59,105 nt of DNA from a virus (Duplodnaviria; Caudoviricetes): the IMG/VR virus record IMGVR_UViG_3300009169_000025, positions 1-59,105 of that record, one strand, 5' to 3'. Under the pieces are notes generated by a model, which was given only the letters and a program-made list of their open reading frames with translations, was not told the origin of the DNA and did not search any database. Positions 1-59,105 of the stretch are shown piece after piece; positions within the stretch are counted from its first letter, which is position 1; each line of letters begins with the position of its first letter. A program made the position numbers and the translations under genes.

Positions 1-13
1 AGCATTAGGGCAC

Positions 14-919
14 ATGAAAATGGCTACTCTTTCAGAGGAAGCCATTGCTTTTTTAGAAGTAAAAAACTACCAAGCTGCTTTGCCAAATGGATTACACTAT
101 ATAATTCAAGTGGCAAAGAATAATGCTTGGACACCTACTGAAAAAGTTACCTGTACTCCTCAAGCTATTATTACAGAATTAGTTCCGGAAACAGCTCACA
201 CAAATTGTGGATGCTCTACTTGTTGTAGTACACCTGCAAATGATATGGTATTACTTGATTGTCAAGGAGATTTAATAGGTACTCCTGAAGTAGCTTACTA
301 CAGACCTTACTTTGATCTTCAATATGAATATCTTGGTTGGGTTCACTCTAAATCTTTTAGAACTAAATTTACTCCGGTAAGGTTAGCTAATCACACTTTT
401 TTTAATACCTTAGTGTGTCAAAATAAAGACAGTGAAAATCTATACAGCAGTAACAGAAATTCTACTGATGAGTATAGCATAGTTGAAGACCAACTTAGAT
501 TTAGTTTTAAAGAAGGACTTGTAGCTGTGGCATATCTTAGAACTAAGATAGATTTAGCAACAGGTTACCCTATGGTCCCTGATGATGAATCAGCTAAGGC
601 AGCTATTACTTACTACTTAGGTTGGAAAGTAAAAGAAAGAGAAGCTTGGAATCACAGAGAAGGTGCTATGCAAATTGCTCAAGTTGCTGAAGCAAGATGG
701 TTGAAGTACATCAAACAGTTTAGAAACAAAGCTAAGATGCCTTGGGGAACTGATGATTATGAAGACCTTATGGAACAATCAAATTACTTATTACCAAGAA
801 ACAAAAGATATTATGGGTTCTTTGGTAAATTAGGAAAAGCAGAAGATAGGATATTTAATGATCCTAACTTTACAAACAAATACAGATACACATCAGGTAA
901 CTCATCTTACATGAGATAA
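14..919 (+). CDS. Putative tail tubular/ring protein (crAss-like), probably truncated at the 5' end by the window edge
   Basis: Frame is open upstream of the ATG (ALGH-M). C-terminal motif G-x-V-x-V-AY...GYPMVPDD...AITYY and position directly before the stabilization-type gene fit the crAss-like tail module. Confidence 0.55.
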   Translation: MKMATLSEEAIAFLEVKNYQAALPNGLHYIIQVAKNNAWTPTEKVTCTPQAIITELVPETAHTNCGCSTCCSTPANDMVLLDCQGDLIGTPEVAYYRPYFDLQYEYLGWVHSKSFRTKFTPVRLANHTFFNTLVCQNKDSENLYSSNRNSTDEYSIVEDQLRFSFKEGLVAVAYLRTKIDLATGYPMVPDDESAKAAITYYLGWKVKEREAWNHREGAMQIAQVAEARWLKYIKQFRNKAKMPWGTDDYEDLMEQSNYLLPRNKRYYGFFGKLGKAEDRIFNDPNFTNKYRYTSGNSSYMR

Positions 920-921
920 TT

Positions 922-3900
922 ATGGCTAAAAATAACAACTCAGAAGAAAAACAACAAGGAAACCCTCTAGGAAATATTATTATTACTGGAGGGTTAAATA
1001 CAGATGCATCCTTAGTAAGTCAACCTCCAGGCACCACCAGATTTGTGATGACAGGAGTAGATGAAACTAAAGAAGGAGATTTAGGTACTATAACTTCTGA
1101 AGAGTCTAATGGAGAATGTTATGACTTAGCATCTGCAGGACTTGACCTAGGATATGTTCCTATGGGTAAAGTTTATATTGGAAATGAAGATCAACTTATT
1201 TTCTTAGCAAATCCTAATGGAAATTCTGCTATTGTCATACTAGACAAAGAATGTAATCTAGAAGTAAAAGCAACAGATGAAAATCAATTTGAAAAATTTG
1301 GTTTTAAAATCACTCAGCAAATTGATGCAACCTTTAGATTAAGAAGAGGTTGTGAAAGAACTGCATATTGGCTTGACCCTAAACCTAGAATGTTTATTCT
1401 TGATAAAGAAGAAGAGTTTAAAAATGATGATCCTCTTGCTCCTACAAATAGTTCTACTGAACCTAATTTTGGGGATTGGGATATTTCTAAATTCAATTTA
1501 TTCAAAACATATAAAAAGATTCCTGAAGTTACTAATATTGAAGTTCTTGATGGGAGTGGAATACTTCCTCCTGGAAGTTATAATTTTTCTATAAGATACT
1601 TAGATGCTGACTTTAACCCTACAGAGTTTATATTTAGCACTGAGACTGTTATGATTTATAACACTCCTTTGACAGCTAACTATAGAAATCTTGAAGGAGC
1701 AACAAAAGAAGTACAAAACTATTACAACTTTCCAGATAGTAACAAAGCTATCAGAATTAGTATAGACCCGGCTACTCTTGATATTACTTACCCTTTCTAC
1801 CAAATAGCTATCACAGAAGCTAATGCAGGAGGAGGGTTAGTAAGTGATACTAAATTTACTCAAGAAATATCTACAAGACAATCTTTCTTTGTTTATACAG
1901 GAGCAAACTATGAATCTTCAGGAAGTCAAGCTGAAGTAACTATGTTCAATAATATTATTGAAAAAGCTCAAAGTATAGAACAAATTGAGAACAGACTTAT
2001 ATTAGGAGACATTGAAGGAAAGCAAATTAACTACTGTAACCTTCAAAAGTATGCTAGTAGAATTACTGCAGATGTAGTTACTAAAGATATATTTGTGTCT
2101 GTAAATGACTTAGGTAATTCTAAAGATCCTTCAGCACATTTTCATGGTATAGGTTACATGCCAGGAGAGATATACTCTTTTGGTATTGTATTTATATTTG
2201 AAGACAATTCTCTTTCTCCTACATTCCATATACCAGGTAAAAGTCCTATGTCAGGAGTACAGGATATGTACAGTACTGGCACCAATGTTTATCCTATGAC
2301 TAACATTGATAACAGTTGTCAAAGCACTAAGTATATTGACAATAATACTTGTGGAGAAGATACTTTTTGGGGAAAAGATTATAATGGAGACCCTTTAACT
2401 AATAAAGTTGTTAGACATCATAGATTCCCTTTAAGAACAGATTACAACATTCCTTTTGTAGAAAAAGTTGATGAAACTGAAATAAACTCTTTTGTAAAAG
2501 CAATAACTATTACAGCTCAAAAAATAGGAGCTGACATTCCTTTATTGTGTCCTGCTGATGACCCAGGTTGTCCTGGAGAACAAAATGCAGATTTTGGAGA
2601 CCCTGTAAATTTTGGACCTTTTGAAATAAAACTAGAGTACACAGAAGATGCTGCTACTAATTTCTATTCTGAAGTTATTGACCCTTTCTTATATCAAGGA
2701 GATGCAGGAGACCCTACAACTAGTACTGATGTAGAGTTTAATTTTAATACAGGAAATATCTATGCTACAGTAGTTACAATTCCTATTTTAACTGGGTTAA
2801 ATGAAGTTTTTGAATCTTCTACAAATATTGTAATTCTTGTTTTAGGAACTAATGCTATAACAGGTCTCCCTCAATACACAGGGACTTCAGGAATAACTGG
2901 GTTGACTTATACTATTGATGTAGGACAAAGTGCTGCAGGTGCTGGTGTAGATTTATACAAAGCTCCTGTTTTTGGTATTAGATTCTCTAATATTAATATA
3001 CCTAATGAAGTAGATACTGCTGGGCAAAAGATAATAGGATATTATATAGTTAGGAATGAGAGAAAAGAATCAGACAAAACTGTATTAGACAGTGCTGTAT
3101 TACTACCTACTACTAAAGAAAAAAACTTTGCAGCTCAAGGTTTAATTTTTCCTCAGTATGATTCTACAGCTACAGAAGATGCAAGAGTTAAAAAAGATGT
3201 ACTAGGATTTATTTCTCCGGAACATAAATTTAACAATACTCAATATGCAATCTTTAGTAAAATAGTTCAACAAGGAGACTTTAAAAAGATTGATGTTATT
3301 AAGAGTAGAGTTAAAATTAATGATACTGCAGATGGTTCTGGTTATGTTTCAGGTAAACATAAAAGTGGAGAATCTGATCCTGATGGATTTACAACTCACA
3401 TTAAAACTAGAGATAATATCACAGAGTTTAGACCAAAAAATACTTTCACTTATACTACTGTAGATATTAAAGAGGTATTCTATTTAAGTGCTTTAGAAGA
3501 CAGACTTATTGAAGATAGTTCTGATAATCCTTATGATGTATTTAACTTAGCTTGTGATAATAAAATTGGTCTTTTTAGTTTAGAGCAACAATACACTGAA
3601 TTTAATTGTCTTTCTGCTTTACCTTATGTGTATTTGTTTAGAGACAGTTTAGAACCTTACTCTAATTTTAGATTAGAACCTTATTATAAAGAAAGTAGAA
3701 ATCCTGAAAAGTTTGATCTTATTACAGGGATAAGTACTTGTGATATATTTAATGGGGATGTTTACATCAACTCTATGAGATATGTAAATAGTATTTATTA
3801 TGACACAAGAATCAAAAAAAGAAAAGGTAAAACTAATGCTTTTGGTTTTATACTTGGTGCCATACTTGTACTTGTAGCAGTAGCTTTAGTAATATTTAGT

Positions 3901-6900
3901 TTTGGAGCTGCTACTCCATTAGCTGCAGGACTCCTTGTAGCAGGAGCAGGATTAGCTGCAGGAGTAGCTACTACTTTAATTCTATCAGGTATTAAACAAG
4001 ATGCTTGGAATAAAGCATATAACATTCTTTACAAGCAAGGTCTTAGAACAACTATTACTGATGAATACTTGTTGAATGATATTGACCCTAATAACAATGT
4101 ACCTGTACTAAATCCTTTTACAGGTAACCTTTGGTTTAACAAAGGAGATAGAGGTAATAAAAAAAATCCTTCTGATGATGAACAACAATGGTTAGGAGAA
4201 TGTGTTAATCTTTGGTTTGAGTCTGCTATTAATATGGGATTAAGAAATAGTTTTAATGATGCCACTCCTGCTTATTTAAAAGCACCAGGACTTATTGAAC
4301 AAGGCACTACTTACCCAGAATGGAACAGAGAATACTTTGGTATTATGTCAGTAGGTTCAGGAGGTAAAGATATTGATGGAGGAGCTAGAGAAGAGGATGT
4401 GGCTCCTACTACTGCTTTAGATTTCCACATGACAGAGAAACTTACTTACTTAGATGCAGCTAGAAAAAGTGGAAGAAAAGGATATGGTATTGCTTTAGCT
4501 GAGGCCTACCTTTTAAACCCGGATTACAAAAGAAGAAACCAACAAAAGATATTCAATCATCTTGGATTAGAGTATGACTGTTGTACAGACTGTGTTGAAA
4601 CTTTTCCTCATAGATGGCACTGGTCAGAGCAAGCTTTTCAAGAAGAACTTACTGATAACTTTAGAATGTTTTTACCTAACAACTACAAAGATCTTGAAGC
4701 TGAGACAGGTAGAATAACTGATATTTATAGAGTTCAGAATAATCTTTATATCCATACTGAAGAAGGTCTTTGGCATTGTCCTCAAACTTTTCAAGAAAGA
4801 ATTACTAGTGATATAGTTTCTTTTATTGGAACAGGAGAATACTTCTCTGTACCTCCTAGAAAGATGGTAGATGATAATAACTCTTCTGCAGGAAATAGAC
4901 ATAAGTGGGCAAGAACTAAAACCAAATATGGAGTTCTTTTCCCTTCTTGGAAAGAGAAAAAATGGTACTTGTTTAATGGAGAGAGTTTACAAGCTATTAG
5001 TGATAATGGTAATTCTAACTATTTTAAAAACAATATGAATTTCTTGTTAGAACAACAGTATTATTCTGCTAATCAAGAGGCATATCCATATTCCAATAAC
5101 CCTTCTAATCCATTAGGAGTAGGGTTCTCATCTACCTATGATACTAATAAAGAGAGATTGATTATAACTAAAAAAGATAACCAAATCTATAATCTTCCTA
5201 GTCAGCCTTATCAGTTATGTTCAGAGGGGCCACAGACTATTATCTTTAATAACATGGCTCAAATCATAGCTGATAGAGAAGCAAATGGTTGGAGTTATGT
5301 AGGTATTGAAGATTGTCAAATGAAGTTTATAAAAGTAGTAGAAGAGACTTCTACTATTACTGTGAATCAATTTACAGAGATTCCTAATGACATAGACATT
5401 TATGTTTTCTATGATACATCAGGTTCTTTTGGCTACACTAAAGGAGGAACAGGAACTGCTACTGAAGAAGAAGTTCTTACTTGGGGAGATTACTTCCCTT
5501 TAATAGATGCTAGTTTAATGGATTGGATAACTAATGATTTACAACCTTCAGGATGGGTAGGTCAAGTTTATAGATACTATAACAATGATGAAAGATGGTT
5601 ACAGTTTCCTGATAAAATACCTTTGGCTAATAGAGGTAAAGTAATACTTATTTCATTAACTAATGAAAGTAATACAGTATATCATGGTGATGATATTAAT
5701 TTTACAGGACAACCTAGTGCAGCATATCAAAATGACTACATTGATTTTACTGAACCAGGAGGAGTTTACTCTACTTACAATCAGTTTATAGGGATAAACT
5801 ATCCTATCTGTACTAATTGGGGAGATGGGTCTGAACCTAAAACTTTTGTACTACATGCTTTAGCTGCTGTAAAAGGAACTAACTATTCTTTAGCAGATGT
5901 AAATGATTTACCTGTTAATCTATTCTTTTCTACTGCACAGTGGACTAGTTTAAAGTCTCAATTACAAACAAATCCTTATTCTACTTTACTAGACCCTAAT
6001 GGAGATCCAGGATTAGAACAATGGGGATGGTTTGTGAAAGCTGACAGAAGTGTATTAGGCAATCCTACTAATGGAGATTGTCCAGCAACTAATGTCCCTG
6101 GTTCAGAACAGATTATTTCTCCTTGTCAGTTTGCTTTAGACATGAATGAAATTCTTGCTTCTTTGATAGTAACAGAAGAAGTAGAAAGTACAGTAGTCAA
6201 TCCGGTAACTTATGTTGAGTATGAGCAAGGACAAGTTTTTGTTCCTCAATATATAAGAGCAGGGTGGACAATGAGTTATGGACTAAAAAGACAAGAGTGG
6301 AGAAGTTGGCATCCTTATATTCCTTCTTTCTACTTTCATGTTCAAGAGAAGTTCTACTCATGGCCACAAGGGTCTAGATACTTATGGAAACATAATAGAC
6401 AAGGACACTATAGAACTTTCTATGGAGTTACCTATCCATTTATTGTTGAGTATGTAGATAACCCTTCTCCTATAACAACTAAAGTGTGGGATTACTTAAT
6501 GTTTCAAACTGAAGCAAAACAATTTGATCCTACTACTCAAGATTATATGGACATTAAAGAAGTGACTTTTAACAAGGTTCTTTTTTATAACTCAGAACAA
6601 ATCAGTGGAGTTTTAAATATCAATCCTAAACAGGATTTATCTCAGACTTATTTATTGCAACAAACTCAGAACTTTAATAACTTTGGTAGTATTACTGCAG
6701 ATAGAAATGAAAGAGATTGGACCTTAAATCACATGAGAGATGTTAGGATGAATACTTCTGTTCCTATGTTTATAAAAGATGTAGCACAGTTACAATCTAA
6801 CTATTACATAGACAAAATAGTAAACCCGGCAGCAATTAGTTCTTTTAAGAGTTGGGATGAATTAGAAAGTTTCAGAGATAAGTTCTTGGTGGTCAGATTA

Positions 6901-6978
6901 ATTTTTGATACTTTTGATACCAGTAAAAGATTAACTTTCCATTATTCTTACTTACAGAAAGAAATGTCAGAAAGATAA
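922..6978 (+). CDS. Tail stabilization/muzzle protein (P22 gp10-like) with inserted hydrophobic hairpin and vWA-like segment
   Basis: 2018 aa, beta-rich. N-terminal GGLNTD, NNYKDL...GRITDI, and C-terminal WTMSY...WRSWH and FRDKFLVVRLIFD resemble crAss-like stabilization proteins; gene order agrees. Confidence 0.65.
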   Translation: MAKNNNSEEKQQGNPLGNIIITGGLNTDASLVSQPPGTTRFVMTGVDETKEGDLGTITSEESNGECYDLASAGLDLGYVPMGKVYIGNEDQLIFLANPNGNSAIVILDKECNLEVKATDENQFEKFGFKITQQIDATFRLRRGCERTAYWLDPKPRMFILDKEEEFKNDDPLAPTNSSTEPNFGDWDISKFNLFKTYKKIPEVTNIEVLDGSGILPPGSYNFSIRYLDADFNPTEFIFSTETVMIYNTPLTANYRNLEGATKEVQNYYNFPDSNKAIRISIDPATLDITYPFYQIAITEANAGGGLVSDTKFTQEISTRQSFFVYTGANYESSGSQAEVTMFNNIIEKAQSIEQIENRLILGDIEGKQINYCNLQKYASRITADVVTKDIFVSVNDLGNSKDPSAHFHGIGYMPGEIYSFGIVFIFEDNSLSPTFHIPGKSPMSGVQDMYSTGTNVYPMTNIDNSCQSTKYIDNNTCGEDTFWGKDYNGDPLTNKVVRHHRFPLRTDYNIPFVEKVDETEINSFVKAITITAQKIGADIPLLCPADDPGCPGEQNADFGDPVNFGPFEIKLEYTEDAATNFYSEVIDPFLYQGDAGDPTTSTDVEFNFNTGNIYATVVTIPILTGLNEVFESSTNIVILVLGTNAITGLPQYTGTSGITGLTYTIDVGQSAAGAGVDLYKAPVFGIRFSNINIPNEVDTAGQKIIGYYIVRNERKESDKTVLDSAVLLPTTKEKNFAAQGLIFPQYDSTATEDARVKKDVLGFISPEHKFNNTQYAIFSKIVQQGDFKKIDVIKSRVKINDTADGSGYVSGKHKSGESDPDGFTTHIKTRDNITEFRPKNTFTYTTVDIKEVFYLSALEDRLIEDSSDNPYDVFNLACDNKIGLFSLEQQYTEFNCLSALPYVYLFRDSLEPYSNFRLEPYYKESRNPEKFDLITGISTCDIFNGDVYINSMRYVNSIYYDTRIKKRKGKTNAFGFILGAILVLVAVALVIFSFGAATPLAAGLLVAGAGLAAGVATTLILSGIKQDAWNKAYNILYKQGLRTTITDEYLLNDIDPNNNVPVLNPFTGNLWFNKGDRGNKKNPSDDEQQWLGECVNLWFESAINMGLRNSFNDATPAYLKAPGLIEQGTTYPEWNREYFGIMSVGSGGKDIDGGAREEDVAPTTALDFHMTEKLTYLDAARKSGRKGYGIALAEAYLLNPDYKRRNQQKIFNHLGLEYDCCTDCVETFPHRWHWSEQAFQEELTDNFRMFLPNNYKDLEAETGRITDIYRVQNNLYIHTEEGLWHCPQTFQERITSDIVSFIGTGEYFSVPPRKMVDDNNSSAGNRHKWARTKTKYGVLFPSWKEKKWYLFNGESLQAISDNGNSNYFKNNMNFLLEQQYYSANQEAYPYSNNPSNPLGVGFSSTYDTNKERLIITKKDNQIYNLPSQPYQLCSEGPQTIIFNNMAQIIADREANGWSYVGIEDCQMKFIKVVEETSTITVNQFTEIPNDIDIYVFYDTSGSFGYTKGGTGTATEEEVLTWGDYFPLIDASLMDWITNDLQPSGWVGQVYRYYNNDERWLQFPDKIPLANRGKVILISLTNESNTVYHGDDINFTGQPSAAYQNDYIDFTEPGGVYSTYNQFIGINYPICTNWGDGSEPKTFVLHALAAVKGTNYSLADVNDLPVNLFFSTAQWTSLKSQLQTNPYSTLLDPNGDPGLEQWGWFVKADRSVLGNPTNGDCPATNVPGSEQIISPCQFALDMNEILASLIVTEEVESTVVNPVTYVEYEQGQVFVPQYIRAGWTMSYGLKRQEWRSWHPYIPSFYFHVQEKFYSWPQGSRYLWKHNRQGHYRTFYGVTYPFIVEYVDNPSPITTKVWDYLMFQTEAKQFDPTTQDYMDIKEVTFNKVLFYNSEQISGVLNINPKQDLSQTYLLQQTQNFNNFGSITADRNERDWTLNHMRDVRMNTSVPMFIKDVAQLQSNYYIDKIVNPAAISSFKSWDELESFRDKFLVVRLIFDTFDTSKRLTFHYSYLQKEMSER

Positions 6979-7005
6979 GCTTAACCTTTAATAATTTAAA
7001 GCAAG

Positions 7006-10000
7006 ATGTTACAACCTAAGAAATCTAATAAGAGACCTTCACCAAACAAGAAGTATAATACTTCTAAGCCAAAGACTCAAGATAGTCTGGCAGAAGATGT
7101 CTTTGAAATTTTTGATCCCACAGGCATATCTTCTTATGATGATGTGTACAGGAGTTATAAAAAGAATGGATTGTTTTCTTTAGAAACAGGGTTAGAAGTT
7201 TTAGGTGCTTTGCCTGTTATAGGAAAAGCAGGTAAAGGTCTTAAGGCAATAAGAACAGCAAACAAATATATTAAAGGTTTAAACAAAGTAAATAAAGTTG
7301 TAGCAAAAGCTGAGAAAGTAGTCCCTGCTGTATTAAAACAAGGTAAGAATGTAGGTAGAACAATTCAAAGAGCTAGTAGAGGAGGGAGAGCTAATCCTGT
7401 AGGGGTAGCAAGTATGGGAGTGGGAATGGGAGCAGAAGCTTTTCAAAAACTTAATAAAGTAATTGAAAAAGGGACTGGTAAAGTTCTTGACAAAGTTATA
7501 GCAAAAGCTCCAGGAAAGAAAGTTGCTATTACCACAGCAGCAGCCACTCTAAATACAACAAACACTTTAAGTGATGTAGCAGGAGCTGTGCAAGGTCAAC
7601 TACCAAAAAAACAAGAATCTACTAAGACAGGTAAACCTAAAATAGTTTACTATAACACTGATTCTAAAAGAGGAAAGGTAGAAAAACCTGGGGATGAAGA
7701 AGGAGTACAATATGTACCTGTATCTAATTCAGTTCAATTAGAAAAATGGAAAGCTCAAAACAATGTACCTGTTGCTTCAGATTTAAAAACTAAAGTAACT
7801 AGAGAAGTTTTAGGAACTCTAATGCCAGACCAGGCTGCTCAATTTCTTACTGCTATTGCAACTAAAGATAATAAGTTAGGTCTTGAAGACTTAACTCCAG
7901 ATATTCAAGAAGCTCTAATTAAGAGTGTAAAGAATGCTCAGAAAAGAACAGGTAAAGATTCAGGAGGAACACAATACATTGATTACAGTCCTGAAGTTGA
8001 ACAAGCTTTTCAAGGAATGTCAGCAGGTAAGAAACAAATGGTTTCTACTGACCCTGATGTACAAGCAGCTACTATGTTAGGTAGAGTTTCTTACAAGAAG
8101 AATGCATTAGGAGAAACAGAGATATATGACTCTTATGATTTTTCTAAAACAGATCCTAAAAAAGCAGATACTTTTTATAAAAAAGTCAGAGCTTATGCAG
8201 GAGCAGCATTACCTGATGATGGTAAGAAACCTAATTTAATTGGAAAAATACCTGCAGAAGAAGAACTTGCTTATGGCACTAACTTACAAGGAATTATGAA
8301 AAATAAAATGAACCCTAGAAAAAAATATGCTAATGGCTCTGATGCTAAAGGCATGGACCCTAACCATTATATCATTAGCCCTGCTGAGGCTTTGAATGAT
8401 TATAATATTATGTTAGCTAAAGTTGAAGCTGAAGCCAACAGTAATCCTTGGTTACCTATTGTTGCTATGGCAGGACAAGCTATGCAAACAGGTATTGGTA
8501 TTGCTGGTAAAGCTTCTGTAGCAAAAGCTGCTACTGGGGTTAATGATCCTAATAGTCCTAATTATGTACCTAAAGCAGCTATGGGTAATAATAATCTTCA
8601 GCAAGATGTAGAAGTTGAAGGAGGAGAAATGTATGAAACCCCTCAAGGACAAGTTGGAGAATTTCAAGGTCCTAGCCATGAACAAGGAGGTATTCCTTTA
8701 GAAGTAGGACAAGATGTAGAAGAAGGAACTAAAGTTTACTCTGATAGACTTAAGGTAGGTAAAAAGACTCTTGCTGAGAGAAAAGCTACAAGAGAAAAAC
8801 AAGTTGCTAACCTTGAGAAAATTGCTTCTAATAATTTAGCTGATCAAGCTGTAAAAAATGCAGCTAAGAGAAAGATGATGGCTATTGAAAGAGAAGAAGC
8901 TGCTGACTTAGACTTTCAAGATAAAGTAAACAATATGCAAGCTATGGCTGATACTATGGTAGAAGCTTTTGCTTGTGGTACAGGAATGGGAGGTATTCAG
9001 AAAATGGATGCTGGTGGAGTTGTAGGTAATCCTCCTGATTGGAGATTCTACAACTATGATGCTAATGGAAATTATACAGGACCTGCACTTCCTCAACCAG
9101 AAATAATTAATCCTACTGATAGACTTTCTAATGCTAACAAAGCTTTAGAAGATTACCTTAGTAGTGATGCCCATAAAAAAGCAGGGTCTGCTTTAGATAG
9201 TATTATTACTAAAACAGATGCTGATACTAAAGCTATGACTGAGACAGGGACTCTACCAAGTATGGTACCAGCCTCAACTCCAAGTCCTATAGTGAACACA
9301 GGTAAGACTGGTGCTCCAGGGTTTGTAGAAGGTTTTGGTATGGATGTAGACCAAACAGAACAAGGCATGCAAAGTCCACAAGCAGGGTCTAATTTTGAAT
9401 TTAATCCTATAGATATTCCTGCTTTAAACTTAAAAACACCTAATATTTTAGATAGTACTTTAGCAGCTTTTAAACCTAAAGATTCTTTTGCTATGACAGC
9501 AGGAGAAGATTGGGCAAAAGCTAACCCTCTTCCTGAAGGAGTACAAGCTCCTATACCTGATAGTATAGGTTTTACACCTGCAAGTGGAGTGGCTGCAACT
9601 GATGGCACTGAAAATAAAACTGAACCAAGTAAGTTTATGAAAGCTCTAGAAGGTAACATGCCTGCTGTAGGAGATATGACTAAACTGATTGGTAACTATT
9701 TAGGTATGACTTCAGGTATTAAAACTGCTGCAGAGCAAAGAAGTACTGATGTAACACACACTAATGTCTATGCTAATGCCGGAAAAGAATCTCAAAAACT
9801 TCTTGACAATGCTAAACAAGGTATTCAAGTAAGTAAAGCTCAAGCTGTAGTAAAAGCTACTGATGTAGCAAGAGGAGGTAAAAGAGGTGCTAGAGGTTCT
9901 GCTAGAGGAGTAAATCAAATGAGAGCTATGGATTGGCTTTATGATACTGCTCTTCAAGGACAGATAGCAGAAATTAGTGCTAAGGCTGCAGAACAAATGT

Positions 10001-10371
10001 CAGGCATTGATGTACAGAAATCAGGTGTAGCTATGAGTGCAGACCAACTTAAAGGTCAAGGAGAATATCAAGCTAACATGGCTAATGAAGCTGCTAAAGA
10101 TGCTTACTATACTGCTCTAGGTATGGGCAGAAAAGACTTTGCTACAGGGTTACAACAAACAGGTAAAGACCTAAATGATATGAAAGAAAATAAAATCATT
10201 GAAGGTTTAATGAAACAATATGGCACTTATTTTACTGGAGATAAATCTGGGGTTAAAGCTAAGACTTTTAAAGAGATTACAGGTGAAGAGCAGGTAGTGA
10301 CAGATGCAGAAGGTAATCAATACAAAGTAGGTAAAGATGGTAAATTAACTAAAATAACTAAAACTAAATAA
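7006..10371 (+). CDS. Putative internal virion/ejected cargo protein
   Basis: 1121 aa, Ala/Gly/Lys-rich. Contains a VEVEGGE...GPSHEQGGI module and a helical C-terminus. Lies between tail genes and the virion RNAP. Confidence 0.5.
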   Translation: MLQPKKSNKRPSPNKKYNTSKPKTQDSLAEDVFEIFDPTGISSYDDVYRSYKKNGLFSLETGLEVLGALPVIGKAGKGLKAIRTANKYIKGLNKVNKVVAKAEKVVPAVLKQGKNVGRTIQRASRGGRANPVGVASMGVGMGAEAFQKLNKVIEKGTGKVLDKVIAKAPGKKVAITTAAATLNTTNTLSDVAGAVQGQLPKKQESTKTGKPKIVYYNTDSKRGKVEKPGDEEGVQYVPVSNSVQLEKWKAQNNVPVASDLKTKVTREVLGTLMPDQAAQFLTAIATKDNKLGLEDLTPDIQEALIKSVKNAQKRTGKDSGGTQYIDYSPEVEQAFQGMSAGKKQMVSTDPDVQAATMLGRVSYKKNALGETEIYDSYDFSKTDPKKADTFYKKVRAYAGAALPDDGKKPNLIGKIPAEEELAYGTNLQGIMKNKMNPRKKYANGSDAKGMDPNHYIISPAEALNDYNIMLAKVEAEANSNPWLPIVAMAGQAMQTGIGIAGKASVAKAATGVNDPNSPNYVPKAAMGNNNLQQDVEVEGGEMYETPQGQVGEFQGPSHEQGGIPLEVGQDVEEGTKVYSDRLKVGKKTLAERKATREKQVANLEKIASNNLADQAVKNAAKRKMMAIEREEAADLDFQDKVNNMQAMADTMVEAFACGTGMGGIQKMDAGGVVGNPPDWRFYNYDANGNYTGPALPQPEIINPTDRLSNANKALEDYLSSDAHKKAGSALDSIITKTDADTKAMTETGTLPSMVPASTPSPIVNTGKTGAPGFVEGFGMDVDQTEQGMQSPQAGSNFEFNPIDIPALNLKTPNILDSTLAAFKPKDSFAMTAGEDWAKANPLPEGVQAPIPDSIGFTPASGVAATDGTENKTEPSKFMKALEGNMPAVGDMTKLIGNYLGMTSGIKTAAEQRSTDVTHTNVYANAGKESQKLLDNAKQGIQVSKAQAVVKATDVARGGKRGARGSARGVNQMRAMDWLYDTALQGQIAEISAKAAEQMSGIDVQKSGVAMSADQLKGQGEYQANMANEAAKDAYYTALGMGRKDFATGLQQTGKDLNDMKENKIIEGLMKQYGTYFTGDKSGVKAKTFKEITGEEQVVTDAEGNQYKVGKDGKLTKITKTK

Positions 10372-10373
10372 TT

Positions 10374-12611
10374 ATGGGACAGTTTTATAAAGGAACAGAA
10401 GCCACATTTATAGATGATGCAATGTTTCAACTCCCTTATGAATTAATGGGAAAAGTTATTGACAAGAAAGACAAAGAAGTTCAAGACACCATTGATACTA
10501 CTGTGGCTTTAAATTCTATGTTACAAGCAAAAGGATTAAAAGTAGATGACCCTAGACTTCAAGAAATCATGGGTGGCTACACAAATCAGATAGATGATCT
10601 TACTAAGAGTATCTATGGAGATGTGGGTAATGCCATGACCTACATGCCTAAAGTCAATAATCTTAAAAGACAAATTACTACTGATTGGAAAACAGGAGAA
10701 GTTTCTAAGATTGAAGGTAACCTTGCTTTGTACAATGCTTGGGAAGAAGAACAAAAGAAAAAATTAGAAAAAGCTGGGGAGAACTTAAGTCAAGACCAAT
10801 GGGATTTACTTAAAGCTAAAAAATTAAAAGACTTCACCGGCACAGGATATAAAAACCCTTTGACTTATAATACTTTTGAAGGAGAAGGTTTATTAGAAGC
10901 AACTCCTGAAATGAAATTCATTGATGACATCTTTGAAAAGAAAGTAGGTAAAGTAAAAAGTGTTTCTTGGGATAATGAAAGAGGTAATTGGAGAATTGAA
11001 GGAGAAAGAGGAACAGAAGGTTTTACAGACAAAGAATTGCAAGATGCTTATAAAGCAGGAGTGATGGCAGATCCTAATAGATTAAAAGCATTAATGCAAA
11101 GAAATGAACTAGGAGTACCTGGTTATGCTGCACCTTTATTTGATAGTAAAGGTCAAATTCTTATTGACTCTAATCAACCTAATATTTTCTATAATGGTTT
11201 GAATTTAGCTAAACAGAAATATGGTATAGTAGACACTAAAAAATCAGATGGTACTAGTTTAAGTTATACAGGGCAGAAAGAACTAGACTATGGTATTAAG
11301 CAAAGAGATGAAGAACCTGTAGTAGGATTTAATTTCCAAGATACTGAGAAGCATGATTTGACTTATGACTTTAAAACTTATGCTCAAACTAAAGCTGATA
11401 TTATATCTCAAAAAAATAACATCTTTACAACTGTTGCTAATAAATTAAATCTTAAAGGAGATGCAAGACAAAAACTTGCAGATCAAATGGCTAGAGGAGA
11501 TTACTCTGCTTTAAAAGGTATTTATGATTCAGAAACTTATATTGAACAATTTAAAGATCTAAGAGCTAAACAAACTCTTCAAACTGCTGTTGAATCTGAT
11601 TTTGCAACTTGGAAAGCTAAACAACCTAAAGATGCTAAAGGAAATGTTATTATTACAACTGTAGATAAAAATGGTAAAGTAACTAAACAAGCAGTAAACC
11701 CTAAGAATGCTCAAGGTCAAGAGATTATGTTTAATAAATACTCAGCTCAGCCAGGTTTTGTCAAAGAAAGAATTGATGCTTTTAGTGCAGATAATACTGA
11801 AGCAGGAATTGATGCTAAAACTACTAAAGCTATTGGAAAAACTCTTAACTCTTTAAAAGGTACTTTATCTATTAGTTTACATACTGCTAAAGATCAGGCC
11901 ACTGTATTTAAAAACCAAGATGGAGAAAATGTTAGAATAGTTACAGGAGTGGCTAATAAAGCTGGAGCTATAGTTCCTAAAGACACAGCAGGGTTAAAAG
12001 TAAGTACTCATAATAAAGTAAATGGTTATACTGTTTATGAAGATGCAGCAGGCAACTTTGTAATTCCTGCACTAAGTCCTGAAGGAAAAATTCAAGCTCA
12101 AAACTTGGTTAACTTAGGATTAGGACAAGGGTTAGAATATACTTCAGGTAGTGAAAGTGAAGATGAAGAAGATGGTAGTGGAGAACCAGCAAGTACTACC
12201 ATTACTGGTATGACAATAAATGGTAAAAAAGAAAACCTAACTTTCCACTCTGGAGAAGCTAGACTTGTAGATAAGAATGTAGGTGGTAAACCTGTATTTG
12301 CTATCCCTGTTAAAGGAGGTAGTTTTAGTGTTGTAGCTACTGTAGATGCTAATACTATTCAAGAACCTCATGTTCAAAATTGGATAAACAGTCCTTCTAG
12401 AATTGCTAATGCTAAATATGCAGATTGGAAAAAATCTGTTCCTCCTACTTTACCAACAGCTACTAATAAAAAAGAAGGTTACACTATTGGAAAAAGTCCA
12501 AAATTAGGTTGGTATGTAGTAACTAAATCAGGAGATACAATTAGTGCTGCAGATGCAAGAAAAACAGAAGCTGCTTTAGAAAAACTCTACTATGATGCAG
12601 TGAGGTATTAG
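10374..12611 (+). CDS. Putative internal virion/ejected cargo protein
   Basis: 745 aa with a helical N-terminus (FQLPYELM), directly upstream of the virion RNAP gene as in crAss-like gene order. Confidence 0.5.
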   Translation: MGQFYKGTEATFIDDAMFQLPYELMGKVIDKKDKEVQDTIDTTVALNSMLQAKGLKVDDPRLQEIMGGYTNQIDDLTKSIYGDVGNAMTYMPKVNNLKRQITTDWKTGEVSKIEGNLALYNAWEEEQKKKLEKAGENLSQDQWDLLKAKKLKDFTGTGYKNPLTYNTFEGEGLLEATPEMKFIDDIFEKKVGKVKSVSWDNERGNWRIEGERGTEGFTDKELQDAYKAGVMADPNRLKALMQRNELGVPGYAAPLFDSKGQILIDSNQPNIFYNGLNLAKQKYGIVDTKKSDGTSLSYTGQKELDYGIKQRDEEPVVGFNFQDTEKHDLTYDFKTYAQTKADIISQKNNIFTTVANKLNLKGDARQKLADQMARGDYSALKGIYDSETYIEQFKDLRAKQTLQTAVESDFATWKAKQPKDAKGNVIITTVDKNGKVTKQAVNPKNAQGQEIMFNKYSAQPGFVKERIDAFSADNTEAGIDAKTTKAIGKTLNSLKGTLSISLHTAKDQATVFKNQDGENVRIVTGVANKAGAIVPKDTAGLKVSTHNKVNGYTVYEDAAGNFVIPALSPEGKIQAQNLVNLGLGQGLEYTSGSESEDEEDGSGEPASTTITGMTINGKKENLTFHSGEARLVDKNVGGKPVFAIPVKGGSFSVVATVDANTIQEPHVQNWINSPSRIANAKYADWKKSVPPTLPTATNKKEGYTIGKSPKLGWYVVTKSGDTISAADARKTEAALEKLYYDAVRY

Positions 12612-12620
12612 TTTTTTTCT

Positions 12621-12628
12621 TAAGTTTG
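12621..12628 (+). promoter_or_regulatory. Candidate Bacteroidota housekeeping-sigma -7 element (TAAGTTTG)
   Basis: Matches the TAnnTTTG consensus; lies in the 42-nt intergenic gap 25 nt before the RNAP ATG. Confidence 0.5.
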
Positions 12629-12653
12629 TATATTAATTCTAATTTCATTTATA

Positions 12654-15600
12654 ATGGGACTGAATCCTAAAAACCCAACTAGAACAGTTAAGAAAAATAC
12701 TATTGACCCTTTTAGTGAAGCTGCTATACAAGCTGCTGCAGATAGAACAGCTATTGGACAATCTACAAAAGGTACTTCTTTAGAGTTTGAAGGAGATATT
12801 GCTACTCAAAGTATAGAGACTGATCAGTTACAAAAGGTAGGTGGAGAAGGTGCCCAATCTATAGAAGCTAGTTACCTATCTTCTGCAAATGCTATTACTT
12901 CAAATAGACAAAGTAATCAAACTGCAATAGCTAATTTTGAAGCTAAGCAAGCTGCTATTAAAGCTGCTAAGCTAGAAGCTATTGAAAAGAATGAGATTAC
13001 TAAAGGAATGAAAGAAGTTATTCAAACTAAAAAAGGTTTGAATGAACAACAAGCTAATGAAGAAGTTTTAAAGTTTGCTAATGCTCAAGAAGAATTAGAT
13101 AAACTTGAAAGTAAAACTTTGTGGGAAAGAACAAAAACTTTCTTAGGAAGTTTTGCTCCTATGGCTCCAGGTATAGGACCTAACCCAGGTCTAATTAAAA
13201 TGGCTACTGAAAATCTTTTCACTAATGGTATGACAGCCAAAGAGGAAAAGAAATACAATGAACTTCAAACATATAAAAGAAAAGAAATAGAGCCTGTCTT
13301 GGCTCCAGTTTCTGATAGAATAAATAAGCAAAGGGAAGCAGCTTTACTTAAAGCTAATGAACTTAGAGCAAAGAAATTAGAAGAAGATGCTCAACCTATG
13401 TTAGGTCCTGATGGTAGAGTAGGTCCTAAAGCAGGAGTAAAAGGAGCTTTAGGTTATATTGAAAATACTACAGAGAGCAACTACATGCCTTATGCAGAAG
13501 AAAACTATTGGAGAGTTGTAGCCAGTAAGTATGAAGATATGCAAGAAAAAATATCTGATTACAGAACAGGTAATACAGATTTCTTTGCAGGTATATCTAC
13601 TACTAGCAAAGATGTTTTTTCAGGAGGGTTAAAACCTTTATGGAATGACATGAGAGCTAAAGAAATAGTAGACAAAAAAGAAAGAATCTATGCTGCTGAA
13701 AAGAAAGGACAAGTACCTACTGAATCATTAAGTGATGCAGAAAATGCTGTATTAGAAGCTTATGGATTAGAAAATCAAGTACAACAACTAAAGTTACATG
13801 AAAATAACTTTGGCTACAATATGGGTGAAGGTGTAGGAGGATCTGTTGGTTTTATGGCTCAGATGCTTTTAACTAGAGGAGCTGGTAGTGTTGCAAAACA
13901 AGGTGTTAGTTCTTTTATCAGACAAGGTGTAAAACAAGATGTTAAACTAGGCCTTAGAAGTTTGCTAAAAGAAAATCTTAAAAAAGGAACTTTAAAATCT
14001 CTTGCTCAAACAGGAACAGAAATAGGGATAAGAAGCACAGCAGCTTCTGCAGGCATCTTAGCTCAAGCTCCTATTTCTCCTTTCTTTTACAAAGCTTATG
14101 CTTCAGACCAAGTAGGTCAAGTAGAAATAGTAAAAGATAAAAATGGAGTAGAAAAAATCCTTGTAGGTCAGGAGTTGTATGATGAAAAATCTGAACACTA
14201 CAAAGAACAAATTGGTGCTTTAGACCAACTTATTGAAAGAGAAAAAGACCCTACTAAAAAAGAAGAATTTGAATCTAAGAAAGTAGGTTTACAAGCAGAG
14301 TGGGACTCTATGATACCTAAGAGTGAAGCTAGTTCTTTGATGCATGCTACAGGAGAGTACTTTAAAGAAGCTTTCTCTGAAGCTTATGCAGGTAGAGGAT
14401 TGGGAGCTGTTGTAAAACAAGGAGGTAAAGGTCTTAGATATGTAGCTAGCAAGTCTCCTTTCTTAACAAAGGTTGCAGATAACATTGGAGTAGCAGGAGA
14501 AGTACTTAGTAAAGTAAACTCTCCTTTCAGAAAAATAAACAATGCTGTAAACAATTTAACTTTAGGTAGAGTAAGTGCTTCTCAAATAGGACAAAAAGCT
14601 GAGGGAGGATTAATTCAATCTATCCCAGAAGAAACTTTTGAAGAAATCTTTGTACAAGCTGTGCCTTCTTTAGGAAGAACTTCAGCAGAAAATAAAGTAC
14701 AAAGAGAAGAACTAGGTAAATTAAGTTTTTACAGAGATGTAATGGCTCAAACTGCTATCATGGGACTAGGTTTTGGTTTTGTAGGTAAAGTTGCTTCTGC
14801 CAAAGCTTATAATAGAGATAACAAAAACTACAAAAAATTACTAGAATCTTTAAGCTTAACAGATGATGAGCAAAAAGCTTTAGGTTATACTACAGGAAAC
14901 ATATTAGCTAGTCCTAAAGATTACAGAAGACTTAGTGCTAAATTTAGAGAAGCTGGCAATGATGCTGTGGCAGATCAATTAGAGCAAAGAATGTTTATCA
15001 ACATGGCTCAACAAGCAGCTAGGTTAGGTAAAATGGATTCTTATAAAGAATCTATAGCTAATCTTCAAACTAGAAAAGACATTCCAGCTAGCTTTATAAT
15101 GAATGCTGTAGCTGTTAGTAATCAAGTAGATGCTATTAATAAAACCTACCAAAATCATTCTGAAAAAGAAAACTTTAATGAAATATTAGAAGCTACTGTT
15201 TATCAAGGTCTTCATGAAGATAACCTTAAAAAACTTGAGACTGCTACTCCTCAATTACAGGAGCAAGCCAGAGCTGCTATTGAAGATTACAAAACTAGAA
15301 CAGGAAAATCTTTTGACTATTCTATTGAGACTCTTCTAACTAAAGAGTTTCAAACAGAAGAGGAACAAGCTCAATACAAAGAAATAATTGGAGAACTCTT
15401 AAATGAAGAAACAGGTAGTCTTGCTGTTCAGAATCTTGTTGGAAACATAGAGATGAAGAGAGCAGCTAGAGTTGCTATTTCAGAAAGTAAACAAAAACTA
15501 GATGAGTCTTTGTCTCCAAAAAGACAAGAGAGATTAGATGCTAAGAGAGTTCTAAGAGAAGAGTATGAGTTGTTAGAAAAAGATTTACAAAATGGGGAAA

Positions 15601-18600
15601 TAGTTTTACCTGGTGTAGACTTAGAATTCAATTACAATAATGAACTTCAGAAAGGAAGTTTAGCTTCAGTCAATGTAGCTGAAGCTATTATGAAACACAT
15701 TGAAGATACCTATGGAGATATGGTATCTAAAGAAGACTTGCAAGAATTAAAGATTCAAAAAATAGAGAGAGCTAAGGCATTGAGACAAAATGCAATGTCA
15801 GAATTGTTAGTGGCTCAAGCTCAAAAAATTCAAGACTCACAAGAAATAACTCCTGTTGATACTACACAACCTGCAGACCCTTTTGCTAGTTCTGAGGTAG
15901 TTGTAGACCCGGATAAGTATGAAGATGATACTGAAAATCCAGTGACTGCTGCTAATGAAGACCCTACTTTAGATGCTGTATTTGGTATGGCACAACAAGG
16001 TTTTCAAGCTGATCCTCCTGAAGTTACTACTCAAACTCCTTCTGTAAATGCTGCAGGAGCAATACAAATGGACCAAGATGGTTTTGTATTTGATGGAGAT
16101 CCTATGCTTGGTAAAAGTTATCCTCCTGAATTTATTGCAGAGATGGAAGCTTTGATGGAATCTAGTACTCAACTTTATGAAGAGTCTACTGGTAATAGAA
16201 TTACTTTCAAAGAAATCTTTGAGCATTATAAGAGCAAAGGTATTCAAGAAACTATGAAGAAAAACTTTGGGGCAATGTCATCTGCTTGGATTAATCTTAA
16301 TGCCAAGCATGGAGATAAGATGTACCCAATGGAAAACTTCCTAGAAACTTTTAATAGTATCTACACTCCTAAAGGAGTTTTTGATGTTTTTGATATTGAT
16401 CCACAACCTAGACAAGTTCCTGTTAACACAGGCCCTGTAATGCCTACAACTCACCCTGATGTTGAAGTAAGAGAAGAGAATGAAAAAGTTGCTCAGGCAG
16501 GTTTAATTTCTACAACACTTATAGGTCAAGATGAATCTAATAGAGAAGTAACTGTACAAGCAGCAGAGATTACTGTAGATGGTCAAAGAACTTCTAATGT
16601 ACAACCTAAGATAGGTTATTCTTCTTTGGAATACACAGAGCAAAATGTAGATGGCACTTACAGTAAAGTAAGTATTCCTATTTTAAATCCTTCAAAATCT
16701 AATGGAGTAGATATTACTCCTTTGCTAGACCCTGATGGTTTACAAACAGGAGATACTCTTTCTATGGAAGTAGCTGCAGAAAAAGAATGGCCTAGTATTA
16801 CTGTGTCTAATGGCAGAGATGCCAAAGGAATAAAACAACTTACCACTTTTGATAAATGGGTAAAAGAAAGACAAGATAAAGATCCTAACTTTAGAAATAC
16901 AGCAGAGTTTCAAAACAAGTTGCCAATCTACTATGTTTCTAAAGGTAGAAGAGTAGGGTCAGTAAATGACACTGATTGGTATGATGGCTACAATGTAGAA
17001 GATCCTACTGGGACCAATATTAATCCTCACAGACCAGGAGGAGAGTGGGCAGCTATTATTGCTGCAGGAAAACAAAGTACTCAAGCATTAAGAAGTAATA
17101 TTCTAAATGGAGGATTAAAACAAGTTACTATAAAAAGATCTCCAAGTTCTGTATATCAAACAGTTAATGATGGAAAATTAGTTACCATAGCAGATAACAA
17201 TCCTACTAGTATTCTAGCAGTACAAGTTGGAGAAAGTATCACTGTAGGTAACAGAGAACCTTTCACAGATGGTATCATTTTAAATGCAGAAGTATTTAAA
17301 GAAAGAACTGTAGAGAAAGGTAAAAATAAGTTGAGATATGAAGGTAACACTTGGGAAATAAGAAGAGAAGGCAGAAAAGAAATGCCTAATGGAGAATGGG
17401 TTAATACCTATAAAGCATACCATGTATCAAGAAGAGTTACTGAAGAACAATTAGAAACTGTTAAGTGGGCCCTGGGTGCCAATGCAGTATTGAGTAATTC
17501 TTATCTTTCTGGTTCTACTTCTTGGACTTCTATGACTAAAGGTCAAGCTGAAGATATGAAAGAGCAAATATTAAACAGCACCGGCTTAGATATTTCTTTG
17601 CCTAATGAGCTGTTAATGTTTGTAGAAAGCTACTTGCAACTTAAAGACAAACCTGTAAGAGGGGCTACTAAAGAAAATGGTAAGCCTTACACTACTTACA
17701 TGTACTACCAAGATCAGTTCTTAAAGAACAACTTAGGTATAGACTCTGAAGGAGTAGAGTTTGTTCAACACACTAAACAAGAACTTTTAAATAAAAGAAA
17801 TTACAATACTGCAGTTCACATTATTGATGGGCAAGTACAACCTTTGAATATGTCATATTCTGACTATTTGAAAAGCACTTTAAAAACTGATGTTCTTTCT
17901 TTTAATATTGGAACTGAAGAAAAACCTATCTATGTAACTAGTATTCAGCCAATTATAAATGTTTCTTATACTGCTGTTGAGGTGGCAACACCTGTTACAG
18001 AAGCTCAAACTATAATTGACAATGCTATTGAAAGTGCCCAAGAACAAGTACAGAATGTAGATTATGAAGACCAATACAAATTTGCTGCTACTCTAGGTCT
18101 TGACATAGATTCTTATATAGAATTTGAAGAGGGAGAAGCTATGATTTCTAATAACTTACAACCTATTCAAAGTTTAGTTACTTCTATTGCAGGATTAACT
18201 ACACCTCAAGAACATGATGTAAGACAGTATGTTACTCAAGCTATTGCTGAGTATAAACAATATGTTGATGAAGAAGGCAGAGTTTTAAAAAGAGGCAAAA
18301 GACAAATTCAACTAGAGGCTAAAGGCAAGGTGTTAGAAAAACTAGCCAAAGCAAAAGAAGCTCTAGAAGCCAATCTTGCTATCATTAAGAGTACTGGTGC
18401 AGATACTGCAGAGAGAAGAGCTTTTGAGAAAGCTTACACAGATGCTTTGACTAATATCAAGTCTATTGAAACTGAATTCAATACTGTATTTGATAGGGCC
18501 CTAGAAGATTTTGAAAAGAGTTCTAAGACAGAAATTGAAGAAGAAGAAGTAGAAGATGCTTTGAATGAAAAGAACTTCAACAAAGATTCTGTTGAAGAAA

Positions 18601-21600
18601 ACAGTAAATTAAGTGTAGGTACAATTCTTAAGAATTTCTTGCATGGTGTAGTTAAAAGAGACAGTAAAGGTGTTCCTCAGACTGGTTACTTAAGTTTAGA
18701 CAAGTACTATACTTTCAATGAAATCTTTAATGAGTTAACTAAAATCCTGTCTATTGGTTCTGACTTACCTTCAAGCTATGAAGCTTTGACTAACAAGCTT
18801 AGAATGGCTGCTGAAGAGGGAGTACCTTTTGCTACAGATGTACTTTTAAAATTAGAAGGAGCTGATAATCAAATTAGAAATCAGTTCTTGTATACTTTTG
18901 TGAAACACAGTATGAGTTCTTACTTTACTATGTATCAAGAGTCTGGCAATGTTACAGAGATGAAATCTTTTGAAGCTAATGCTAATGAAGCTACTAGAGT
19001 TATTGAAAACAAATGGAAAAATAATAATAGAACTTCTGAGCTTTACAATAGAAACTTGTCTTTAAATAAAGCAGTTGCTGAAGATTTAATAGCTACTTAC
19101 AATAACTGGATAGCTAGTGGAACTAGTACCCCTGAAGATCACAAAGCCTGGTTATCTAAATTAGGAATAAACTTTACAGATGCTGCTTGGGAAAAAATAG
19201 TAGCTGAAGGTATCAAGGACAAAGGTTATACCTATGACAACTTGCTTTATGATGACAGTAAAGGTATCTTTTTACCTATTGTTAAATTCTTAAATACAGC
19301 TATTGCTACACCTCAAAACTATTCTTATTCAGAAGATAAGAGTGTGTTTAAAGATTTGTCTGCTATGTTTAAATCTGTGGCTAAAATTGAAGCTACTTAC
19401 AACACTAACCTTATCTCTTTGACTTATAGAGATGGGGATAAAAATATATTTACACAGACTCCGGAAACCTTTATGTCTGATAAAGTAAATGATTTACTTA
19501 CTTCTCTAGCACAAGAGGACAATACTTTGGTTGATGATTTGAGATCTTTATCTTTTTCAGAAAGCTCTATTATTTTAGAGTTTTTGCAAGAAGTAAAATC
19601 ATTCAAAGACATTTTCAAAATGTCCCATGCTGCTATTGTTACTCTTAAAGAAAAAGGAGAAGAGTCTGCTGATAGAAGTAGTATCACAGATTTGGGAGAA
19701 ATTGACTATGACTTAAATGTTAATGGTCAATTTGGAGATAGAAAAATTAAGCAACTTACTACTACTGAGAAGATTAATGGAATTGCAGTGAGAGTAATGA
19801 GAATGCTTTGCCCTACTATGTCTGATAAATCTAAAGCTTACTACTTAGAAACTATAGGACTAGACCTTTTACAAGGTAATGAGTTAGTAGCTTCAGGTAA
19901 AGAAGATGTAGTAATGTCAGATAGATTAAAGGAAACTTTAGTTGACAAACTTGTAATGCCTGAAGTAAATAGAATTCTAAATTTCTATGCTAAAGTAAAG
20001 CAAACCAATATCAAAGACTATGATAAAGGAGCAACTATCTTTCATTTAATACCAGCTCTTAATACTTTGAAAAACAAGGATGGAGTTAGTCTTTTAACAG
20101 AGATGGCCACTTTACCTAATCTTACTTCTGAAATGATAAGACAGAATTATGGAGAGGTATTCAAAGACATAGTGACCAGAGTTGTAGACTCTGAAGCAAT
20201 GAAGAAAAAAGAACTTTGGAAAGAGCACTTTGTTGAAGGAGTAGGTTCTAAAATGTTTGGTGCAAATTACTTTACAGAAGTTAAGAAAAGTCCAGTAACT
20301 GACTACAATAAAGGAATTTATGATGTGGTTATTAATGGTATGCTACATAACTCTGAAATGTTTAAAGTGTTTGCAGGAGATATGGCTTTGTACTCTCAAG
20401 CTAAACTTTTCAATGTTGAGACTGAAGCTAGTAAATCTAATACTAGTGAGGATAAAGTTCCTGAATTTAAAGATGTAGAAGACTTTACTACTGAGGATTG
20501 GGTAAGCATTAACAGAGCTATTGGAGTTAATCTTGGTAAGAGGCTAGCAGCTTTGGCAGCTCCTGGAAATAAGATTGCAGGCTCTGCAGATCCTACTTTT
20601 AAAAACTACAATCAAATCTTATTACAAGATAGTGTTGATATAGCACCTAATGCCGGGTATCTAATTACTTTAGAGTATGGTAAAGATGCCCTTACTCCTG
20701 GAGTTAAAACTATGCTTTCTAACTATAGCAATCATGCTGATACTGTACATCAATATCAAGTTGGCAACACTATGGATATAGCTAAAGTAAGTGAGGCTCA
20801 AGTTGCTATGAAAGAAATTAGAAGTCAGTTACAAAGAATGTTTCCTGCTGTGGACAGCTATTTTGATATTGAATCTACTGATGCTCAAGAGTACACTACA
20901 GTAGGAGAGCATATCAATATCCTAAACAGACAAGGAAGACTTACTGACAAGAAAATGAAAGCTGTTCAAGAAAAGCTAGATGCTGGTAAAGATCTAACAA
21001 GAGAAGAGCTTAAAGTGATTATGCAACCTATTAAGCCTGTGCACACAGGAAGTTATGTTAATAAAGATATGGATGTAAACAGATATGTTTATGTGAAATC
21101 CTCTTCTTATCCTTTGCTTCCTCAGTTCACAAAAGGTACTAAACTTAATGGGTTGAGACTTAAAATGGAAGAGTTAGAGAAATCTACAAAAAGATTTACC
21201 AGAGCTTCTTTCCAGACAGCTAATAAAGTAGGTTCAGTTAATACTAAACTTGCCATCAATCCTTTTGATATGTACTCTTTAGCAACTATCAAAGAAAGCA
21301 ATACAGATGCTGTATTAGTTCTTGATAGAAACAACTTTAGAATACAGCAAGATGTGCCTATTAAATCTGAGAAAACCAAAGCAGATAAAATCTCTATGGG
21401 TACTCAGTTCTTTAAACTTTTGTTTGGAGATGGAGTTACTGAATTAGATGGGTTTAAAGTTGATGGTAAAGACTTCACAGGAAGAGAGTTACATCAGTAT
21501 TACACTGAAGCTTTTGCTGACTTAGCTAAGCAAAAAAGAACTGAGTTATTCCAAGAGTTAGGCTTGGCCCCTAATGGAGAAATAGAAGATAAAAAAGAAT

Positions 21601-24600
21601 TCATCTACAGTCTTCAAAAGCTTTTAGTTAAAGAAGCTAAGAGTAGAGGGTATAGCTTGAAATCTATTGCTGGTTTATCTATTGATGAATTGGCTATGGC
21701 TAATGGTTATTTCTATGAGTTTAAGACTCCTCTATGGTTATCTTCAGATAAAAATAGATATGAGTCTTTATTAAACTCTATCATTACTAACAGATTAATG
21801 CAATTCAAGATTCCTGGAAATGCTTATGTAGCAGGTTCTGAATCCGGAATTCAATTTAAGGAAGGTATTGATAGTATTAAAGATTTAGATGAAAGAACTC
21901 AATCAAGAGTAATTTACCTTAATAATTTTAATGGTAAAGAGCTTGGAGGAACTGAAGTGACTGAAGAAGATGGTTCTACTATTTTTAAGAAAGCTCAGGT
22001 TTTTGTTAGATCTTACTTTAAAAATCCTGCTACAGGAGAACTTATAGATTTATTTGAAGGGTTCAACAGTGAAACAGGAGATGTCTCTAAAGCTAAGTAT
22101 CTTATCAGAAGAGAGAATGGAACTCTAGGGTTAAAAGAAGATATGATAGACCCAAATCTTATGAACATGTTCTCTTTTAGAACTCCTACTTCTTCCCATG
22201 TATCTGGTTCAAGTGTTGAGATTGCTGGTATTTTACCTCCTGAAATGGGAGAGTTAATGATAGTCCCTAAAAACTTTACTAAACAGAAAGGTCTTGACTT
22301 TGATGTTGATAAAGAAAACACTTATCAATTAAACCACTACATAGATTCAGAAGGTAACATCAAAGAAGTTGATGAAGCTTACAGAACTAGAACTGAAGAT
22401 GCCATAAAAGAACTTAAGTTTTACAGAGGACAAGACTTTGAATCTATCCAAGAAGTAGAAGATGCTTTACTAGAATTAGAAAGCAGAATGGCTGTAGCCA
22501 CTTCTATACCTTATAGAAATGAATTGCAATCTGAAATTGAAGGTTTGTGGGCATCTCTTAAAGATTCAAAAACTAGCATCAAAGATATTAATCATGCTAT
22601 GAAAGGTATTCAAAGAGAATTGAATACTAAAATAGCTAGTCAACTATCTGAGAATAAGTTTATTAAAGCTCACTTAGCAGTTTTCAATAATCCTGACACT
22701 CAGGTTCAAAGAAAAATCAACAAGGTTTTATCTATGAGTTTTGCTCAAGACCAAGCTACTATGTTTGAAAAAGCAGTAGAAGATGGTAACAAAGCAAAAG
22801 AAATGGCTAGGTATGTAGACTTAGGTATGACTCCAGCTCAAGCTGAAAAAGAGTACTATAACAATCAAAGTTATAATACTGTTTTATCTTATAGCTATCA
22901 GAAAATGAAAATGGATCTAGGGTCTATAGGTAAGACTGCTATTGGAGTGTATGCAAATTACACTACAATGAATGGACTTATCCAACAGCAAACTGAAAAC
23001 ATTAGCTTAAGTGAGCCTATCACTATTGGAGGAGTTACTTCTAATGGTAAGCTTGGAGTATTACAATCTCTTAAGCCTTCTAATATTTCTCAAGCTGTTT
23101 GGGATAAAATGAAGTTGGGTAGAACTACTGCTGAAATCTTTGCTGAGAAAGAAAATACAGCTACTGATAATGAGAAAGAGCAAATCTTAGGTAGAGTTGG
23201 TGTTAATGACCAAACTATTAATGTAGATGCACTTCTTACACTGTTAGGATTTGATATTGACTTAGTTAAAGTACCAGGAGTAAAGGAGCTTCAGAAAATG
23301 TCTTTATCTTACTTGCTATTGTCTCAACCTAGTATTAGAGAGTACAACAAAAAAGTAAAAGATAGTCAGGGTCTTTTAGGAACCTTCTTGGATAGAAGTA
23401 AACTTAAAAAAGAAACTGTAGAAAGATTAAGTGATGGAGTAATTACTTTTGGTAGAAACCCTAACAAAGCTGCTTTTGCTCCAGGTAACATTCAAACTTT
23501 TAGATATGCTAAAACTGGAGAAGTATATCAATCCGGAGCCTTATTAAAAGGGCAAGCTTTGTATGATGGTATTGCCAAAGGAGGAAGTGGGATGGTCCAA
23601 GCTGATGCTTTGATTACTTACTTCAAGTTAGATACTCAAGCTAGAGAGGTTTCTAAGATTCAGAAAGTATTAAATACTAATGACTTAGGAAAATCTATGG
23701 TTGAATCTAGAGTTGCTTATGAAGCTTTAGCAGATATTCCTTCTACTTCTATACAAAATGCTACAAGTTTACTAGGTAAATTTGAAACAAATCCTTCTGT
23801 AATCACAGAAGATATGTATAAGATTGGAGTTTACTATGTGACTCCTACTACTCCTCAAGGGCATGTTGCTATTCATGGCTTACATGTAGGGAATACTTTG
23901 TTTAAAAGTTTCTTTCCTTATGATGATGCTGGAATAAAAGCTGTAGTAAATCAAATCTTTACTGCACAAGGAATGGATATAGACAACATTAGTGATAGTG
24001 TTTATGTGAAAGAGTTCCACAAGATCATGGAAGAAATCATTAAGTACATCAATTCAAACCCAGCTAACAATACTTATGTGGGTGAGACAAGAGCTAAGAG
24101 ATTAGAAACTTTTGTAGATTCTGATACCAATACTTCTTTATCTACTTACCTGAGAGACTTAGGAGCATCTACTACTAATAAAACAGGAGTAAACAATGTG
24201 CTAAAAAATGCCCTGTATACTAGATTCTCTTATACTACAGGAGTAGAGGGGGAGTTGTCTTTAATTAAGTACAACAACTCTGCTACAGATAACTTAGATG
24301 AGGAAATCTTATACAATGCTATTCCGGAATTAGTTTTAGCTAATTACCCATTACCTGCTAGAAATGGTAAACCTTATTCAACAAAGCAATTAGCTGAAGA
24401 TTTAGTAGCATACAGTTTCCTTGAAGGAGGTGTACAAGAAGCAACTCAATTCAGTAAGTTTATCCCAGTTCAATTAATGGAAGTAATGGGGCAAATGGAA
24501 ATGAATAATGGCAAAGAGATATTTGTTCCTATCAATAAAAAGCTTCAAAAGTTTAATAATAGAAATGAAACTTATGGCTTCTTTAATAGCATTTTAGGAT

Positions 24601-26528
24601 TACAAGAAAATGATATTGCTTCTTTCACAAGACAATACTTTCAAAACAACTCTAAAAAAGCTAAAAAAGCTTGGAGTAAAAATGTCAAGTTTACTGATGA
24701 TGGTTTCTTATTGTATGAAACTAACCAAGGTAAGTCTCCTAAATTTATTACTAATACTACTACTGAAGAAAGTAAAAAAGTAACTAAGCTGTATGAAAAC
24801 ATAGGAGGTAATGTCTACAGACAAATTGATGTTGTAGGGCAGTCAGGTATTAAAGAGTACTATTATAAACAAAACCAAGTTACTTCATTGTTTAATGAAG
24901 AGAACACAGTGGAAACTGTACCTACAGTTTTAGCTAAAACAACTATAATGGAAGCTCTAACAATAGATCCTTTAACTACACCTGAAATTTTACTTGAACA
25001 GATTCAAAGTATGAACTTCAGTGAAGATAAAAAATACTTGGCAGAGACAGCTAAATGGTTAATTCCTCTTTTAAAATCTGGTCTAGTTACAGTGAGACTG
25101 TCTGACACTCTTCCTCCAGGAATAGCAGGGCACACTTCAAGACCTAATTCTAAAGGACAAATTGTAATTTCTTTATCTACAATAGATATGGAAACTCTTT
25201 CTAAAGATAAAGGAGCTGAGTTAATCATACATGAAGTATTGCACTCAGTTGCAGTAAGCCATTTAACTGATTATTTTGATAATACAGGTACTGCTTTAAA
25301 ATCAGAAACTTTTATCCCTGGGCATGTTCAAGCATTGTTTGATGCCTACACTGTGGCCAGAGAAAGTTATGCTGATGAAGTACAAGAATTAGAAGAAAAG
25401 ATTGCTCACAATGCTGTAAAAGGAAACCCTCAACTTCCTTATACAGAGAGAGAACTTAATGTAATCTATGGTCTGACAAATGTATTTGAATTTGTATCTG
25501 TAGCTATGACTTCAGAGGATTTCCAAAAAGAATTTAAAGATGTACCTTTTAATTCTAGCAAGTCAGTATTTAGTAAAATCCAAGATTTTATCTTAGGTAT
25601 GTTAGATAGTGTGTTCCCGGATCTAAAACAAGATTCTGTAGCAAGACAATCTATCTTAGCTTCTATGAATTTTATTCAGGAAGAAAGAACTAAAGTTAAA
25701 GCTAAGACTGAAGTCCAACCTACAATGCCTAATGCTAGTGTAGGAATGGTTTATGGTAGAAGTATTGAAGTACCTTTAAATGAAAGAGTTAGTCAAAAAT
25801 TACCTGCAACTATTCAATTAGATGAAGAAACTTCTGTAGATACTAGAACCTTAATGGAATTGAGTAGATTAAAAGATGCTGGTTTATATGGAGAAAGTTT
25901 TGATTGGAATAAGTATGACAATGACAATGAAAAAGAGCTTACAAATGAAGAAGTAGAGCAAGCATTCTTAAAAGAATATGGTCCTGCTGCTCTTGAATAT
26001 GCTCAAGATAAATGGGGAGAAGATATAGCTATTGCAGAACTTGAGTTTTTAAGAGATAATGCTGTAGAAGGAGCAAAAATTGTAGAGGCTTGGTATAATT
26101 TCTCTGATTCTGATTATACAAATGATGATCTTATTTCTCATTTTGCAGATAGAATAGTTAAAGAAGTTCCTGAAGAGTTTGTTGACAAAAATCAAACTAA
26201 GTTATTTGAGAATGAAACTTTAGTTGAAAACCTAAGACAAGAAGAGCAACAAGAACTTAGACAAGAGTTCCCTGATGCTGTAGAAACTAATGGTAAGATT
26301 GAAAAATCTAGCTTGACTACTGAAGAAGACAAAGCTAAATTTGATGAAATCTACAATAGGTATGACAAACTAATTACACCTCTATTACAACAAATAGAGA
26401 AAGGAGAAAATATGATTTCAAATAATTTACTTACCTTTGATTCTTCTATAGAAAAACTAGGTCTTTCTCAGAAAGAGTGGAACAACTTAACTCAAGAAGA
26501 GCAAGACAGAATTAAAAAATGTAATTAA
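12654..26528 (+). CDS. Giant virion-packaged RNA polymerase polyprotein (crAss-like, phi14:2 gp66-type) with C-terminal zincin domain
   Basis: 4624 aa. Catalytic-type DFDVD at 22296-22310 preceded by FRTP (the R-x-P of the double-psi barrel); STDAQEY and KRLA motifs; HEVLH zincin at 25230-25244 with a downstream Glu (FEFVS). Confidence 0.85.
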   Translation: MGLNPKNPTRTVKKNTIDPFSEAAIQAAADRTAIGQSTKGTSLEFEGDIATQSIETDQLQKVGGEGAQSIEASYLSSANAITSNRQSNQTAIANFEAKQAAIKAAKLEAIEKNEITKGMKEVIQTKKGLNEQQANEEVLKFANAQEELDKLESKTLWERTKTFLGSFAPMAPGIGPNPGLIKMATENLFTNGMTAKEEKKYNELQTYKRKEIEPVLAPVSDRINKQREAALLKANELRAKKLEEDAQPMLGPDGRVGPKAGVKGALGYIENTTESNYMPYAEENYWRVVASKYEDMQEKISDYRTGNTDFFAGISTTSKDVFSGGLKPLWNDMRAKEIVDKKERIYAAEKKGQVPTESLSDAENAVLEAYGLENQVQQLKLHENNFGYNMGEGVGGSVGFMAQMLLTRGAGSVAKQGVSSFIRQGVKQDVKLGLRSLLKENLKKGTLKSLAQTGTEIGIRSTAASAGILAQAPISPFFYKAYASDQVGQVEIVKDKNGVEKILVGQELYDEKSEHYKEQIGALDQLIEREKDPTKKEEFESKKVGLQAEWDSMIPKSEASSLMHATGEYFKEAFSEAYAGRGLGAVVKQGGKGLRYVASKSPFLTKVADNIGVAGEVLSKVNSPFRKINNAVNNLTLGRVSASQIGQKAEGGLIQSIPEETFEEIFVQAVPSLGRTSAENKVQREELGKLSFYRDVMAQTAIMGLGFGFVGKVASAKAYNRDNKNYKKLLESLSLTDDEQKALGYTTGNILASPKDYRRLSAKFREAGNDAVADQLEQRMFINMAQQAARLGKMDSYKESIANLQTRKDIPASFIMNAVAVSNQVDAINKTYQNHSEKENFNEILEATVYQGLHEDNLKKLETATPQLQEQARAAIEDYKTRTGKSFDYSIETLLTKEFQTEEEQAQYKEIIGELLNEETGSLAVQNLVGNIEMKRAARVAISESKQKLDESLSPKRQERLDAKRVLREEYELLEKDLQNGEIVLPGVDLEFNYNNELQKGSLASVNVAEAIMKHIEDTYGDMVSKEDLQELKIQKIERAKALRQNAMSELLVAQAQKIQDSQEITPVDTTQPADPFASSEVVVDPDKYEDDTENPVTAANEDPTLDAVFGMAQQGFQADPPEVTTQTPSVNAAGAIQMDQDGFVFDGDPMLGKSYPPEFIAEMEALMESSTQLYEESTGNRITFKEIFEHYKSKGIQETMKKNFGAMSSAWINLNAKHGDKMYPMENFLETFNSIYTPKGVFDVFDIDPQPRQVPVNTGPVMPTTHPDVEVREENEKVAQAGLISTTLIGQDESNREVTVQAAEITVDGQRTSNVQPKIGYSSLEYTEQNVDGTYSKVSIPILNPSKSNGVDITPLLDPDGLQTGDTLSMEVAAEKEWPSITVSNGRDAKGIKQLTTFDKWVKERQDKDPNFRNTAEFQNKLPIYYVSKGRRVGSVNDTDWYDGYNVEDPTGTNINPHRPGGEWAAIIAAGKQSTQALRSNILNGGLKQVTIKRSPSSVYQTVNDGKLVTIADNNPTSILAVQVGESITVGNREPFTDGIILNAEVFKERTVEKGKNKLRYEGNTWEIRREGRKEMPNGEWVNTYKAYHVSRRVTEEQLETVKWALGANAVLSNSYLSGSTSWTSMTKGQAEDMKEQILNSTGLDISLPNELLMFVESYLQLKDKPVRGATKENGKPYTTYMYYQDQFLKNNLGIDSEGVEFVQHTKQELLNKRNYNTAVHIIDGQVQPLNMSYSDYLKSTLKTDVLSFNIGTEEKPIYVTSIQPIINVSYTAVEVATPVTEAQTIIDNAIESAQEQVQNVDYEDQYKFAATLGLDIDSYIEFEEGEAMISNNLQPIQSLVTSIAGLTTPQEHDVRQYVTQAIAEYKQYVDEEGRVLKRGKRQIQLEAKGKVLEKLAKAKEALEANLAIIKSTGADTAERRAFEKAYTDALTNIKSIETEFNTVFDRALEDFEKSSKTEIEEEEVEDALNEKNFNKDSVEENSKLSVGTILKNFLHGVVKRDSKGVPQTGYLSLDKYYTFNEIFNELTKILSIGSDLPSSYEALTNKLRMAAEEGVPFATDVLLKLEGADNQIRNQFLYTFVKHSMSSYFTMYQESGNVTEMKSFEANANEATRVIENKWKNNNRTSELYNRNLSLNKAVAEDLIATYNNWIASGTSTPEDHKAWLSKLGINFTDAAWEKIVAEGIKDKGYTYDNLLYDDSKGIFLPIVKFLNTAIATPQNYSYSEDKSVFKDLSAMFKSVAKIEATYNTNLISLTYRDGDKNIFTQTPETFMSDKVNDLLTSLAQEDNTLVDDLRSLSFSESSIILEFLQEVKSFKDIFKMSHAAIVTLKEKGEESADRSSITDLGEIDYDLNVNGQFGDRKIKQLTTTEKINGIAVRVMRMLCPTMSDKSKAYYLETIGLDLLQGNELVASGKEDVVMSDRLKETLVDKLVMPEVNRILNFYAKVKQTNIKDYDKGATIFHLIPALNTLKNKDGVSLLTEMATLPNLTSEMIRQNYGEVFKDIVTRVVDSEAMKKKELWKEHFVEGVGSKMFGANYFTEVKKSPVTDYNKGIYDVVINGMLHNSEMFKVFAGDMALYSQAKLFNVETEASKSNTSEDKVPEFKDVEDFTTEDWVSINRAIGVNLGKRLAALAAPGNKIAGSADPTFKNYNQILLQDSVDIAPNAGYLITLEYGKDALTPGVKTMLSNYSNHADTVHQYQVGNTMDIAKVSEAQVAMKEIRSQLQRMFPAVDSYFDIESTDAQEYTTVGEHINILNRQGRLTDKKMKAVQEKLDAGKDLTREELKVIMQPIKPVHTGSYVNKDMDVNRYVYVKSSSYPLLPQFTKGTKLNGLRLKMEELEKSTKRFTRASFQTANKVGSVNTKLAINPFDMYSLATIKESNTDAVLVLDRNNFRIQQDVPIKSEKTKADKISMGTQFFKLLFGDGVTELDGFKVDGKDFTGRELHQYYTEAFADLAKQKRTELFQELGLAPNGEIEDKKEFIYSLQKLLVKEAKSRGYSLKSIAGLSIDELAMANGYFYEFKTPLWLSSDKNRYESLLNSIITNRLMQFKIPGNAYVAGSESGIQFKEGIDSIKDLDERTQSRVIYLNNFNGKELGGTEVTEEDGSTIFKKAQVFVRSYFKNPATGELIDLFEGFNSETGDVSKAKYLIRRENGTLGLKEDMIDPNLMNMFSFRTPTSSHVSGSSVEIAGILPPEMGELMIVPKNFTKQKGLDFDVDKENTYQLNHYIDSEGNIKEVDEAYRTRTEDAIKELKFYRGQDFESIQEVEDALLELESRMAVATSIPYRNELQSEIEGLWASLKDSKTSIKDINHAMKGIQRELNTKIASQLSENKFIKAHLAVFNNPDTQVQRKINKVLSMSFAQDQATMFEKAVEDGNKAKEMARYVDLGMTPAQAEKEYYNNQSYNTVLSYSYQKMKMDLGSIGKTAIGVYANYTTMNGLIQQQTENISLSEPITIGGVTSNGKLGVLQSLKPSNISQAVWDKMKLGRTTAEIFAEKENTATDNEKEQILGRVGVNDQTINVDALLTLLGFDIDLVKVPGVKELQKMSLSYLLLSQPSIREYNKKVKDSQGLLGTFLDRSKLKKETVERLSDGVITFGRNPNKAAFAPGNIQTFRYAKTGEVYQSGALLKGQALYDGIAKGGSGMVQADALITYFKLDTQAREVSKIQKVLNTNDLGKSMVESRVAYEALADIPSTSIQNATSLLGKFETNPSVITEDMYKIGVYYVTPTTPQGHVAIHGLHVGNTLFKSFFPYDDAGIKAVVNQIFTAQGMDIDNISDSVYVKEFHKIMEEIIKYINSNPANNTYVGETRAKRLETFVDSDTNTSLSTYLRDLGASTTNKTGVNNVLKNALYTRFSYTTGVEGELSLIKYNNSATDNLDEEILYNAIPELVLANYPLPARNGKPYSTKQLAEDLVAYSFLEGGVQEATQFSKFIPVQLMEVMGQMEMNNGKEIFVPINKKLQKFNNRNETYGFFNSILGLQENDIASFTRQYFQNNSKKAKKAWSKNVKFTDDGFLLYETNQGKSPKFITNTTTEESKKVTKLYENIGGNVYRQIDVVGQSGIKEYYYKQNQVTSLFNEENTVETVPTVLAKTTIMEALTIDPLTTPEILLEQIQSMNFSEDKKYLAETAKWLIPLLKSGLVTVRLSDTLPPGIAGHTSRPNSKGQIVISLSTIDMETLSKDKGAELIIHEVLHSVAVSHLTDYFDNTGTALKSETFIPGHVQALFDAYTVARESYADEVQELEEKIAHNAVKGNPQLPYTERELNVIYGLTNVFEFVSVAMTSEDFQKEFKDVPFNSSKSVFSKIQDFILGMLDSVFPDLKQDSVARQSILASMNFIQEERTKVKAKTEVQPTMPNASVGMVYGRSIEVPLNERVSQKLPATIQLDEETSVDTRTLMELSRLKDAGLYGESFDWNKYDNDNEKELTNEEVEQAFLKEYGPAALEYAQDKWGEDIAIAELEFLRDNAVEGAKIVEAWYNFSDSDYTNDDLISHFADRIVKEVPEEFVDKNQTKLFENETLVENLRQEEQQELRQEFPDAVETNGKIEKSSLTTEEDKAKFDEIYNRYDKLITPLLQQIEKGENMISNNLLTFDSSIEKLGLSQKEWNNLTQEEQDRIKKCN
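26432..26439 (+). promoter_or_regulatory. Candidate -7 element (TACCTTTG) upstream of the 1932-aa gene
   Basis: TAnnTTTG match about 90 nt before ATG 26531. It lies inside coding sequence, so it may be chance. Confidence 0.3.
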
Positions 26529-26530
26529 TT

Positions 26531-29500
26531 ATGGCAAACTGTGTAAATACTAACACTAAAGAATTTAAAGAATTAAGTGCTGAAGCCAAATTAAATCCTA
26601 TAGTTCTTGCTGCAAAGGTTTCTTTGTGGCAAGAATCTAATGGTTTAGATAACTTTCCTACTCTTAGAGAATTAAGAATTAATGAATTCAATAGTGTGAA
26701 AGGTTTCTTTGAGCCTAATCCTTTATCTACTTTATCTAAAGGGACTATTACAACTTCTGAGTTGCTTGAGTCTGTTAAAGACAGTGCACACCCTTTGTCT
26801 ATAGTGGCTACACACTTAACGCAGTATGAGGAATTATTAAAAAATTCAACATCAACTTTAGCTGATGATGAAACTATGGATAAAGAAAACTCTCTAGGGT
26901 ATTATGAGCCTGATACTCATAATATAATGATGAGAGACTCTATGTCTTTTAAAGAAGGAGGTACAGTAGCTGTGCATGAGATTTTGCATGCTATGTCTTA
27001 TAAAGAACTAAGAACTAACACTACTAGTGCTAAAGCTTTTGGAGAACTTTATGATTATGCAAAAGCATTGTTTCCAGAATACAATAAAGAAACTGGTCAA
27101 GGAACTTATGGTACTTATACTGTAGATGAATTCCTAGTTGCTTTGTACACAGATGCTAAATTTATAAAAGCATTACAAGAACTTCCAGCTTTAAGTGATA
27201 CTAAGTTTAAAAATGCCTATGAAGAAATCATGGACTACTTACTTTCTCTTTTAGGTATTGAGAAAGAAAGCAATCCTACATTATACTCTCAGGCTTTTTT
27301 TGCTGCAGAGACTATTCTTACTGATGCTACTGAAAGAATTGCAGCTAACAAAGAATATGCAGAAGCTATTGAGAGAGGAGATATTCCTTTTTCTAAAAAA
27401 GCAGGGCCTAAGATAGGAGCAATTAGTGCTAATGGAGTTTCTTCTTTATTGGACACAACTTTTCAAACTAAAAGATTTTCAAACACAGTATCTTTTAATC
27501 AAGGAAAAGCTATCAAAAAGTATAATGCTTTACAAACTGATCATCATATTGAGTATGTTTCTAAACTAGAAAATGCTAAAACTGGAGAACACAGTTTTAC
27601 TTACAAAGTTGTAAAAGGTAGAGTCACTAAAGAAAGAGCAATACAGCAAGAAACTGCTAACAGAAATGCTGATGCCGGCTATAAAAATAAACAAGTTATC
27701 CCTGAATTAAATTTGTTTTCTTCTATAGAAGAAGAGAATCAAGGTCTTACTGAAGAAACTAAAACAGAAGTAAACCTAGATTATTATAATGGAGATGAGG
27801 CTTTGTTTACTCAAGAAGAGATGGCTCCGGAACCTGTTGAAGAAACAGAATTAGTAGATGGCAAAACAACTGAAGAGTATTTAGCCAATGAGTTTACTGC
27901 TCAGGAAAATGCTGAAATAGAGGCAATGCAAGAAGAGATTGATGGCCTCAATACTGATGTTGATTTACTCTATGAGTACATGGCCCAGCTAGATGGTATT
28001 AGACAGCCTGGTGCTGTACTTTCCACTACTGAATTTGGTGGTGCTGTTACAGTTAGGTTTACTTCTGTAGAGCAAGCTGAGCAATACTTTGAAACTAAAA
28101 TACAAGAAATTGAACAAAAGCTTCTAGAAGAAGGAGATGCAGTTATTGTAAATAGCAACACTCCAACTACTGTTATTCAGCCTCATTATGATGCCTATTT
28201 AAAACAAAAAGAAGCTATGTTAGTCTATGTGACTAACTCTTTGAAAAATCTATACAATCAAAAAAGTAAATTCAAATCTAATAAGTTTGATGCTAAGATT
28301 CAAGAGTTTAGAATCTTACAAAGTAATTTAGAGTCTGATATTTTTGATTACAATGACCCTTCTCAAGACAAACTAGATTTGATAGAGAAGTTTTTTAGAC
28401 AAGATGTTGCTACTGTGACAGCTCTTTTATCTAATCCTACTATTGATAACTACTTCTTAGCTAAGGATTTACTAGGGTTTATGCAGAGAATATCTGATCC
28501 TACTAAAGAAGGAGATGTTGATGCAGATTCAGGTAATACTTTCACTCCTTACAAAGGGAATAAAACCAAGTACCCTGCTGAAGTTCTAAATATGCTAGAA
28601 AATATTAGAACTGAATTAGACAAAGCTCAGATGCTTGTAAAAGATGCAGGGGAGCAAGTTCTACTTGAGTTACTAGAAAGACATGAAACTAAACTAAATA
28701 GTATTTTTGATACTACTTCTGCAGAGGAAGCAAGAGAAAAATTAAGAGAACAGCTTGATGACATTACTCAAGTAGACAAATACTTATGGGCCACAGGAGA
28801 AAACTTGTACAAGAAAAACAATGTTTTAGATGCCTTAATGAGATTAGAATATGAGATTGAAGAAAGTAAGATGCTTGCTATCCAAACTCAACTTAAGATT
28901 CAAATAGCTGCAGCAGAGGCCAAAGGTGTAGCTGCTCTAAAAGCTATGGGTAAAACCTATGAATTATTTAAGAATCCTGGAAAGTTTAAAGATACTCTTG
29001 TAGAAAGATTTTCATCTAGCTATGGGGATTTCCTAAAAGCTGTAAAGAAAAGTATTGACTCTAAGATTTATCAGGCCATTAAAAATGGAGATTGGTTAGC
29101 TGAGGTAGACTTACTGAATAAAAAGTTTAATTTACTGAACAATGATGTTGAGTTTATTGATGTTTCTAGACTTCATGAAATGGAAGATGGAAGTGGAAGA
29201 TACTTGCAATATCAAATGGGAACTCCAGCAGAAGCTGCTGCTTACAAAGCTTTACTTATTTCTAAAATAGGTCAGATTGAATATGAAAATATTATTGAGA
29301 CTCAAAGAAACAACTTAGATGCTTATGAGCAAGATTTGGCAAGTTACATTCAATACAAAGTTGATCAAGAACAAGTTTCAAATAGAACTCAACTAAGTCC
29401 TCAAGCTCAAAAGAATATTACTATTTTTGAAGCTAGAACTAATCCTGTAAAATTCTCTGAAAACTTTAGAACTACAGGAACAAATCAAGTAGCTTATAGT

Positions 29501-32329
29501 ATTGGAACTCAAGCTAATGCTGCTACTGCTAAGTTGACTTACAACACTTTCATTCCTAGAAAAGAAGATTTATCAGGAAACTCAACTGGATATTTTGATC
29601 CTAAATATGATGAAATTCTTAGTAATGATGATGTATTTGCTTTGTATTCAGCTATTAGAAAAGGACTATACCAAGTAGAAGAAAACCTTAGAGGTTCAGG
29701 AGTATTTGTAAATGCCGGAGACATCCCTAGTTTTAAACAAACTATGTCAGATGTCATCTTAGATAAAGGTTGGTTAGGTGCTATGAAGCAAGGCCTACCT
29801 ACTTCTATGCCAGAGGTATTAAAAATACTTAAAGCTGGAATTACTTTAAAACCTGTCAGAAGCTTTTTAGGAAGACAACTATCAGGGACTAGTTCTGAGT
29901 ATGGTTCAGACCATAAAATAGAAGCTCCTACTGAAATAAGTTTTTCTAATGAAGGAGACAACAAATTAGACTTGGCTTCTGTAGTCAAAGCTTCTTTAGA
30001 GTTCTCTGCTGTTCATAAAGCAAGAGCTTTAGCCAAAGATAAAGTTAGACTTTATATGGAAGAGTCTTCCAATATTAAAGACAAGCAAGGCAATGATAGA
30101 AACAGAGAAATGGCAAGACAGAAGTTTTTCTATAATCAACTTCTATTGAATAAAAGAGGTAAAAAACAATATGTTAGTATAAGTGAAGGATTAATTTCTT
30201 TGGACAGAAAACTAACAGGAAATCCTTTTTCAAAAAGTAGAATGTTTTATAAATATTTTACTTCAGACCAAAAGAAAGTTTTTACTCAAGCTTTAAAACA
30301 ATGGCATGTTTTAAAAACTAAAGGTTTTGCTACCTTAACTGATAAAGAAAAAGAAGAAAGACTTGCCTTAGAAAATACTATGGAGATGATGGGACAAGAT
30401 TATTTCTTGTCAACTATCTACAAAGCTATAACTATGAAGTTGGCTATTAGTTTAAACTTAGCTTTAAACATACCGGCACAGATTCTTAACAAAACTGTAG
30501 GATTGGTTTCTGCAGTTAATAGAGATGGAAGATACTGGCCTGAAGGTAGTGTCTATGCTTGTGCTTCTTTCTTGCACAAAAAACCTATGATGAGGCATGT
30601 CAGTAAAGAGTGGGCAGAGACCTCTGATATACTTAGAAATTTTGTAGAAAGAACAGCTTTAGTAAGTGATGGTTCTACAGAATTAGAAAGATCTGAAGGA
30701 AAACTTAGAAAAAGACTTAGTGTATTCTATCCTATGGGATTAATGCAATGGGCAGAAGACTCTAACCAGACTTTGAGTATTCTTTGTAGAGCTACTGGGT
30801 ACAAAATAAAAGATAAAAATGGAGTTGAATACCCTTTATTTACAGGTAAAAAATTTAATGGGTATATTATGCAAGATGGAGTTCTTGCTTTAGATCCTGA
30901 GTTTGATACTCCTGAAAATAGAGAGGCCTTATTAAACATGTCCTCTGACTCTTTTATTGATTGGAGAGAAGAGACTAAAGAAACTCTTAATGAATTAAAT
31001 GGTGACTACTCTCACACAGGGGTTACCATGATTAAAGACAGTGTCTTAACTGCTCCTATGATGTTATACAAGACTTGGTTACCTAAGTATATCTCAAGTA
31101 GATGGAAAAGAAATCAAAGAAATGTAAAGACAGGCAAGAATGAAACTGGATTTATGATGGAAGCTATTACAGGAAATACCACAGGAGGAGCTGGCTTCTT
31201 ACTTGGAGGTACTGCTGCTTTAGGTGCTTTAACTGCTGCTGTTCCTGCTATCCCTTTGACTATAGGAATTGGGTTGGCTATTGGAGGAATTGGAGTAAAC
31301 ATAGCTAGAAGCAGAGCTTCCAAAAGAAGACTGGTCCCAGACACAGATGAAATCATAGTTAGTTGGCAAAAGCAAACAATGTTTGTTTTACAGACTTTAC
31401 TAAGAACTCCTGCAACTCCTATCAATATATTGGCAGGCAGAGAATTAATTAAAAGTAGTGAAAGTGCTTTAGGTTTAGATAAAACTAAACTAAATGAGCA
31501 GGCTTCTATAGCTGCTGCTAGAGATGTAGCAAGAAATCTTCAATACAGTTTAGCTATCATGGCCTTACACTTTGCAGTACAAGCTGCTTTTGGGCCTCCT
31601 GATGAAGAAAGAGAGAAGAAAGGTGAGAAAGGCACAAAGCAAAGAAAAAGATACCTAGATCAGCAAGAAAGACTAAGAGAGGAACATCCTTATTTTAACT
31701 ATGCTGCTAACACTTTGGCTAGATTGTTCCAAGAAACTAATAGTTGTTTAGACCCTAGTATCTTAGCTACTACTTTTGGTAGTAAAAATACTTTAGAAGG
31801 AGCTTTTGACAAGATGGCTAAATTCCTGATTGCCTGGAGCAAACCTGAAGAGAAAGATATTTACAAAACAGGACCTCATTCCGGATTAAGTAAAAGTGAC
31901 ATAGCTGCTAGAAAAGCTTTCTTACCTGCTACACTGAGATTCTTTGGTGCTAATAGTTGGGAAGACCCTTTTAATGGCTGGAGAGCTGGATTTGAAAGTG
32001 CCACTGAAGAAGAATGGAACACAGAAACCATGACTAATGAAATGCTAAGAGTAACTGACTTTAAAAATCAGACTCAAGAGTGGAAAGCTGAAGTTGCAAA
32101 ACAAACTCCAAAAGCCACTGAAAATATTTTAAGATCTTGGGGTTACACTACAGAAAAAGAGATACCTGTGGCTTCTTTAGACAAATTCAAGAAACTAGTA
32201 AAAGCAGAGACCATTGATTTAATAGTAGAAAATAACAGAAAAGAAGATAAAGAAGATAGAATACTAAAACCTAAAAGGTCTAAGTTTGACAAGGAACAAA
32301 TGAGGAAACCTAAAAAAGATACTAAATAA
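26531..32329 (+). CDS. Large virion/ejection protein with N-terminal zincin metallopeptidase and C-terminal hydrophobic segment
   Basis: 1932 aa. GYY...HEILH (26975-26989)...DEF zincin signature; Gly/Ala hydrophobic stretch at 31184-31303. Confidence 0.65.
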   Translation: MANCVNTNTKEFKELSAEAKLNPIVLAAKVSLWQESNGLDNFPTLRELRINEFNSVKGFFEPNPLSTLSKGTITTSELLESVKDSAHPLSIVATHLTQYEELLKNSTSTLADDETMDKENSLGYYEPDTHNIMMRDSMSFKEGGTVAVHEILHAMSYKELRTNTTSAKAFGELYDYAKALFPEYNKETGQGTYGTYTVDEFLVALYTDAKFIKALQELPALSDTKFKNAYEEIMDYLLSLLGIEKESNPTLYSQAFFAAETILTDATERIAANKEYAEAIERGDIPFSKKAGPKIGAISANGVSSLLDTTFQTKRFSNTVSFNQGKAIKKYNALQTDHHIEYVSKLENAKTGEHSFTYKVVKGRVTKERAIQQETANRNADAGYKNKQVIPELNLFSSIEEENQGLTEETKTEVNLDYYNGDEALFTQEEMAPEPVEETELVDGKTTEEYLANEFTAQENAEIEAMQEEIDGLNTDVDLLYEYMAQLDGIRQPGAVLSTTEFGGAVTVRFTSVEQAEQYFETKIQEIEQKLLEEGDAVIVNSNTPTTVIQPHYDAYLKQKEAMLVYVTNSLKNLYNQKSKFKSNKFDAKIQEFRILQSNLESDIFDYNDPSQDKLDLIEKFFRQDVATVTALLSNPTIDNYFLAKDLLGFMQRISDPTKEGDVDADSGNTFTPYKGNKTKYPAEVLNMLENIRTELDKAQMLVKDAGEQVLLELLERHETKLNSIFDTTSAEEAREKLREQLDDITQVDKYLWATGENLYKKNNVLDALMRLEYEIEESKMLAIQTQLKIQIAAAEAKGVAALKAMGKTYELFKNPGKFKDTLVERFSSSYGDFLKAVKKSIDSKIYQAIKNGDWLAEVDLLNKKFNLLNNDVEFIDVSRLHEMEDGSGRYLQYQMGTPAEAAAYKALLISKIGQIEYENIIETQRNNLDAYEQDLASYIQYKVDQEQVSNRTQLSPQAQKNITIFEARTNPVKFSENFRTTGTNQVAYSIGTQANAATAKLTYNTFIPRKEDLSGNSTGYFDPKYDEILSNDDVFALYSAIRKGLYQVEENLRGSGVFVNAGDIPSFKQTMSDVILDKGWLGAMKQGLPTSMPEVLKILKAGITLKPVRSFLGRQLSGTSSEYGSDHKIEAPTEISFSNEGDNKLDLASVVKASLEFSAVHKARALAKDKVRLYMEESSNIKDKQGNDRNREMARQKFFYNQLLLNKRGKKQYVSISEGLISLDRKLTGNPFSKSRMFYKYFTSDQKKVFTQALKQWHVLKTKGFATLTDKEKEERLALENTMEMMGQDYFLSTIYKAITMKLAISLNLALNIPAQILNKTVGLVSAVNRDGRYWPEGSVYACASFLHKKPMMRHVSKEWAETSDILRNFVERTALVSDGSTELERSEGKLRKRLSVFYPMGLMQWAEDSNQTLSILCRATGYKIKDKNGVEYPLFTGKKFNGYIMQDGVLALDPEFDTPENREALLNMSSDSFIDWREETKETLNELNGDYSHTGVTMIKDSVLTAPMMLYKTWLPKYISSRWKRNQRNVKTGKNETGFMMEAITGNTTGGAGFLLGGTAALGALTAAVPAIPLTIGIGLAIGGIGVNIARSRASKRRLVPDTDEIIVSWQKQTMFVLQTLLRTPATPINILAGRELIKSSESALGLDKTKLNEQASIAAARDVARNLQYSLAIMALHFAVQAAFGPPDEEREKKGEKGTKQRKRYLDQQERLREEHPYFNYAANTLARLFQETNSCLDPSILATTFGSKNTLEGAFDKMAKFLIAWSKPEEKDIYKTGPHSGLSKSDIAARKAFLPATLRFFGANSWEDPFNGWRAGFESATEEEWNTETMTNEMLRVTDFKNQTQEWKAEVAKQTPKATENILRSWGYTTEKEIPVASLDKFKKLVKAETIDLIVENNRKEDKEDRILKPKRSKFDKEQMRKPKKDTK

Positions 32330-32332
32330 AAT

Positions 32333-32368
32333 AAAAAATAAAGTGAGGCTTTTAAGGGCCTCACTTTT
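32333..32368. terminator. Bidirectional intrinsic terminator at the convergence of the two genome arms
   Basis: Stem AAGTGAGGC (32341-32349) / GCCTCACTT (32358-32366), with T run on the + side and A run on the other side. Confidence 0.85.
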
Positions 32369-32699
32369 AGGTATAATCAAAATGTAATTTCTGTAAAAAG
32401 TCTTCTTCTCTTTTATCTAAAGCTGTCACTAATGGTAGTGAAGTAGTGTCAAAAGTATCTGTATTAAAATACTTGGCTAACCTGAAGCACTCCTTAAGGT
32501 GAGCTTTTATCACCAGTGCTTTTTCTGACTTAGTCCTTGCTACATAACAACTCTCAATAGGAAAAAGATAGACTTTTAAAGTTTCCTCACTATCCTTGTG
32601 AATATGAATGGCACTCCTAAAGACATAAATGTTATCTTCTACAGTTTCTGTTTCATAATCAGGGAAGATTGGAAGACTTTCAATGTCCTCTTGTCTCAT
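32367..32699 (-). CDS. Hypothetical protein
   Basis: 110-aa ORF overlapping the upstream gene, last in the - strand operon. Confidence 0.6.
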   Translation of the reverse strand: MRQEDIESLPIFPDYETETVEDNIYVFRSAIHIHKDSEETLKVYLFPIESCYVARTKSEKALVIKAHLKECFRLAKYFNTDTFDTTSLPLVTALDKREEDFLQKLHFDYT

Positions 32700-32895
32700 C
32701 TATGATTGATTCTTGTATAGGATTAGCAGTTCTTTCTTTCCAACCTGTTAACATTTTCCATTTAGCCAAAAGACTATTGGCTTTGTGAACTAAAAAAGTA
32801 GGGATATAATCTTTATTAAAAATAGTTTTAATTTCAGTTTCTACATTTTGTATTTCTCCTAGTTCATTTTCTGTGTAGCTTCTTCCTGGTTCCAT
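32680..32895 (-). CDS. Hypothetical protein
   Basis: 71-aa ORF abutting both neighbours. Confidence 0.6.
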   Translation of the reverse strand: MEPGRSYTENELGEIQNVETEIKTIFNKDYIPTFLVHKANSLLAKWKMLTGWKERTANPIQESIIDETRGH

Positions 32896-33672
32896 CTATA
32901 ATCTTAGTATTGAATAATTAACTCCTATACCAACAAAGACTTGAGGAACAAATCCGGAACCTACCCCATAAGATACTGTGGGCCCTATACCAAACCTTTT
33001 AGGTTTAGGTGGGGTAACATTAAAGGATCTTAAAGTTGAGACCTTATTGAAAGGATTATGCAATGTAACTTCAGCAAAAGGTCTAGGTTTTCCTAATCCT
33101 AAGAAACCTGTCTTTTCTTGACCAAGTACCACATCAATCTCTTCATGAAACCTCATACCTACTTGAGTACTGTCTTTAGTAGCAGTCACTTCTCCCCAAA
33201 CCCATTTAGTTTTCTCAAACTTACCTGTACCCATAATTTCAAAAGTTGTTTTATAGACTGGGTCACAAGGTTTGGCAGTATCTCTTTCTACTACTGTCAC
33301 TTCAGTAACATCAATTTCAGCATCAGTAGTAATAATTGTAGCACTACCTTTCTTGCCTAATTGTTTCTTGTACTTAGTAACCAAAGCTTGAAGTTCAATG
33401 ACAGTAGAGTCTGCTGTGTTCCACTTTGTAAAGTAATCAGCACTCTGATATTCTAGAAGAGTAATGTTAGCTTTAAAATTGCCTTCCTTATCTCTCCAAG
33501 TAACCAAACTGTCTCCTAAAGCTTTGTTCATAGTTTCAACTTCAGCTAACTTAGCTTTAGCTTCACAACCTGTCCACATTGCCAAAATTGCAACTATTAT
33601 AAGAATTACAATTAGTATTTTTTTGACTGTTTTCCAAGTTTCTTGGTACTCTATTTTATCTATTTGATTCAT
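32896..33672 (-). CDS. Membrane-anchored spanin-like protein (putative lysis accessory)
   Basis: N-terminal TM helix ending in TGC (lipobox-like), then coiled coil, beta region and a C-terminal amphipathic Gly-rich beta hairpin (RFGIGPTVSYG...FVGIGVNY). Confidence 0.45.
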   Translation of the reverse strand: MNQIDKIEYQETWKTVKKILIVILIIVAILAMWTGCEAKAKLAEVETMNKALGDSLVTWRDKEGNFKANITLLEYQSADYFTKWNTADSTVIELQALVTKYKKQLGKKGSATIITTDAEIDVTEVTVVERDTAKPCDPVYKTTFEIMGTGKFEKTKWVWGEVTATKDSTQVGMRFHEEIDVVLGQEKTGFLGLGKPRPFAEVTLHNPFNKVSTLRSFNVTPPKPKRFGIGPTVSYGVGSGFVPQVFVGIGVNYSILRL

Positions 33673-33686
33673 AGTAATTTAGATTT

Positions 33687-33723
33687 AAAATTGCAAGAAT
33701 TGCAAGTTTTGCAACTCTTGCAA
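33687..33723 (-). terminator. Intrinsic terminator downstream of MazG
   Basis: Inverted repeat TTGCAAGA-A-TTGCAA / TTGCAA-C-TCTTGCAA (33691-33723) followed by TTTT on the - strand. Confidence 0.65.
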
Positions 33724-33731
33724 GTTAGTAA

Positions 33732-34418
33732 TTATTTTTCTAATTCAACTCTTTCAGCATCTAGATCTCTATTTTGAGCAGCTTCTTCAGTGAATTTTTC
33801 CGGGTATCTTACTTTCAACTTGTTAATGTTGTTTGTAAGTAATTGGAAGAAATCCAATTCATACCATTCTGCAATATTGGCTAGCATAGCTAATTGTACA
33901 ATAGGGGCACTAAAGATGTTATTAGTTGGCCCACAATAAGCTTGTAATAAAGGATGCATCAAAGCTTCTGCTTTTAATCCTACAGACAAATCTTTTTGAG
34001 TAAACATCTCAGTGTCTAATAATTGCTTTATTTCAGCCTTAACTGTGTCAAAGTCATCATCTAAAGGTATTTGATGAAATCTGCATTTGTTTACAATGTA
34101 CCAAGCAATGTCTGCTAACTCTTCTCCAAGGTTAACTACATCAAAAGGCTTGTTGTAAGCTAGATTTTTCTTGTAGATGTCAAGGACTTCTCCAATTTCA
34201 GTAATAACACCAAGATTCATGTGTCTTTCATTTTCATGTTCTCCTGGTAAGCTTGGGCAAGTTCTGCTTGCCAGACCCTGATATTCAAGGATAGTTTGAA
34301 TTTTACTCATTTTAATAAGTTTTTTAAAATTAATATCATATTCATCAAATAAAGGCCAATGTATAAAAGATACTTTTGACCCATCTTCTAGAGTTTTAGT
34401 TATAAACTCTGCTTTCAT
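33732..34418 (-). CDS. MazG-like nucleotide pyrophosphohydrolase (alternative start at 34310)
   Basis: LGVITEIGEVLDIYKK...EELADIAWY and NINKLKVRYP motifs; about 70-aa insertion between them. Confidence 0.85.
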   Translation of the reverse strand: MKAEFITKTLEDGSKVSFIHWPLFDEYDINFKKLIKMSKIQTILEYQGLASRTCPSLPGEHENERHMNLGVITEIGEVLDIYKKNLAYNKPFDVVNLGEELADIAWYIVNKCRFHQIPLDDDFDTVKAEIKQLLDTEMFTQKDLSVGLKAEALMHPLLQAYCGPTNNIFSAPIVQLAMLANIAEWYELDFFQLLTNNINKLKVRYPEKFTEEAAQNRDLDAERVELEK

Positions 34419-35479
34419 TATTTATCTTCTCTAAATCCTACACATACAGGGAATCTTGGAAGACCTCCATCAGTGTATTCAAAGAATCTAATCTCTGCTT
34501 TTTTACCAATGTAGTTTTCCTTGTTGATAAGAATTTCTTCTCTATCAGCATGACTAAATTTCATACCACAAGTAAAAGTAACTCCTTGAGGAGTAACACA
34601 TTCAACTACACCTTGCTCAGGTCTAGACTCTGAAGGCCATACTTCATTAACTGTGTAAACTTCATCTAAGAAATCTTTGTATTTAAGTAATTGAGAACTT
34701 CTTTTGTTTACAGCATACCCTTCTTCAGAGTGTCTTATCATAGTGCCTTCATATCCTTGAGATACAAATGTCCCATGATAATAAGCTATATCTAACTCAG
34801 TATTAGCTATATAAGTAGGAACTAGTTCAATATTGTGATTAGGATTTTCTACTAAATATTCTTGAAGTTTTTGATATCTTAAACTAAAAGGAGCATCCAT
34901 AACCATATCATAAACATGATACTTAACTTGTTCTGTAAGATGAGGTCTGTACTTCTTGATAAGTTTCATATTCTCTTGAAATGAAATCCCATGGGCATAT
35001 AACTCTCCATCTAAAATGGCATCATCAAGGTCTGCTAACACTATATGACCAAGAGTATCTATAGATTTTCCTGTTCTTGACATAAAACCATCATCTTCAG
35101 TCCCTAAAGACCTCATACCATCTAGCTTAGGTTGTACATAACAAGGATATGTAACTTTCTTCATTTCCTTCTTAAAGTCTTTGGCTAACATAGGCAGTAA
35201 AAAATCCTTACCACCTTTTTCCTGAGCTTCTTCAATAGAGTTAAAATACCCTAATCTCATCTTCTCAGTAATCTTAGAATTGGCTTCTAAGACAGCTTGT
35301 TCTGCTGGAGTAGTACCATTAGCTTTTCCAACATTTTTGGCCTCACAAGCACTTCTGTTGTAGACAGGACTATTAGTCCCAACTACACCAGATTCTTGCA
35401 CTACCATATTACCTTCAGTAGAAATAGATAAATATCTTATCTTACCACTACTATCTTTTTTATAAATTCTTTGTTCCAA
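34418..35479 (-). CDS. ATP-dependent DNA ligase with N-terminal WGR-like domain
   Basis: PMLA, QPKLDGMR (motif I), LDGELY, YHVYD, YEGTMIR, LLKYK and PRFP motifs. Confidence 0.92.
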   Translation of the reverse strand: MEQRIYKKDSSGKIRYLSISTEGNMVVQESGVVGTNSPVYNRSACEAKNVGKANGTTPAEQAVLEANSKITEKMRLGYFNSIEEAQEKGGKDFLLPMLAKDFKKEMKKVTYPCYVQPKLDGMRSLGTEDDGFMSRTGKSIDTLGHIVLADLDDAILDGELYAHGISFQENMKLIKKYRPHLTEQVKYHVYDMVMDAPFSLRYQKLQEYLVENPNHNIELVPTYIANTELDIAYYHGTFVSQGYEGTMIRHSEEGYAVNKRSSQLLKYKDFLDEVYTVNEVWPSESRPEQGVVECVTPQGVTFTCGMKFSHADREEILINKENYIGKKAEIRFFEYTDGGLPRFPVCVGFREDK

Positions 35480-35713
35480 TTAATCTTTTTTTAATAAGTT
35501 ATACACTTGTTCAAATGTAATATTATCAAGACATCTGTCTATAAATTGCATTTGACCCTCTAAGGTAATTAGATACCAACCTCCTTGAGACTTTACTATG
35601 GCATCTCTAAGACAATTAAAGAAGCAGAAGGAAGTAAGTCTCCTTGTGCTTCTTATTGTGTCTGTGGGTCTAATATTATGAGGTTTGTCATAAACCCAAA
35701 TCTTAGTTTCCAC
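35480..35713 (-). CDS. Hypothetical protein
   Basis: 77-aa ORF tightly coupled to both neighbours. Confidence 0.6.
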   Translation of the reverse strand: METKIWVYDKPHNIRPTDTIRSTRRLTSFCFFNCLRDAIVKSQGGWYLITLEGQMQFIDRCLDNITFEQVYNLLKKD

Positions 35714-36000
35714 TACTCTACACCAATGATGTCAAGGTAGTGAACAATAGTCAAAGCAGTGATTGGGTCTTTTTGGTCTTTAGGAGAAGTTACATTCATC
35801 CCATTAAAAGTTACATGATTTTGAAAGATAGGTGCTTTACCCACTTCTATTCCATGTGCTTCAGGAACCATAGGCCCAATTTCTTTGATTTCAAAGGTAG
35901 TTATATACCCCTCTTTTTCACTCTTGCCTGGCAAGATTACAAAACTTTTCTTTTTAGTGTCTGTTTGTTGCACTAATACATATTCTCCTGCTACTTTCAT
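35713..36000 (-). CDS. GroES/Cpn10-like co-chaperonin (divergent)
   Basis: 95 aa; YVLV...VILP...EIGP...IEVG...F...DIIGV parallels GroES RVLV...IILP...AVGP...VKVG...F...DILAV. Confidence 0.65.
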   Translation of the reverse strand: MKVAGEYVLVQQTDTKKKSFVILPGKSEKEGYITTFEIKEIGPMVPEAHGIEVGKAPIFQNHVTFNGMNVTSPKDQKDPITALTIVHYLDIIGVE

Positions 36001-36023
36001 AGGATTTTAAATTTAATTGTTTA

Positions 36024-36031
36024 CAAATATA
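36024..36031 (-). promoter_or_regulatory. Candidate -7 promoter element (TATATTTG)
   Basis: TAnnTTTG in the intergenic gap 24 nt upstream of the GroES-like ATG; same TATATTTGTAA context as at 56511-56521. Confidence 0.6.
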
Positions 36032-36160
36032 AAGAAAAAGATTTAATTACTTTCTCTTTTATTAATACAAGATTCACATTGTAAAGGTAAACTTAACTCA
36101 ACTTTTAAAACATAAATAATATTTTTACAACTTGAGTTAATGCACTCTTTTGGTTTTAAT

Positions 36161-36394
36161 CTAAACTTTCCCATTTGGTAAATAGATTGCTAAAATTTCT
36201 TTACAAGCTTTACCATAATCAAAAGGTAAAAGTTTAGACTCTGCAACAAACTCTATTAAAATAGCAGGTTGTGCACTATTTTCAGACTCTTCTACAGTTA
36301 ATGTAAAAGGATACCCTACACTTTTGTGTGTATAAATCCCTTTATAAAAAATGTGTTTTGCAAAAGGATGTCTATCTAATTGTACTTGTGTCAT
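36161..36394 (-). CDS. Hypothetical protein
   Basis: 77-aa ORF with ATGA coupling. Confidence 0.6.
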   Translation of the reverse strand: MTQVQLDRHPFAKHIFYKGIYTHKSVGYPFTLTVEESENSAQPAILIEFVAESKLLPFDYGKACKEILAIYLPNGKV

Positions 36395-36594
36395 AATGGT
36401 TTCTTTTCTTTAGGTACTAAGTTTAAACTTCTACTTCTATCATCCCATTTTAATAGGATTTCCTTAATCATTTCTCTAACCTGATTTAACTCCTGAATTT
36501 CTTCAGGAGTCAAACCTTGGCTAGGAAAGTTAGATCCCATTAGTCTATATTTAGACCAATTACGGACCTTAGCTAATCTGGCTAAGTCACTCAT
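36391..36594 (-). CDS. Hypothetical protein
   Basis: 67-aa ORF with overlap coupling. Confidence 0.6.
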   Translation of the reverse strand: MSDLARLAKVRNWSKYRLMGSNFPSQGLTPEEIQELNQVREMIKEILLKWDDRSRSLNLVPKEKKPL

Positions 36595-36772
36595 CTATAC
36601 CTACTAAATTACAAATATCATTGTAAGCTAGCTGAACTTCATGAGGTTCTGAGCCACTATCTGAGACTTCATCTTGACATAAGGATATAAATCCCCATAT
36701 CTCATCTCTGTGCTTAGGGTGATCTTTTGCAATACCCTTTGCCCATTGCACTAATTGATCTAAACTAGTCAT
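36587..36772 (-). CDS. Hypothetical protein
   Basis: 61-aa helical ORF with overlap coupling. Confidence 0.6.
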   Translation of the reverse strand: MTSLDQLVQWAKGIAKDHPKHRDEIWGFISLCQDEVSDSGSEPHEVQLAYNDICNLVGIDE

Positions 36773-37001
36773 TTTCTTGAGCTGAGTCTATAACATTAAA
36801 CATGCCTGTAATAATCTTGTCTTTGTCTTCAAATTTGTAAAACTCTCCAAAATCAGTATCATCTAACCCTCTATCAATAGCTGCTCTATCTCTAGAACTA
36901 ATTGGAGGGCATTGAATTTGCTTTTGGGTTTTATTAGTTTTATCATATTCATTCATAAAACAATCTACAGTAAGGCTTCCTATTTTAAGTTGCTGATTCA
37001 T
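36765..37001 (-). CDS. Hypothetical protein
   Basis: 78-aa ORF within the operon. Confidence 0.55.
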   Translation of the reverse strand: MNQQLKIGSLTVDCFMNEYDKTNKTQKQIQCPPISSRDRAAIDRGLDDTDFGEFYKFEDKDKIITGMFNVIDSAQEND

Positions 37002-37004
37002 ATC

Positions 37005-37631
37005 CTAGTTTTTAGGTGGAAATAAATCAGTGATGTGTAAGCCTAAAGCTTCAGAGATATGCTCTAAAGAACTAAGAATAGGATTAGTATCAGAAGTTTC
37101 TATCTGACTGATACTTGAAGCAGAAACTTTTCCATTAGTCAAATTAGAAAGAGCATTTTGAGTTAAACCTCTAGCTGTTCTAGTTTGAGAAATTACCATC
37201 CCCACATATTCAGAAAGACAAACTTCCTTCTCTTCAAAAGTAGTTACTACTACAGGAGTCTTAATAATGTACCCCCTACCTCTCTTTTCTACTGAAGGTT
37301 CTAAAGTCTCAGTTATTTGAACTTCACTTACAGTGACTTCCAAAACTTCTTCTTTAACTTCTTCAATAGGTTTTTCTTTCCAAGCATACATATATAAACT
37401 ATAAGTGTCTTCTCCAGGGCCAAATTTGTTCTGGTATGGACCTGCAGTAAACTTGGGTTTTAAAAGCTCTTCTACACTGTAGATTGAGACCTGACCAGGA
37501 TAGTCAGCACAAGTTACTCTGATTGGACAATTATGAATTTTGATAGCTGTTTCTACAAAAGTGTTGGATAATGCTATCACCCCTTCCTTAGAAGTGGTAC
37601 AATGTTTCTCTAAAAATTCTAATTTCTGCAT
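37005..37631 (-). CDS. Protein with C-terminal XRE/Cro-type helix-turn-helix
   Basis: RTARGLTQNALS...VSASSISQIE...NPILSSLEHISEALGL is a canonical HTH_3 pattern. Confidence 0.85.
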   Translation of the reverse strand: MQKLEFLEKHCTTSKEGVIALSNTFVETAIKIHNCPIRVTCADYPGQVSIYSVEELLKPKFTAGPYQNKFGPGEDTYSLYMYAWKEKPIEEVKEEVLEVTVSEVQITETLEPSVEKRGRGYIIKTPVVVTTFEEKEVCLSEYVGMVISQTRTARGLTQNALSNLTNGKVSASSISQIETSDTNPILSSLEHISEALGLHITDLFPPKN

Positions 37632-37643
37632 GTTATATTATGT

Positions 37644-38027
37644 TTATAAATTATTAATTCTCTCTTTGATACTTGCTTCACATAAGATTAGGTAGTTTAT
37701 CAGGTCACCTATCTTTTCATTTACTACTTCCTGTTCAGGAAGCCTCCCTTGTTCTATATCATTAATTATGTCTAAGAATGATACATAATGCTTAGCAGCA
37801 AAACCCCAAAGAGCTTTCTCTTCAGTAGTGTTTTGTACTCTAGCAGCAACTCTAAAATTGTGCAAAGGGTCATTGTTTCTTCTATATTCCTTACCTTTTT
37901 CTACAAGAGTCTCTTTAACTTTAATGCATCTCTGTAATACAAGAGCATCAAACTGAGTCTCAGTCATCTTAGTGTAAGTCACTGATTTAGGCTTTTCTTC
38001 CATACCAAATATCTTGAAGTTTAACAA
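37644..38027 (-). CDS. DUF1599/Nmad1-like all-alpha nucleotide-modification-associated protein (start possibly 38003)
   Basis: KGKEY...DPLHNF...KH...EKIGDLINYLIL pattern. Confidence 0.6.
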   Translation of the reverse strand: MLNFKIFGMEEKPKSVTYTKMTETQFDALVLQRCIKVKETLVEKGKEYRRNNDPLHNFRVAARVQNTTEEKALWGFAAKHYVSFLDIINDIEQGRLPEQEVVNEKIGDLINYLILCEASIKERINNL

Positions 38028-38301
38028 TTAACTTTTGCCACCATCTTAGAACAGTTTTTCCAGGAGCTTTATAAGAAGGTTTTTGAGGTCCTTCTGGGGT
38101 AAATTCTACACAAAGAGCTTCTCTAACCCATTTTTCAGGCTTAAATTGCTCACTTCCATAGTTTTCCCATCTAAGTAAAAGATAGATGTTTTTACCTCTC
38201 TTTTCAACAGCCATGACCCTAGCAGGGGCAGAGTTGTTTTTGTAGAGAACATAGACTTTTTCTTCAGTAAGGCTGTTCTTTCTTCTTTTAGAATTCAACA
38301 T
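37987..38301 (-). CDS. Hypothetical protein (small beta-barrel/chromo-like)
   Basis: 104 aa; RVMAVEKRGKNIYLLLRWENYG...KW resembles a chromo/SH3-like fold (weak). Confidence 0.5.
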   Translation of the reverse strand: MLNSKRRKNSLTEEKVYVLYKNNSAPARVMAVEKRGKNIYLLLRWENYGSEQFKPEKWVREALCVEFTPEGPQKPSYKAPGKTVLRWWQKLIVKLQDIWYGRKA

Positions 38302-38509
38302 ACTCTACATTTTGTGATTGCAACTCTTTAATTAAAAGGTCATCATCTTCACTTCTTAAAGGGTCTTCTTCTAAAATGGCTTCTAAATTGTAAGCTCTCT
38401 CCTCATCTTGAGGATTGACCATAGAAGGGTTGATGTTTTTTCTTATCCAAGACTTAAGTGAAGCACTAAAGTCAGGGTGATAAGCTGTAATAATTAATGT
38501 GTGTGCCAT
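38288..38509 (-). CDS. Hypothetical protein
   Basis: 73-aa ORF within the operon. Confidence 0.6.
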   Translation of the reverse strand: MAHTLIITAYHPDFSASLKSWIRKNINPSMVNPQDEERAYNLEAILEEDPLRSEDDDLLIKELQSQNVEYVEF

Positions 38510-38539
38510 CTGATTAAAATTAATGAAAGCTAAGGGGGA

Positions 38540-39175
38540 CTAATCCCCCAAAGGCTTCCAAGTGTTAAAAAATTCTTCCTCCTCATTAGGGGGAAGGTCA
38601 TACTCCCAAGACCCTTGTAAAAAGTCTTGTTCTTCTAACTGGACATTAAATGTTTCTTTGACTAAGATCTTCAACTGATTTTTAGCATATAGTGTTTTAC
38701 ACAGTACATGCCTTGCAGCAGCTTTATTCTCATCTCCAAAGAAAGTATTAATCTCATTTTTGGTGTACATTAGACTATACTTACCTAGCAAAAACTTGTC
38801 ATAAGCATCAGCTAATTCAGGTGGGAATGCCAATACTATCATCTGTTTTCTGCTATTATTCTCAAGAATTGAGTCATAAGCATAATCTGTAACATAATAT
38901 TCTTGATGCTTTATCCAATCCATAAAGTTTTGGAATAAATCAGGTCTCACAAGCTTGTCTACAAGAATAAAAATATTCTTTTGACCTTCTAAATGAGTAC
39001 CTTCTAACAAAGAATCATGTATACCAAAGGCTAATTTAAAGACCAAGTTTAGCTTGGTCTTCAAAGTAGGCCCATAAAAATTTAGAGCAGGAACTAAGTA
39101 CTTAACGGTTCTGTTTACATACAACTTACCTAACTCAATTTCCATCCCTATTTTTACAACTCTAGACAATACCAT
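38540..39175 (-). CDS. Hypothetical protein (start possibly 39145)
   Basis: 211-aa ORF with a FLLGKYS motif, downstream of the exonuclease. Confidence 0.7.
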   Translation of the reverse strand: MVLSRVVKIGMEIELGKLYVNRTVKYLVPALNFYGPTLKTKLNLVFKLAFGIHDSLLEGTHLEGQKNIFILVDKLVRPDLFQNFMDWIKHQEYYVTDYAYDSILENNSRKQMIVLAFPPELADAYDKFLLGKYSLMYTKNEINTFFGDENKAAARHVLCKTLYAKNQLKILVKETFNVQLEEQDFLQGSWEYDLPPNEEEEFFNTWKPLGD

Positions 39176-40331
39176 CCCATGATACTAATAATGGGGTTAA
39201 ACCTGCTTCTTGAATCTTTCTTTCTTCATTAAAACCATTCTCTGAATGATAAATATAAAGGTCTAAGAGTTGTTCAAAACCTAGAATCTGATGTTGAATG
39301 ATAGCACTTGCCATACCATCTCCATTAAACATATCTGTTTCATGTAAAGATATAGCTCTTCTACCAAATCTACCCATTTCAAGTAGACTCTTATCAACAA
39401 TATAGACTAAAGGCTTTCCTTGATATGAAGTAGATTCTACTACAAATTGGAAAGGTTTTACCACATCAGAACCATCAGGAACTGCAAAGTGTGAGTGTAA
39501 TGCTAGGGTGTACCAAGCAGCTTGAATATCATATCTTCTGGCTTTAATGCTACTAGGGAAATAAAAAGTATTTCCATTCATAGTCTTCAAGTCAATTCCT
39601 GTGATAGAAAGAATTTTTCCTTCAATATCTCTTTCTACAATAACCATGTCTAACAACCCTTTACATTGTACTCCTCTGTACTCAAAGTAAATAGGAAACT
39701 GGTAATAAATTGTTATGTGTGGTAATGCTTCAAAAAACACTCTATCAAAGAATGCTGAGGTTCTAGGATTACTGCATAAAGATATTACAATACTTGCAAT
39801 AGTTTCTGCTTGTGTTTTGCTGATAACCCTTTTCCCAAAGGCCTTGCATAAATCCATGAAATACTCAGTTCCAGGTTCAATGATGTTCTTTAACTTGGCA
39901 TCTGCTCCCCATCTAGGTTGCCACTCTGCTCTATCACAGGCATCTAGAATATATGAAGGGTGATCTTTCAAATCACCTACAAAATCTATAAAAGAAGTTA
40001 CAGGTAAAGGCTCATCTTGTCCCTGTATTACTTCTAAATGCTCTGCATAGTCCTGCAATAAATCTTGATGAACTGACTGCAAGATTCCTATCACAGTTTC
40101 AGAAGGAAGTTTCTCCACTCCTGAAATGTAATACTCTGCCTCAAAGGCTTCTCTTGAATTAGTTAATATACAATCTACTGCAGAACCTATAACAAAATGC
40201 TCTGCTGAGGAGTCTTCTACTTTATGAAAGGACCCTAAGTCCCCCAATAATCTTTTTAATTTTGACTGACCTAATGCACTAGATTCATAATACTCTAGTA
40301 CTTCTTCCTTTGTGGCTACTATTACTGACAT
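39162..40331 (-). CDS. PD-(D/E)xK exonuclease (RecE/exonuclease VIII-like)
   Basis: LGQSKLK, GSAVD, CKGLLD, IDLKT and YDIQAAWY motifs. Confidence 0.85.
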   Translation of the reverse strand: MSVIVATKEEVLEYYESSALGQSKLKRLLGDLGSFHKVEDSSAEHFVIGSAVDCILTNSREAFEAEYYISGVEKLPSETVIGILQSVHQDLLQDYAEHLEVIQGQDEPLPVTSFIDFVGDLKDHPSYILDACDRAEWQPRWGADAKLKNIIEPGTEYFMDLCKAFGKRVISKTQAETIASIVISLCSNPRTSAFFDRVFFEALPHITIYYQFPIYFEYRGVQCKGLLDMVIVERDIEGKILSITGIDLKTMNGNTFYFPSSIKARRYDIQAAWYTLALHSHFAVPDGSDVVKPFQFVVESTSYQGKPLVYIVDKSLLEMGRFGRRAISLHETDMFNGDGMASAIIQHQILGFEQLLDLYIYHSENGFNEERKIQEAGLTPLLVSWDGIV

Positions 40332-40834
40332 GCTACATACTGTTTTAAGATTACTTCTTGTTTAAAGTGGTCAAGTGTCATGCCTACAACTGTTTTGAAA
40401 TCAGAGTTCAAGTCAAACTTGAAGTCCTTCATCATAGAATACTCTAGATCAGGACTTTTACTTCTGAATACATCAAACTGTATTAAGGACATATACACCA
40501 TTTCCATGTCCGGAGTCCTTTTAACTCCAGGCTTACCTTGTTTGTAATGAAACAATATACAAGGTCTTTTTGTAACTTCATCTTCAGGGGGAAACATAGC
40601 AGTAATGGATGTTGCCATCATAAATAATTCCTTACCAGGATTCATATTCTTTTGGACACCAGCCTTAATCTGCACATTGAAAGGTATATACAACAAATCA
40701 ATCTTTGCATTGTCATGTTTTTTACTTCCAAATCTAGCAGTTTCACAGAAAACAAAGCCTAATTCTCTAAAGAACTTGGCATAATGTCTCTCTGCAGAAC
40801 TACCCTTTCTTTTGTTTGTGGCTCCTAATCCCAT
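40322..40834 (-). CDS. Holliday junction resolvase-like PD-(D/E)xK endonuclease
   Basis: NKRKGSSAER...ID...NVQIK pattern typical of phage Hjc-like resolvases. Confidence 0.7.
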   Translation of the reverse strand: MGLGATNKRKGSSAERHYAKFFRELGFVFCETARFGSKKHDNAKIDLLYIPFNVQIKAGVQKNMNPGKELFMMATSITAMFPPEDEVTKRPCILFHYKQGKPGVKRTPDMEMVYMSLIQFDVFRSKSPDLEYSMMKDFKFDLNSDFKTVVGMTLDHFKQEVILKQYVACQ

Positions 40835-40881
40835 ATAAGATTTTTAAGGTTATAACTAAAAAACTTACATACCTTTGGGAA

Positions 40882-42024
40882 CTATTCTGTGTCATCTATA
40901 AGCTCTATAGGACTTGTATTATATCCTACTCTTCTTGCACTTCTCCAAGTAACCTCTCCTACTTGAACTGTAGTCTCATCAGCAGTATAACCTACAGCAT
41001 GATTAGCATGTGTAAGGCCTTCTGCTGTACTAACAAGATTCATATAAGATTGCATTTGCATATTGTACTCATTTTGGAGAGGTCTCATTCTTTCTACTAA
41101 AGAGTCTACAGGATGAGGTCTTCTTTCAGTGATAGTTACTTCACTAGAAACAGGGTCCATAGCTACAAGATAAGGTGATTCTGTATGGGCAAAATCACTC
41201 CAAGTTGCAGCTTCTCTTTCCATCTCTTCTCTTTCTGCCTGATCTTCATCATGGTAGTTAGTCTCAAAGATTGGTAAAAGTTCAACAGGTTCAGAGTCAA
41301 ATAGTAGAGCTTCTTCTTCTACAGATAGTTCATGGTCTTGAATAGATTCAGGTACTTCTAACTCCTCAAACACAAAAGAGTCCTCTTCTTCTATGTGTAG
41401 GAATGTGGGCAGTACCCTATTCATGTACTCCTCTAATTGGCTAACAGAGTTAGCTTTAGGGATTTCAAAAATGTTTGCAAAGGTATTCTTTTCAATTTCT
41501 GATGAGGTAATCACTCTTACCTCTATACCTTTTTGATAGCAAGACAATAATAATTCTTTTTGAAACCTTCTGTTTAAAGGAGCAAGATTGGGGTCAGTAA
41601 AGAAAGATGTGGAATAAAACAAAACAAAATTTTTATTGTCAACAGGGTTGACTTCTGACCCATATCTCAGCTCAGAGAACTTTCTGATGTCTGGGTCTTG
41701 ATAAGCTTGTCTAGACATGCCTAACACCATAAGAGGAATCCCTTCCTCAGTGTACATTGCACCTTTCAAGAAGTAATAGAACTTACCACCTATAGTAATT
41801 TTTCTTGGGGCAATAGCCATTTCTAAAGCATCCTTTATGTGCTTTAAAGTATTAGGTTTTCTAATAGAGCCCTTTTCAAAAGAAGGTCTCTGATAAAATT
41901 GAACCCCACCATCCTGATAATGAGTATGAAAAGCATAGATAGGAATGTAGGCATTAGCTGCTAATACAGTAATTTTAAAAGGATCATTGGTCAAGCTTCC
42001 TAGTGTGGAGACAATTATTCTCAC
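40882..42024 (-). CDS. Hypothetical protein with globular N-terminus and acidic disordered C-terminus
   Basis: 380 aa; ATG overlaps the E1 stop (ATGA); Glu/Asp-rich after about residue 210. Confidence 0.7.
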   Translation of the reverse strand: MRIIVSTLGSLTNDPFKITVLAANAYIPIYAFHTHYQDGGVQFYQRPSFEKGSIRKPNTLKHIKDALEMAIAPRKITIGGKFYYFLKGAMYTEEGIPLMVLGMSRQAYQDPDIRKFSELRYGSEVNPVDNKNFVLFYSTSFFTDPNLAPLNRRFQKELLLSCYQKGIEVRVITSSEIEKNTFANIFEIPKANSVSQLEEYMNRVLPTFLHIEEEDSFVFEELEVPESIQDHELSVEEEALLFDSEPVELLPIFETNYHDEDQAEREEMEREAATWSDFAHTESPYLVAMDPVSSEVTITERRPHPVDSLVERMRPLQNEYNMQMQSYMNLVSTAEGLTHANHAVGYTADETTVQVGEVTWRSARRVGYNTSPIELIDDTE

Positions 42025-42722
42025 AGTTCAGAAGCTGAATAGTTCATAGGAACTACAAATTCATAGTAGAAAGGGACTTCTCTGATAGTTTCTCCACTAT
42101 AAATGTTGGCAATATGGTTAGTAAAATAAGAAGTCATAAGAGTTCCTATCATTGCTGCAGTATGAGAGCTTTGTTTCATAGTACAAGGAGCTTCCTCCAC
42201 TACTGAATCATGAAACAAATGGTCTTTTTCATACCTGTCAGCATTCTCTGGAGTAACACAGAATATCTGTAGTTGCTCTATCTCTAGTCTACCATCTATA
42301 AAGATTGGAATTACCCCTGGTGGAGCTGTGCTCCAGGACTTCTTCCAGACATGAAACAATGCATTTCTTGCTTCCATATTGTCAAAAGCTGAAAACATAA
42401 AGTGATGTGTCATTGTATTCATATCAATTCTTTCATTGAATGTAGATAAAGGAATATTACAAAAAGCTGCTACAACTCTTGCTACTGCTGTTACTTTAGG
42501 TTGACCTAAGTCTTGTTGCATAAATAATTGACCACCTAGATTGTGATCCTCTACAGTATCAAAGTCATAGAGATTAACTCTAAAACCTATCTTGGTTAAG
42601 AAATAACATAACCAAGAACCAATACCACCTGCACCACCTACCATGCACACTTCATTGTTTCTAGGAAACCATGGTGCATCTTTAAATCTAGACTGCTGGG
42701 TTGTGTCTCTTGTCTGTCTCAT
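42021..42722 (-). CDS. ThiF/MoeB/E1-family adenylating enzyme
   Basis: GAGGIGS nucleotide loop, DFDTVEDHNLGGQ, PK, FDN..AR, IDGR; candidate catalytic Cys180 (EEAPCT); no CxxC zinc pairs. Confidence 0.92.
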   Translation of the reverse strand: MRQTRDTTQQSRFKDAPWFPRNNEVCMVGGAGGIGSWLCYFLTKIGFRVNLYDFDTVEDHNLGGQLFMQQDLGQPKVTAVARVVAAFCNIPLSTFNERIDMNTMTHHFMFSAFDNMEARNALFHVWKKSWSTAPPGVIPIFIDGRLEIEQLQIFCVTPENADRYEKDHLFHDSVVEEAPCTMKQSSHTAAMIGTLMTSYFTNHIANIYSGETIREVPFYYEFVVPMNYSASEL

Positions 42723-43947
42723 TTTCCATAAATTTAAAAATCATTGCATCAATAGTTTTAACAGATAACCCTATCTCTGGATAAAGTAACTGCAAGTCTT
42801 TAAGCACATCAATGACCTCATAAGTCTTCTCAATAAAGTCTCTACTGTTTGAATTAGGGAAATGCTGATTAAAAGTTGTAGCATAATCATTAATCACAGA
42901 CTTAGCAAGTTCTGCAGGAGTCAAATTAAAGTCAGCTACTACATCTAAAACATCTTCTAAAGTCTCAAAATCATCTATTGGACCATTAGTAAAATCAAAT
43001 AAAGACTTACAAAAGTCATAGATTGCCTTTTCTTCTAGGTCCTCTTCTTCTAGGTCATCAATAAGATTAGAAGGAACATCCCAATCATCAAAGAGATTTT
43101 TTTGCTCTTTTTGATGATTCTGTTGAAAGCTTTTGTTCCAGCTTTCCATTTCCCTCTCTTCTTGGGATTTGTAGAATTGCCTGGGATTGCTTTTATTAGG
43201 ATTACTACTAGGAGTTCTCTGCCATCCTGAACTTTTTGCAGGCAAGTTAGAAGGGTACTCAACTTTCTTTACAGGTTTAGGCTCCATGATTTTTGCTACT
43301 TGAACTGAGAATTGGTCTGTAACTAGAATTGTGCTTTCAGGAGCATCAATATCACAGTCATAGATAAATAACTTCTTAGTGTTAACTTCAAAGTCTTGTT
43401 TCTCAATAACATAATTATGGCCTTCAGCATTTTTAGCTGTATAAGGAACCTGTTTAATATCCTTCTTAGCTTCTCCAATGAAAGCAACTTTGGCAATAAA
43501 GTCCATGTAGTTGTTTACAATAAAAGAAAGATAGAAGTTATGTGCCGGAGCATTGTCATTAAGCTCTGCCATATCTGTACCTGAGAAGAAAACACTCATT
43601 ACATTGTGGCTGTGAATATGACCTAATTTCCAAGTACATCTTTCTTCAAAATCTTCTTCAATGAAGTCAATAAATCTATCATCAAGATGGTATTCAGTAT
43701 AAGCTGAACTACCCATATCTAAAGGAAGTATTGTCTTTAAAGTGATTTTGAATGTGCCAGGTTTTTCAATACTACCCTCTGTAGTATAAAATAGAGCACC
43801 TGACCACTCTACTTTTGGTATGTTTTTACATAGATACTGAATCTGATGTAACACTTCTATTGGCATTACTAAGGGAATGGTAGATTTTAATTCCACTTTT
43901 GGTAACTGCCTTGCTATAGATTCTTGACTCAAGTTGGCTAAGGACAT
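42688..43947 (-). CDS. JAB/MPN+ metalloprotease (deubiquitinase-like) with acidic C-terminal extension
   Basis: E47 (EWSG) and H112-S-H114...S122-x-x-D125 form a complete JAMM motif. Confidence 0.9.
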   Translation of the reverse strand: MSLANLSQESIARQLPKVELKSTIPLVMPIEVLHQIQYLCKNIPKVEWSGALFYTTEGSIEKPGTFKITLKTILPLDMGSSAYTEYHLDDRFIDFIEEDFEERCTWKLGHIHSHNVMSVFFSGTDMAELNDNAPAHNFYLSFIVNNYMDFIAKVAFIGEAKKDIKQVPYTAKNAEGHNYVIEKQDFEVNTKKLFIYDCDIDAPESTILVTDQFSVQVAKIMEPKPVKKVEYPSNLPAKSSGWQRTPSSNPNKSNPRQFYKSQEEREMESWNKSFQQNHQKEQKNLFDDWDVPSNLIDDLEEEDLEEKAIYDFCKSLFDFTNGPIDDFETLEDVLDVVADFNLTPAELAKSVINDYATTFNQHFPNSNSRDFIEKTYEVIDVLKDLQLLYPEIGLSVKTIDAMIFKFMENETDKRHNPAV

Positions 43948-45019
43948 CTTTTAAAAAATTAGGATAAACAATAAGGTTTTCTAAAGGGACAATAGGTTGA
44001 TTTCTTGTGTCCTCTTTAATTAATTTGGCAAACACTTTCTTGCCTCTGAAAATAGTGTATTCTGTATGAGCAGTAACATCAAAATCTTTTTCAGATTGTT
44101 GATCAGCTTTCATTTGAAGAAATTCAGCAAAAGTATTAGGTACTTTAGAAACTAAAATAGTTTTGTATTTATCAAAAGTAAAACATTGTAGTACTAGAGT
44201 TTTTACAAACTCATCAGCTTTTTCATTAGGTCTAATCCTGTACAATCCTCTTTCAACATAGAAATCTAAGTTTAAGGGAATTTTATCAGTTTGGATTCTT
44301 TTGACAACAGTGTTGACATAGTTTTGGTTTGCAGAAGTAACTCTGTCATTAAGAGCATTTTTAATGTCTCTTATCTTTCTATAAGGAACACCCTCTAAAG
44401 ATTCCCAAGTAACCATAGAATCAACACAGAAAAGATACAATTCATATCTATCCCAGTCCATTTCTACTTCAAACTCAGCTATCATTCTACTTACATCAGT
44501 ATCTCCACCTACACAAAAAGTTGTAACATAGAAAGGTTGTGTTTGCCAGGAACTATGGCCAGGTAAATGACTTTGCTGATAAGAAGCAGCCACTTCTAGT
44601 TTAGTCTTACTAAATCTACCACCCATAGGATGTTTAGTGTAGATATGTCCTCCATTATTAGGGTTATAAGCTACTTGATGAACTATTACTAAATCTTTGA
44701 TTGTGTGTAAATCTCCATTACTATTTGTAATGGTAAACTGTGGATAAAGAACTTTAAAGTAAGGATAGAAACCAGATCCATCATAAATAAAACCTAAATC
44801 ATACAAGTTTTTGTACTTAGCATTAAACAAATCTAATAGCTTGTAAAACTCATTGATAGCTTTTTGATTAGGATTGTTTTGTCTTTCAAAATGTAGTCTG
44901 CCTTTGTCAAATAGAAACTGTAAAAAGTCTTTGTCTTTATGCGTGTTCATTAGCATAGCATTATGAACTATTTTACTAAGTCCATCATAAGTTGCTAGTG
45001 GATTATCAATTATATTCAT
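43826..45019 (-). CDS. Putative prokaryotic E2-like (UBC-fold) conjugating protein
   Basis: Beta-meander followed by SH151LP...FC169VG and a helix ending WESLEGVPY, resembling the H...CxG core of E2 folds; located between the Ubl and JAB genes. Confidence 0.6.
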   Translation of the reverse strand: MNIIDNPLATYDGLSKIVHNAMLMNTHKDKDFLQFLFDKGRLHFERQNNPNQKAINEFYKLLDLFNAKYKNLYDLGFIYDGSGFYPYFKVLYPQFTITNSNGDLHTIKDLVIVHQVAYNPNNGGHIYTKHPMGGRFSKTKLEVAASYQQSHLPGHSSWQTQPFYVTTFCVGGDTDVSRMIAEFEVEMDWDRYELYLFCVDSMVTWESLEGVPYRKIRDIKNALNDRVTSANQNYVNTVVKRIQTDKIPLNLDFYVERGLYRIRPNEKADEFVKTLVLQCFTFDKYKTILVSKVPNTFAEFLQMKADQQSEKDFDVTAHTEYTIFRGKKVFAKLIKEDTRNQPIVPLENLIVYPNFLKDVLSQLESRIYSKAVTKSGIKIYHSLSNANRSVTSDSVSM

Positions 45020-45026
45020 AACTTGA

Positions 45027-45058
45027 AAATTAAAGGGCTTATATTACCTAAGCCCTTT
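45027..45058 (-). terminator. Intrinsic terminator/attenuator between the Ubl and E2 genes
   Basis: Perfect 10-bp stem AAAGGGCTTA (45032-45041) / TAAGCCCTTT (45049-45058), followed by AATTTT on the - strand. Confidence 0.7.
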
Positions 45059-45065
45059 GTTAATA

Positions 45066-45809
45066 CTATCTGTAACCTGCAGACATTTCTCTAGCTTCTC
45101 TAGCTATAGCTTCTTCTTCAGTTTCTTCTCTTTCTGAAGTATCAGCAGAAACATTTGCAATAGCAATTTCATCAGAAAGTCTATGTAAATGTTTTACAAC
45201 TTTATCATAGGCATCATAGCCATGTAAAGGAGCTACTATTCTTAAAGCTTCTTCCACTCTTCCAGCATCTGAAACAGGTACATTACTAAAGGTAGTTTCA
45301 GCAACAGGAGTTTTCTCAGCTTTTGGAGTTACAGCACAAGCTTTTGGAGCTTTTTCTTTAACTGGAGTTGGAGCTGGAGCTGCAGTAGTAGATGCAGTAG
45401 CACCATTACAATACTTAGCTACCAAATCCTGTACTACAGGAGTTGATAACTGAGTCATGTTTTTACCATCAATAACAAACTTAGACTTGTCACCAGGGTG
45501 ATCAGCTAAGTGAGCCTTAATGATACCAAAACACTCTTTTCTATCAGGAGCACCTGACTTAGTTTGTTTTGGTCTCAAGAACAATCTGAAGTTTCCTTCA
45601 GGTAATACTGCTAAGTCATTAACAAGGTCTGTCTTGTTGATATTCTCAGCAGCTAATAATGAACTCAACTCAAAACCTTCTCTTTTAACCAAGGGTTGTA
45701 ATTCTCCCCAAGTTTTAGCAGCAGTTGTGATTTTCTTCATTTGGCCACCTCTAGTGGCATAAATTGTTACTTCTCTTTCAGTAGTAACCGGAGCTTGTAC
45801 TTCACTCAT
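45066..45809 (-). CDS. Ubiquitin-like (beta-grasp) domain precursor with C-terminal extension
   Basis: Residues 12-86 show beta-beta-alpha (TWGELQ)-beta...AVLPEGNFRLFL ending in KQTKSG86, followed by a small helical domain, an Ala/Pro linker and an acidic tail. Confidence 0.65.
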   Translation of the reverse strand: MSEVQAPVTTEREVTIYATRGGQMKKITTAAKTWGELQPLVKREGFELSSLLAAENINKTDLVNDLAVLPEGNFRLFLRPKQTKSGAPDRKECFGIIKAHLADHPGDKSKFVIDGKNMTQLSTPVVQDLVAKYCNGATASTTAAPAPTPVKEKAPKACAVTPKAEKTPVAETTFSNVPVSDAGRVEEALRIVAPLHGYDAYDKVVKHLHRLSDEIAIANVSADTSEREETEEEAIAREAREMSAGYR

Positions 45810-45826
45810 AATTTTTCTAGATTAAA

Positions 45827-46366
45827 TTACCAATTAATTGTTTCCCTGCCTAATCTCTTTAGGAGGATGTTTACATGTTCAGTATTGACAAACTTGCCTT
45901 TGAACACATAATTGTAATCTACATTGATAGGAATTTGATGAATAGTGCTATCATCATATCTCAGCACATTAAATATAGATTTGACAGGTAGATTAGCTGC
46001 AAATTTTTGTGCTTCTGTGGTAGGTAATAGCCAGAGAGTAGGATTACTCCTGGCTATATAATACACTACCTTTTTAATGAAGGGTTCCCAATACTCTGTG
46101 TGGTCCACATCTACACCTGATGTTAAAGAAACAGGTAGCCAGAACAAGCCTTGCTTTTCTAGTTCCCTAACATTTGGGTGTTTCCATGAGCCAATAACTA
46201 CTATTTTAATAGCTGACATAGGCATAGAAAAAACCCTGAAAACTTTATCAGCTTCAGGGTAGTATTTTTCTTTTGGTAAAACTTCATTTTTAAAGTAAAG
46301 GAAAGCATCTGTATTGAATTCATTCAAGAGAGGTTTCCAAGAATAATGAATATGTTTAAAATTCAT
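45827..46366 (-). CDS. Uracil-DNA glycosylase family 1-like protein, catalytic motifs degenerate
   Basis: SWK.LL, YYP...VFRVF, IKIVVIG, H...WEPF and terminal INW match UNG, but GQDPY is GSWKH and HPSP is absent. Confidence 0.75.
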   Translation of the reverse strand: MNFKHIHYSWKPLLNEFNTDAFLYFKNEVLPKEKYYPEADKVFRVFSMPMSAIKIVVIGSWKHPNVRELEKQGLFWLPVSLTSGVDVDHTEYWEPFIKKVVYYIARSNPTLWLLPTTEAQKFAANLPVKSIFNVLRYDDSTIHQIPINVDYNYVFKGKFVNTEHVNILLKRLGRETINW

Positions 46367-47391
46367 CCTGTAAATGTTTTAAGAAATTGCTTAAAATAGG
46401 CTGTATCTTTAGCTATACAGTCAGAAGGATCTTTAATTCCAAAGTCTAAACCCCTTTCAGATAACCATAGGTTTTTTGCTTTACCTGGAAACATAGTATT
46501 GATGTGATTTTTGACTTTTTCAGAGGCTATGATACCAGGTTGATCATTATCAAACCATACAATGACATTAACAAAATGTTTAACCAACTGATTTAAAATT
46601 AGGTCATTGGGTATCATACCCTCATTCTGAAACCAAACTACATTTTTACCATGATTCTTCAGTACTCTATAATCCTTATAACCTTTGGTAATTATAAGTT
46701 CACTACCATAACTCAGTAGAGAATTGATGCCACCTACATCATTCTGTGAGCAATTAGTAATAAACCTTCTCTTACCTTCTCTCATAGGGAAATAGATTTT
46801 CTTCTTTGAGTCAGGAAAATCAGTGTAACTGTATGCAATATCTCTGCATTCAATAGCATGACTCCCTGTCTTAGTATTCAAAGCATATAGTCTATGGATA
46901 GGAAATACTTTGTCCTCAATTAGATTCTTTTTGGATATACCATACTGTGACCAGAATTGCCCATCTTGGGCATTAAATGGTCTTGCTTCTATTAGGAGTT
47001 TGACTTTCTTTTTGGCTTCTTTTTGAACCTCTTTCTTAGCTTCTATTGGCCTTAACTCTTCTTTGCCTCTGATTAGAGAATTAAAGATAAATTCTAAAGT
47101 TAGATAGAAATTAGGAAATTTAAAGTAGTCTTGTACTATGTTAAAGCAATCACTGTGGGTTCTATTGTTACCAAAGTCCACAAAGTATAGCACTCCATTA
47201 TCATGTAAACTAAACCAACAGCCAGCAACATCATCATTCCTTAAAGGAGAAACAACATAATCAAATTCAACAGGTTTATACTTGAACACTAATTCAAAAA
47301 TATCTTCCTGAGTAACCAATGACAAGATGCTCTCTTTACTTATAAATCCTCTTCTATCAAGTTTATCTGAATTGTATTGAAATAAGCTCAT
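46363..47391 (-). CDS. DNA primase (crAss-like DnaG/Toprim)
   Basis: SPLRND...YFVDFG N-terminal domain; IITKGYKD, WFDNDQPG and KDPSD Toprim motifs. Confidence 0.85.
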   Translation of the reverse strand: MSLFQYNSDKLDRRGFISKESILSLVTQEDIFELVFKYKPVEFDYVVSPLRNDDVAGCWFSLHDNGVLYFVDFGNNRTHSDCFNIVQDYFKFPNFYLTLEFIFNSLIRGKEELRPIEAKKEVQKEAKKKVKLLIEARPFNAQDGQFWSQYGISKKNLIEDKVFPIHRLYALNTKTGSHAIECRDIAYSYTDFPDSKKKIYFPMREGKRRFITNCSQNDVGGINSLLSYGSELIITKGYKDYRVLKNHGKNVVWFQNEGMIPNDLILNQLVKHFVNVIVWFDNDQPGIIASEKVKNHINTMFPGKAKNLWLSERGLDFGIKDPSDCIAKDTAYFKQFLKTFTG

Positions 47392-47416
47392 AAGAAGAGG
47401 ATTTAGTTAGATTAGA

Positions 47417-48184
47417 TTAAGACCAAGCACCAGCAGGAGCTGCACCCATAGCTCCCATAGGAGATGCTGCAGCAGGACCACCCATTACTTGTTGAGTGCC
47501 TTTGTGAGAAGACATGAAGTTAGCATCTCTTTCAAAAGGATGCTTTTGACCATTAGAATTAACATAAGTTAATTTGCCATCTTCTGCTCTTTGCTCAACA
47601 AATACTCCAGGTTGAGCAGGTACAATAAAGTAACCACCCTTCATGTTTTTTGGTAAAGTTGGATAAGTCTTATCTTGCAAAGACCCATCTTGTTTCTTAC
47701 CAAAATTCCATTGGAATTCAAGGAACAAATCTAGTGGTTTTTTGTCATACCCAATAGGCAACAAAGAACAAATTCTAGTTGCATAGTCAGCAAAGCTAAC
47801 TGGAGGGGTTGCAAATGCTGCTCTTAGAGCTTCTTCTGTAACTCCTACTGCTTTCAAGTAATGAGTTACTGTAGCATTTTGTTGAACAATAAGAGTATTA
47901 AACCCTGCAATGTATTCAGCAGATGCTTTGTCAGCAATCTCTACATTGTTTTTGTCAACTACTCTGTCTACAGGGTTGATCCACTCTTTATAAGCTCTCT
48001 CTCCCACTGTGATTTCTAACTCAATAGCTTCTCTTGCAGGTTGCCCTTCTTTAGCTACATTGCTGTTGTAAGCAAATTTAGTTAAAGTAGCAACACCAAA
48101 GTTACCACCAAATTTAGCACCACTCTTGGTTTTTAATGATTCATCTGAATCTGATACAAATCCGTACCCTTGTAATTGTGACAT
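47417..48184 (-). CDS. Putative single-stranded DNA-binding/annealing accessory protein
   Basis: 255 aa, beta-rich with a flexible tail ending in Trp-Ser; sits between AAA ATPase and primase as SSB does in related phages (inferred from synteny). Confidence 0.45.
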   Translation of the reverse strand: MSQLQGYGFVSDSDESLKTKSGAKFGGNFGVATLTKFAYNSNVAKEGQPAREAIELEITVGERAYKEWINPVDRVVDKNNVEIADKASAEYIAGFNTLIVQQNATVTHYLKAVGVTEEALRAAFATPPVSFADYATRICSLLPIGYDKKPLDLFLEFQWNFGKKQDGSLQDKTYPTLPKNMKGGYFIVPAQPGVFVEQRAEDGKLTYVNSNGQKHPFERDANFMSSHKGTQQVMGGPAAASPMGAMGAAPAGAWS

Positions 48185-48213
48185 ATCAGTCTTTTTTAAT
48201 GATTAAACAATTC

Positions 48214-48588
48214 TTATCTCCAAGTTTCTTCTACTGCTTCAGTAGCTACAGGAGCTTCCTCTTCAGCTTGAGTTCCCATTTCTTCTTGGTTCTCAAAAGC
48301 TTGATTAGCTTCTGGTCCAGGAACATGAGCTACTTCTTCTACTGTTTCAGTAGTAGTTTCAGCTACAGGAGCATCTTCTTCATCATCTACAAGCTCAACA
48401 CCAGTGTATTGTTTCTTAGCTTTAAGATTTTTCAATTTTGGACTACTCCAAACCATTCTCTGCATTTCTGCTTGAGTTTTGCCATAGTGTTCAGCAATTT
48501 CTTTTCTGCTTTTCCCTTGGTCTAAAAGACTTTTCACTTCACTGATAGTGATTCTTAATGGAGCTTCTTGCTCAGTTGTATTTGACAT
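48214..48588 (-). CDS. Small HTH protein with acidic tail
   Basis: LLDQGKSRKEIAEHYGKT HTH pattern followed by a Glu-rich tail. Confidence 0.6.
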   Translation of the reverse strand: MSNTTEQEAPLRITISEVKSLLDQGKSRKEIAEHYGKTQAEMQRMVWSSPKLKNLKAKKQYTGVELVDDEEDAPVAETTTETVEEVAHVPGPEANQAFENQEEMGTQAEEEAPVATEAVEETWR

Positions 48589-48606
48589 ATTATATCAATT
48601 TAGAAA

Positions 48607-48813
48607 TTAATTATTGTACCCTTTTTGTTGTTCTACCCAATCCTGTTTCAACTGTCTTTCTTCTTCAGTTTCATTAGAACATCTTGGGCAGAGACTCTCA
48701 GTAGGCTGACTGCTTCTTAACAAAGCAATAGCCATTATTCCTAATAAAGCACCAACAACAATGCCTATTAGAAGTACTATAAACCAAGGTAAACTAGCCA
48801 TAGTACTCAGCAA
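48607..48813 (-). CDS. Small single-pass membrane protein (likely start 48801, MASLPW)
   Basis: TM helix WFIVLLIGIVVGALLGIMAIALL, then CPRC. Confidence 0.55.
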   Translation of the reverse strand: MLSTMASLPWFIVLLIGIVVGALLGIMAIALLRSSQPTESLCPRCSNETEEERQLKQDWVEQQKGYNN

Positions 48814-49504
48814 TTTTATTAACTACATAACCTAAGTCATTAGGAATAAACTGCTTATCAAACATTCCAATAGGAGATTTGGCTGATGAATACATTTCAT
48901 TCTCATTAGTCAAGAACTCTTTAACAGCTTTCTTGTCAGTAGCATCATATCTACTAATACCAATAAGAGTAACATCAACTTTACCCTCTACAGTTAAGTA
49001 CTCATCTACCATCTTACCTGTAGATTTGTACTTCATATAGATTCTACCATCAGGACCTGGAACACTGTCACCATGAGCTAAGATGATTACATTTTTACCT
49101 GCAGCATCTAGTTTTTCTATGGCATCAAATATTCTACCCATCATAAAACCAATTTGCTTAGGAGCATCCCAACCCTTAGCCAAAGCATTAGCCATGTACC
49201 AATTCTGCATTACATAGTTGCTATCATCCCACACAATATTCTTGTGAGGAGTAGACACTAATGCTAAAAAGATTTCAGCTATTGCTTTTGCATCATCAGT
49301 AATAACTCTTCTGCCTGATTTTATGTCTCCAGGTGCACATATTGGATATGCAGCACCACTTCCTTTGAATGGAAGAGGCTTAGAAGTTACTGAGATAAGG
49401 AAAGTCTCTTCAGGCTTTAATCCTATGATACCTAATTCAGGTATCTGTCCTATACTGGTGGACTTACCAAAGCCACTAGGGGCAAGCACTAAAATTTTAG
49501 CCAT
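48794..49504 (-). CDS. AAA-family ATPase (AAA_24/Sak4-like)
   Basis: Walker A APSGFGKS, Walker B IVWDD, ILAH, GKMVD and AKSPIGMF. Confidence 0.85.
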   Translation of the reverse strand: MAKILVLAPSGFGKSTSIGQIPELGIIGLKPEETFLISVTSKPLPFKGSGAAYPICAPGDIKSGRRVITDDAKAIAEIFLALVSTPHKNIVWDDSNYVMQNWYMANALAKGWDAPKQIGFMMGRIFDAIEKLDAAGKNVIILAHGDSVPGPDGRIYMKYKSTGKMVDEYLTVEGKVDVTLIGISRYDATDKKAVKEFLTNENEMYSSAKSPIGMFDKQFIPNDLGYVVNKIAEYYG

Positions 49505-49511
49505 TTTTGTT

Positions 49512-50774
49512 TTAAATTGTTAAAGGTTCAAATTTCTTCACATCACCATACATGTTGACTCTAAAGTGTTGAGGACAAACACAATGTCTAGATTCTACAA
49601 GATGGACAGTTCTCATAAAAGGGTATAAAAGTGACTTGTCAGGTCTCCTTATTGTCTTACCAAAATGCTTAGTCAAGTTAAACTTGTCATCATTAGGGTT
49701 AAACATAGTAAAGATGTAATTGCTATCCTCACTTAAATTCCCAGTTTCTTTGATGTCATCAGACTGTGGAAACAGTCTGTCATCATCAAATTGTCTTCTT
49801 CCAATATCACTAAGTGCCCTATTAAGGTGGATAATGTGCACAAAAGTGAAATTACAAGTGTTCCTAAATTCTACAGCATACTCTGAGAATTTATCTACAG
49901 TTTCTTTCATTTTGAAACCTCTCTCAGGAAGTAGCTTTCTCAAATGGTCAGTAATAATGATAACATACTTCTTAGGATTATGGGGTTTATACCCAATCAT
50001 CCTTGTAAAGGTCTGTTCATTTTTTACTGTTTGTTTATAGATAAACTCACCATTCTCCTTAGCATACTCTAAGAGATAGTTTCTAACTCCAGTTGGGTTG
50101 TCCTTGATTTCCAAGAACTTAATTAACCCTTTAGAAACTTTTTCTCCTTTCTCATTGTACTCACCAAAGAGAGGTATTATTCTAGTCTTGTAAACAGTCT
50201 TGATCTTCTCAATAATGTCTTCAGGTACTCTAATAATTTCTTTGGGAGCATCAGGAATTTCAGTATCAAATTCTAATTCTCCCTTGAGAAAAGCAGAAGA
50301 TAAATATACGAAATTATTTCCTTTGTAGAGCTTTCCAGAGGGTAAAAATATCTGATAAATTGCAAAATCTGTGTTCAGAAAATGAGCAACAAAATCAAAC
50401 TCTTTACTTACTCGATCAATCTCATAAGAGTTGTAGATAAACTCCAAATCTATTAGCTGACTATTAAGGTTTTCATACTCTTGATTTAGAGTATCTCTAA
50501 CACTAAGGTCAGTTGTAGCTTGTAGTTTAGTACTAAGTGCTTCCATAGAAGCTCTAGTTTTAGCATTATGGTTTAATACATAAAGGGCAGGTTCTATACA
50601 AAAACCTACATCTACTAAAGTTGACTTCCCTCCTTTTGGGGCAGCTCCAACAGTGTAAATTCTTCCTCTTTGGATTCCATTAATTGCCTGTGAGATAGTC
50701 TTCAAACCTTCCCCCATAGGAAGGCCTTTATTACTACCTTTTTGACCAGCTTTAAATGCAATTTCAAAATTCAT
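49512..50774 (-). CDS. DnaB-like replicative helicase
   Basis: GAAPKGGKST, SYE, IITDHL, HLNR and DDIKETGNLSEDS (SF4 motifs). Confidence 0.88.
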   Translation of the reverse strand: MNFEIAFKAGQKGSNKGLPMGEGLKTISQAINGIQRGRIYTVGAAPKGGKSTLVDVGFCIEPALYVLNHNAKTRASMEALSTKLQATTDLSVRDTLNQEYENLNSQLIDLEFIYNSYEIDRVSKEFDFVAHFLNTDFAIYQIFLPSGKLYKGNNFVYLSSAFLKGELEFDTEIPDAPKEIIRVPEDIIEKIKTVYKTRIIPLFGEYNEKGEKVSKGLIKFLEIKDNPTGVRNYLLEYAKENGEFIYKQTVKNEQTFTRMIGYKPHNPKKYVIIITDHLRKLLPERGFKMKETVDKFSEYAVEFRNTCNFTFVHIIHLNRALSDIGRRQFDDDRLFPQSDDIKETGNLSEDSNYIFTMFNPNDDKFNLTKHFGKTIRRPDKSLLYPFMRTVHLVESRHCVCPQHFRVNMYGDVKKFEPLTI

Positions 50775-51319
50775 TATTGCATTCTTGAAGTTATATCCTC
50801 AGTGTTGTTAGAAGAGGTATCAGAGATTGCTTCTCTGTACTTCTCTACCCAACCCAATAAGGATGAAGTTCTGTCTCTACCAACTCCTTTACTAATAAAG
50901 TAATGAGAGCTGATAAGGTATTCAGCACTACTTAAAGTTTTAAAATATAAACTAGTAGCTTCAATTACCTCCTCTTTTCTAACATCAGGATTGTCAGCAA
51001 AGAATGCTTTCATTCTTGTAATGACATCCTTATCCGGAGCTTTTCTTTTGTTGTTTATTCTCTTAAATTCAGCATTCCATTCTATAACCCAATGCCATTT
51101 ATCATGGATTTCTTCCTCAACAAATAAAGGAATGTGCCATACAACTTCTCTTGTATTACTAATACCCAAGATGTTAGTCACATTCATTCTTTGTACTAGG
51201 AGTGGTGGTGTATAAGAAGGTCTACAATTAAAGAATATAGACAAAAGATAAGCTACACCATCAGCTACAGGAATATTAAACTGCTGTAGAACTGATGTAA
51301 TTTGGGGATTTATCTTCAT
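50774..51319 (-). CDS. Hypothetical replication-associated protein
   Basis: 181-aa ORF translationally coupled to the DnaB-like gene. Confidence 0.6.
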   Translation of the reverse strand: MKINPQITSVLQQFNIPVADGVAYLLSIFFNCRPSYTPPLLVQRMNVTNILGISNTREVVWHIPLFVEEEIHDKWHWVIEWNAEFKRINNKRKAPDKDVITRMKAFFADNPDVRKEEVIEATSLYFKTLSSAEYLISSHYFISKGVGRDRTSSLLGWVEKYREAISDTSSNNTEDITSRMQ

Positions 51320-51522
51320 GTTTTTTCTTTTTTTAAAGATTGTACAAATTCAGTAATTTCTTTTACTTCTTCAAGTTTGAAACTCTGATTAAAGGTCTGC
51401 AAGATCATAACTCTATCCACAGTGCATATAGCACTGGGATTAGTTATATCTTTTACATCTTCCTTAGCAACTTGCTTGATTTTTCCTTTGCCAAGATACT
51501 TGTAGAAAGCTATTATACTCAT
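51316..51522 (-). CDS. Hypothetical protein
   Basis: 68 aa with ATGA coupling at both ends. Confidence 0.6.
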   Translation of the reverse strand: MSIIAFYKYLGKGKIKQVAKEDVKDITNPSAICTVDRVMILQTFNQSFKLEEVKEITEFVQSLKKEKT

Positions 51523-51791
51523 AACACTTCAAAATAATGCCAAACATAAGGGCCTTGTTGAACAGAGCCTACATAAATATGTTCAGTTTTTGTTGAATCA
51601 AATTTTTGACCTGTTGCTATTTTTCTAATTACTCTTTGCTCTATCTCAACTTCTGAAGGATTTATCTGTATCCAAAAATAGATGATGTTGTTTTGAACTT
51701 GAGTAGTTAAGATTTTAGCTCCAATAGGTAATTGTAAAATAGTAGTATCTGAGCCTACCCTTTCTTCATATTTGTAAATTACATTTTTCAT
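51519..51791 (-). CDS. Conserved small phage protein
   Basis: IYKY...LPIGAKIL..Q.Q...W...TG...YVGSVQ...VWH pattern common in phage hypothetical proteins. Confidence 0.7.
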   Translation of the reverse strand: MKNVIYKYEERVGSDTTILQLPIGAKILTTQVQNNIIYFWIQINPSEVEIEQRVIRKIATGQKFDSTKTEHIYVGSVQQGPYVWHYFEVL

Positions 51792-53086
51792 ACAAATCTT
51801 TTTTTAAAGTTAGGAAATCTTATATAGTTGATCTTAGATTGATTCAAGTTTTCAACAGCATTCTCAAGCCATTTTTCATCTTGAGTGCCTTCAGAAACTA
51901 TGATATACAAGTGAGCTTCATGCCCAGGTCTAAACCTGATAAGTCTACCAATTCTTTGAACCAAGTCTTTCTCTTTAGAGTTAAGCTGACCAATAACACC
52001 TGAATCAACTCCAGGAAAATTGTGGCCTTCATTGACTGCTTTCACACAAGATAATCTATTGATACTCTCATTTTTGAAAGCATCATAAGCTACACTACTA
52101 GACTTAGAGTGATAATAAGTGGGACAAACTTGTTCAGCTTGTTCTATATTACCACAAAAGATAATAGTTCTATCTTCTTTAGGAATTACTTTGTCAAGTA
52201 AAAACTTGATTACTTGAGTCTTAGAAGGAATCTTGTAGATAAACTGCATTCTACCTAAGATAGCAAACTTCATCTTAGCTTTACCTTGAGGAGTTGTGTC
52301 CCCAAAACATTGCTGAACTCTCTTATTCCAATAAGCATAACATGCTGCTTCAGTAGTCATAAAAGGTTTAATTTTAGTTCCACCTGGAATATTCTTAGTC
52401 ACAGCATCTAAAGGCACTGTAATAACAGTAATCTTGTATGGTGCCACAAAGCCAAGTCTTACAGCTTGGTCCAAAGTAAGTTCATAGACAAGCTTAATGT
52501 CTAAGTCAGAAAGGATTTGTTTCTTAACTATATCAGTAGGAGGAGTGGCAGTAAGTAATACTGTTCTCTCTACATTGTTATTCAGAAAGAATTCTGAAGA
52601 TAACTCTGTAATATTATGGCCTTCATCAAGAATAGCTAATGGGAAATCATAACCTTTGACTTTAGATGCAGAAGCATAACAAAGTCTTTCAGTGTGTTTC
52701 CACACATTACTAGCTTCCCATTTAGTAAATTCTTCTAGCCAATTCTCATCTCTCAACTTTTCAGTTGGTACAAGAAGAGCTGCATGATAGTCATTACTTG
52801 GATTAAAGTAGTATTTAGCTAGTTCTACTGCTACTCTAGACTTACCTGAACCTGTAGCCATAGCTATCATTCCACCATTGTTATTCACAACAGCTTGTAT
52901 GGCTTCATTCTGGACCTTCTCTCTGACTTTATTTACAAAAGTTTCTACAGCTAAGGATTCCATTGTTTCATCCTCTGCAGCCTCTGTAATCTTCTTTCTT
53001 AGAGCTTCTATTTTGTCAATATAAGTTAAAATTGACTTTGGTTGGTTTTGAAAGAGTTCCTCCAACTCTCTGAAATACTTTCTCAT
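51788..53086 (-). CDS. Superfamily 2 (DExH) helicase
   Basis: ATGSGKS, LVPT, LDEGH, LTATP, NEGHN and QRIGRLIR motifs. Confidence 0.92.
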   Translation of the reverse strand: MRKYFRELEELFQNQPKSILTYIDKIEALRKKITEAAEDETMESLAVETFVNKVREKVQNEAIQAVVNNNGGMIAMATGSGKSRVAVELAKYYFNPSNDYHAALLVPTEKLRDENWLEEFTKWEASNVWKHTERLCYASASKVKGYDFPLAILDEGHNITELSSEFFLNNNVERTVLLTATPPTDIVKKQILSDLDIKLVYELTLDQAVRLGFVAPYKITVITVPLDAVTKNIPGGTKIKPFMTTEAACYAYWNKRVQQCFGDTTPQGKAKMKFAILGRMQFIYKIPSKTQVIKFLLDKVIPKEDRTIIFCGNIEQAEQVCPTYYHSKSSSVAYDAFKNESINRLSCVKAVNEGHNFPGVDSGVIGQLNSKEKDLVQRIGRLIRFRPGHEAHLYIIVSEGTQDEKWLENAVENLNQSKINYIRFPNFKKRFV

Positions 53087-53328
53087 GATAAATACGGTGT
53101 GTTATATCCTATTGCAAGGATAATTGATTTAAGTTCTTGGGTTACTCCTTTTTCTCTAAACTCTTTTGCAAGTCTTATGAATAGTGGGTGTTTCTCATCT
53201 CTGATAACAACAATAGGATAAGCTGCCATTTCAAGACAATCTTCCAATATTATTTCATCACTGATTTCTTCAAATACTGCAACAGGGATATGTAAAAAGA
53301 ATTGGAAGAAATCTGTGTATCTTATCAT
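53083..53328 (-). CDS. Hypothetical protein
   Basis: 81-aa coupled ORF. Confidence 0.55.
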   Translation of the reverse strand: MIRYTDFFQFFLHIPVAVFEEISDEIILEDCLEMAAYPIVVIRDEKHPLFIRLAKEFREKGVTQELKSIILAIGYNTPYLS

Positions 53329-53329
53329 A

Positions 53330-53686
53330 TTACTCTATTTTTACCAGATTAATTTTCCAATAAACAGAAGGAGCAGAGTAGATTAGCATAAACTCTTTCT
53401 TGTTTTTATTCTTTCCTACTGTTAGAAATCTAACTTGTTTATTGTTTTTATCTGTACAGTAATAGACCATATAATCTTCTCCAAAAGGTTTTACTTTATA
53501 TACTGTAAAACCTATAATTACATTGTTTTCAGCAATAGCAATTTCATGGTTATTCAGTACTACAACTCCTCTAGTTGGAATTATTTCCCATGAGTCAGCT
53601 AATCTTATCTGTTTCTTATCAAAACTGTAGACTTGGCTAAAACAATGGGTACTGAAGACTAATAATAATAATATTATTTTTTTCAT
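53330..53686 (-). CDS. Secreted beta-rich protein with Sec signal peptide
   Basis: MKKIILLLLVFSTHCFS/Q is a Bacteroidota-type SPase I signal followed by Gln. Confidence 0.65.
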   Translation of the reverse strand: MKKIILLLLVFSTHCFSQVYSFDKKQIRLADSWEIIPTRGVVVLNNHEIAIAENNVIIGFTVYKVKPFGEDYMVYYCTDKNNKQVRFLTVGKNKNKKEFMLIYSAPSVYWKINLVKIE

Positions 53687-53689
53687 AAT

Positions 53690-55585
53690 TTAATGTGCTT
53701 CTGCATAGTTTTTACCAATATCAATACTAATTCCTAATGGTACATTAAGACACAGTGTTTGATTAGTGAGTTCTATGGCTTTGTTAAGTTTTTCTTTTAT
53801 TGATTCTTGGTCTTCTTTTAAGAAACCAAATCCAATCTCATCATGATACTGCAAGCTTATCTTAATGCCTTGTTTTCTCACATTTCTAATGTGAGTATCA
53901 AAGCAGAAAACTCCTGTACCTTGATTGAGAGTACTGAATCTATCTTTTGGTTGTCTTAATGAATACCAAAATCCACTGACAGGGTTGTATAGCCACATTT
54001 GCCCTCTAACCTCTTTGTAAACAGTGTCATTGACAACTTGTTTTACAGACTTATTTCTTTCCCAGTAAATCTTATGTAGCAATGAAGCATCTTCTAATGA
54101 CATACCTGTAGTTAAGGCAATCTTAGGTGGGCCTGCTCCATAAATACCTGAAAAGTTTACCACTTTAGCCTTGCTTCTAACTTTCTTGTAAGATGTACCT
54201 TGTTCTCCTTTTGTGGCTTCAAAAAGCTTATGCTCATTGACCTGTTCAGGTGTAAGCATACCTGATAGTACAGCAATATCAAGATGAGGGTCAAACCCTG
54301 GCACTCTCATTTGTGTTACATAATCAGGATCATAAAAATACATGTAGTGTTGTTTAGTAGTATCTTCCAATGAAGACATATCACTACCACAAAAGAGATG
54401 GTTATCATCAGGTGCTATGATAGCTCCTCTGATTTCTTTACCATAAGGTTTATCTACACCAGGTAGATTAGCAACAGGCTTTTTATGTTTAAATCTAAGA
54501 GTATTGGTAAACCCAGCTATCTGAGCTTGCATTTTACCTTGCTCATTAGAGCATTCTAGAAATCCATTTAGAACACCAACTCTATGTTGAAGCATAAATA
54601 ATCCCTTTAGATTTTCAAGAACAGGGTGTGTTTCAGCTAGCACTATAATGTTAGGGCATAGCTTCTTATCCTTATCTTGTATCTGAGGTATTGCTCTAGT
54701 ACTATCCCTTTCTTTTACATAGTTGAATACTGTAGGTCTCCAGCCTAAGCTGAATAACCAAGACTTTAACTGTGTAGTTGAGGTAGGATTGGGTTCTTCT
54801 GTGGATTTAAGTATAGAAATTTCTCCTTCAAAGTCTGCTTCTAAATCATTATCAGCTAGAAGTTCTAACCAAGCTATGCCGGCCTTGGTCAATTCCTCTT
54901 TAACTGTGTACATTTTAGAAGGTTTCTTCTTAGAGGTATATTTCTCTACTTTGGGCATTGCAACTGCAAGATTAGCTTTCCTTTCATCTACAAGAGTATG
55001 AAGACTAGCCAATGTTTCTTTACAATATGCCCTGTCAATACTTAGTGGATTTGCTTCTTGTTCTGCAGCACAATCTAATTTCCAAGTTAGATAGGCCATA
55101 AGTCTATGATAATCCTCACTCTGATATATTTCTTTCAAATAATTGATGAAATTACCAAGAATGATACTATTAATCACAACATCTGTTCTACATCTATTGA
55201 TGTAATCTTCAGTGTCTAGGTTTTCCCAATCTGTGATTACTGGTTTAGATACTCCAACTCTCTCTCCCCATACTTCTAAGCCATGTTCTGCTTCATTTGG
55301 GTATAAATACCAAGACAAAGCTAAAGTGTCTATTACTTGGCCTGTATGTTTGTAACCTGTAAGCTTTTCAATAGCAGGGAAATCATATCTCTTGACATTA
55401 TGACCTACAAGTAAAGCTTGACCACTTAAGAAATTAGCCAATTCCCAAGGATTTGTAATAACAGTTTCCCCTAGTAATTGGTTGTCTTCATAAGTGTGAG
55501 CTACAAGGCAGTGAAGTCTAGTAAGTTGTTGAAGTAAACCATCAGTTTCTATATCAAATATGGTGTATCTCATTTCTTTTTCCAT
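53690..55585 (-). CDS. polA: DNA polymerase family A (T7-like, 3'-5' exonuclease plus polymerase)
   Basis: FDIETDG, GHN...YD, motif A GSDMSSLE, motif B RSKAKVVNFSGIYG, motif C YHDEI. Confidence 0.95.
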   Translation of the reverse strand: MEKEMRYTIFDIETDGLLQQLTRLHCLVAHTYEDNQLLGETVITNPWELANFLSGQALLVGHNVKRYDFPAIEKLTGYKHTGQVIDTLALSWYLYPNEAEHGLEVWGERVGVSKPVITDWENLDTEDYINRCRTDVVINSIILGNFINYLKEIYQSEDYHRLMAYLTWKLDCAAEQEANPLSIDRAYCKETLASLHTLVDERKANLAVAMPKVEKYTSKKKPSKMYTVKEELTKAGIAWLELLADNDLEADFEGEISILKSTEEPNPTSTTQLKSWLFSLGWRPTVFNYVKERDSTRAIPQIQDKDKKLCPNIIVLAETHPVLENLKGLFMLQHRVGVLNGFLECSNEQGKMQAQIAGFTNTLRFKHKKPVANLPGVDKPYGKEIRGAIIAPDDNHLFCGSDMSSLEDTTKQHYMYFYDPDYVTQMRVPGFDPHLDIAVLSGMLTPEQVNEHKLFEATKGEQGTSYKKVRSKAKVVNFSGIYGAGPPKIALTTGMSLEDASLLHKIYWERNKSVKQVVNDTVYKEVRGQMWLYNPVSGFWYSLRQPKDRFSTLNQGTGVFCFDTHIRNVRKQGIKISLQYHDEIGFGFLKEDQESIKEKLNKAIELTNQTLCLNVPLGISIDIGKNYAEAH

Positions 55586-55788
55586 TTAAAGATTAGCAAT
55601 GTAGCTAATATGAGAATAATAAGAGGTTCTAAAATTACAAAGAGATAAATATTCAATTCTTCATAAGTACAACCTAATTTATCAGCATAGAATTGAATGC
55701 AGTCACAACACCAATTAAAGAAACCATTCATAGAATGTTGACTTATTAAATCAGAGTATAACTCTGATGAAGAATTAAAATGTTTCAT
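55570..55788 (-). CDS. Small membrane protein
   Basis: 72 aa with a C-terminal TM helix and basic tail. Confidence 0.6.
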   Translation of the reverse strand: MKHFNSSSELYSDLISQHSMNGFFNWCCDCIQFYADKLGCTYEELNIYLFVILEPLIILILATLLIFKWKKK

Positions 55789-55790
55789 AA

Positions 55791-56192
55791 TTAAAAATTA
55801 AATAGATTTCTTTCTTCCATTTCTTTTAAGGCTTTCTCTGCCATAGGCTTAATTAAATAAGCACCTAGCACTTCTAAAGCTCTTTCTCTTCTCTCATCTA
55901 CAGTGAGTATGTATTCATTAACTAAAGCTCTTTCTACTCTCTCTTGCATAACAAATAATTTGTTAGTGGCATCTTTAGCAGATTGACCATCAACAGCATC
56001 CTGAACTTGAAAAACTTTTACAATAAATTCTTCAAATTTAGTTTTGCCATTTTTTAAGAAAGATTTGATAGAGCCATAAAGATACCCTTGTGTTTCTAAG
56101 AACTCAATTTTCTCAATAATAAGCTGTAATAGCACTACAAATTGAAGGTTGTGATCTTGCTCTTTCTTTTTAAGTTCTTCTTTAGTTAACAT
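55791..56192 (-). CDS. Hypothetical helical protein
   Basis: 133-aa ORF within the operon. Confidence 0.65.
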   Translation of the reverse strand: MLTKEELKKKEQDHNLQFVVLLQLIIEKIEFLETQGYLYGSIKSFLKNGKTKFEEFIVKVFQVQDAVDGQSAKDATNKLFVMQERVERALVNEYILTVDERRERALEVLGAYLIKPMAEKALKEMEERNLFNF

Positions 56193-56475
56193 AGTCTATT
56201 TGATTGATAAACAGGTTATTGTAAGTTCTCCCATGTTTCTCAGAACCAATGAAAACAAAACCAATATTGATTTCATCTCCTTTTCTAATTCCTATCTTTT
56301 CAATTCTAGCTATTACAGCATCTCTAACTTCAAAGAAAGCTTTTTGTTCATCTTCAGTAGTTACTGTGACAATAGCTCTTTTTTTAGTTGGTTTACCTTC
56401 TACTATAATAAGCTCAGGTTTTGACATTCCTTCAAAATACCCTACAAAAGGGGTTAAATTCTTCTTTGCACTCAT
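56182..56475 (-). CDS. DUF3127-like OB-fold (SSB-like) protein
   Basis: KKR..V..T...FE...GDEINIGF...GSE..G.TYN.L pattern; start reassigned to MSAKK, downstream of the promoter element. Confidence 0.7.
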   Translation of the reverse strand: MSAKKNLTPFVGYFEGMSKPELIIVEGKPTKKRAIVTVTTEDEQKAFFEVRDAVIARIEKIGIRKGDEINIGFVFIGSEKHGRTYNNLFINQIDYVN

Positions 56476-56513
56476 GGCTAAATAAATAAGGGTTAATAAA
56501 AAATTAAGGGTTA

Positions 56514-56521
56514 CAAATATA
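56514..56521 (-). promoter_or_regulatory. Candidate -7 promoter element (TATATTTG) for the replication operon
   Basis: TAnnTTTG just downstream of a terminator and about 40 nt upstream of ATG 56475. Confidence 0.6.
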
Positions 56522-56539
56522 GGCATACCCTAAGCAAAT

Positions 56540-56573
56540 AAAAAAAGAGAGTGAGGAAAAATCCGCACTCTCT
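56540..56573 (-). terminator. Intrinsic terminator
   Basis: Stem AGAGAGTG (56546-56553) / CACTCTCT (56566-56573) plus inner GGA/TCC, followed by a T run on the - strand. Confidence 0.85.
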
Positions 56574-56583
56574 CAACTTTTAA

Positions 56584-57225
56584 TTACATGGCATCTTGGC
56601 CTGCAGGAATACTTCCAGCAACACCTACCATTTCTACTTTAATAGCAGCAGAAGCATAATAATCAGCATGATCTGAAGTTCTTAAATCAGAATCTTCAGT
56701 AGCAGTATTCTTAAAGAATGTTGCTTTGTACTGAACTTTCCCATTAGGGTCTAAAATCAAGCTACCTGCTTGTGGATGACCTACTGGGTATCTTACTACT
56801 TGTTTGTCTGCAATAGCATCCATTGTAGTCAAACCTGCAGTAATTGCATAGTTTTGACTATCAGTAGTGATTGGTCTGTTTGCTAATACCTTACAGATAG
56901 TAGCAGTTGGAACCAAGGCTAACTTAGCAGCAACAGTTTCTGAGGTAGAACCTACAGGAACATCAACCCAAGCTACTCTTTTCTCTTCAGAAGTAAATTC
57001 TTGTTCTGAAAATCCAAATTCAGCATTACTGAAAGGGTTGTCTTGCATGTTGTTGCTTACAGACTTTGATGGGTAATAACTCTTAGTAGTTACAGTCTGT
57101 TTGATTTCTGCTGTAAGAGTTCCCTCTTTTTGATAAGCAGTTGCATGTACTCTAGAAATTTCTAAAGAACCTTTGCTCATTTCTTTTCTTACTCTGTTTT
57201 CTGTGTTTGAAACTTGTGTATTCAT
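56584..57225 (-). CDS. Hypothetical protein, 213 aa (start MNTQVSN), probably highly expressed
   Basis: AT-rich leader before ATG 57225 and its own terminator; the longer ORF call runs into a structured non-coding region. Confidence 0.75.
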   Translation of the reverse strand: MNTQVSNTENRVRKEMSKGSLEISRVHATAYQKEGTLTAEIKQTVTTKSYYPSKSVSNNMQDNPFSNAEFGFSEQEFTSEEKRVAWVDVPVGSTSETVAAKLALVPTATICKVLANRPITTDSQNYAITAGLTTMDAIADKQVVRYPVGHPQAGSLILDPNGKVQYKATFFKNTATEDSDLRTSDHADYYASAAIKVEMVGVAGSIPAGQDAM

Positions 57226-57493
57226 AATGTGTTTTATTGTTCTACATACTTTATAGGAAGGCAATAACCTATTCCATACATAGAGATTTGATTTAATTTT
57301 TAGTTTTGCCTTTTTAGTTAAAAAACTATTCAACTTGTACCTCAGATTCCCCGCAGGGCTTTGAACCTCTGAATAGCCCAAACTACAAATACTACAATCT
57401 ATCCGCACTAGATCATACTATGTTCAGAGGTATAAATACCACACATAGTTTTGATACAATAGATATAAGAAACCATGTTGATTAGGTTTGTAG

Positions 57494-57926
57494 TGGAGAT
57501 GGTGGGAGTTGAACCCACGTTACCTGGACATCTCAAAATAAAGATTTATTACAGCTTTTGTGAATTCTTTTTCTGATTTTAATTTAGGGAGTAGTCAAAA
57601 ACAACCCTGAATACTTTTGTTTTAATTCTTTAAGTTAGAATAGGGCCAACTGTAAACAGCAAGCCTCCACCATTCAGTTTTATCCCAAACTGACAAAAGG
57701 GAGTATTAACTTCAACCTAAGTTATGGTCCTAATCTTTGGCTTAGGCAGCCACAGCTAACTCTACCTCTTCTGAAGTAGAAATCAAGTTGTGAACAACTT
57801 GCATATTAGCTTGTATTTGAGCATTCTCTGAAATGTTGCCATTTATTGAAATTTCACCTTAGTTTACAGTTATCTCTCTGGCTGAATCTTTAAATCTACT
57901 ATGGCAGGTCAAAACCCGGCATCCCC
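57494..57926 (-). ncRNA. ssrA: tmRNA
   Basis: 5' GGGGATG pairs with 3' CATCTCC-A including the G3-U alanine identity pair; 5' GGGTTTTGAC; T-arm GTGGG-TTCAACT-CCCAC; internal tag ORF 57840-57742 ending LAVAA-stop; CCA not encoded (CTA follows). Confidence 0.93.
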
Positions 57927-58070
57927 TTATATGCTTGTCTTTCCAAGCTGTCAACTTTCTTATAAACCCTTAATGTGCACACCACAAGAAACTGGGAAAG
58001 TGTTGTTTCTACATTACAAAGCTTCTCTGCTAGCTTGACTTACAGTCTGCAGCGGTCCACTTATATCAAA

Positions 58071-58212
58071 AAGTCTTAATCTTGTTTATACTCTACTCAG
58101 GACATCAGTTTAGAAGGCTGAGCCAATTCAGAGACCAGGAATAGTTACTAACCGGATAAAATTTATAACTAATGGATAGCTTCCTGAAGCTTCTCTATCC
58201 TGATTAAGACTT
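58071..58212 (-). ncRNA. Candidate structured ncRNA (multi-branched, 142 nt); strand inferred from flanking genes
   Basis: 11-bp perfect closing stem AAGTCTTAATC / GATTAAGACTT enclosing three hairpins. Confidence 0.5.
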
Positions 58213-58222
58213 AAAAGGTAAA

Positions 58223-58309
58223 ACAATTCATATCCGGCTTTATAGCTAAGAATGGTAGAACTTAGCATCACATAGTCGGTTTTATTGGCTATTGGCTTCA
58301 ATGAATTGT
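58223..58309 (-). ncRNA. Candidate structured ncRNA (87 nt); strand inferred
   Basis: 9-bp closing stem ACAATTCAT / ATGAATTGT with nested CCGGCT/AGTCGG and GCTAAG/CTTAGC stems. Confidence 0.45.
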
Positions 58310-58538
58310 CTGTGGGAATAATGAACAGGGTCCTATCAAGCTAGTGTTGGCTAACAAGAAGAAAAGTTAAAAGCTTACCCTACTAAACTCTAGGTTTTTT
58401 TTCATAGGCTACCAACACTCTATAGATACTTTAAGAAGACTTTTCTTGTAAGGCTTATTCATTATATATTATTGTTGGATAATAAGAGAAGGAAAAGGAT
58501 GCTCAATAAGAGTCTAACTCCTTTCCTAATCTCATTGT

Positions 58539-58546
58539 CAAATTTA
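58539..58546 (-). promoter_or_regulatory. Candidate -7 element (TAAATTTG) that could drive the ncRNA/tmRNA region
   Basis: TAnnTTTG at the head of the 1.3-kb non-coding block. Confidence 0.4.
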
Positions 58547-58559
58547 ATCCAACCTAAAT

Positions 58560-58820
58560 TTAATTTATAGCCATTCTAGATTTAAGAGTATTGGTGTTCT
58601 CTTGTAATATGGCATATTCTTTTTCTATCTTTCTCATGTCTTGTTCTCTCATTCTAGAAAGACTTTGACCTATAGAAAGAATGATCTGATTTTGTTGTTC
58701 AGTAGTAAAATCTCTTCTTAAAAGATATACTACTTTATCTACATAGTCTTCCTGTATTTCAGGTTCAGGAGACATAACTGCAGATATTCTTGATCTTAAT
58801 GATTGTAAAAACTTCTTCAT
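58560..58820 (-). CDS. Hypothetical helical protein
   Basis: 86-aa ORF with an AT-rich leader. Confidence 0.65.
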   Translation of the reverse strand: MKKFLQSLRSRISAVMSPEPEIQEDYVDKVVYLLRRDFTTEQQNQIILSIGQSLSRMREQDMRKIEKEYAILQENTNTLKSRMAIN

Positions 58821-58851
58821 GATAAATTCTTTTGATTAGGGATTAGTGATT

Positions 58852-58878
58852 AAAAAATTAAGGGTATTTCTACCCTTA
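58852..58878 (-). terminator. Intrinsic terminator
   Basis: Stem TAAGGGTA (58859-58866) / TACCCTTA (58871-58878) followed by TTTTT on the - strand. Confidence 0.65.
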
Positions 58879-59070
58879 ATATTCTTTCTTTTTAAAACCT
58901 ACAGCTTCTATGCTTAAAACTCTAGGATTAATACCAGCTACATATTTTACAGCCATAACTAATCTCTTAGCAAGGATGTTTCTATGAGGGTTTGATGAAG
59001 CCTCTAATGTAGCCATTTTAAAGTGTGTTCTTTTCTGTGCCATTGTAGTAATTGGATTAAAAATAGACAT
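58876..59070 (-). CDS. Small basic hypothetical protein
   Basis: 64-aa ORF flanked by a TAATTTTG element (59084-59091) and a terminator. Confidence 0.55.
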   Translation of the reverse strand: MSIFNPITTMAQKRTHFKMATLEASSNPHRNILAKRLVMAVKYVAGINPRVLSIEAVGFKKKEY

Positions 59071-59105
59071 ATAACTTACTTGTCAAAATTAGTGAGGGTT
59101 TTCCT

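What the first reader, a model, noticed from the sequence alone, without database searches (positions are those of the whole stretch)
1..59105. CG dinucleotide is almost eliminated, except inside CCGG
Seen (counted by eye, approximate): about 46 CG dinucleotides in 59 kb, where base composition of about one-third GC predicts well over a thousand. About 32 are in CCGG (e.g. 185, 374, 1768, 3217, 17581, 21844, 31881, 45788, 54879), of the order expected by chance for that tetramer. Every CG I found before 26820 is in CCGG. Of about 14 exceptions, 9 are still CCG or CGG, and 6 fall in non-coding structure (56564-58277). GC and GGCC are common, and CG is missing at all codon positions and junctions, so this is not Arg codon bias. 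Inference: strong selection against CpG with one sanctuary context. Possible causes are a host CpG-directed restriction or modification-sensing defence from which CCGG is shielded (e.g. by an HpaII/MspI-like methyltransferase), or a phage nuclease that destroys CG-containing host DNA. No methyltransferase is visible in this window.
Basis: partly seen in the sequence, partly recalled or inferred. Interest (0 to 1): 0.88.

Follow-up and report, generated by a model that had tools for sequence, protein, structure and literature searches.

The report
CpG-free crAss-like phage, CCGG spared
This freshwater crAss-like phage has lost almost every CG dinucleotide except those inside CCGG, a trait it shares in varying degree with many relatives including the gut model phage crAss001, and no known mechanism explains it.

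Summary
The window has 46 CG where 1714 are expected (O/E 0.027), and 32 of them lie in CCGG. Codon usage does not explain this: synonymous shuffles that keep every protein and each gene's codon usage give 566 ± 16 CG against 39 observed in coding sequence. Intergenic DNA is also depleted.

There is no TG/CA surplus to match the loss. Four methyltransferase families found nothing in the window or in four near-complete relatives.

The window is part of a crAss-like phage syntenic with Flavobacterium phage FpV4. The depletion is inherited. All 49 environmental loci with at least 72% helicase identity have O/E 0 to 0.13. FpV4 has 0.065, crAss001 0.036 and DAC15 0.030. Three Suoliviridae have only 0.50 to 0.62.

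Five non-crAss phages of the same host genera have 0.75 to 1.56, so this is not host mimicry.

The CCGG exemption is young and clade-specific: only 4 of 16 aligned sites are shared with the closest full-length relative. It came together with new palindrome avoidances.

I infer selection by an activity that reads bare CG, with CCGG shielded by a host factor. The agent is unidentified.

The parts
1..59105. Whole window: 59 kb of a crAss-like phage genome (completeness estimate 63% in the table). CG O/E is 0.027, and 32 of 46 CG lie in CCGG.
   Evidence: counts. (muzzle protein PF25731). (tail ring protein PF24228). (synteny with FpV4, 23-83 kb).
14..32329 (+). Block of six virion-protein genes, four of them longer than 1000 aa. 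They are homologous to FpV4 gp28-gp33. The block holds 22 CCGG but only one other CG (26820), giving a non-CCGG CG O/E of 0.0011.
32367..59070 (-). Replication and early-gene block: ligase, MazG, RecE-like exonuclease, ThiF-family protein, primase, DnaB-like helicase, SF2 helicase and family A DNA polymerase. The window from 32367 to its end holds 10 CCGG and 13 other CG. Coding non-CCGG CG O/E is 0.007 to 0.019.
56527..58559 (.). Stretch with the densest CG: 9 of the 46, and 6 of the 14 exceptions. It consists of two intergenic segments, the 5' part of ORF 56584-57408 that has no homology to its FpV4 counterpart, and the tmRNA gene.
   Evidence: In one search the FpV4 homology of the ORF starts at residue 52.
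57491..57926 (-). Phage-borne tmRNA gene. It holds 2 CG (57518 in ACGT, 57917 in CCGG).
   Evidence: ARAGORN. (Rfam RF00023, 60.2 bits against a gathering score of 47).
48161..48166 (.). TCCGTA: the only non-CCGG CG of the window that is kept at the aligned position in all four full-length relatives. It is probably held by a functional constraint.
33800..33803 (.). One of the four CCGG sites also present at the aligned position in the closest full-length relative G002. The other three are at 40510, 51034 and 57916. The remaining 12 aligned CCGG sites are CCTG, CCAG, CTGG or CAGG in G002.

Best explanation
The window belongs to a freshwater crAss-like phage of the Flavobacterium-phage (FpV4) lineage. 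Natural selection acting on the nucleic acid itself has purged its DNA of the dinucleotide CG.

Shown:
- The loss is about 15-fold beyond what the phage's own proteins and codon usage give.
- It reaches codon junctions and intergenic DNA.
- It is symmetric on the two strands.
- It leaves GC, GGCC and AGCT untouched.
- It is inherited across a large branch of crAss-like phages with different DNA polymerases and hosts.
- Unrelated phages of the same host genera lack it.

Inferred: CG is the recognition element of a DNA-targeting, nuclease-type activity that these phages meet in every infection. I lean towards a host defence to which crAss-like phages, having no methyltransferase of their own, respond only by losing sites. 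The damage from this activity grows with the number of CG. That would explain why more than 97% of CG are gone, why the few that remain are mostly conserved and so probably constrained, and why the longest genes are the cleanest.

The CCGG exemption is a separate, recent, host-dependent event in the small clade of the window. CCGG sites arose there by synonymous changes at roughly the rate codon usage predicts. They arose together with new avoidances of CAATTG, CAGCTG, GAGCTC and GATATC, which suggests a shift to hosts with another restriction-modification repertoire.

The simplest reading is that a CCGG-specific host methyltransferase makes these sites invisible to the CG-reading activity.
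For: Selection rather than coding: 300 synonymous shuffles give 566 ± 16.5 CG (minimum 509) against 39 observed in CDS. CCGG is 29 observed against 20.2 in the shuffles. Junction C|G is 14 against 642. Intergenic non-RNA DNA of five genomes pooled has 85 CG against 540 expected.

Context-free: 15 of 16 NCGN contexts have O/E at or below 0.063. There is no sense/antisense asymmetry.

Inherited: 49 of 49 loci with at least 72% helicase identity have O/E 0 to 0.132. Whole genomes G001-G004 have 0.032 to 0.117. FpV4 has 0.065. crAss001 has 0.036 and DAC15 0.030.

Not host mimicry: 6H 0.96 and Fpv5 1.56; B40-8 1.19 and B124-14 1.20; phi38:1 0.75.

No phage methyltransferase.

Site loss is these phages' usual answer to restriction. 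The window has CAATTG 0 against 20, CAGCTG 0 against 18 and GATATC 1 against 14, judged against G003/G004. FpV4 has GATC 0 against 216.

CCGG is young and clade-bound. Only 4 of 16 aligned sites are shared with G002, and 0 of 17 with G004. The window, L001, L002 and L003 form a supported clade (98/90) whose next relatives, L004 and L005, have no CCGG.

The remaining non-CCGG CG are conserved: 6 of 10 aligned sites keep CG in G002.
Against: No CG-reading bacterial defence is known to me, and none was found here. The host is unknown.

Five of five non-crAss phages of the same host genera carry 1100 to 2050 CG in 42 to 47 kb. A host defence would therefore have to be evaded by all of them in other ways. 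B40-8 does encode two annotated methyltransferases.

FpV4's host strain is reported to carry an HpaII-like R-M system, yet FpV4 has no CCGG. HpaII-type methylation therefore does not visibly shield CCGG there.

The 14 to 100 CG left per genome would still be targets unless the activity needs several sites or acts weakly at each.

The association with GATC loss is weak and not phylogenetically independent (Spearman 0.22, p = 0.10, n = 56).

Three Suoliviridae have only moderate depletion (0.50 to 0.62). One relative, L134, has 1.26.
Confidence: 0.33

Rival explanations
1. Phage weapon. These crAss-like phages encode a nuclease that attacks CG-containing host DNA, and their own DNA is immune because it lacks CG. 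Absence of a dinucleotide would thus serve as the mark of self. CCGG is spared either because the enzyme of this clade does not cut it or because host methylation blocks it.
For: The trait follows the phage lineage across two host genera and environmental relatives. It is absent from 5 of 5 unrelated phages of those host genera, so no extra assumption about those phages is needed. The temperate phage 6H, taken as a proxy for host composition, has CG O/E 0.96, so host DNA would be a dense target. The degree varies from 0.01 to 1.26 among relatives, as expected if the weapon can be lost.
Against: No candidate enzyme was found. The nucleases recognised are a RecE/exonuclease VIII-like protein and helicase-linked domains. 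A gene-content screen for CCGG-bearing against CCGG-free genomes gave one candidate, and it failed on 26 further loci. The phage's own 46 to 286 remaining CG would be cut. The CCGG state changes together with other palindrome avoidances, which points to the host. From memory only: crAss001 persists with its host without obvious host destruction.
Confidence: 0.2
2. Transcript-level or transcription-level cause. CG is harmful in phage RNA, either as a cleavage site for an RNase or as a pause or termination site for the phage's own unusual RNA polymerases. Because CG is its own complement, the loss appears on both DNA strands.
For: Nearly all of the genome is transcribed. Intergenic DNA is 3 to 6 times less depleted than coding DNA (O/E 0.157 against 0.049). 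Giant genes over 1000 aa are about 4 times cleaner than all other length classes in 6 of 6 genomes (0.0107 against 0.039 to 0.042). The trait is bound to a phage lineage that, from memory, carries its own RNA polymerases.
Against: A reader of a three-letter RNA word would spare either CCGH or DCGG on the sense strand. Both are depleted, with no asymmetry. A recent, clade-specific exemption of the palindrome CCGG alone is hard to derive from polymerase or RNase chemistry. There is no gradient with gene length below 1000 aa. A 485-aa gene of G003, which I take from its size and place to be the major head protein gene, has one of the highest remaining CG contents (O/E 0.21), so high expression does not go with stronger loss.
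Confidence: 0.12
3. Compositional stealth. No single agent exists. CG is the only self-complementary dinucleotide that can be removed without changing any protein. Its loss is the summed result of avoiding very many restriction-modification specificities that contain CG, in host populations rich in such systems.
For: F. psychrophilum strains carry 9 to 15 R-M systems, among them CCGG, CCNGG, GCSGC and CGCG (passages read). These phages have no methyltransferase and show many clade-specific lost palindromes. Some palindromic CG contexts are lost beyond the baseline: G003 and G004 have CCGG 0, GCGC 0 and TCGA 2 each. An unrelated lytic phage of the same host, Fpv5, shows a different dinucleotide-level bias (CT 0.32, AG 0.49, CG 1.56).
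Against: Non-palindromic contexts are as depleted as palindromic ones (ACGA 1 of 198, TCGT 0 of 175, CCGA 0 of 97). In moderately depleted relatives the contexts also fall together. Common restriction targets without CG are not lost: GGCC 48 against 50, CTAG 203 against 186, and AGCT 454 against 186.
Confidence: 0.12
4. Mutational decay. CG is hypermutable in these phages, for example through methylation and deamination, and is lost without selection. CCGG is rescued by a site-specific repair system.
For: TG/CA O/E is slightly above 1 in several depleted genomes: 1.07 in the window, and 1.16 to 1.22 in FpV4, crAss001 and DAC15. From memory: HpaII-type systems can carry a Vsr-like repair gene.
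Against: No CpG methyltransferase was found in the phages. The TG+CA surplus of about 465 is far below the roughly 1670 missing CG. At sites aligned to the window's CG, relatives carry CT, CA, TG and AG alike. An O/E of 0.001 in 32 kb of giant genes would need about a thousandfold hypermutability. The remaining CG are conserved rather than unstable: 6 of 10 are kept in G002. Depletion occurs with different DNA polymerases.
Confidence: 0.05
5. Codon or amino-acid usage, or a sequencing or assembly artefact.
For: Arg is coded almost only by AGR, and NCG codons are nearly absent.
Against: The shuffle null gives 566 against 39. Junctions show 14 against 642. Intergenic DNA is depleted too. The same pattern is found in dozens of independent assemblies and in cultured isolates. 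Reading frames are intact and carry 669 Arg codons among 18750.
Confidence: 0.01

Closest known systems
Restriction-site (palindrome) avoidance in phages without methyltransferases
   Same: Short words are removed by synonymous change. The set of lost words differs between close lineages: in the window CAATTG, CAGCTG, GAGCTC and GATATC; in G001 CCWGG and GGWCC; in FpV4 and crAss001 GATC. No methyltransferase is encoded.
   Different: Here the lost word is a bare dinucleotide in 15 of 16 flanking contexts, non-palindromic ones included, with a single tetranucleotide spared. I know of no restriction enzyme with that specificity (from memory).
CpG suppression in vertebrate RNA viruses and small DNA viruses (ZAP and TLR9 sensing, methylation decay)
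   Same: There is context-free loss of CpG well beyond codon usage. The logic is one of a sensor that tells self from non-self by CpG content. I saw only titles and abstracts, in the listing.
   Different: The hosts here are bacteria, where no CpG sensor is known. The depletion is about ten times deeper (0.03). There is no TpG/CpA surplus. A palindromic sanctuary is present.
CpG under-representation in Mollicutes with CpG methyltransferases (M.MpeI, M.SssI)
   Same: It is a prokaryotic case of genome-wide CpG loss. It is cited in the introduction of PMC11282364, of which I read passages.
   Different: There the cell's own methyltransferase and deamination are the proposed cause, and the host genome itself is depleted. 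Here no methyltransferase was found, a temperate phage of the same host species has O/E 0.96, and the deamination signature is missing.
Phage self-marking for host DNA destruction (T4 hydroxymethylcytosine; chlorella-virus frequent cutters with matching methyltransferases). From memory.
   Same: It would give a way to tell phage DNA from host DNA genome-wide.
   Different: Those systems mark self by base modification. Here self would be marked by the absence of a sequence word. No nuclease was identified.
General tendency of phages to match the CpG content of their hosts (Forni et al. 2024, Mol Ecol, as cited in PMC11282364; the paper itself is not held)
   Same: It deals with dinucleotide bias of dsDNA phages.
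   Different: This lineage departs strongly from the other phages of its host genera: 0.03 to 0.07 against 0.75 to 1.56. I could not check whether that paper lists crAss-like phages as outliers.

Membership tests
Crassvirales-type (crAss-like) phage | Crassvirus muzzle protein and tail ring protein | tested here: met
   PF25731 at E 8.8e-30 on ORF 922-6978. PF24228 at E 6.5e-44 on ORF 14-919.
Crassvirales-type (crAss-like) phage | Gene order shared with cultured crAss-like phages: a giant virion-protein block followed by an opposed replication block | tested here: met
   tblastn found matches for 26 of 48 called ORFs in FpV4, in colinear order over 23-83 kb, at 27 to 66% identity. The ICTV line in the FpV4 record gives the genus Fipvunavirus without an order.
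Crassvirales-type (crAss-like) phage | Major capsid protein, portal and terminase of the crAss type | not testable with these tools
   These genes lie outside the 59-kb window, which is about 63% complete.
Type II restriction-site avoidance | The lost word is one specific recognition site of 4 to 8 bp, while words of like composition stay | tested here: not met
   For CG, 15 of 16 NCGN contexts are lost, including all 12 non-palindromic ones. The feature is met for CAATTG, CAGCTG, GAGCTC and GATATC.
Type II restriction-site avoidance | A matching restriction enzyme in the host | not testable with these tools
   The host is unknown. The only genome-contig scan found one distant MAG contig.
Methylation-driven CpG decay | A CpG or cytosine methyltransferase acting on the genome | tested here: not met
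   For the phage: PF00145, PF01555, PF02086 and PF05869 gave 0 matches in G000 to G004. Host enzymes could not be tested.
Methylation-driven CpG decay | A TpG/CpA surplus that matches the CpG deficit | tested here: not met
   TG+CA are about 465 above expectation, against about 1670 missing CG. CT+AG are about 2780 above expectation.
HpaII/MspI-type methyl shield of CCGG | CCGG sites are methylated in virion DNA | not testable with these tools
   All 24 runs found are kept as contigs only, so no read-level signal is available.
HpaII/MspI-type methyl shield of CCGG | CCGG is spared wherever the host carries a CCGG methyltransferase | tested here: not met
   FpV4's host strain is reported to have an HpaII-like R-M system, and FpV4 has 0 CCGG against 30 expected. 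This is a single case, and the type of methylation is not known.
Phage nuclease with self-immunity | A phage-encoded nuclease specific for the missing word | tested here: inconclusive
   Only a RecE-like PD-(D/E)XK exonuclease and helicase-linked domains were recognised. Many ORFs have no family. No specificity can be read from sequence.

The most novel reading that the evidence does not exclude
A large branch of crAss-like phages, including the human-gut model phages crAss001 and DAC15, uses or is forced into CpG-lessness as a mark of self. One possibility is that the phages carry a CG-directed nuclease that destroys host nucleic acid while their own CG-free genome is immune. The other is that Bacteroidota possess a still unknown immunity that senses bare CpG, a bacterial counterpart of ZAP or TLR9. 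Either would be the first case of self/non-self discrimination in a phage-bacterium system that rests on a dinucleotide.
Probability: 0.4. Interest if true: 0.95.

Novelty: new variant of a known kind. Interest (0 to 1): 0.8.

Why it matters
CpG loss as deep as this (O/E 0.03, and 0.001 across 32 kb of giant genes) goes well beyond the bacterial CpG depletion described in the passages I read. It affects some of the most abundant and most studied gut phages.

Because CG can be removed without changing any protein, its near-total loss is a clean read-out of a selective force acting on nucleic acid. That force has no name yet in bacteria.

Cultured pairs exist (FpV4 with F. psychrophilum, crAss001 with B. 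intestinalis, DAC15 with B. thetaiotaomicron), so the question can be tested directly.

The CCGG exemption offers a natural contrast for finding the factor. The trait may also help to recognise such phages and to predict their hosts' defences.

Tried and rejected
1. Phage methyltransferase as the shield. PF00145, PF01555, PF02086 and PF05869 gave no match in G000 to G004. G005 was tested for PF00145 only. In four more distant relatives the only match was one sub-threshold PF01555 hit, in G008. L134 was not held and so was not searched.

2. A phage gene that tracks the CCGG state. Of the genes shared by the CCGG-bearing genomes G000, G001 and G002 and absent from G003 and G004, only a 133-aa gene next to the DNA polymerase stood out. 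It exists in two forms that are 21% identical. Across 34 loci examined, form A also occurs in loci without CCGG (L004, L007-L009, L011-L013, L026), and form B occurs in the CCGG-bearing loci L001 and L006. I rejected it.

3. DNA polymerase type as the cause. The window's family A polymerase has no tblastn match in FpV4 at E 1e-5, although FpV4 has an annotated polymerase and is equally depleted.

4. An agent reading CGH on either strand, which would spare only CCGG. My own arithmetic shows that half-sites in the window and G001 are 3 to 5 times less depleted than DCGH. In G003 and G004, however, half-sites are about as depleted as the rest. The model is therefore not general.

5. Expression level or early/late position. 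Strand blocks do not differ in G001 to G004. Only genes over 1000 aa stand out.

6. G+C content as a driver. Spearman correlation is -0.13.

7. L134 (CG O/E 1.26). A Pfam scan of 10 of its ORFs showed no modification genes.

8. Host assignment. The single genome-contig scan gave one Fusobacteriaceae MAG contig at 45% identity, which is not informative.

9. Sequencing runs. One run, labelled freshwater sediment metagenome, holds 98% of the sampled words and may be the source. Three hold 20 to 32%. Twenty hold small shares that I did not lay, so they are no evidence of habitat. All are contigs.

10. Literature. Eight searches found no paper that describes CpG loss in crAss-like phages. I read passages of PMC11282364, PMC11837570 and PMC8042965. 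Forni et al. 2024 (Mol Ecol) is not held. Supplements were not consulted, and they may hold per-phage values.

Full report
**Observation**

The window has 59105 nt and 34.1% G+C. It holds exactly 46 CG where base composition predicts 1714.5 (O/E 0.027). The dinucleotide GC occurs 1869 times (O/E 1.09).

Thirty-two of the 46 CG lie in CCGG. CCGG therefore stands at 0.64 of its base-composition expectation (49.7) and at 1.11 of its second-order Markov expectation (29.0). The other 15 NCGN contexts hold 0 to 3 CG each, where 48 to 198 each are expected.

All 17 CG before position 26820 are in CCGG. Nine of the 14 exceptions are CCGH or DCGG, and six lie in 56564-58277. The probability that 32 or more of 46 CG fall in CCGG by composition alone is 1e-38. 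For 9 or more half-sites among 14 it is 0.007.

**It is not coding**

Arg is written AGR 665 times and CGN 4 times. TCG, ACG and GCG occur 0, 1 and 1 times. CCG occurs 19 times, 18 of them before a G. Codon junctions C|G number 14 where the frequencies of C-ending and G-starting codons predict 642.

I ran 300 shuffles of synonymous codons within each gene, which keep every protein and each gene's already CG-poor codon usage. They give 566 ± 16.5 CG (minimum 509) against 39 observed. They give 20.2 CCGG (maximum 32) against 29 observed.

Pooled over the window and four full-length relatives, intergenic DNA outside RNA genes has 85 CG against 540 expected (O/E 0.157). Coding DNA has 0.049.

Sense-strand counts show no asymmetry between a context and its reverse complement.

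TG and CA together exceed expectation by only about 465. CT and AG exceed it by about 2780, which follows from the use of AGR and NCT codons. There is thus no deamination footprint.

**What the window is**

ORF 922-6978 carries the Crassvirus muzzle domain, and ORF 14-919 the crAss tail ring protein. The minus-strand half encodes:
- a family A DNA polymerase;
- an SF2 helicase;
- a DnaB-like helicase;
- a primase;
- a RecE/exonuclease VIII-like PD-(D/E)XK protein;
- a ThiF-family protein;
- a MazG protein;
- an ATP-dependent ligase.

A tmRNA gene lies at 57491-57926.

The nearest isolates are the roughly 90-kb Flavobacterium psychrophilum phages FpV4, Fpv1-3 and FPSV. Of 48 called ORFs, 26 match FpV4 in colinear order. 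The window's polymerase has no match there, although FpV4 has an annotated polymerase.

**The depletion is inherited**

Fifty-one IMG/VR loci found with the polymerase show CG O/E 0.012 to 0.14 wherever identity is 70% or more.

Eighty loci found with a profile of the crAss-type helicase give a median of 0.035 (range 0 to 0.132) for the 49 loci with at least 72% identity. The 31 loci at 44 to 55% identity give a median of 0.125 (range 0.012 to 1.26).

Four relatives read over their whole held length have 0.117, 0.057, 0.035 and 0.032.

Values for named crAss-like phages are:

| Phage | Group | Stretch read | CG O/E |
|---|---|---|---|
| FpV4 | Flavobacterium phage | whole genome | 0.065 (106 CG against about 1630 expected) |
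| crAss001 | Steigviridae | 30-50 kb | 0.036 |
| DAC15 | Steigviridae | 30-50 kb | 0.030 |
| IAS virus | Steigviridae | 30-50 kb | 0.13 |
| cr85_1 | Steigviridae | 30-50 kb | 0.14 |
| cr128_1 | Steigviridae | 30-50 kb | 0.28 |
| phi14:2 | Steigviridae | 30-50 kb | 0.49 |
| cr125_1, cr10_1, cr109_1 | Suoliviridae | 45 kb each | 0.54, 0.62, 0.50 |

The sources are for FpV4, for the Steigviridae, and for the Suoliviridae. The extreme state therefore belongs to a large branch of crAss-like phages, not to the whole order. It shows no relation to G+C content.

**It is not host mimicry**

On F. psychrophilum, the temperate phage 6H has CG O/E 0.96 and the lytic phage Fpv5 has 1.56. On Bacteroides fragilis, B40-8 and B124-14 have 1.19 and 1.20. 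On Cellulophaga, phi38:1 has 0.75. Five of five unrelated phages of the three host genera are thus not depleted.

**No methyltransferase**

Four Pfam methyltransferase families gave no match in the window or in G001 to G004, two of which are rated 100% complete.

**These phages lose sites readily**

Measured against G003 and G004, the window lacks several palindromes and is poor in one asymmetric word:

| Word | Observed | Expected from G003/G004 |
|---|---|---|
| CAATTG | 0 | 20 |
| CAGCTG | 0 | 18 |
| GAGCTC | 0 | 6 |
| GATATC | 1 | 14 |
| AGCCC | 7 | 37 |

G001 has lost CCAG/CTGG (29 against 332) and GGWCC. FpV4, crAss001, IAS virus and cr85_1 have no GATC at all.

Common restriction targets without CG are nevertheless kept in the window: GGCC 48 against 50, CTAG 203 against 186, and AGCT 454 against 186. 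Non-palindromic CG contexts are as empty as palindromic ones. The loss of CG is therefore categorical. It is not the sum of ordinary site avoidances.

**The CCGG exemption**

In the polymerase tree, the window, L001, L002 and L003 form a supported clade (98/90), and all four carry CCGG. Their next relatives, L004 and L005, have none. CCGG also occurs in L016 (41 of 78 CG), L006, L010/L025 and L018, elsewhere in the tree. Over whole genomes, G001 has 187 CCGG among 286 CG, G002 has 24 among 117, and G003 and G004 have 0 among 85 and 84.

At positions aligned to the window's CCGG sites, G002 shares only 4 of 16 and G004 shares 0 of 17. The alternatives are CCTG, CCAG, CTGG or CAGG, which are synonymous third-position differences. 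The sites are therefore young.

In the window, CCG makes up 18 of 246 Pro codons before a G, and NCC makes up 11 of 266 Ser/Pro/Thr/Ala codons before Gly. That is about what codon usage gives where CG carries no penalty. The threefold surplus of CCGG in G001 goes with its avoidance of CCWGG.

By contrast, 6 of the 10 aligned non-CCGG CG keep CG in G002, and TCCGTA at 48163 is kept in all four relatives. What is left outside CCGG looks constrained.

**Further clues**

Genes over 1000 aa have a non-CCGG CG O/E of 0.0107, against 0.039 to 0.042 in all shorter classes. This holds in 6 of 6 genomes. In the window, the six virion genes (32 kb) hold one such CG. Strand blocks otherwise do not differ.

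A screen for phage genes that track the CCGG state found one candidate, and it failed on further loci.

**Reading**

Shown: there is strong, context-free, strand-symmetric selection against CG in a phage lineage. It is independent of polymerase type and host composition. It comes with a recent clade-specific exemption of CCGG, which arrived together with other changes in avoided palindromes.

Inferred: an activity that reads bare CG and acts on the phage's DNA, with damage that scales with the number of sites. In this clade CCGG has become invisible to it through a host factor, most simply CCGG methylation.

Against the shield idea stands FpV4. [quoted passage not shown] FpV4 keeps 58 CCWGG but has no CCGG.

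Whether the agent is encoded by the host or by the phage is open. The lineage-bound distribution favours a cause on the phage side. The coupling of the CCGG state to other restriction-type changes favours a host factor. Transcript-level, cumulative-avoidance and mutational readings are less well supported, for the reasons given under Rival explanations.

**Known or new**

Eight full-text searches found no description of this trait in crAss-like phages. One relevant survey is not held, and supplements were closed. I therefore cannot exclude that per-genome values have been tabulated somewhere. As a phenomenon it is a new variant of motif avoidance and CpG suppression. If the agent turns out to be a CG-reading immunity or weapon, it would be new in kind.

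Noticed in passing
window 57491-57926 (-); G003 16437-16838; G004 25565-25969: The phage carries a tmRNA gene (Rfam RF00023, 60.2 bits; ARAGORN predicts a 22-residue tag ending in AVAA). Two relatives carry one too, and the record of the gut crAss-like phage cr10_1 has an annotated tmRNA. ARAGORN found no tRNA gene in any of the five genomes.
   Followed up: partly
L074 (Flavobacterium phage Fpv5, KU599880), whole record: An unrelated lytic phage of the same host species shows the reverse bias: CG O/E 1.56, CT 0.32, AG 0.49 and TA 0.48. CTAG is 0 of 122, CATG 1 of 122, CGCG 0 of 27 and AGCT 20 of 122. This is another dinucleotide-level bias without an explanation.
   Followed up: partly
window, whole; compared with G003 and G004: Clade-specific lost words: CAATTG 0 (20 expected from relatives), CAGCTG 0 (18), GAGCTC 0 (6), GATATC 1 (14), and the asymmetric AGCCC/GGGCT 7 (37). 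In addition, GGATCC is 0 of 5 and GATC has O/E 0.40 against base composition. G002 shares most of these.
   Followed up: partly
G001 (record behind L016), whole 94.7 kb: The non-palindromic tetramer CCAG/CTGG is almost eliminated (29 against 332 expected from relatives), as are CCWGG (3) and GGWCC (5). CCGG is threefold over-represented (187), seemingly as the substitute in Pro-Gly and Ser-Gly codon pairs.
   Followed up: partly
window 55791-56192 (-) and the gene at the same place next to the polymerase in 26 related loci: A 133-aa gene of unknown function exists in two forms that are only 21% identical. They are scattered mosaically over close relatives: form A in the window, L002 and L003, and form B in L001 (96% polymerase identity to the window) and L006. 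This suggests allele exchange by recombination.
   Followed up: partly
window 53690-55585 (-) against FpV4 gp62: The family A DNA polymerase of the window has no detectable match in the otherwise syntenic FpV4, which has another annotated polymerase at the same place. Its best named matches are polymerases of Pseudomonas PA11-like phages at 45% identity. This fits polymerase replacement within crAss-like phages.
   Followed up: partly
window, whole; also G001-G004: AGCT is 2.1 to 2.9 times over-represented, and CTGCAG 5.9 to 7.8 times (40 against 5.4 in the window). This is probably a by-product of the preferred GCT, GCA and CAG codons. I did not analyse it further.
   Followed up: no
window 40882-45019 (-): A four-gene module with a ThiF-family protein (42021-42722) and three proteins without Pfam family. 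Three of the four genes match FpV4 or its annotated genes. The crAss001 record annotates a ThiF protein beside a protein with a metalloprotease domain in a similar setting between primase and uracil-DNA glycosylase. phi14:2 has amidoligase and aminotransferase genes in that setting instead.
   Followed up: no
G003 30664-32121 and G002 10969-12132: Some head-region genes hold the most remaining CG (10 and 7; O/E 0.21 and 0.19). The 485-aa G003 gene has the size and position of the FpV4 major head protein gene. I did not test its identity.
   Followed up: no
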